A model generated the notes under the pieces. The model searched no databases. It was not told where the DNA came from and worked only from the letters and a program-made list of their open reading frames with translations. Positions 1-29,594 of a DNA stretch of 29,594 nt are shown here, one piece after another. The translations under genes were made by a program, and so were the position numbers. How positions within the stretch are numbered: position 1 is the stretch's first letter; every line of letters starts with the position of its first letter. The stretch is from a virus (Duplodnaviria; Caudoviricetes): positions 1-29,594 of the IMG/VR virus record IMGVR_UViG_3300031991_000114. One strand, given 5' to 3'.

Positions 1-1092
1 ATGGACCACGGGGTGTTGGTTGATGTCGTTTATGGCGGCGAGGATGCGGTCCGCGAGCTCTTGCTTGGAGGCGACGCGGATGTGGCGCAGCACCGAGCGC
101 GCGACCCCCGGGCCTGACCCGGGGGCAGGCGCCATGCTTGGGGGTGAAGACGAGCTCGAAGCGGTCCGGCCTTGTCTCGAGCCAGGCTCGTGTCTCCTTC
201 GACGTGTGGGCGAAATGATTGTCGAGGATCACCCTGATCACGGTGCACGGCGGATAGGCCGCGTCGAGGAGCTTCGGGAACTCGATGAACTCACGGGAGC
301 GATGGCGATCCTCGACGCGCGCATGGATCGTGCCGGTCAAATGATCGATCCCGGCCAAGAGGCTCAGCGTGCCGTGGCGCAGGTCCTCGTGGTCGCGCGC
401 GAAGGTCGCGTGAGCGCCGGGTCTTGGCGGCAGGCCCGGCGCCGTGGTGCCGATCGCCTGGATGCCGGGTTTCTCGTCGTCGGAGACGATCGCCACAGCC
501 CCGCCCGGCGCGGCCTCCGCGGCTTCCTTCAGGATCTCGACCTCCTTGTGGACGCGCAGGATTTCCGCCGACTTGGCGTCGAAGCCGGGATCGCGGCGCT
601 CGAGGTAGGTGCGGATCTTGTGCGGCTTCACCGCCTGCGCGTCGCGGATCTTGCAGACCGTGCCCTGAGCGAGCTTGGCGAGACAGGCGTGCGCGGCGTG
701 GGTCCGTGCTCGCGCGCAGGGCTCGCCAGGAGCCGCGTCGTTTACAGCTCGTGGGGATAGCCGAGGTCCTTGGCTTTCCGGCAGGCGAGCGCCACCAGCC
801 AAACCTTGGCCTCGGGCGTGATCGTCGAAGCCTTGCCCGATCGCGCGCTGTTGTGGAACGCTGCCAGAGGCCCTTGCGCGATCGCCCGCTCGACGCAGAG
901 CTGCACGGTCTGATGATGCACGCCGAGCGCCCGTCCCACCGCGAAGAACGACGGGTTGTCGCGATAGGCGAGCAACATCCGCGCGCGATCGACCCGGGCC
1001 GCCGGTTCCGTGCGCGATCGCGCGATTGCCGAAAGCTGCGTCACATCCTCGTCTCGAAGAACCAACTCGACCTCGAGCCGCGGTGCTGCCAT
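1..1092 (-). pseudogene. IS630 transposase pseudogene
   Basis: ATG at 1092 (MAAPRLEVEL...HTH region...KDLGYPHEL). Premature TAA at 742-744 where W of YPHELWTTRLL is expected, and a frameshift near 690-700. Then DEKPGIQA, ILDNH, FTPKHG and ARSVLRHIRV motifs; the SWLNxxE segment with the third catalytic residue is missing. Confidence 0.9.
103..130. repeat. Small GC-rich palindrome (REP-like)
   Basis: CCCCCGGG (105-112), loop CCTGA, CCCGGGGG (118-125): perfect 8-bp stem inside the transposase remnant. Confidence 0.6.
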
Positions 1093-1259
1093 GATGCAAA
1101 GCCTCGTTTCGCGAATCACTCGCGCCCAAGGCCGCACCACGGCACCACCAAGGAGAATCCGACCCATATGATAGGTTTCATGGAATCGCTGTCCCAGGTC
1201 GCAGCGTGCCCGATCGAGAGCCTCCGCGACATCGAACCTCCGAAATGCCGGCGCACGAT

Positions 1260-1333
1260 GTACGATCACACCGTTCCGCGTGACCGCGATCGATTGACTT
1301 GCAACGGCTCGCGAGTGCAATATGTGCGCGTTG
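1260..1333 (+). promoter_or_regulatory. Upstream repeat unit 1 (promoter/operator-like)
   Basis: GTACGATC-N28-GACTTGCAAC-ggcTcGCgaGtGCAaTATgtGcGCGTTG; TTGACT at 1294. Confidence 0.6.
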
Positions 1334-1525
1334 CAGGGGCGACCTCTCTCGTGCGGACCGTGGTCCTGCTCGCTCCGCTCCGCAGCCGAGCTGCTGACGT
1401 ATTCCGCCGGGTCCTCGTCGCATGTAGAGCGCGGGGATCCCGAGCCGCCTCGCGTGCCACAGACGACATTGCGCTCGGACGACCTTCGAGCCCGCTCCAA
1501 GGCACCGTGCGGAAAAGTCCAGCAT

Positions 1526-1599
1526 GTATGATCATTCGCCGTCGCGCTTTCGGCGCGCGTCGACTTGCAACATATTGCACGCGCAATATGTGCGCGTTG
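1526..1599 (+). promoter_or_regulatory. Upstream repeat unit 2
   Basis: GTATGATC-N28-GACTTGCAAC-ataTtGCacGcGCAaTATgtGcGCGTTG; contains the palindrome ACATATTGC-N4-GCAATATGT. Confidence 0.6.
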
Positions 1600-1834
1600 C
1601 AAGTGCGCCCCCTCATATTGCCGGCCGCGACGCGGCCCGAGGAGGCACGTGACCCCGCTCCCGTTGTCCGTGGGGGCATCGCGCCATCGACGCGAGCTTG
1701 TGGCCAAGGAACAGGTTGGGCCCGACCACAAAAGCCGCTGCGCCCGCTGCGCCCGCTCGAACGAATGGGCATCGATGCGTTCGAGCTACCTCGTGGCATC
1801 ATTGCGCAAGTGCAGTGCTCGTAGCGTAGGACCG

Positions 1835-1908
1835 GTAAGATCGCGCGGATACGAGGTCCGCCAGCGTGTTGACTTGCAACAGGTTGCGTGCGCATTATAC
1901 GTGCGTTG
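1835..1908 (+). promoter_or_regulatory. Upstream repeat unit 3
   Basis: GTAAGATC-N28-GACTTGCAAC-aggTtGCgtGcGCAtTATacGtGCGTTG; TTGACT at 1869; ends ~115 bp before the terminase ATG. Confidence 0.6.
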
Positions 1909-2022
1909 ACCGGGCGACACGTGTGCCTGGCGGTCATCGGGCTGTCGATCCGACGCGGCAATATGTTGCGCCGAGCCCGCGGGTTCGGCACGTTTCAAAA
2001 CCGAACACTCGCGGGATCGTGC

Positions 2023-3333
2023 ATGGTGAAATTCAGCGCCGGCCAGGAGGCGGCTCTTCGCCTCCTGGAAGGATCGCGGCGTTATACGTGCCTTGCAGGC
2101 GGTACGAGATCCGGTAAGACGTTCCTCATCGTCCGCGCAATCGTCGCGCGCGCGCTCGAGGCCGACGGATCGCGCCATGCCATCCTACGGTTCCATGCCA
2201 ATGCCGCGCGTGCCTCGATCGCGCTCGACACCTTGCCACGTGTCATGCAGCTCTGCTTTCCGCAAGCGGTCCTCAAGGAGCACCGCCAGGACGCCTATTT
2301 CTCCCTACCGAACGGGTCGCGCATCTGGATCGGAGGCCTCGACGACAAGGACCGGGTGGAAAAAATCCTGGGGCTCGAATATGCGAGCATCTTCCTCAAC
2401 GAGGCCTCGCAAATACCATACTCGTCGGCCCTGGTCGCCTTCACGCGGTTGGCCCAAGTCGTGCCGCCGATCGACCAGAAGGCCTTCGTGGATCTCAACC
2501 CGGTCGGCAAGACGCACTGGACCCATGTACTCTTCCGCGACAAGCGCGACCCGGTGTCGCGGCAGCTGTTGAAGGATCCCGAGAGCTACGAGCTCGCGTT
2601 CCTGAATCCGACCGACAACGCAGTGAACCTGTCGAGGGAATTCCTGCGCAGCCTGGAGAACCTGCCGGAAAAGCAACGCAAGCGCTTCTACGAAGGCACC
2701 TACGTAGAGGAAGTCGATGGCGCGTTGTGGAGCTACGACGTCATCGACAAGGCTCGATGTGCGCCGGAGGATATTCCCGAGGAACGGCGCGATGCGGTTG
2801 TGGTCGGGCTCGATCCATCCGGCGCCGCGGGCCGGGATGATCTCGCTGCCGACGAGATCGGGATCATCGTGGCGGCACGGGGGACCGATGGCGATTGCTA
2901 CATCCTCTCGGATCGTTCCTGCCGCGAGGCGCCTGCGGTATGGGGCAGGCGAGCGGTTGTCGCGTTCCACGAGTTTCGGGCCGATTGCATTGTCGCCGAG
3001 AGCAATTTCGGCGGCGAGATGGTCCGCGCGACGATCGAGGCGGCCGACCGCGACGTCCCGGTGCGCCTCGTGACGGCGAGCCGCGGCAAGGCGGTACGCG
3101 CCGAGCCGATCTCGGTGCGCTATGCGCAAGGCCGGGTTCATCATGTCGGTAGGCTGGCCAAGCTCGAGGACCAGCTTTGCGCGTTTTCCGCCGGCGGCTA
3201 TGCGGGAGCCGGCAGTCCCGACCATGCGGATGCCGCCATCTGGGCCTTGACCTACCTGTTCGGGGCGGACGACGGGACCGGCATCATCGAATTCTACCGG
3301 CGCGCGGCGCAGGCGCTCGGCAAGGCCCCATAG
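2023..3333 (+). CDS. terL: Terminase large subunit (436 aa)
   Basis: Walker A GGTRSGKT, Walker B region GLEYASIFLNEA, motif III DLNP, nuclease VVGLDPS and SPDHADA. Start chosen at ATG 2023 rather than 1888. Confidence 0.95.
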   Translation: MVKFSAGQEAALRLLEGSRRYTCLAGGTRSGKTFLIVRAIVARALEADGSRHAILRFHANAARASIALDTLPRVMQLCFPQAVLKEHRQDAYFSLPNGSRIWIGGLDDKDRVEKILGLEYASIFLNEASQIPYSSALVAFTRLAQVVPPIDQKAFVDLNPVGKTHWTHVLFRDKRDPVSRQLLKDPESYELAFLNPTDNAVNLSREFLRSLENLPEKQRKRFYEGTYVEEVDGALWSYDVIDKARCAPEDIPEERRDAVVVGLDPSGAAGRDDLAADEIGIIVAARGTDGDCYILSDRSCREAPAVWGRRAVVAFHEFRADCIVAESNFGGEMVRATIEAADRDVPVRLVTASRGKAVRAEPISVRYAQGRVHHVGRLAKLEDQLCAFSAGGYAGAGSPDHADAAIWALTYLFGADDGTGIIEFYRRAAQALGKAP

Positions 3334-3399
3334 GCGTTGCCGGGCAGGCTGGCCGAGCCCCGCCCCGACCCCCGATCGTCGAGAAACGAAGGAATCCTT

Positions 3400-4755
3400 A
3401 TGGCCGAGCGTGGCGCGGGGCAGCGAAGCTGGTCGCTGAGCCCTTACGAGGTCAATGTCAGCTTCGCCGCCACAACAAGAGCCGGCGAGACCTCTGGCTG
3501 GTTCGGCCCAGCGGCCCCGATGACACCGCTCGCGCCGCCGGAGATCGCGGGACGCCAATGGGATTTTCCCGCCGGCTATAATCTTTCGACCCTGTCGAGA
3601 CCCTACGAGCCCGTCACCTTCGCGACCTTGCGTGCGCTGGCCGACGGCTACGACCTGCTTCGGCTCGTCATCGAGACGCGCAAGGACCAGGTTGCGAGAC
3701 ATGCGTGGACCATCAACCTACGGGACGGAGCCCTTTCGTCGCCATCCGATCGGGACCGGATCGCGGTGGCGAAGCGATTCCTGGCTCGGCCGGATGGGGT
3801 CCATGACTTTGCCGACTGGCTGAGGATCCTGCTCGAGGAGGTCTTCGTGACCGACGCCCCGGCTCTCTACATGAGCCGCGATCGCAGCGGTCGCCTCAGA
3901 GCCTTGATGCCGCTCGACGGCGCGACGATCAAGCCGATCCTCGACTCGTGGGGGCGTACACCGCAACCCTATGTGGAAAACGGAGCGATCACCTATCCCC
4001 CCGCATATCAGCAGATTCTGAAAGGCTATCCCGCGATCGACTACTCGATCCACGACTTGATCTACCGACCGCGCAACCTGCGCGTCAACCGGGCCTATGG
4101 CTTCAGCCCGGTGGAGCAAATCGTCACGACCGTCAACATCGCGTTGCGGCGGCAGATGTTCCTGCTCGACTATTTCACCGAGGGCAACATTCCGGACAGC
4201 CTCATCGGCGTACCCGAGAGCTGGACACCGGATCAGATCGCGTCGTACCAGAAGTACTGGGACGCCTACTTCGATGGAGACCAAGGTCGTCGTCGACGGG
4301 CGAAGTTCGTTCCCGGTGGAGTCGCGAAGACATTCGTCCAGACCTCCGAGCCCGAGCTCAAGGGCGCTTTCGACGAGTGGCTGGCGCGCATCGTCTGCTT
4401 CGCTCTTTCGATCTCGCCGCAAGCGCTTACCCAAACCATGAATCGAGCGACCGCGGAGACGCAGAAGGATCTCTCGGAGGAGGAGGGGCTGGCTCCGATC
4501 CTCGGTTGGGTGAAGCGCCTCGTCGACGACATCCTCGCCACCGAGCTCGACGGAACCGATCTCGAATTCTGCTGGTGCACCAACAACCAGATCGATCCTG
4601 CCATCCAAGAGCAGATCCTGTCGAGCTACACATCGAGCGGCATCCTCACCATCAACGAGGCGCGTGCCACCCTCGGCAGAGCGCCGTTTCCCGAGCCGTC
4701 CGCCGACCGGCCGATGACCCTCGCGACCTCGGGCTACGTTGCGCTCCCCGAATAG
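3400..4755 (+). CDS. Phage portal protein (451 aa)
   Basis: Follows terL; portal-type motifs LMPLDGATIKP, YGFSPVEQI, YFTEGNIP, GILTINEARATLG; AAGGA RBS before ATG 3400. Confidence 0.93.
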   Translation: MAERGAGQRSWSLSPYEVNVSFAATTRAGETSGWFGPAAPMTPLAPPEIAGRQWDFPAGYNLSTLSRPYEPVTFATLRALADGYDLLRLVIETRKDQVARHAWTINLRDGALSSPSDRDRIAVAKRFLARPDGVHDFADWLRILLEEVFVTDAPALYMSRDRSGRLRALMPLDGATIKPILDSWGRTPQPYVENGAITYPPAYQQILKGYPAIDYSIHDLIYRPRNLRVNRAYGFSPVEQIVTTVNIALRRQMFLLDYFTEGNIPDSLIGVPESWTPDQIASYQKYWDAYFDGDQGRRRRAKFVPGGVAKTFVQTSEPELKGAFDEWLARIVCFALSISPQALTQTMNRATAETQKDLSEEEGLAPILGWVKRLVDDILATELDGTDLEFCWCTNNQIDPAIQEQILSSYTSSGILTINEARATLGRAPFPEPSADRPMTLATSGYVALPE

Positions 4756-5009
4756 CGATGCCGTCGGACTCGTAACCGCGATGGTCGGCCTCCTCCACGG
4801 CCACCTCACCGTGTTACCGGCAGTGCTCCGAGACGGTCACCGAGGCGACTGGAGCATCGCGACGAGCGGCAGCGAGACCGTCCACCGTGACGCAATGACC
4901 TAGCAATGCGCAAGGAGCGGTTCGTCGCGAGATGGACGCTTTCCGGATACGCCGACGTCCCCGAAGCACCAGCGGCCGCCGATGGGCGGTCTCCTTGTTG
5001 GAGATACGG

Positions 5010-6134
5010 ATGGCTGACCTGTCCCTGTTCATCCCGATCACCAAGGTCGACGCGACGCAGCACCTCGTCTATGGTGTCGCAACCGCGGAGGTCGAGGACC
5101 GAGCCGGCGAAATATGCGACTACGCCTCGACAAAACAACACTACGAACGGTGGTCGGACGAGATTGCGCAATCCACCGGCGGCAAGTCACTCGGAAACCT
5201 GCGCGCGATGCACGGCCCTGTCGCGGCGGGCAAGGTGACGGCGATCACCTTCAACGACGAGGCGAGGCAGATCGAGATCTGCGCCAAGGTCGTGGACGAA
5301 GCCGAGTGGATCAAGGTCACCGAGGGGGTCTACACCGGATTTTCGCAGGGCGGCACCTACGAGCGGAGGTGGACCGACGAGGCAGGCCTGACACGCTACA
5401 CCGCAGTACCGAGCGAAATCTCCCTCGTCGATCTGCCGTGCCTACCGCAGGCTCGCTTCGAGATGATCAAAGCGGACGGAACCCACGAGCTGCGTGGCTT
5501 CGAGCCGCGTTCGAGCATTGTCGCGAGGCTCGACGGCCTCGCGCAGAACCTGGGTTGGCTCGCGAGCCTTTCGCCAGACGATCTACACGACCTGCCGGGG
5601 CTCGCGGCAGAGATCACCGAGCTCCACGCTCTATCCGCCCGGCTGGCGACCGTCTTGGGCTCGGTCGAGTCCTCGGGGAAAGACCCGCACGAACACCACC
5701 CGCGGGGCTCACGGAGGGCCGCCGCGAGCAACGATCAAGACCGCACGGCTCCAAGCGCCAGGGCCCTACGCCATGTCGATCAGGGCTATGAGGACCGGGA
5801 GGACCGCCGAATCCGCGTGCGCAAAGACCTCGACACGCCGGTCCGGCTCGACGCTCTGCCGCCCGCCACCAAGGCGATGCAGTGGGATGTCGAGAAACGC
5901 TTCGACACCCTGGGGGCCTTGCTCGCGGATATCCTCCAGCGCGTCAAGAACATCGAGCAGCAGCCTCTACCGCTCCCGCTTTCCGGACGGCACCAGGTTG
6001 TCGCAAAGCACGAGGACGGCGATGCCGACCGACATCATTCGGCGGTAATCGATACCTTGCTCGCGGATCCCGAGGCGCTTTCGATCCTCGCCATAAGGCT
6101 CGCGCAACGAAACGGCCGCGCACCGCTCCGATAG
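5010..6134 (+). CDS. Prohead protease with C-terminal scaffold-like region (374 aa)
   Basis: Between portal and capsid; VYGVATAE-DRAGE, NLRAMH, YTGFSQGG, EISLVDLPC motifs; helical C-terminal half; GGAG RBS. Confidence 0.8.
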   Translation: MADLSLFIPITKVDATQHLVYGVATAEVEDRAGEICDYASTKQHYERWSDEIAQSTGGKSLGNLRAMHGPVAAGKVTAITFNDEARQIEICAKVVDEAEWIKVTEGVYTGFSQGGTYERRWTDEAGLTRYTAVPSEISLVDLPCLPQARFEMIKADGTHELRGFEPRSSIVARLDGLAQNLGWLASLSPDDLHDLPGLAAEITELHALSARLATVLGSVESSGKDPHEHHPRGSRRAAASNDQDRTAPSARALRHVDQGYEDREDRRIRVRKDLDTPVRLDALPPATKAMQWDVEKRFDTLGALLADILQRVKNIEQQPLPLPLSGRHQVVAKHEDGDADRHHSAVIDTLLADPEALSILAIRLAQRNGRAPLR

Positions 6135-6310
6135 GCATCTCGCCTCGTGTCGCTTTGCCGAGCCACAAGCCGAGTCCCTGTCTCAGGGACCCGGTCGTCA
6201 CGCACGACCGAGCCTTTGCGACCAGCCGCACGACCGACAATCCGCAACCGAGCCGTCCTATAATGGGCGCCCACAATCAGCCGGCCATCCGCTGCCACTA
6301 GGAGCAAGAC

Positions 6311-7828
6311 ATGACAATCCACACCGATGTTCAGGATATTCTGGACAGGCTGAAGGCCGCGCAGCGGAGGCCCCTCGGCGACCCGAGGTTCAAGGATCTC
6401 GCGCCCCTCGGCAAATCGACATTCGGGCAGAGCTCGAGTGCCACCTCGGGGCTGACGTTCTACGACCTCGAGCTCGGTGCGAAGTTCCTTTATCCGGTGC
6501 TGACGCCCCTGCGGAACATGATTCCACGGGTATCCGGGAAAGGTGGCATCCAGGCAGCCTGGCGGGCAATCACCGCGATCAATACCACAGGCCTGCGATT
6601 TGGTGTCTCGTCCGCCAATCGTGGCGGCGTGCTGGCCCTCGCGACGCAGGACTATACGGCCACATACAAGGGAATCGGTGTCGAGACGAATGTCGATTTC
6701 GAGGCACAATATGCCGGGCAGGAATTCGACGACATTCGCGCGATCGGTGCCAAGGCCGGCCTTGAGGCATTGATGCTGGGCGAGGAAGCCATGATCCTCG
6801 GAGGCAATACCTCCATTGCGCTCGGGACCACTCCGACCCCCACGGCCGCTGCCTTGACCACAGGCGGCACGCTCGCGGCTCAAACCTGGTCGGTCATCTG
6901 TGCCGCGCTGACCCTCGATGGCTTGATGAACGGCAGCATCACGTCGGGCGTGCAAGGCTCGATTACCCGCACGAACGCCGATGGCACGAGCGACACCTTC
7001 GGTGGCGGTGTCGCTCGAAAGAGCGCGAACGGGACGGTTGCGACGACCGGCACGACTGGTTCGATCACCGCGACCGTCGTTCCTGTATCTGGAGCCGTGG
7101 GCTACGCATGGTTCTGGGGTGCCGCCGGCGCCGAGGTGGTCGGTGCAATAACCACAATCAACTCTGTCGTGATCACGGCAACCGCGACCGGGACCCAAAC
7201 GGCCGCGTCGCTCGGATCCAATGACAACTCAATCAATACCCTGGCCTTCGACGGGCTCGTGTATCAAGCGGTCAAAGCGGGCTCGGGCGCCTATGTGCTG
7301 TCGATGGCCACCGGGGTAGCGGGGACCGGCACGCCGTTGTCAGCCGACGGATCCGGAGGCGTCGTCGAGATCGACCTCGTCCTGCGATCGATGTGGGACA
7401 ATTACCGGTTGTCGCCGGACACGATGTGGGTAAGCTCGCAAGAAGCGATGAACATCTCGAAAAAGATCATGATGGGGTCGACCAACTCGGCGCAGCGTTT
7501 CGTGTTCGAAGCGGCCCAGGACATGGTCGGCGGTGGAATCATGGTCCGCACTTATCTGAACCGTTACTCGATGCAGGGCGGCAGCGCGGTCGACGTCAGG
7601 GTACATCCGAACATGCCCGCCGGTACGATCCTGTTCACGACCAAGACGCTGCCCTATCCACTTGCCGGGGTCGGTAATGTCGTCCAAATCCGCACCAGGC
7701 AGGATTACTATCAGATCGAATGGCCGCTTCGGACGCGGAAATACGAGTATGGCGTCTATGCCGACGAGGTTTTGCAGAATTACTTTCCCCCCTCGATGGC
7801 ATTGATTACCAATATCGGGAATGGGTGA
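6311..7828 (+). CDS. Major capsid protein with large internal insertion (505 aa)
   Basis: Position after protease; AGGAG RBS; HK97-fold-like segments (TPLRNMIPRV, EEAMILGGN...FDGL, VHPNMPAGTILF). Confidence 0.85.
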   Translation: MTIHTDVQDILDRLKAAQRRPLGDPRFKDLAPLGKSTFGQSSSATSGLTFYDLELGAKFLYPVLTPLRNMIPRVSGKGGIQAAWRAITAINTTGLRFGVSSANRGGVLALATQDYTATYKGIGVETNVDFEAQYAGQEFDDIRAIGAKAGLEALMLGEEAMILGGNTSIALGTTPTPTAAALTTGGTLAAQTWSVICAALTLDGLMNGSITSGVQGSITRTNADGTSDTFGGGVARKSANGTVATTGTTGSITATVVPVSGAVGYAWFWGAAGAEVVGAITTINSVVITATATGTQTAASLGSNDNSINTLAFDGLVYQAVKAGSGAYVLSMATGVAGTGTPLSADGSGGVVEIDLVLRSMWDNYRLSPDTMWVSSQEAMNISKKIMMGSTNSAQRFVFEAAQDMVGGGIMVRTYLNRYSMQGGSAVDVRVHPNMPAGTILFTTKTLPYPLAGVGNVVQIRTRQDYYQIEWPLRTRKYEYGVYADEVLQNYFPPSMALITNIGNG

Positions 7829-7912
7829 CCTCGGCAATGGAGCCGTGCGCTCGTTCGTGGTGTCGCTATACCGGCAATGCCCGAAGCCGAAGGGAACACG
7901 AGGAGGGGGGTG

Positions 7913-8239
7913 ATGAAGCTTCGTGTTCCGTGCGGGTGCAGGTCTGTCTCCTACGATGGCGATCAGCTATCGATCGACAGCGACGGCTCGATCGAGGCGG
8001 ACGAGACAGCCGCAGGCATACTTGTCGCCCACGGCTTCGTGGCGGTGCCGTCATCGATCACGGTCACGGATCACGACGCCGCCGGCAGGGACGAGGTCGC
8101 CACGCTCGATCGGCGAGGACTCTTTTCCCTTCTGAGGTCGCGAGGTGTGTCGGTGTCATTGCCGATCACCAACGCGGAGTTGCGTGCAGCTGCACGCAAG
8201 GCACTCGCAGGGTCAGCGTCATCGATTCCGCTGCGATGA
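7913..8239 (+). CDS. Small post-capsid protein with C-terminal helix-extension-helix-like tail (108 aa)
   Basis: Strong GAGGAGG RBS before ATG 7913; C-terminus LDRRGLFSLLRSRGV...NAELRAAARKAL resembles HeH/Rho-N modules. Confidence 0.7.
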   Translation: MKLRVPCGCRSVSYDGDQLSIDSDGSIEADETAAGILVAHGFVAVPSSITVTDHDAAGRDEVATLDRRGLFSLLRSRGVSVSLPITNAELRAAARKALAGSASSIPLR

Positions 8240-8387
8240 TTCGCGAGACCTGCGACACGTAGAATGGCCCGGCCTGCTTCCACCACGCGCCCAGCGATGT
8301 CGGGCGGCATGGCGGTACAGCGAAAGGTCGCGACAGCGGCGAGCTCCGTGCCCCACGCGGTGCGCACTGAAATAGGAAGGACTCATC

Positions 8388-9209
8388 ATGGGATCACCTC
8401 ACGATCTTGCGCGCCTTCCGGATCTCGCGACTTGGCTCGGCGTCTCCGCGGGAGACGATGATGCCGTGCTCGAGAGCCTCATCGCTCGAACCAGCCGCGC
8501 GATACTCGGCTATCTCGTTCGGCCGTCGGTCCTTCCGGACGTGTATAGTGACATCTTCGATGGCGGGAACCAAACATCAATCTGCTTGCGACAATGGCCC
8601 GTGACCTCGGTTGTGTCTTGTACCATGAATGGTGTGCCGGTTCCGGCGGCGATCGGCTCGGGTGGAAGCATGGCCATGGGCTATGCCGTCGATACGGCCG
8701 AGCCCTATCCACCGGGTCGGATGCAGAGGATTTCGCTACGTGGCGGCACGTTTGCGTCCGGCGTGCAAAATATCGCGATCACCTATCATGCGGGCTATCA
8801 GATCGCCAATGAAGCCGGGACCGTACCGCTCGCGGCACCCTTCTCGGTGACTGTACGAGCGCCGCACGGCAACTTTGCGAGCGATGCCGCGGTCACTGAC
8901 ACGAGCGGAAGCCCATGGATCAAGGTCGCGAGCAATCCGGGGCCGGGGCAATATGCCTGCGACGACGGAGTGTATACATTCCCAGCGGCAGCCGCCGGCA
9001 CATCCGTGCAGATTTCCTACGGCTATGTGCCCGGCGAGCTTGCTCGGTGCTGCATCGAATGGGCGGCTGATCAGTACCAATATCGAACGCGGATCGGCCA
9101 GCATGCGAAATCGTTGGGCGGCCAGGAAAGCATATCGTTTATCGTGAAGGACATACCAGATTTTGTCCGGACCGTCCTGCAACCCTACCGACGGGTGGTC
9201 ACGCCGTGA
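8388..9209 (+). CDS. Head-tail connector/adaptor with inserted beta domain (273 aa)
   Basis: gp6-like N-terminus (DLARLPDLATWL...DDAVLESLI), ITYHAGY, C-terminal VRTVLQPYRR; AGGA RBS. Confidence 0.8.
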   Translation: MGSPHDLARLPDLATWLGVSAGDDDAVLESLIARTSRAILGYLVRPSVLPDVYSDIFDGGNQTSICLRQWPVTSVVSCTMNGVPVPAAIGSGGSMAMGYAVDTAEPYPPGRMQRISLRGGTFASGVQNIAITYHAGYQIANEAGTVPLAAPFSVTVRAPHGNFASDAAVTDTSGSPWIKVASNPGPGQYACDDGVYTFPAAAAGTSVQISYGYVPGELARCCIEWAADQYQYRTRIGQHAKSLGGQESISFIVKDIPDFVRTVLQPYRRVVTP

Positions 9210-9640
9210 CGGCGACCAGGGGGGCGCTTCGAGACCCTCTTGCCCGGCGCTTTTCCGTGCTGCGCGATGCGTTGCTCGGGCGGATCGAGGGTCGGCGCGT
9301 CGGGGCGGGCATACCGGAAGCTCTGATCGATATATCCGAGGCGGTGCGTTCGGCGGTTTCCGGCGTCGATGCCGTGGCGGATACAGCGGAGCCGGGCGAG
9401 GACCTGCCGGCCTCCTTGCGCACTCTCGGAACGAAACGAGCTGCCCGAGAGCTCGCGGGCATGAAGACTGGGAGCATCGGCGCGAACGCAGCGGGCAAAC
9501 GGCAGAGACCAACATCGACCCATCGCGACAAATCGACGATCGGCGAGAGCTTTCCCCGCACGGGGGCGAGGGGCACCGGTGTCGTTACATTCGAGTCCGA
9601 TCTCAAGCACGCTATCCTTGTTGCGCTCGGGCGAAGGTAA
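9206..9640 (+). CDS. Hypothetical neck-region protein, possibly degenerate (144 aa)
   Basis: GTGA overlap with the adaptor stop; occupies the neck/tail-completion slot but has no motif I recognise. Confidence 0.45.
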   Translation: MTATRGALRDPLARRFSVLRDALLGRIEGRRVGAGIPEALIDISEAVRSAVSGVDAVADTAEPGEDLPASLRTLGTKRAARELAGMKTGSIGANAAGKRQRPTSTHRDKSTIGESFPRTGARGTGVVTFESDLKHAILVALGRR

Positions 9641-9717
9641 GCCTGGCTCGCGCCTAATATTGGATGCAGTCGATTTCGGTGCGAGAATTGGCGATCGGAT
9701 GAACAGGAGCAGGGTCC

Positions 9718-10164
9718 ATGCCGGCCACGACGCGCGAGAATGCGATTGCCGCTCTCATGTCGATTGTCGCGGGCGCCTATGCCTGGAAGACCGGGCCGGT
9801 CCGTCGGCTCAAGTTGTGGAATGATGTTTCGCACGCGGCGCGCCCAGCGTGCTATCTCTTCGAAGGTGGTGAGGATTCGTACGCGTGGACCGAGAGCGCT
9901 CGACCAAGGCGGGTTATCGAGGTCAGGCTGTTCGTCTATCTGAGCGTGAGAGATGCCGGCGCTATCGGCGCTGTGCGGCTCAACGAAGTCATGGATGCTC
10001 TGGACGCAGCATTCCTACCAAGCGGATCGGACGCGCTTCTCGGCCGGAACTCACTCGCTGGGGCTGTCTACCATTGCCGGATCGAAGGGAAGGTCTTGAA
10101 GGATCCAGGTGACCTCGATGGGGACGCCATGCTCGTTGTACCGGTCAAGATTGTCCTCCCCTGA
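9718..10164 (+). CDS. Probable tail terminator/completion protein (148 aa)
   Basis: Size and position before the tail tube; TRENAIAAL...RPACYL...VVPVKI pattern; GGAG RBS. Confidence 0.7.
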   Translation: MPATTRENAIAALMSIVAGAYAWKTGPVRRLKLWNDVSHAARPACYLFEGGEDSYAWTESARPRRVIEVRLFVYLSVRDAGAIGAVRLNEVMDALDAAFLPSGSDALLGRNSLAGAVYHCRIEGKVLKDPGDLDGDAMLVVPVKIVLP

Positions 10165-10509
10165 TCTCGACTCCGCGCCGCAGGCCGACGTCGCTGCTAG
10201 TGTGCGTCCGGGTGCACCAGTGTAACGGCGGACCCCGTGGAAGGACGCGACGCGAAGGTTGGCGCAATGCAGGTATGGCCGGCACACCTCAAGCGATGTC
10301 GGCTTCGGACGCGGCTCGAAGGCAATACTGCTCGAAGGTCCTACGCGAAATCGAGTCGGTTATGTGGCCACTGCGGGTAGCGAGAAGCGCGAAACTCCGC
10401 GTACCTGCGTGCGGATGCAGGACGGCCCATCGGCGCGTCGAACTGATCCCGCGACCCGCGGAGCGATCCTAGCCGAGACTCGACCTCAATCAAAGTAAAG
10501 GGGAAAAGC

Positions 10510-11247
10510 ATGTATAGCTTCGGAACGGGCATCTTGCTCGGAACCCGTACTGATATACCTAACGCGACACCGGTCAATTTCGGGTTGGTCCAGGAAGTCA
10601 CGATCGAGGAGACCGCGACCATCAAGGAGCTGCACGGACAGTTTCAACGTGCGATCGTCGAGGCGCGAGGTACGATCAAGACGACCGGTAAGGCGAAAGT
10701 CGCGCGAATCTCGGGCCTTGCCTTCGCTCATCTTTTCTACGGCGTGACCCCCACGGCGGGTCAGCTCGCGACTGCCTTCGCGGAGGCCGGCACGATACCG
10801 GCATCCTCGCCCTATACGGTGACGGTGCTGAACGCGGGAGGGTTCGTCGACGACAATGGTGCCGTGTACCTTTCCACCGGCCTGCCGCTGACCAAGGTCG
10901 CGTCGGCGCCCGGCGCTGGACAATATTCCGTAGCGTCGGGCGCCTATTCGTTCAACGCCGCGGATGCCGGGAAGGCTGTGCTCGTCAGCTATACCTACTC
11001 GATGAACGGGTCAGGTCACAAGTTCACGGTGACCAATCAGCTCCTCGGAACCACACCGACTTTCCAAGCACAGTTCTACACGACTTTTCAGAACCAGGCG
11101 GTATCATTGAAGCTGAACAATTGTACGTCGACCAAGCTGAGCTTCAAGACCAAGCTCGAGGACTTCGTCATGCCGGAGTTCGATTTCTCATGCTATGCCG
11201 ATGCGGCCGGGAACGTGATGACCTGGTCGTTCGCGGAGGTTTCCTGA
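10510..11247 (+). CDS. Major tail tube protein (245 aa)
   Basis: Precedes chaperone and tape measure genes; beta-rich with FGLVQEVTI, KELHGQFQ, EDFVMPEFDFSC; purine-rich RBS. Confidence 0.8.
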   Translation: MYSFGTGILLGTRTDIPNATPVNFGLVQEVTIEETATIKELHGQFQRAIVEARGTIKTTGKAKVARISGLAFAHLFYGVTPTAGQLATAFAEAGTIPASSPYTVTVLNAGGFVDDNGAVYLSTGLPLTKVASAPGAGQYSVASGAYSFNAADAGKAVLVSYTYSMNGSGHKFTVTNQLLGTTPTFQAQFYTTFQNQAVSLKLNNCTSTKLSFKTKLEDFVMPEFDFSCYADAAGNVMTWSFAEVS

Positions 11248-11248
11248 G

Positions 11249-11602
11249 ATGCGGCTTCACGCGGAAACAATCAAGCTCGGGTTGCACGAATGGGTCGTCC
11301 GGCCGTTGACACTTCGCCAGGTGCAGGAAATCGAACCCATTCTCATGGAGAGTGCCGGCGTTACCAAGGGCAACGTCGGCGCAGCGTTGGCGATCGTCGC
11401 CATTGCGCTTCGACGTGACGATCCCGAGGCGGCGGGGGAGCTCTGGGATATCGAGGCGACAGCACCCGAGATTGGTGCCGCTATGGCCACGGTGTTGCGG
11501 CTGGGCGGGTTCATCCCGTCGAATCCTTCCGGAGATCCGACATCGGGGGAAGACATGGCGGGCGCGACGATCGCGATCGATGTGCCCGCCTCGACTTCGT
11601 AA
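11249..11602 (+). CDS. Tail assembly chaperone (lambda G-like, 117 aa)
   Basis: Between tube and tape measure; GGAGG RBS; contains slippery GGGGGAA at 11545-11551. Confidence 0.8.
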   Translation: MRLHAETIKLGLHEWVVRPLTLRQVQEIEPILMESAGVTKGNVGAALAIVAIALRRDDPEAAGELWDIEATAPEIGAAMATVLRLGGFIPSNPSGDPTSGEDMAGATIAIDVPASTS

Positions 11603-11847
11603 GCATCTACGCACGTTTGATGACGGCATGTGGTTATACACCTGCGGAGATCGATGACATGGCGTTCTCCGACATCCTCGGCCTATATGCCTATTGGCAG
11701 GATTATCCGCCGCTTCACGAGATCTTGAAGTGCGTATATCGAATCGAGCGCAACGTCGATGCCACCGAGAAGCCCAACGCGACCGATCCGAGTGGTATCG
11801 GAGGGCTCATCGCGCGCTTTCCGCAAGGCTTCGTGCGGGAGGGCTAG
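11545..11847 (+). CDS. -1 frame extension of the tail chaperone (lambda T-like; fusion ~199 aa)
   Basis: The -1 frame is open from the slippery site to TAG 11847 (...LDFVSIYARLMTACGYTPAEIDDM...). Confidence 0.75.
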   Translation, partial: GGRHGGRDDRDRCARLDFVSIYARLMTACGYTPAEIDDMAFSDILGLYAYWQDYPPLHEILKCVYRIERNVDATEKPNATDPSGIGGLIARFPQGFVREG

Positions 11848-11898
11848 GTCCGCCGTATGTCTCGAAATCAATCATGACGCAAGCGAGGCGACCTACAT

Positions 11899-13197
11899 AT
11901 GACTGATGACGTCGTCATCAAGCTCAATGCCGATGTCTCGGACTTGGAGCGTGGGTTGCGGGAAGCCGCGACCGCTATGGAATCGACGCTAGGTGCGTTG
12001 CGAAGTGGTGCGGGGCAGCTCGATGCCAGCTTCGCGTCTGTGTCCCGTGGTTATATGGCAAACGCAGCTCAACGGCTATCGAGTGCGCAGGCTTCGGGCG
12101 CCGCGGAGCTTGTAGTCGCTCGCCAAAACGAGGCGAGCCGATGCGATATCGCCTTGAATGGCGTGAGGGAGCAAATTTCACTCGTTCGCCAGCAAGCCCA
12201 AACCGCGCAGATTTCGCGCCAGCAGGAGCTCTCGAGCCTTCTCGGCCTCGACAGGCAACGGGAGGAGATCGAGCGCAACCAACTCCAGTTCCTGGCCGGA
12301 ACCTATCGACAAGGAACGGCCGCGTATGGCGCAGCGCAGGCCAGGATGACCGAGGTTGCGAGCGAATCGGCGGTTCGACGACAGGAGATCGAGCGAACCG
12401 CAACGTCGCAAATGCAACACGACTATCGGCGCTCGTTCGATCAAATCGGTACCAGCATATCACGCTCGATCTCCGGCATGATCGCAGGCACGACATCCCT
12501 GCGGGACGCCGCGCGAAACATCTTGCTGCAAGTCGTCGAGACGTTCATCCAGGCTCGCATTCGCATAGTCACGGATTGGCTTGCCGGCGTTGTCGCGCAG
12601 ACTGCGGCGACGACGGCTGGCGAGGCGTCGAAGACCGCGGCGGTAGCTTCCGGAACCACAGCACGCACGAGCATGGAAACGACGGCCACGGCGACCTCGG
12701 GCCTGAGCGTCATTTCCGGCATCCTGAAAAGCATATTCGCGTCCGCCGCGCAGACATTCGCCGGCATCTTCGGTTTCCTGTCGCCGGTCATGGGGCCTGC
12801 CGCGGTCGGGCCCGCTGCCGCTGGGCAAGCCACGGTGCTCGGCGTGGCCAGTGCGCTGCCAGCTTTCGATGTGGGCTCCTGGGAGCTTCCCGGCGACATG
12901 CTCGCGAAGGTTCACAAAGGTGAGATGATCGTCCCGGCAGGCCCGGCGGCGGCGTGGCGCGTGGCGCTCAACGACGGTCCGGTCGGTGGGCGCGGCGGCC
13001 AGGTCGCTGGCGATCTATCGCAACAGCGAGATCGCAGTGTCGCGGTGAGCCATTCGACGAACATCAATATCAATGCGATCGATGCGGCCAGCGTCAAGAA
13101 ATGGTTCAAGAATAACGAGCGCGAGCTGATGCGGACGATCAATGAAGGGGTCCGAACCGGCGCGCATCTCGGGCTGGGCAAGCTCGGCTCCGCATAG
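11899..13197 (+). CDS. Short tape measure protein (432 aa)
   Basis: N-terminal VVIKLNADVSDLERGL, Ala/Gln-rich helical body, C-terminal FDVG...VHKGEMIVP motif; GAGG RBS. Confidence 0.88.
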   Translation: MTDDVVIKLNADVSDLERGLREAATAMESTLGALRSGAGQLDASFASVSRGYMANAAQRLSSAQASGAAELVVARQNEASRCDIALNGVREQISLVRQQAQTAQISRQQELSSLLGLDRQREEIERNQLQFLAGTYRQGTAAYGAAQARMTEVASESAVRRQEIERTATSQMQHDYRRSFDQIGTSISRSISGMIAGTTSLRDAARNILLQVVETFIQARIRIVTDWLAGVVAQTAATTAGEASKTAAVASGTTARTSMETTATATSGLSVISGILKSIFASAAQTFAGIFGFLSPVMGPAAVGPAAAGQATVLGVASALPAFDVGSWELPGDMLAKVHKGEMIVPAGPAAAWRVALNDGPVGGRGGQVAGDLSQQRDRSVAVSHSTNININAIDAASVKKWFKNNERELMRTINEGVRTGAHLGLGKLGSA

Positions 13198-13222
13198 GCG
13201 ATCAGCAGGGCGGACCTTTCCA

Positions 13223-15514
13223 GTGACCTACATCAACGGTGTGAACCTGCTTCCCGGAACGGGTGAGTTCACCTACGATACCGTGGCGCACATGGGGCGG
13301 CGACCGGCAACGGAACCGGCCGCGGTTCCGATCAACGTCTACGATTCCGGCGCGACGGCGGCGAGCTATGCCGGTGACACGACGGACTTCATTCGCGCGA
13401 TCGACAACCTGCAAGCGCAGTTCCCGGGGTGCACGACCGTCGCGTTGATCGTCTCGTGGTTCTTCAATTCCATCGATTCAGGATCGTGCAAGGTCTATCC
13501 GAGCACGACCTATATCGGCGGGACTTTCTCGTATTGGAACGGCTCGGCCTGGGCCACGGATACATGGCGCTGCTCCGGCTTGACAGAATCGTCGAGCGGC
13601 TTGATCCCGATCTCGTCGAGCGGCGGCAAGTTCAGCTACGGCGGAACCCCGTCGGACCCGTCCATCGTGCGGGCGATCCAAGAGCTCAAGGCGCGTGGGC
13701 TCCGCGTGGTCTTCTACCCGTTCTTGCTCGGCGACCCGCCGGACAAGACCTTTCCATGGCGCGGCCGTATCACCACCTCGCCGGATGTGTCGATTGGGGC
13801 TGCTGCGGCGGTCGCGTCCTTCCTCGGAGGTGCCGCGCTCGGAGACTTCGTGCAAGACGTGTCGAACCTGACGATCAACTATCTCGGCGGAAACTCGCTC
13901 GACTTCACCTTCAGAAGGATGATCCTCCATTATGCCAATCTTTGCGTTCTAGCTGGTGGTGTGGATCTTTTCATAATTGGATCCGAGCTGCGCGGCTTGG
14001 AGACCATTCGGGGTGCCGGCTGGACGATCTCAGGGGGCGGCCCGCCCGCGGTCTGGGACTACCCCTTCGTCGATGGATTGATCGTGCTCGCCGATGATGC
14101 GCGCTCCATCTTCGATGCCGCGGGGCTCACAAAAAACCTTGCGACGAAGAAAAACCTTATCTCCTATGCCGCGGATTGGTCGGTGTGGATGGGGACGCGA
14201 CACAACGGCTCGAGCCCGTCGAACGTCGGTCAATGGCCGCACCTCGACAAGCTCTGGTCGCACTCGAATATCGACATCGTCTGCATAGATAACTACATGC
14301 CGCTGTCGGACTGGACCACTGGTGAGGGTGGGCTCGACGTGCTCTATTGGTCGTCCCCGAGTTTCGTTGGCACCTGGCCCCCGGACGAGACGCAGATGAA
14401 CGGGCTCGGCCTTCCCGGAATGCCGACGCTCTATTCGAAGCCCTATCTCAAGGCCAATATCGAAGGTGGCGAGAAGTTCCACTGGTTCTACGCCAATAGC
14501 GAGAACCTCGGGGTTGGGCTGGATCCGAACGGAACCGGGGCGCAAGTCTCCGGCCCGGAAGGGGATCGTCGTGCGCAGGTCCGCACACGGTTCTATCCGA
14601 ACCAGGAGATCCTCGCCAACAAGCAACTCAGGTGGTGGTGGAACAACCAGCACAAGGCGATGTACGACACGGGTGCCGGCGAGGTTCCGCAGGGCAATGC
14701 GACGGCATGGGCTGCGCGGGCGAAGTCGATCACCTTCTCGGAATACGGGTTTCCGACCTGCGACAAGTCCACGAACCAGCCGAATGTGTTCTTCGACCCG
14801 AAAAGCGTGGAAAGCTTCACGCCGTTCTGGTCGATGTGGGTGCCGGCCTTCGGCGGAGGCTATCTCCCCCTCGAGAACGCGACTCTCGTGCCGCTCGCGC
14901 TTCAAGCGATCCACGAATATTGGTTCGTGGACGGCAACAACGAAACCTCGGGCGGTGGTGTCGTGATGCTCGACCAGGCTTTCTGCTCGGTTTGGGCCTG
15001 GGATGCGCGACCCTTCCCGATCTTCCCGCGGCGCGTGAACGTGTGGGGCGATGCGCCGAATTGGGCAGCGGGGAACTGGATTCAAGGCAAGGGGCCGTTC
15101 TTCGCGCCTGTCGCCCCGGACCCGCCGCCAGGGCCGGGCACCTATCCGGCCTTTCCCGTGCTCGCCGGGCAGGGTTGGTCTGTGCGCTATACGCCGTCGA
15201 ATGTGACGATCAAGGCCGAGCACGTCTCGGGACGCGAGGCGCGCGCTGCACGTACCTCGACTGCGTTGCTCGAGGTCGAGCTCACCTATGACGTGCTCAG
15301 GATGGACGATCTGGCCGGCCTGGAAACGCTCGCGGGATTCTACCTGGCTCAAAACGGAGCCGACACGCCGTTCACCTTCACAGTGCCTCCGGCGCTCGGG
15401 TTCGGGATCTCGATCGTGGCGAGGTTCGTCGACGACCAGCTCGACCTCGAGGGATTTGTGTCGCGTCTCTGGCACGGCGAGTCGGTGAAGATCAGGCAAG
15501 TGAGGGGGGAATAA
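13223..15514 (+). CDS. GTA TIM-barrel-like (megatron-type) domain fused to a C-terminal DUF2460-like domain (763 aa)
   Basis: YGGTPSD, FPWRGRIT, FRRMILHYA, GGVDLFIIGSELRGL, ISYAADWS, IDNYMPLSDW, DKSTNQPNVFFDPKS, VWAWDARPFP match the RcGTA g15 TIM-barrel family. The last ~120 aa resemble 15685-16293. Start chosen at GTG 13223. Confidence 0.88.
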   Translation: MTYINGVNLLPGTGEFTYDTVAHMGRRPATEPAAVPINVYDSGATAASYAGDTTDFIRAIDNLQAQFPGCTTVALIVSWFFNSIDSGSCKVYPSTTYIGGTFSYWNGSAWATDTWRCSGLTESSSGLIPISSSGGKFSYGGTPSDPSIVRAIQELKARGLRVVFYPFLLGDPPDKTFPWRGRITTSPDVSIGAAAAVASFLGGAALGDFVQDVSNLTINYLGGNSLDFTFRRMILHYANLCVLAGGVDLFIIGSELRGLETIRGAGWTISGGGPPAVWDYPFVDGLIVLADDARSIFDAAGLTKNLATKKNLISYAADWSVWMGTRHNGSSPSNVGQWPHLDKLWSHSNIDIVCIDNYMPLSDWTTGEGGLDVLYWSSPSFVGTWPPDETQMNGLGLPGMPTLYSKPYLKANIEGGEKFHWFYANSENLGVGLDPNGTGAQVSGPEGDRRAQVRTRFYPNQEILANKQLRWWWNNQHKAMYDTGAGEVPQGNATAWAARAKSITFSEYGFPTCDKSTNQPNVFFDPKSVESFTPFWSMWVPAFGGGYLPLENATLVPLALQAIHEYWFVDGNNETSGGGVVMLDQAFCSVWAWDARPFPIFPRRVNVWGDAPNWAAGNWIQGKGPFFAPVAPDPPPGPGTYPAFPVLAGQGWSVRYTPSNVTIKAEHVSGREARAARTSTALLEVELTYDVLRMDDLAGLETLAGFYLAQNGADTPFTFTVPPALGFGISIVARFVDDQLDLEGFVSRLWHGESVKIRQVRGE

Positions 15515-15684
15515 TGCAGGCCTTTCGTGCGGAAACTTCGATCGCCGACGGCCCTCTGCAGATCGAGGCTGTCGCGCCGTTCATGCGAGTTGTCGGCGAT
15601 CGCTCGGAATGCGCAATTTTCGATCTCCATGTCAAGTACGACGAAGATATCGTTCGGCTTACCCGAAACGCTACGGTGCATTGA
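15514..15684 (+). CDS. Small hypothetical protein (56 aa, not in the ORF track)
   Basis: TAATG overlap with the upstream stop, GAGGGGG RBS, TGA abuts the next ATG; MQAFRAETSIADGPLQIEAVAPFMRVVGDRSECAIFDLHVKYDEDIVRLTRNATVH. Confidence 0.5.
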   Translation: MQAFRAETSIADGPLQIEAVAPFMRVVGDRSECAIFDLHVKYDEDIVRLTRNATVH

Positions 15685-16293
15685 ATGCCCCCGCCCACCT
15701 GTCCCGCGCTCAAAGGCCAAGGTTGGTCGGTTCACAAGAAGCCGTCTTTCTCGACCAGGAAAGCCGCGCACGTGTCCGGCCGCGAGGTGAGGGCACCGTT
15801 CTTCTCCACTCCGCTCTACGAATTCGAGCTGACCTTCGACGCGCTCGATTCGAATGGGACATTTCTAGGCGCCGGTGCGAGCTCGCTACAAAGTCTCATG
15901 GGTGTCTACCTGCAAGCTCAGGGAAGCTACGGCACATTCCTCTACATCGATCCGACCGACAACGCCGTGACGGCGCAATGGATCGGGGTGGGCACAGGCG
16001 TCCAAACGACCTTCACCTTCATGCGCACGCTCGGGGTCGTGACCGAGCCGGTGTCCTACGTCACATTAGTCTCGAATATCTCTCTTGATGGCGTGAACCA
16101 GCCCACGGGATGGGTCACGTCCGCGCCGCGAACGCTCACCTTCTCTGCCGCGCCCCCCAGCGGCGTTGTCGTTACAGCGACCTTCACCTACGCCTTCGAA
16201 TGCCGATTCCTCGAGGATCAAGTGGATTTCGAGAACATCATGAGCGGGCTGTGGCAGGTCGAAAGCCTGAAGTTCAGGAGCGTGAAATCGTGA
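15685..16293 (+). CDS. DUF2460-family distal tail protein (RcGTA g12-like, 202 aa)
   Basis: FSTR...SGREVR, GTGVQTTF, TFSAAPPSGVVVTATF, CRFLED motifs; position before DUF2163. Confidence 0.88.
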   Translation: MPPPTCPALKGQGWSVHKKPSFSTRKAAHVSGREVRAPFFSTPLYEFELTFDALDSNGTFLGAGASSLQSLMGVYLQAQGSYGTFLYIDPTDNAVTAQWIGVGTGVQTTFTFMRTLGVVTEPVSYVTLVSNISLDGVNQPTGWVTSAPRTLTFSAAPPSGVVVTATFTYAFECRFLEDQVDFENIMSGLWQVESLKFRSVKS

Positions 16294-16415
16294 CCTTTGC
16301 GTCGCTCCTCGATGCAGGTCGTCGCAGCCCGTTGAGTCCGATCGGTTGCTCGACCGTGTTTGTTGCTGCGACCTTGCCGGCAGCGTTGATCCTTCGATCG
16401 GTGTCAATGCAATGA
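16290..16415 (+). CDS. Possible 41-aa peptide bridging DUF2460 and DUF2163
   Basis: GTGA overlap upstream, ATGA overlap downstream, AGGAG at 16276-16280. Confidence 0.35.
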   Translation: MTFASLLDAGRRSPLSPIGCSTVFVAATLPAALILRSVSMQ

Positions 16416-17284
16416 GAACCGCATCCCCTCCCCTTCTCGCGCATCTGAATGCACTGCGCTCCGGTGACGGGAGAACCCTCGTCGCGGATTTGTACACGTT
16501 CACGCTGAGCACTGGCCAGGTTCTGACCTATTCCTCCGCCGATGTCTCGATCACATGGAACGGCTACACCTATCTCGCGAATTCGGTCCTCGTTGATGGC
16601 TTGAGCTTCAAGTCCGCAACAGGCCTCGATGTTGACCAGCAGCAGATCACGATCATCGCGCGCGACACTGACACGGTCGGCGGGGTCCCCGTCCTGAAGG
16701 CCCTGCGGGGCCGGATCTTCGACGGCTGCGAGATCGTGCGCGAGCGCGCGTTTCTCACAGCATGGAATACCGCGCCTGTCGGGACGGTGATCTTGTTCAA
16801 GGGGCGGATCGGCACGATCGACAGGATCGGCCGGACCGAGGCCGAGATCACGGTCAACTCGGATCTGGTGCTTCTCGACCTCGAGATGCCGCGCAACATC
16901 TACACCGCGAATTGCCAGCACGTGCTCTACGATTCCGGGTGCGCCGTGGTCAAGGAATCGTTCGGTGCGAACGGGTCGGTCGGCGTCGGCTCGACGCGGA
17001 CGGTCATCCTCTGGCCCGGCGGGAACGAGGCCTACTCTCAGGGCACGATCACGTTCCTGACTGGCACCAATGCCGGGGTGAAGGCGAATGTCAAGGTCGG
17101 CTACACGACTGGTGGAGGGGGGCTGACCCTGAGCTACCCGCTTCCTCTCGAACCCGGGACCGACGACACATTCCGGGTCTACATGGGGTGCGATCACACG
17201 AAGAGCACATGTGTGGTTAGGTTCGACAACATCATCAACTTCCGCGGTTTCCCCAATGTCCCGCCGCCGACGCAGGCGTTTTGA
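16412..17284 (+). CDS. DUF2163/BR0599 baseplate hub protein (RcGTA g13-like, 290 aa)
   Basis: GLDVDQ, CQHVLYDSGC and C-terminal GCDHTKSTCVVRFDNIINFRGFPNVP. Confidence 0.92.
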   Translation: MRTASPPLLAHLNALRSGDGRTLVADLYTFTLSTGQVLTYSSADVSITWNGYTYLANSVLVDGLSFKSATGLDVDQQQITIIARDTDTVGGVPVLKALRGRIFDGCEIVRERAFLTAWNTAPVGTVILFKGRIGTIDRIGRTEAEITVNSDLVLLDLEMPRNIYTANCQHVLYDSGCAVVKESFGANGSVGVGSTRTVILWPGGNEAYSQGTITFLTGTNAGVKANVKVGYTTGGGGLTLSYPLPLEPGTDDTFRVYMGCDHTKSTCVVRFDNIINFRGFPNVPPPTQAF

Positions 17285-17382
17285 GGATGGAGCCCGAGAT
17301 AGCTCAGGGGTTTCCTGGCATCGCCGGGGATCTACCCTCTCGCGCTTCGCGGTTTTCTTCCGGCCCTTCGGGTGCTAACCGC

Positions 17383-17832
17383 ATGGAGATAGGGGTCGCA
17401 CGACAGCGAGATCGCATCGTCGCCGAGGCTCGGAAATGGGTCGGGACGCCATACCATTGCCAGGCGGACGTGCGTGGCGCCGGGGTCGATTGTGGTATGC
17501 TCATTGTTCGGGTCTTCGTGGATACAGGGCTGTGCGAGCCGTTCGATCCGCGTCCCTACAGCGATGACTGGTTCATGCACCGCACGGAAGAGCGCTACCT
17601 CGCTGTCGTGCTAGAGCGATGCAAGGAGGTGCAGGCCGCGCGGCCAGGTGATGTCATGGTGTTCCGCTACGGACGATGCTACTCGCATGGCGGAATCGTC
17701 GTAGGCGGCGATCCCGTGACCATCGTGCATGCCTATCAACCGGCAATGTGCGTCATCGAGGAGCCGGTCGCGGGCAATGGCGCGTTGGCAGCCCCGAGCC
17801 GTCGACCCCGAATCTTTTCGTACTGGGCATAG
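17383..17832 (+). CDS. NlpC/P60 phage cell-wall peptidase (RcGTA g14-like); start could be 17281 or 17287
   Basis: EARKWVGTPYH, GVDCGML (catalytic Cys), PGDV, SHGGI, IVHAY. Confidence 0.92.
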   Translation: MEIGVARQRDRIVAEARKWVGTPYHCQADVRGAGVDCGMLIVRVFVDTGLCEPFDPRPYSDDWFMHRTEERYLAVVLERCKEVQAARPGDVMVFRYGRCYSHGGIVVGGDPVTIVHAYQPAMCVIEEPVAGNGALAAPSRRPRIFSYWA

Positions 17833-17846
17833 CGCGGGCGGATGAC

Positions 17847-18083
17847 ATGCGGATCCAAACCTTTGCAGACGCGTCAGGCAAGCCGCTCGTGCGCCGGCGG
17901 ATCGAGAACATCGACGATGCGCTCGCCGAGATTCGCGGGCTGGAGGCTCGAATCATGGAGCAGGCTCGCACGATCCGGTCGATGGCCGCCGAGATTGCAT
18001 CGCTGGCGATCTTTCGCGATGGCGAGATCGCATTGCTCGATCCATCGGCCACGCCAGACGCGAATAGCGAGTCGTTGTCATGA
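17847..18083 (+). CDS. Small coiled-coil hypothetical protein (78 aa)
   Basis: ATG 17847; heptad-like IDDALAEIRGLEARIMEQARTIRSM; ATGA overlap with the next gene. Confidence 0.55.
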   Translation: MRIQTFADASGKPLVRRRIENIDDALAEIRGLEARIMEQARTIRSMAAEIASLAIFRDGEIALLDPSATPDANSESLS

Positions 18084-20668
18084 GCTTCCTTCGCAAGCGG
18101 GGGCCGAAGCCGGCGGAGATCACGCAATATTCCGGGCTCCAGATCCAGACATCGTCGAGCGCGGTTCCGATTACGATCGCCTACGGCATCAACAAGCTTG
18201 CCGCCAACCTGATATGGTATGGATCATTTACCGCGATCCCGGAATATACGAAGACCGGGGGCAAAGGCGGTGGGCGAAAGACACTTTCTGGATTCAATTA
18301 TACCGCCGGTATCATGCTCGGCTTGTGCGAGGGCCCGATCAGGAGCGTCGGCGCGGTTTGGAAGGATCAGGGCGTTTACCAGCCGTGGGCGTTGAACCTG
18401 AACGTGAGCCACGGCGATGCGGCCACGCAAAACTTGGCGTACAATCAGGATGTTACCTACAAGGGGCTTGCATATGTCTGGTCTCCACTATATGACCTCG
18501 GAGCGAGCGCGACGATCGGGGCGCTGCAATTCGAGGTTTACGGCCAGCAATACGAGTCGGCTGTCGTCAACGCCCATGATGCAGATCCTGCGCGCGTGAT
18601 CTACGACTTCCTGACGAACCAGCAATACGGCGTCGGTTTTCCGGCCGGCTCGATCGATGCCTCGACGCTGCTCGGCGCGTCGGGCACGGCAACCTACCAA
18701 GCCTATTGCTGGGCCGTCGGAATCGGCATCTCGCCGGTACTCGCCAACAGGGAGACGGCAAGCTCGATCTTGACCCGATGGCTTCAGCTCACGAACAGCG
18801 CGGCTGTATGGTCGGAGGGAAAGCTGAAGTTCATTCCCTATGGCGACGAGCGGGTCGATAGCACGCTGTACGATGGCACGCCGGTCTCCTTCGTCCCCGA
18901 TGTCACTCCATTGTACGATCTGAGCGACGATGATTTCGTGGTCACGGGACCCGACGAGGACCCCGTGCTCGTGGAGGTCAAGGATCCCTACAGCTCGTTC
19001 AATGTGCAAGAGCTCGAGATCAGCGACAGGAAGTACCGCTACAATTCCGCGACGATCACGGTATGGGACCAGAACGCGATCGAGCGCTTTGGCCGACGTG
19101 ACGGATCGACGATCACCGCGCACGAGATCTGCGACAAGGCTATCGGGCAAATTGTCGCGCAGCTGATCCTTCAGCGCGAGGTCTATATCCGCAACATGTA
19201 CTCGTTCAAGCTGTCCTTCGAGTTCTGCTTGCTCGAGCCCATGGATATCGTGACGTTGACCGATACAGCACTCGGGCTCGACAAGGAAGCGGTTCGGATC
19301 GTCTCGATCGAGGAGGACGATGACGGCTTGTTGAACGTGACGGCGGAGGAGTTCCCCGAGGGGACCGCCACGGCCGCGGCATATCCAGTGCAGGCGAGCG
19401 AGGCGATCGTCGTCGATTGGAACGTCGTGCCGTCCGCGGTGAACCCGCCGGTGATCTTCGAGCCGCCGTCGAGCTTGACCAAGGGTGAGCGACAAATCTG
19501 GATTGGGGTATCGGGTGGCCTTGCGACAGCTTACAAGCTCGAGGAAGACGGATCCTCGGGATTTCACTATGTGGCGAAATCGCTCGCCGCCGAAGGAGTC
19601 GGAACTTTTGTCGAGTTCAAGGCGTATGTCAAGGCTGCGGAGCGAAGCAATGTCGCCTTGCAGATTTTCCTCGGCAATGACGGATCGGACAAGTGGGCAC
19701 TTGCCCTGTTCGATCTCGTCGCCGGGACCGGGCAGGTGGCGTTGCAGGGGATCGGGTATTCCATCGATTCCGAGGGCGACGGATGGTGGAAGATTTCGGT
19801 TTACGGCGCGATGGTCCAGGCTGTCGCGCCGAGCGCTTTTGTGCTCCTCGCGAACAGTTCTGGTTCGCAATTCTATGCCGGGACGGCCGGGAATGGGCTT
19901 TACGTATGGGGCGTCTCGGTCGGGGCCAGCCTCGACGCGGTGTCCATGATCGAAATGCCGATGATTCCGGTTGGGGCCATATTCGACGCGGACGCGCAGG
20001 ACCCGCCCGCGGGCGCGGAAGGCACGGCCGATCCGTATTGGGGCGGCTGCTTCATCCATGTCTCGACCGACGACGTAACCTATGGGCAAATCGGGCAGGT
20101 CAACGGCCCGTCCAGGCAAGGCGTGACATCGGCCGCTCTCGGGAGCGGGGATAGCCTTCTCTCGGTCAATCTCGGGATGAGCGGGGGCACGCTAGAACCT
20201 GCGTCGACGGTGGACGCGTCCAGCGGCGTCACACTGTCGCTGGTCGAGGACGAGCTTCTCGCCTATGGCGGCGCTGCGCTCACCGGGACAAATGCCTACA
20301 ACCTGTCCGGCCTGGTCCGGGGCATGTACGGAACGGCAGTCCCTGAATCGCACCCGAGCGGGTCGCGCTTCGCCAGGTTCGACAACTCGATCTTCAAGTA
20401 TGTGCTTCCGGCGGCCTATGTCGGTCAGGTGCTCTACTTGAAGTTTCAGAGCTTCAACATCTTCGGATTGGGCGTCCAGGATCTCGCGACCTGCTCGACC
20501 TATACCTACACGCCGACGGGCGTCGGGTCGAGATCGAGCATCTTGGAGCTGCTATCGCAGGGCTTCGACGTGCGGCTCCCGTCGATTAGCGCAACGGCGG
20601 TTCGTGAGCCGATGATCCCGATCAATCAGCTACCGTCAGACACAGTAAGACTCGAAGGGTTGCCATGA
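18080..20668 (+). CDS. Central tail tip/host-specificity protein (Phage-tail_3-like, 862 aa)
   Basis: VPITIAYG, GLCEGPI, DADPARVIYDFLTN, DQNAIERFG, LLEPMDIVTL, LSGLVRGMYGT, LKFQSFN motifs. Confidence 0.9.
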   Translation: MSFLRKRGPKPAEITQYSGLQIQTSSSAVPITIAYGINKLAANLIWYGSFTAIPEYTKTGGKGGGRKTLSGFNYTAGIMLGLCEGPIRSVGAVWKDQGVYQPWALNLNVSHGDAATQNLAYNQDVTYKGLAYVWSPLYDLGASATIGALQFEVYGQQYESAVVNAHDADPARVIYDFLTNQQYGVGFPAGSIDASTLLGASGTATYQAYCWAVGIGISPVLANRETASSILTRWLQLTNSAAVWSEGKLKFIPYGDERVDSTLYDGTPVSFVPDVTPLYDLSDDDFVVTGPDEDPVLVEVKDPYSSFNVQELEISDRKYRYNSATITVWDQNAIERFGRRDGSTITAHEICDKAIGQIVAQLILQREVYIRNMYSFKLSFEFCLLEPMDIVTLTDTALGLDKEAVRIVSIEEDDDGLLNVTAEEFPEGTATAAAYPVQASEAIVVDWNVVPSAVNPPVIFEPPSSLTKGERQIWIGVSGGLATAYKLEEDGSSGFHYVAKSLAAEGVGTFVEFKAYVKAAERSNVALQIFLGNDGSDKWALALFDLVAGTGQVALQGIGYSIDSEGDGWWKISVYGAMVQAVAPSAFVLLANSSGSQFYAGTAGNGLYVWGVSVGASLDAVSMIEMPMIPVGAIFDADAQDPPAGAEGTADPYWGGCFIHVSTDDVTYGQIGQVNGPSRQGVTSAALGSGDSLLSVNLGMSGGTLEPASTVDASSGVTLSLVEDELLAYGGAALTGTNAYNLSGLVRGMYGTAVPESHPSGSRFARFDNSIFKYVLPAAYVGQVLYLKFQSFNIFGLGVQDLATCSTYTYTPTGVGSRSSILELLSQGFDVRLPSISATAVREPMIPINQLPSDTVRLEGLP

Positions 20669-21585
20669 TCGACGTCAGTTCCACGCTGCTCCTTCGTCCA
20701 GGGACAACGGCACAGCATTCGTCATTCACCGGCGGGGTCGCCGAGGTCACGGTCGATACGGACAAGAAAACCGTCGTCGTGCATGACGGGGCCACGGCGG
20801 GGGGGAGCCCGCTGGCGACTGCGGCCGGGCCGAACGATAATATGTCGAGGCTCGGGGTGAATACAACGTCGGACGCGACGAACAAGCTCGCGGTGCGCAG
20901 CAATGCCGCGCTCTTGACGGCGCTCTATGCCGCCGAGGGCGGCAATGGCGATATGCAGGTCAAGGTCAATCGCGAGGCGACCGCCGACACAGGATCATTC
21001 CTATTCCAGAAGGCGTTCTCTGGACGCGCCGAAATCGGCAACATCGCGAGCGACGATTTCAGCTTCAAGGTGTCGCCGGACGGCTCGACCTTCTACGAGA
21101 GTATCAAGATCGTGGGGTCCTCCGGGCTCGTCGAGCTGCCGATCGGTAAGTTGAAGTTCCCAGCGACGCAAAACCCATCATCCGATGTCAATACGCTCGA
21201 CGACTATGAGGAAGGCACTTGGACGCCAGACCTACTCTTCGGTGGTGGCTCGACAGGACTGACCTATGCCTCGCGGTCGGGGACCTATACAAAGATCGGG
21301 AATCGGCTCTGGGGAAGCCTAGCCCTCGTACTCTCTGCGAAGGGGACATCGACCGGTGCGGTGACGATCGGCGGGCTGCCCTACACGCAGGCTTTTGGGA
21401 CCCAGGGCTCTGCGTCTTGTGCATACTACACTGGCATGGCGTCGGTCGGGGTCGGGATATTCGGCCGGATATTCGGGACGACCATTACGTTGACGGGATT
21501 CGGATCGACGGCAGCGGCAGCGGCTACGGACGCGAATTTCGCGAATTCGAGCGAGCTTCATATGACGTTCAATGGCTGGGTCTAG
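20665..21585 (+). CDS. Mosaic tail fibre (306 aa)
   Basis: Mtd_N-like N-terminus (GTTAQHSSFTG...VDTDKKTVVVHDG); middle like DUF2793-family fibres (LGVNTTSDATNKLAV...FSGRAEIG...DDFSFKVSPDG); C-terminal DDYEEGTWTP...YTKIGN tip. Confidence 0.85.
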   Translation: MIDVSSTLLLRPGTTAQHSSFTGGVAEVTVDTDKKTVVVHDGATAGGSPLATAAGPNDNMSRLGVNTTSDATNKLAVRSNAALLTALYAAEGGNGDMQVKVNREATADTGSFLFQKAFSGRAEIGNIASDDFSFKVSPDGSTFYESIKIVGSSGLVELPIGKLKFPATQNPSSDVNTLDDYEEGTWTPDLLFGGGSTGLTYASRSGTYTKIGNRLWGSLALVLSAKGTSTGAVTIGGLPYTQAFGTQGSASCAYYTGMASVGVGIFGRIFGTTITLTGFGSTAAAAATDANFANSSELHMTFNGWV

Positions 21586-21762
21586 CGAGCCGCGGCTCGG
21601 ACGAACCATGGCCTGCTCGGCGCTCCGAGCGGCGCCTTCGCTACGACCGTGATTCGCTTTACCGCGAACGGCGGGACGTTCACCGGCGGGACCGTGCGGG
21701 TCATGCCGGTCTACCAGACCGTTGTGCCGCCGTCGGCCTCGCTGTGCGACGCGGTCGGGTGA
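21586..21762 (+). pseudogene. Start-less remnant of a second tail-fibre tip, in frame after the fibre stop
   Basis: Translates RAAARTNHGLLGAPSGAFATTVIRFTANGGTFTGGTVRVMPVYQTVVPP..., resembling the C-terminus of DUF2793-family fibres. Confidence 0.6.
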
Positions 21763-21807
21763 ATTGCGGCCTTCCGCTCGTGGAGCTTTGTTGCAATGGG
21801 GACGCGA

Positions 21808-23460
21808 ATGAGAAAAATCGCCCATGTACTGATCGCGTGCGCCGCGGTGATCGGTTTCGCATTTCACGCTGTCGCGGCAGAGTCTGTAAACATGGTCCCG
21901 CCGGCGAGCGGAAAACGCAACTCGGTGACCTACAACGGCCGCACGTATTCCGCCACCCCCGGTATGGCGATCCCGGTTCCGGATTTCGACGCCCCGATCC
22001 TCGAGGCAAACGGCTGGTCGATCGCGACCTCGATCTCCACCTCGACAGTTCCGGCCGAATCCCCCTTCGCCCCGCTTCTGCGGGTCGCCCGAAAGCCCGC
22101 GCCGAACGGGCCGACACTCAACGCGCCTCTGATCGGGGCGCGGCCCTGGGCGGCGACAACGGCCTTTGCGACGGGCGCGGTAGTCTCGAAAGGCGGGCGT
22201 GCCTATATCGCAACGACGGGCGGCACGTCCGGCGCGACCTGGGCGAACACGCGTGGCATCGGGCAGACCGATGCCTCGGTCACCTGGGACTATATCGGCC
22301 CACAGACCGCGCCGCAGGTTGTCGGGATCGATGCCGCGACGCACGACGCGGCACTGACCAACATCCTGACCATGGAGTCGATCTCGACCCTGCCCGCCGG
22401 GCAAGGTCCGGTCCGCTGGCGCGGCGGACCCTTGACGGAGACAACGCTCGATGGCTACTGGGGTCCTACAAGCGTCAGCGTGCCGTCAGGCGGGGTTGTG
22501 ACGACGACGAGAAACCAGGCTGTCGGCGGGATGGAATTCATCTGCGAATGCACGAAGGTCGAGTTCGCGGTCAGGCAGGGCATACGGCAATACAATTTCA
22601 TTGTTGATGGCCGAAATATCGATATGGATGCGGTGACTTCAGGTGGCGCGAGCCCACACTATTTCACGCTGGATTTCACCAATACACAACCAGTGAACGA
22701 TAGCGGTGCAATTACGGGCCGTGGGCGTCGCCATATTTGGGTCGAGTTCTCGGTCAGCGCGACATTCTTGCAAATCGCGACCGAGCCGACAGGGACGTTC
22801 TCCTACCCGCCTTATGCAGAGGAATGGTCGCTCGCTCTTATCGCTGATAGTCAGGGCGCGGGCGTGATCGTGGCTGGCGGGAGCTTCACAAAGAACTCGA
22901 TGGCGTGGGGGCAACAGCTTGTCAAAATGCTCGACGTCCCGGATATCTGCAATTCGTCGATCGGCCAGACCGGGCTCGTAAATGCCGGCGCGTTCTGGAA
23001 CTACGGTGCACATGCGCTCACCGACCTTGCGCTGTGCCACGCAAATCGGCCGATCAAGTACATCGTCATACAGGGATCGACGAACGACATCGGGCAGTCG
23101 TTCAGCGCGGTCACGGCGAACGCGGTATCACTTGTATTGTCGCTGCGCGCGGCATATCCAACGGTGCCGATCTTCGTCACGGGGGTAATCGGGTCGTCGT
23201 TATACGATCAGCCCGCCCAAACAGACGTCGAGGTTGCCGTATTCGCGGGTCTCGCAGGCATGACTAACGTCTACACCATCCCGATCTCGACGGCCTCGCC
23301 AAAGTGGTTTATTGGTAAAGGTGAGGAGGGAACCCCAACCGGGGGAGGGAACACGGATTTGGATATTCTGGGCGACCAAATACATCTATCAGGACAAGGG
23401 GCGGCCTACATGGCGATGCGTGTCGCGCAGGCTATCCTCGCCATTGCTGGAGCGAACTAA
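21808..23460 (+). CDS. Signal-peptide-bearing modular SGNH/GDSL-like hydrolase (550 aa)
   Basis: Sec-type leader MRKIAHVLIACAAVIGFAFHAVAA; CBM5/12-like WAATTAF...VTWDYIG; SGNH blocks IADS, GQTG, QGSTND, DQIH. Confidence 0.82.
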   Translation: MRKIAHVLIACAAVIGFAFHAVAAESVNMVPPASGKRNSVTYNGRTYSATPGMAIPVPDFDAPILEANGWSIATSISTSTVPAESPFAPLLRVARKPAPNGPTLNAPLIGARPWAATTAFATGAVVSKGGRAYIATTGGTSGATWANTRGIGQTDASVTWDYIGPQTAPQVVGIDAATHDAALTNILTMESISTLPAGQGPVRWRGGPLTETTLDGYWGPTSVSVPSGGVVTTTRNQAVGGMEFICECTKVEFAVRQGIRQYNFIVDGRNIDMDAVTSGGASPHYFTLDFTNTQPVNDSGAITGRGRRHIWVEFSVSATFLQIATEPTGTFSYPPYAEEWSLALIADSQGAGVIVAGGSFTKNSMAWGQQLVKMLDVPDICNSSIGQTGLVNAGAFWNYGAHALTDLALCHANRPIKYIVIQGSTNDIGQSFSAVTANAVSLVLSLRAAYPTVPIFVTGVIGSSLYDQPAQTDVEVAVFAGLAGMTNVYTIPISTASPKWFIGKGEEGTPTGGGNTDLDILGDQIHLSGQGAAYMAMRVAQAILAIAGAN

Positions 23461-23768
23461 TGGCAAAAGCGCACTATCTTGCCGCAGCAATCGCTGCGGC
23501 AAGTGTGGGAAGTGCCCACGCCGAAGGCCCAGCGCTCGTGGGACAGGTCCCGAACAGCCAGATCGCGATTACGCCGAGCGATTCGACCGATATCGTGCCC
23601 CGCTGCAACGGCCTCTATGTCGGCTCCGGCGGCGATCTGCGCCTCTCCCTGTCTGGTGGCGGAACTGCCACATGGGTTGGGGTGCTAGCTGGAGCCCAGT
23701 ATTGGCTTCAGGTTACGAGAGTCCTGGCGACCGGCACCACGGCGTCGAACCTGATCTGCCTACGGTGA
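23460..23768 (+). CDS. Homolog of the RcGTA head-spike base protein (Rcc01079 family) with signal peptide (102 aa)
   Basis: AITPSD...LYVGSGGDL...VTRVLATGTTA family pattern; leader ends in SAHA; TAATG coupling to the upstream gene. Confidence 0.8.
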   Translation: MAKAHYLAAAIAAASVGSAHAEGPALVGQVPNSQIAITPSDSTDIVPRCNGLYVGSGGDLRLSLSGGGTATWVGVLAGAQYWLQVTRVLATGTTASNLICLR

Positions 23769-23775
23769 CTCGGCC

Positions 23776-26085
23776 ATGAAAAAAGCCCTTCTCGCAATCG
23801 TTGCTGTGAGCGGCACTCTCGCCGCTCTAGCGGTATGCGCGGCGAACGCCGGGATCATTCGATTCGGCTCGTCTCAGCGCGCTGCCGCGGGTGCGCCAAT
23901 CACCGCCGACTTCTTCGTCGCGACGAACGGGAGCGACTCGAACGCATGTACGACGACGGCCGCGCCGTGCCTTACTCCGGTAGGCGCGCGGAACAAGCTC
24001 CGCACCGCCATGGCGCTGCCAGGGGGCAAGGACCGGAGCTGGGCGGTCATGCTCCGCGGCGGGCGGTACGATCTCACGACGCGTCTCGTGCTCGATCAGG
24101 CCAATGACAGCGTGAACGATCCCCATGCGGTGACATGGCGGGAGTATCCCGGCGAGAGCGTCACGATCAGCGGCGGCTTTCCCGTCACGGGGTGGGTCGT
24201 CGGCGGGGACGGCCGCTGGCGCGTGACCCTCCCGGAAGTACAGGCGGGCACGCTATATTTCTCGGATATTTGGGTCAACGGAATCCATAGCTCGGTGCCG
24301 ATCCGTCCCAGGCTCAAGACGGAAGTGCCATTCACGATGGTCGCGATGGCTTCGAGCACGGGCGACCCGTGCACCGATGTCCCGGTCAATATCGTGAATG
24401 ATTTGTGGGGCGGCTGCAACGGCGCCGCGGGCGGCGGGTCTAATCGATTTACGTTCACCGGATCGCAGCTACTATCCACGTGGACAAACCTGACAGACAT
24501 CAGGATTAGATTTAACGACAACTTCTCCTATACGAGCCAATATCGCTTGTCCGGAGTTGACGGCGGAACGCATATCGCGACGATGCAGGCGCACAGCTTC
24601 ACCGGCATCTCCGGTGAGGCTCTACGCCGGGATTGGCGTAGGGAGAACGTTTTCGAGGACTTGACTGATGCTGGCGAGCACTACCTGAACCGCACTACTG
24701 GCGAGCTGACCTACATCCCGCGCCCCGGCGAGACACCGGCAAACAGCACAGTCATCGCGCCATACCTGCCTCGCCTGCTCTCGATCTCGAACAACGGCAA
24801 TGCCTCACGCGCGCAGAACATCACCTTCTCTGGGCTCACGTTCGCCTATACACTTGACCACTACGCGAGGGACGGTTGGGTTGGTGTAGGGCCTAACGCG
24901 GAATACCTCGACATGGGATCGATCTATGTCCAGGCCGCGCGGAATATCAAGTTCCTGAAAAGCACGCTCGAGCACATCGGGGGGACCGCAATTCGTATTG
25001 GTCGCGGCGCCCAGGCTGTCACCCTGGACGGGGTTCTAGCGCGCGACCTTGGCGGTGGGATGGTCACAACGACGCACGACAGCAGGTGCCCTATCGATCG
25101 AAGCGCGTACTGGCCCGCCTACGATACGGTCATGCAGTGCCCGACTGGCGCCCCTGACCAGGTTGCCTTCGACGAAGATGCCAATGGGCACATCATCAAG
25201 AACTTCATCGTCACGGACTACGGCAAGAAGCGGACGAGCGTGTCCGCCGTGCATGTCGGGCACGGCTCCAATAATCTCGTGTCGCATGGCGAGATTTATG
25301 GCGGCCCGTCGATGGCCGTGCACATCGGCGGGACCGATAGCTGCATTAATTTCGGGGAGAATATAAACAACACAACAGAGTATTTGTCCATCCACGATCA
25401 GGGGTATGGTGGAATCGCGTGGTCTTGGGACTATGCGGGGCTCTATCACGTAGGGCCGAACGAGGGGGGCCGCGTCCACCACAACTACATACGCAACATA
25501 AAGGGCTCGACCACGGCGCAGAGCACGGGGGCGCGCGGCCTATACGCCGACAACTGCGCGACGGGCATAACCTTCGACAACAACGTGGTCTATGACACGG
25601 GGGAGGCCAATTTCAACTTCAATTTCGGGTCAAAGCTTGTCCTGGAGAACAACATCTTTGTGCTGGGCGGAAACCAGCAAATTCGCGGCGGCAACATGTC
25701 GGGTGGAGCGCCGAGCGATCCGTCCTACACGTTCACCAAGAACGTGGTCTACAGCAACACGACGGATACCGCGATCTATTGCTCCCATGGCGTCTTGTTT
25801 TGCGCGACAAGCACGCCCGAGATTGTAGAGAACAACGGCGTCTACTATCGCACGCCTGGCACATTCACCATGGCGACGCGGGATCAGACCATCGCTGATT
25901 GGATTACGACGGGCTCGCCGCTCGGGCCGCAGAGCCAGAACACGAGCTGGAACGTCGATCCGCTCTTGATAGACCCGACGAACCCGCGACTCGGGTTGCA
26001 AGCCGGCTCGCCGGCCTTCGCCAAGGGATTCGTGCAGATCGACCTCTCTACGATCGGCCCGATCGGCGCGGTCGGGGCCCCGTAA
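23776..26085 (+). CDS. Signal-peptide-bearing right-handed beta-helix protein (GH141/pectin-lyase-like putative depolymerase, 769 aa)
   Basis: Leader MKKALLAIVAV...AANA; FFVATNGSD, VMLRGGRY, YPGESVTISGG, ENVFEDLTDAGEHY, GLYADN...ITFDNNVVY. Confidence 0.85.
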   Translation: MKKALLAIVAVSGTLAALAVCAANAGIIRFGSSQRAAAGAPITADFFVATNGSDSNACTTTAAPCLTPVGARNKLRTAMALPGGKDRSWAVMLRGGRYDLTTRLVLDQANDSVNDPHAVTWREYPGESVTISGGFPVTGWVVGGDGRWRVTLPEVQAGTLYFSDIWVNGIHSSVPIRPRLKTEVPFTMVAMASSTGDPCTDVPVNIVNDLWGGCNGAAGGGSNRFTFTGSQLLSTWTNLTDIRIRFNDNFSYTSQYRLSGVDGGTHIATMQAHSFTGISGEALRRDWRRENVFEDLTDAGEHYLNRTTGELTYIPRPGETPANSTVIAPYLPRLLSISNNGNASRAQNITFSGLTFAYTLDHYARDGWVGVGPNAEYLDMGSIYVQAARNIKFLKSTLEHIGGTAIRIGRGAQAVTLDGVLARDLGGGMVTTTHDSRCPIDRSAYWPAYDTVMQCPTGAPDQVAFDEDANGHIIKNFIVTDYGKKRTSVSAVHVGHGSNNLVSHGEIYGGPSMAVHIGGTDSCINFGENINNTTEYLSIHDQGYGGIAWSWDYAGLYHVGPNEGGRVHHNYIRNIKGSTTAQSTGARGLYADNCATGITFDNNVVYDTGEANFNFNFGSKLVLENNIFVLGGNQQIRGGNMSGGAPSDPSYTFTKNVVYSNTTDTAIYCSHGVLFCATSTPEIVENNGVYYRTPGTFTMATRDQTIADWITTGSPLGPQSQNTSWNVDPLLIDPTNPRLGLQAGSPAFAKGFVQIDLSTIGPIGAVGAP

Positions 26086-26658
26086 ACCCTGGCGCCGCCA
26101 TCACTCCACGACCTATCATGGCACCGGTGATGCTCCATCGTTTTCGATCTGGATGGATCGACATCGAGGCGTGAACGCAACTTAACGGGTTGCTCACGGT
26201 GCGGCTCACGCCTGCTTTTCTCGCCGGCACCGAAGCGTGCTTCTTCGTCGGCGATAGCTTTGGGACGCGGCCCGATGATCTCGTCGGCCGGTTCTCGCGA
26301 TGCGGAGTGTCGGCGAGAGGCGGCGCCTTCGAGGCGGCGATGATGTCGCGCGTCGCGTCCCTGCCGCTGCACTGGTTCGTGGCCTTGGCAGAATCGAACG
26401 ATCCGACCAACCCGACTCTGGCATTCGTCTTCCTGTGATGCGAGCAGGTGCGCGCACGGTCATGTTCGGCCGGATCGTGTGGGTGCTTCGTGGTGCGGGC
26501 GCAACCGTAAGCAGTGTCGAGAAGGAGCACGCCAATAGCGGTGTGGGAGTCGCCGCGACGGCGACTCCGGCGCATGGGAGGGGCTACCGGGCGCGCGCCA
26601 CGGGGTTCTCGGCGTGGTCGAGCCCGCGGCGGCCGGGCGATAATCGGCGGGGTGACCT

Positions 26659-27288
26659 ATGGAGTTTGTCGGCGAGGCACGGAAGTGCACTGACCTCGGA
26701 TACGAGGCGGCAGCGGCGCGGATCGGCTGCGAGATGGCGGTGTTGCGGGCCGTGGTTGCGATCGAGACGGGTGGTCGGGGGTTCGATGCCAAGGGGCGCC
26801 CGAAGGCGCTCTTCGAGCCCCATGTCTTCTTCCGCCTGTCGCGTGGCGCGAAGCGACAGGCTGCGATCAAGGCGGGACTCGCCTATCAAAAATGGGGGAC
26901 GCGACCCTACCCGAAGGATTCCTATGCGCGAATCGCGGCGGCCTGCGAGATCGACGAGGAGCGCGCGCTCCAGGCGACATCGTGGGGGCTCCCGCAGTTG
27001 CTCGGCCGGAATCACAGTGCGGCCGGCTACGAGACCGCCGTGGGCATGGTCGAGGCATTCCGGGAGAGCGAGGATATACAGCTTGCCGCGATGGCGCGGT
27101 TCATCGTTGCGAACAGGCTCGACGCCGCGCTCGAACGCAAGGACTGGGTGGCTTTTGCCAAAGGATACAATGGGCCGAGCTACGCGACGCACGGCTATCA
27201 CAGGAAGCTGGCCGAGGCGTACGAGCACTTTCGTGCGAAGCAGCCGCAGCCGGTGGCAGAATCGCTGACTCCAGAGGTCAAGAATTGA
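26659..27288 (+). CDS. Endolysin, N-acetylmuramidase DUF3380 family (209 aa)
   Basis: VVAIETGG, LFEPHVF, TSWGLPQLLGRNH, FAKGYNGP motifs. Confidence 0.92.
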   Translation: MEFVGEARKCTDLGYEAAAARIGCEMAVLRAVVAIETGGRGFDAKGRPKALFEPHVFFRLSRGAKRQAAIKAGLAYQKWGTRPYPKDSYARIAAACEIDEERALQATSWGLPQLLGRNHSAAGYETAVGMVEAFRESEDIQLAAMARFIVANRLDAALERKDWVAFAKGYNGPSYATHGYHRKLAEAYEHFRAKQPQPVAESLTPEVKN

Positions 27289-27306
27289 GATCAGGCGAAA
27301 CGCATC

Positions 27307-27501
27307 GTGAAGATGTCGAGACGGTCCGGGGCAGTGGCGTTATCCGCAGCGGTAGCCGCGCCGGTCGCCATGAGTGCGGCAGGCTCGGCTCGGTCCGGCT
27401 CAGCCATATCGACTGCTATCGTGATCGTCCTCGTGCTCGTCGTGTCTGTTGCCGCAATAGCCGCGTGGCGCGGTTTTCGTCGCGTCAAATCGTTCAAGTA
27501 G
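27307..27501 (+). CDS. Hydrophobic peptide in frame with the endolysin (split C-terminal anchor or small membrane protein)
   Basis: Hydrophobic stretch AIVIVLVLVVSVAAIAAW followed by a basic tail; same frame as the endolysin, open from 27289. Confidence 0.5.
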   Translation: MKMSRRSGAVALSAAVAAPVAMSAAGSARSGSAISTAIVIVLVLVVSVAAIAAWRGFRRVKSFK

Positions 27502-27510
27502 GAGTCGTCG

Positions 27511-27690
27511 ATGTCGCTCGTGTTCTCGAGCAGGGATTTGCTGTGGTTGGATTTTTCGCTTGCCGTGCTGCTCGGTTTCGGCTTCGGGACCTGCTTCCTG
27601 GAGCTCGTCGATTCCGCCTTGTTCTGGTTGGATCGGGTCGCGTTGCGGCACGCCGCGAAATGTATCGGAAAGCGGAGGATCGACCAATGA
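27511..27690 (+). CDS. Small membrane protein (59 aa, not in the ORF track)
   Basis: AGGAG RBS; MSLVFSSRDLLWLDFSLAVLLGFGFGTCFLELV...; ATGA overlap with the next gene. Confidence 0.6.
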   Translation: MSLVFSSRDLLWLDFSLAVLLGFGFGTCFLELVDSALFWLDRVALRHAAKCIGKRRIDQ

Positions 27691-27878
27691 GCAGCATAGA
27701 CGAGAGCTCCATGGTTGCTTTCGCGTTCGTGCTTCCGCCATTGTATGGCGCAGTGGGCGCGTGGTTGTCGCATCTAGGAACCACCGAGAGCGCGTGGGAC
27801 GAGTTCTTCAGTCCGTGGCCGTTTGCGTCGATTGGTGCCTTCATAGCCGCGGTGTGCGTGCTCCACCTCGGCGCCTGA
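27687..27878 (+). CDS. Small two-helix membrane protein (63 aa)
   Basis: GGAGG RBS; two hydrophobic segments (VAFAFVLPPLYGAVGAWL; FASIGAFIAAVCVL). Confidence 0.6.
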   Translation: MSSIDESSMVAFAFVLPPLYGAVGAWLSHLGTTESAWDEFFSPWPFASIGAFIAAVCVLHLGA

Positions 27879-28012
27879 GAGAAGAGCCGGCGATTGGGAC
27901 GTTCCATCGACTTCCATGTGGTCTGTGGCTGGACCGGTCGCGGCGAGCGACCGACGATGAGGCCCGCAATGAATTTCATCGCATCGGAGACTGGCGTCGA
28001 GGAGGTCGAGAC

Positions 28013-28432
28013 ATGACAGCGCCCAACACATCGATTCAAGTCAGTGAAGTTCTCCTTCTGATCCACCCCTACGCATCGGCGCTTTTTTCGATGATCTTGA
28101 CGGTCGTGACGCCGATGATCGCCGGCAGGATCTACCAATTGTTCGGAGTGAAGTTCACGGATGCGCAATGGGCCGTGGTGCATTCCGCGGCCCTCGCTGC
28201 GGCCGGAAAGTTCTGGGCCGGCGCGGATGCTTCGATCGCGAAGGCGAGGATCGATGTCGGATCGGCGGGCATCGCAGCGGCCGCACAAGCCGCGATCGAC
28301 GCGATTCCGGTGGTAGCCAGGACGATCGGCCTCGATCCGGAAGCCATGGCGAGCCTCATCGTGAGCAAGATCGGCTTGCTGCAAAGTGGTGCGGCGGCGC
28401 CGGCTGACGTGGCGGACGAGGGGCCGGCATGA
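28013..28432 (+). CDS. Putative holin-like membrane protein (139 aa)
   Basis: GAGGAGG RBS; N-terminal hydrophobic helix plus amphipathic helical C-terminus; lies in the lysis region. Confidence 0.65.
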   Translation: MTAPNTSIQVSEVLLLIHPYASALFSMILTVVTPMIAGRIYQLFGVKFTDAQWAVVHSAALAAAGKFWAGADASIAKARIDVGSAGIAAAAQAAIDAIPVVARTIGLDPEAMASLIVSKIGLLQSGAAAPADVADEGPA

Positions 28433-28524
28433 GCGATGGTCTCGGGCAGGAGGCGGCGCCGCCGGCGTAATTTTCGGGTGTGCTTGCGTCGATGATCGGA
28501 AAGGCGCGTGGGAAGGTGCGTGCG

Positions 28525-28794
28525 ATGATTGCAACGGACGGTAGCTCCTGGACCATGCTGGTTGCCGGGAGTCTCGGGGCTGTGTTCGGGGTGGTAGGTA
28601 CGGTCCTTGCCGCCCTCATAAACCGCCAGCCTCCGATGGCGGCGTTGGTGGATGCTCGTATTCGGGTGTTGATCGAGAGCTACGAAAGCCGCATCAGCGA
28701 ACTGCAGGACGAGGTCGTGAGGCTCGAGGCCAAGGTGGATGCGTTGTCGAAGGCTCTGCAGCAAGGGAAGCCGTTGCGGTACTTTGGAATGTGA
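28525..28794 (+). CDS. Transmembrane plus coiled-coil protein (lysis accessory candidate, 89 aa)
   Basis: MLVAGSLGAVFGVVGTVLAALI then YESRISELQDEVVRLEAKVDAL; GGAAGG upstream of ATG 28525. Confidence 0.65.
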   Translation: MIATDGSSWTMLVAGSLGAVFGVVGTVLAALINRQPPMAALVDARIRVLIESYESRISELQDEVVRLEAKVDALSKALQQGKPLRYFGM

Positions 28795-28910
28795 CGCGAG
28801 GTGTCGGGACGGTCGACTCGCTCGGGCTGGGAGCCCGAGGCGGATCGGAAAGGTGGGGGATGCCCTCCGCCCGCGATGTGTGGCTTGCGCCACGGCGCGC
28901 GACGCTCGTT

Positions 28911-28950
28911 TGCCCCTGTCCCGCTTCAGCGGGGCAGGGGCATTTTTTTG
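28911..28950 (+). terminator. Rho-independent terminator closing the cluster
   Basis: TGCCCCTGTCCCGCT-TC-AGCGGGGCAGGGGCA hairpin followed by TTTTTTT. Confidence 0.9.
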
Positions 28951-29114
28951 TGTGCGCACATCGGGACCGCGCATGAGCTTTGCTCGGGATGCCGAAAAAG
29001 GTCGAGCACGACAAAGATCATTGCAAGTGCATGGTCGGCTCGTCCGACTTCGTCTATTGTCGCACCGAGCCGGCGGGTCGCCCTGTACGACCACGGAGGG
29101 ACTTGGAGACGCTG

Positions 29115-29594
29115 ATGGGCACGATCTACGAATTTTCGGCGGCGACACTGCAAGGCACGGAAATGCGACTTGCCGAATTCTCCGGGCAAGTGGTCCTCGT
29201 CGTCAACACCGCGAGCAAATGTGGTTTTACGCCACAATATGATGGGCTCGAGGCACTCTATCGCAAGTATAAAGCGCAAGGGTTTACGGTGATCGGCTTT
29301 CCTTGCAATCAATTCGGTGCCCAAGAGCCGGGAGATGCAACGGAAATTGCCAAGTTCTGCTCGACCACCTATGATGTCACCTTTCTGATGTTTGCCAAGA
29401 TCGAGGTCAATGGACCCGGCACTCACCCTTTGTTCGCGTTCTTGAAGGGTGAAGCGCCAGGCATGCTCGGCACCGAGGCGATCAAGTGGAACTTCACCAA
29501 GTTTCTGTTGGATCGCAATGGCGCGGTCGTCTCACGCTTCGCTCCGAACACGACACCGAAGGAGCTCGAAGCGGACATCGAGAAGCTGCTCTAG
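29115..29594 (+). CDS. btuE: Glutathione peroxidase (Cys-type, BtuE/Gpx family, 159 aa)
   Basis: VNTASKCGFT, GFPCNQFG, KWNFTKFL motifs; GGAG RBS before ATG 29115. Confidence 0.95.
   Translation: MGTIYEFSAATLQGTEMRLAEFSGQVVLVVNTASKCGFTPQYDGLEALYRKYKAQGFTVIGFPCNQFGAQEPGDATEIAKFCSTTYDVTFLMFAKIEVNGPGTHPLFAFLKGEAPGMLGTEAIKWNFTKFLLDRNGAVVSRFAPNTTPKELEADIEKLL

What the first reader, a model, noticed from the sequence alone, without database searches (positions are those of the whole stretch)
2023..28950. Candidate new gene-transfer-agent type: stand-alone virion operon with non-RcGTA head and RcGTA-like tail tip
Seen: a near-complete packaging, head, tail, fibre and lysis set on one strand with mostly intact ORFs, its own upstream control array and a terminator, next to a housekeeping gene. 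No integrase, repressor, replication gene or clear att site is in the window. Known: RcGTA-family loci are ~15 kb head-tail clusters carrying DUF2460, DUF2163, NlpC/P60 and a megatron, with fibre, head-spike and lysis genes at separate loci. Here homologs of those satellite functions sit in one cluster, while portal, 505-aa capsid, adaptor and tube look unlike RcGTA's. Inference: an independently domesticated phage-like particle system (GTA or host-controlled particle). A prophage truncated by the left-hand IS cannot be excluded from this window alone.
Basis: partly seen in the sequence, partly recalled or inferred. Interest (0 to 1): 0.88.

Follow-up and report, generated by a model that had tools for sequence, protein, structure and literature searches.

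The report
Domesticated phage particle of soil methanotrophs
This is a set of virus-particle genes that a whole group of methane-eating soil bacteria has kept and inherited like ordinary genes; it likely builds DNA-carrying particles after DNA damage, unrelated in head and control to known gene transfer agents, though gene transfer itself is untested.

Summary
Observation confirmed, with corrections. The 27-kb terminase-to-lysis operon is not a freshly truncated prophage. A capsid orthologue sits at one locus in 29 of 44 genomes of the Methylocella/Methylocapsa genus, and terL remnants in 11 of 14 tested capsid-negative ones. Its tree follows host rpoB (20 of 27 splits), dN/dS is below 1, and no integrase lies inside. 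The closest genome has housekeeping genes on both sides. The head matches Brevundimonas phage Polewnik (capsid 63%) rather than RcGTA; the tail tip is RcGTA-like with a split megatron. The upstream array is three sigma-70-type promoters found nowhere else in the genomes scanned. Relatives carry a dedicated cassette the window lacks: a cI-like repressor with its cleavage residues intact, a GcrA-like protein and a weakly Q-like DUF6362 protein. No small terminase, GafZ or second GTA cluster was found. Best reading: an independently domesticated, likely DNA-damage-inducible GTA-like particle (0.5). Rivals are a PBSX-like killer particle (0.27) and a decaying remnant (0.15), since several lineages carry internal deletions. 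Function is untested. The scan noted a related meaB-flanked element before on other DNA.

The parts
1..1190 (-). Broken IS630-family transposase and IS end (not part of the element; lies about 100 bp upstream of the first promoter copy; right limit approximate)
   Evidence: NF033545 100.9 bits, PF13358; coding part split in two frames
1294..1333 (+). Late promoter copy 1 (TTGACT-N18-CAATAT, conserved spacer and downstream bases)
   Evidence: 35.2 bits with a matrix from 26 copies in 14 other genomes; repeat family D1
1560..1599 (+). Late promoter copy 2
   Evidence: 34.8 bits
1869..1908 (+). Late promoter copy 3
   Evidence: 34.9 bits; also found by the sigma-70 scan
2023..3333 (+). Large terminase; no small-terminase gene found before it
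   Evidence: phrog_979 E 3e-57, PF17289/PF04466; Walker A/B and nuclease motifs conserved in relatives
3400..4755 (+). Portal, 451 aa (772-966 aa in three related phage contigs)
   Evidence: phrog_2662, PF04860; sizes; no PDB sequence match
5010..6134 (+). Prohead protease with short scaffold part, 374 aa (593 aa in Polewnik)
   Evidence: phrog_9427; 49% over 187 aa to Polewnik
6311..7828 (+). Major capsid protein, HK97-type fold with a beta-rich insertion
   Evidence: phrog_13692; 63% to Polewnik/Strzyga; model matches phage capsids, best E 1e-5
7877..8239 (+). Small head-associated gene, conserved in position
   Evidence: homologue in 15 of 28 relatives' loci
8388..10164 (+). Head-tail adaptor, gp10-position gene and tail-completion gene
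   Evidence: phrog_442, phrog_8150; a relative's gene at this position hits PF04883 weakly
10510..11847 (+). Tail tube and two chaperone-position genes
   Evidence: phrog_8234/2729; same order as Polewnik
11899..13197 (+). Tape measure, 432 aa (predicted tail about 65 nm if scaled to Polewnik: 966 aa, 149 nm)
   Evidence: phrog_2854; scaling is inference
13223..15514 (+). Megatron TIM-barrel domain fused to a DUF2460-like piece
   Evidence: PF13547 E 2e-97, PF09343; RcGTA megatron 6tba E 7e-69
15685..17832 (+). DUF2460 distal tail, baseplate hub, NlpC/P60
   Evidence: PF09343, TIGR02218 over cut-off, TIGR02219 under cut-off
18080..20668 (+). Tail tip: rest of the megatron with a head-spike-fibre-like insertion (aa 480-624)
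   Evidence: PF13550, PF23666, NF048003; Rcc01080 E 4e-12
20665..21585 (+). Fibre with Mtd-type N-terminus (variable between genomes)
   Evidence: PF18454
21808..26085 (+). Accessory cargo: SGNH esterase with CBM5/12, spike-base homologue, parallel beta-helix protein; all begin with signal-peptide-like N-termini (by eye and hydropathy)
26659..28794 (+). Lysis module: N-acetylmuramidase and small membrane proteins; last gene conserved
   Evidence: PF11860 E 4e-48; last gene in 15 of 28 relatives' loci; most relatives use a GH108 lysin instead
28911..28949 (+). Intrinsic terminator
   Evidence: 14-bp stem, U7, z -5.5
29103..29594 (+). Glutathione peroxidase, host right flank
   Evidence: PF00255; follows the cluster in G001, G002, G014, G109, G277, G123 and L046

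Best explanation
The window holds the particle-building operon of a phage that the Methylocella/Methylocapsa branch of Beijerinckiaceae has inherited vertically under purifying selection; it likely works as a DNA-damage-inducible gene transfer agent that would package host DNA without sequence preference. Shown: one locus per genome, shared flanks (egtBD left, gpx-hisD right), a tree that follows rpoB, dN/dS below 1, no integrase inside, a dedicated promoter array, and in relatives a dedicated three-gene cassette. Inferred: RecA-stimulated self-cleavage of the cI-like repressor releases the GcrA-like and DUF6362 genes. DUF6362 then acts like Q or AlpA at the tandem promoters and carries RNA polymerase through 27 kb. 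A terminase without a DNA-recognising small subunit fills heads with chromosome. The cell lyses, and short-tailed particles with an RcGTA-type tip deliver DNA to close kin.
For: Capsid at one locus in 29 of 44 genus genomes (25 of 39 without the unpublished ones) and 33 of 251 family genomes. terL pieces at 73-82% identity in 11 of 14 capsid-negative genomes tested. Element vs rpoB tree: 20 of 27 splits shared in 30 genomes, permutation maximum 3, rpoB protein vs rpoB DNA 22 of 27; window sister to G002. dN/dS window vs G002: terL 0.08, portal 0.08, capsid 0.06, tube 0.06, tip genes 0.13-0.24; all computable values in 12 pairs 0.04-0.58. 18 of 21 core-clade loci keep all 12 scored structural genes. 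No tyrosine integrase inside the cluster among 150 listed of 175 matches in 16 genomes, whereas proviruses with a 70-74% identical capsid carry integrase, recombination and, in one, replication genes. Promoter pattern: 10 of 10 genome-wide matches lie just upstream of terL. Repressor keeps Ala-Gly, Ser and Lys in all 11 aligned sequences and was not found in 120 other Rhizobiales at E<=1e-40. No TerS by family (0 of 5) or by a profile from relatives (0 of 8 clade genomes, 2 of 2 control genomes); GTA small terminases lack the DNA-binding domain and CcGTA has none known (PMC11841831, passages). No second GTA hub gene in 5 of 5 genomes.
Against: No particle, packaged DNA, expression or transfer data exist. 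Internal deletions at the same locus in G123, G263, G267, G275, G276 and G052, and truncated clusters in G007, G057, G141 and G257, show repeated loss. G267 keeps a headless but complete tail set, which fits a killer tail. The Q-like call is weak: no Foldseek match at E<=0.001, Q at Z 5.9 and AlpA at Z 4.9, below the tool's caution level, with sigma-4 domains at up to 6.7. The cassette has no homologue among ORFs called in four related phage contigs, and it survives where the head is gone (12 of 15 capsid-negative genomes), so it may serve another purpose. Vertical inheritance and purifying selection do not separate a GTA from a PBSX-like weapon. A Polewnik-sized head (58 nm, 62 kb) would be large enough to hold the whole locus. 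One strongly supported tree conflict (G057+G007) and varying left flanks.
Confidence: 0.5

Rival explanations
1. A PBSX-like or tailocin-like weapon or suicide device: the same domesticated, damage-inducible operon makes particles that may pack host DNA but are kept because they kill competitors or because lysis benefits the population.
For: The layout (backward repressor, small regulator, sigma-like positive factor, terminase, late genes; 28-33 kb) parallels PBSX, which is mitomycin-inducible, bactericidal and packs random 13-kb host DNA (PMC8347963, passages). Fibre, accessory and lysin genes vary strongly between genomes. G267 keeps tube, tape measure, tip and lysis genes without a head.
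Against: Head and packaging genes are the most constrained (dN/dS 0.04-0.13 in most close pairs), so heads and DNA filling matter. The tail is non-contractile with an RcGTA-type tip. Other headless versions (G275, G276) also lost the tube, which looks like decay rather than a tail-only product.
Confidence: 0.27
2. A grounded prophage remnant that is slowly decaying and no longer makes useful particles; conservation reflects an old insertion and selection on a few parts such as the repressor.
For: At least six lineages with internal deletions and four more truncated loci; host genes and IS elements inserted between structural genes; the cassette persists without the head.
Against: 18 of 21 core-clade loci keep all 12 scored structural genes across several genera, and synonymous sites are near saturation while dN/dS stays far below 1. 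The promoter array and, in the window, the terminator are intact.
Confidence: 0.15
3. An ordinary temperate prophage whose integration and replication arm lies beyond, or was cut by, the IS630, or a helper-dependent mobile element that moves between hosts.
For: True proviruses and phages with 63-74% identical capsids exist. The window's own left flank is unseen. Left flanks differ between sub-lineages.
Against: The window is sister to G002, which has housekeeping genes on both sides and the same gpx flank. One locus per genome, host-congruent tree. Five virus records from the window's capsid clade are 25-35-kb proviral excerpts without integrase.
Confidence: 0.06

Closest known systems
RcGTA / CcGTA (Rhodobacter and Caulobacter gene transfer agents)
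   Same: DUF2460, hub, NlpC/P60 and megatron-type tail tip; vertical inheritance; no integrase or replication genes in the cluster; a repressor with an S24 domain upstream of two activator genes and a conserved element between -35 and -10, as in RogA/GafYZ/ZBE (PMC9632790 and PMC11150451, passages).
   Different: Portal, capsid and tube unrelated by sequence; 505-aa capsid outside TIGR01554; megatron split and re-ordered; lysis genes in the same 27-kb operon; no DUF6456 GafZ (0 of 5); the repressor keeps its cleavage residues, which RogA lacks.
Brevundimonas phages Polewnik and Strzyga, and related proviruses G315, G316
   Same: Same gene order from terL to tail tip; capsid 63-74%, portal 48-56%, protease domain 49%.
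   Different: They are 59-71 kb with DNA-metabolism genes, and integrase in the proviruses. Portal, protease-scaffold and tape measure are 1.6-2.2 times longer. Polewnik lacks the TIM-barrel domain. No homologue of the cassette was found in four related phage contigs.
PBSX-type defective phage particles of Bacillus
   Same: Repressor, small regulator, sigma-like late factor, then terminase-to-lysis operon of about 30 kb without replication (PMC8347963, passages); terL has a weak PBSX-family hit.
   Different: PBSX-like particles encode a small terminase and have contractile tails (recalled). No sequence relationship beyond that weak terL hit; killing untested here.
BaGTA of Bartonella
   Same: An alphaproteobacterial GTA not of RcGTA type whose capsid operon is switched on by a Q-like antiterminator from a separate locus (bioRxiv 10.1101/2024.11.20.624540, abstract and introduction).
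   Different: BaGTA is tied to a run-off replication module; none was seen beside the cassette or cluster here. Sequence homology to BaGTA proteins was not tested.

Membership tests
RcGTA-like elements | RcGTA-type head: portal, HK97 TIGR01554 capsid, tube | tested here: not met
   No PDB sequence match for portal, capsid (single and 56-sequence profile) or tube, while the RcGTA megatron in the same library is found; no TIGR01554 hit
RcGTA-like elements | Tail tip DUF2460, hub, NlpC/P60, megatron | tested here: met
   the megatron is split into two re-ordered genes
RcGTA-like elements | GafA/GafZ (DUF6456) activator | tested here: not met
   0 of 5 genomes of the clade; control Caulobacter rings. 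The window's own genome is not available.
RcGTA-like elements | TerL inside the RcGTA TerL clade | not tested
   No RcGTA TerL sequence was fetched; best phage match is 48% to Synechococcus phages
Gene transfer agents (functional class) | Vertical inheritance with the host | tested here: met
   20 of 27 splits shared with rpoB in 30 genomes; shared flanks
Gene transfer agents (functional class) | No integration, excision or replication genes in the cluster | tested here: met
   serine recombinases were not searched separately
Gene transfer agents (functional class) | Structural genes under purifying selection | tested here: met
   dN/dS 0.04-0.58 in all computable gene pairs
Gene transfer agents (functional class) | Particles pack host DNA without preference for their own genes, too short to hold them | not testable with these tools
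   Only indirect: no TerS found; head size unknown
Gene transfer agents (functional class) | Marker transfer to recipient cells | not testable with these tools
   Needs an experiment
Temperate prophage | Integrase/att and replication module, sporadic occurrence | tested here: not met
   for relatives; the window's own left flank is unseen
Q/AlpA antiterminator-controlled late operon | Regulator with Q/AlpA fold | tested here: inconclusive
   Atlas 0.94 to a cluster with PF06530 on 11% of members; Z 5.9, rmsd 4.3, 103 aligned to 6jnx_P; Z 4.9 to AlpA; sigma-4 domains score as high
PBSX-type killer particles | Bactericidal activity after DNA-damage induction | not testable with these tools
   Needs an experiment; the repressor keeps its cleavage residues

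The most novel reading that the evidence does not exclude
A third, independent gene-transfer-agent lineage in Alphaproteobacteria (after RcGTA and BaGTA). It was domesticated from a Polewnik-like phage in the ancestor of Methylocella/Methylocapsa and kin, fills the gap left by the missing RcGTA, packs DNA without a small terminase, and is switched on by DNA damage through a cleavable repressor and a DUF6362 antiterminator. The same phage family may have been domesticated several more times in soil alphaproteobacteria.
Probability: 0.45. Interest if true: 0.85.

Novelty: new variant of a known kind. Interest (0 to 1): 0.7.

Why it matters
How often gene transfer agents arise, and how to recognise those unlike RcGTA, is an open question (PMC11841831, parts 1-2 read). 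This element gives a candidate with a close free-living phage relative for before-and-after comparison: loss of small terminase, shorter portal, scaffold and tape measure. It has a named switch to trigger it and cultured hosts (Methylocapsa polymorpha RX1, M. acidiphila B2, Methylocella silvestris TVC). If it transfers DNA, it would be a gene-exchange route in soil and peat methanotrophs and would assign a function to DUF6362. It also means that some IMG/VR 'provirus' records from these hosts are this element rather than phages.

Tried and rejected
The window's genome is only the 29.6-kb record, and the metagenome scan did not return its parent contig, so the DNA left of the IS stays unseen. 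No RNA holder was listed. Contig depth of the one DNA run cannot rank genes and was not used. Foldseek found no match at E<=0.001 for the DUF6362 model in solved or viral structures. The wide structural search of the capsid model was not run, so its insertion domain is unassigned. The 113-aa cassette protein as a small terminase was rejected (hhalign probability 2.4%); it resembles GcrA plus a ribbon-helix-helix, weakly (14 of 15 and 5 of 15 members, best E 0.0014 and 0.0024, under cut-off). Structured RNAs in the promoter spacers were rejected (z -0.5 to +1.1; no Rfam match). A first matrix scan failed on an indexing error and was redone. Several dS values were saturated and gave no ratio. 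Six of 36 genomes with locus DNA were dropped from the congruence test for incomplete capsid, portal or tube cover. Literature: searches pairing 'gene transfer agent' with Beijerinckiaceae or Methylocella, RcGTA or prophage with the genera, phage-like particles or mitomycin with the genera, and GTA-Hunter with the genera listed no paper on this element. Only listings were seen, subscription papers are not held, and supplements of GTA surveys, which may list these loci as prophages or small clusters, were not read.
Full report
Observation. The window is a whole virus record of 29,594 bases. A broken IS630 fills the left end. From 2023 to 28794 the called genes lie on the + strand with open frames: large terminase, portal, protease/scaffold, 505-aa capsid, adaptor, tail completion, tube, chaperones, 432-aa tape measure, tail tip, fibre, accessory enzymes, muramidase and membrane proteins. 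A strong terminator follows (28911-28949, z -5.5), then a glutathione peroxidase gene. None of the 29 window proteins scanned is an integrase, repressor or replication protein, and there is no tRNA.

Relation to RcGTA. Two tail proteins match the RcGTA megatron: the TIM barrel (E 7e-69) and the tip protein (E 6e-9), the latter with an insertion like head-spike fibre Rcc01080 (E 4e-12). So the megatron is split, and its TIM barrel lies before the DUF2460 gene. Portal, capsid and tube match no solved sequence. The capsid model (mean pLDDT 69) matches phage capsids of HK97 type. The closest isolated phages are Brevundimonas siphoviruses Polewnik and Strzyga: capsid 63%, same gene order, 62-kb genomes, 58-60-nm heads and about 150-nm tails (PMC10070969, passages). 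The spike-base homologue and the beta-helix gene occur in none of 28 relatives' loci and begin with signal-peptide-like ends, so they are local cargo.

Distribution. The closest capsids come from Methylocella, Methylocapsa, Methylovirgula, Methyloferula and kin. A capsid orthologue lies at one locus in 29 of 44 genomes of the genus of Methylocapsa polymorpha RX1, and in 33 of 251 sampled family genomes, 8 of these at only 42-45%. Four positives (G260, G264, G269, G274) and one negative (G282) in the genus tally are unpublished genomes; without them the count is 25 of 39. Of the 14 other capsid-negative genomes, 11 hold terL pieces at 73-82% identity. Five of these end at contig edges, five are internal deletions (G123, G263, G267, G275, G276) and one is unclear.

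Site. In 28 loci of about 40 kb, hisD-UPF0262 follows the cluster in 12, with gpx between in several. egtBD precedes it in G200, G089, G052, G177, G198, G086, G311, G268, G281, G123 and G263. G123 shows both flanks around a nearly emptied locus. Other sub-lineages have different left flanks, which fits rearrangement but weakens a one-site claim. The closest genome, G002 (Beijerinckiaceae MO3_YZ.1), has rnpA-yidC-engB and 20 kb more housekeeping genes upstream and gpx 27.7 kb after the terL start, against 27.1 kb in the window. Among 150 listed of 175 tyrosine-integrase matches in 16 genomes none lies inside the cluster; the nearest lie beyond several host genes. By contrast, proviruses G315 and G316 (capsid 74% and 70%) start with an integrase and carry recombination genes, and G316 a replication initiator and DnaB. 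Five virus records from the window's capsid clade are 25-35-kb proviral excerpts without integrase.

Inheritance and selection. For 30 of 36 genomes with enough cover, a tree of six head and tail proteins shares 20 of 27 splits with rpoB (random maximum 3 in 300 permutations; rpoB protein against rpoB DNA 22 of 27). One of 23 well-supported splits conflicts, the placement of two truncated elements. The window is sister to G002. dN/dS is 0.04-0.58 in all computable comparisons and 0.06-0.24 for the window against G002. 18 of 21 core-clade loci keep all 12 scored structural genes. Compared with phage relatives, portal (about 450 vs 772-966 aa), protease-scaffold (about 370 vs about 600 aa) and tape measure (about 420 vs 692-966 aa) are shorter.

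Control. The three upstream repeats read TTGACT-N18-CAATAT with conserved spacer and downstream bases. A matrix from 26 copies in 14 other genomes scores them 34.8-35.2 bits against -3.0 for the next window site. In whole genomes all 10 matches, in 4 of 5 genomes, lie just upstream of terL; the pattern was drawn from these sites, so the informative part is its absence elsewhere. Relatives carry a cassette: a divergent HTH-S24 repressor, a 113-aa protein and a DUF6362 protein. It adjoins terL in many genomes and lies elsewhere in G002, G003, G283 and G257. The repressor keeps Ala-Gly, Ser and Lys (their roles are recalled from LexA/cI), which RogA lacks (PMC9632790, passages), and it was not found in 120 other Rhizobiales at a strict threshold. 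The 113-aa protein is weakly GcrA-like. DUF6362 has a sigma-4-like C-terminus, with weak full-length likeness to phage Q and AlpA; this stays a lead. Conserved bases between -35 and -10 parallel the GafZ, Q and AlpA binding elements (PMC11150451, passages). The cassette was not found in four related phage contigs, so it may come from another phage, as in BaGTA. GafZ and a second GTA hub gene were not found in five genomes, and a TIGR01554 capsid over cut-off occurs in only 12 of 41.

Packaging. Terminase motifs are conserved. No small terminase was found before terL or elsewhere in 8 clade genomes, while the Methylobacterium and Stellaceae relatives have one before terL. A divergent TerS cannot be excluded. 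Loss of TerS DNA recognition is the proposed route to non-specific packaging in GTAs.

Mechanism and rivals. That the element is domesticated is well supported (about 0.9). What it does is inferred. A DNA-damage-inducible GTA (0.5) best explains strong constraint on head and packaging genes with no self-replication and no TerS. A PBSX-like weapon (0.27) has the same layout and fits the variable fibres and the headless G267 locus. A decaying remnant (0.15) fits the many deletions but not the selection. An ordinary prophage (0.06) is left open only by the unseen left flank. Head size is unknown; a Polewnik-sized head could hold the whole locus, unlike known GTAs.

Wider picture. In a 160-sequence capsid tree the window lies in a 65-member Beijerinckiaceae clade (support 0.998). 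Other host-linked clades (Rhodoblastus, Methylobacterium, Xanthobacteraceae, Stellaceae) are interleaved with phage contigs on weakly supported deep branches and have different upstream regulators.

Verdict. Not an RcGTA-family member; a new variant of the domesticated phage-particle kind, likely GTA-like, with function untested. I found no paper on it in the searches named under Tried and rejected. Interest 0.7.

Noticed in passing
L372 (G267:C15:73377-88000): Head genes deleted between portal and tail completion, but tube, tape measure, tip and lysis genes remain: a possible natural headless tail.
   Followed up: partly
L013, L015, L019, G173, G148: A Rhodoblastus-type version beside meaB, with a different S24 repressor and a phrog_645 gene before terL and a host-looking gene inserted between portal and protease.
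   Followed up: partly
L018:552-1899, L022:17-1300: Methylobacterium versions have a NusG-like antiterminator and a TerS gene directly before terL.
   Followed up: no
L041-L049; G005: Stellaceae-type versions often carry tandem TerS genes; G005 has six TerS-profile matches at three loci.
   Followed up: no
L077, L078: Xanthobacteraceae versions form a tight capsid clade and have a DUF6362 gene and a cold-shock gene before terL: another candidate domesticated element.
   Followed up: no
window 21808-26085: SGNH esterase, spike-base homologue and beta-helix protein begin with signal-peptide-like ends, unusual for virion parts; they may be secreted polysaccharide-active enzymes.
   Followed up: partly
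window 26659-27288: The lysin is swapped between lineages: muramidase PF11860 here and in G002, GH108 in most relatives, PF18013 in G003.
   Followed up: partly
window 8388-9209 and 10510-11247: Adaptor and tube share a domain of about 65 aa (phrog_8234 positions 106-174).
   Followed up: no
G001:C1:270592-271149: A second, more distant copy of the S24 repressor, away from the element.
   Followed up: no
window 26086-26658: About 570 bp between the beta-helix and lysin genes with only a doubtful 82-aa ORF and no homologue in relatives.
   Followed up: no
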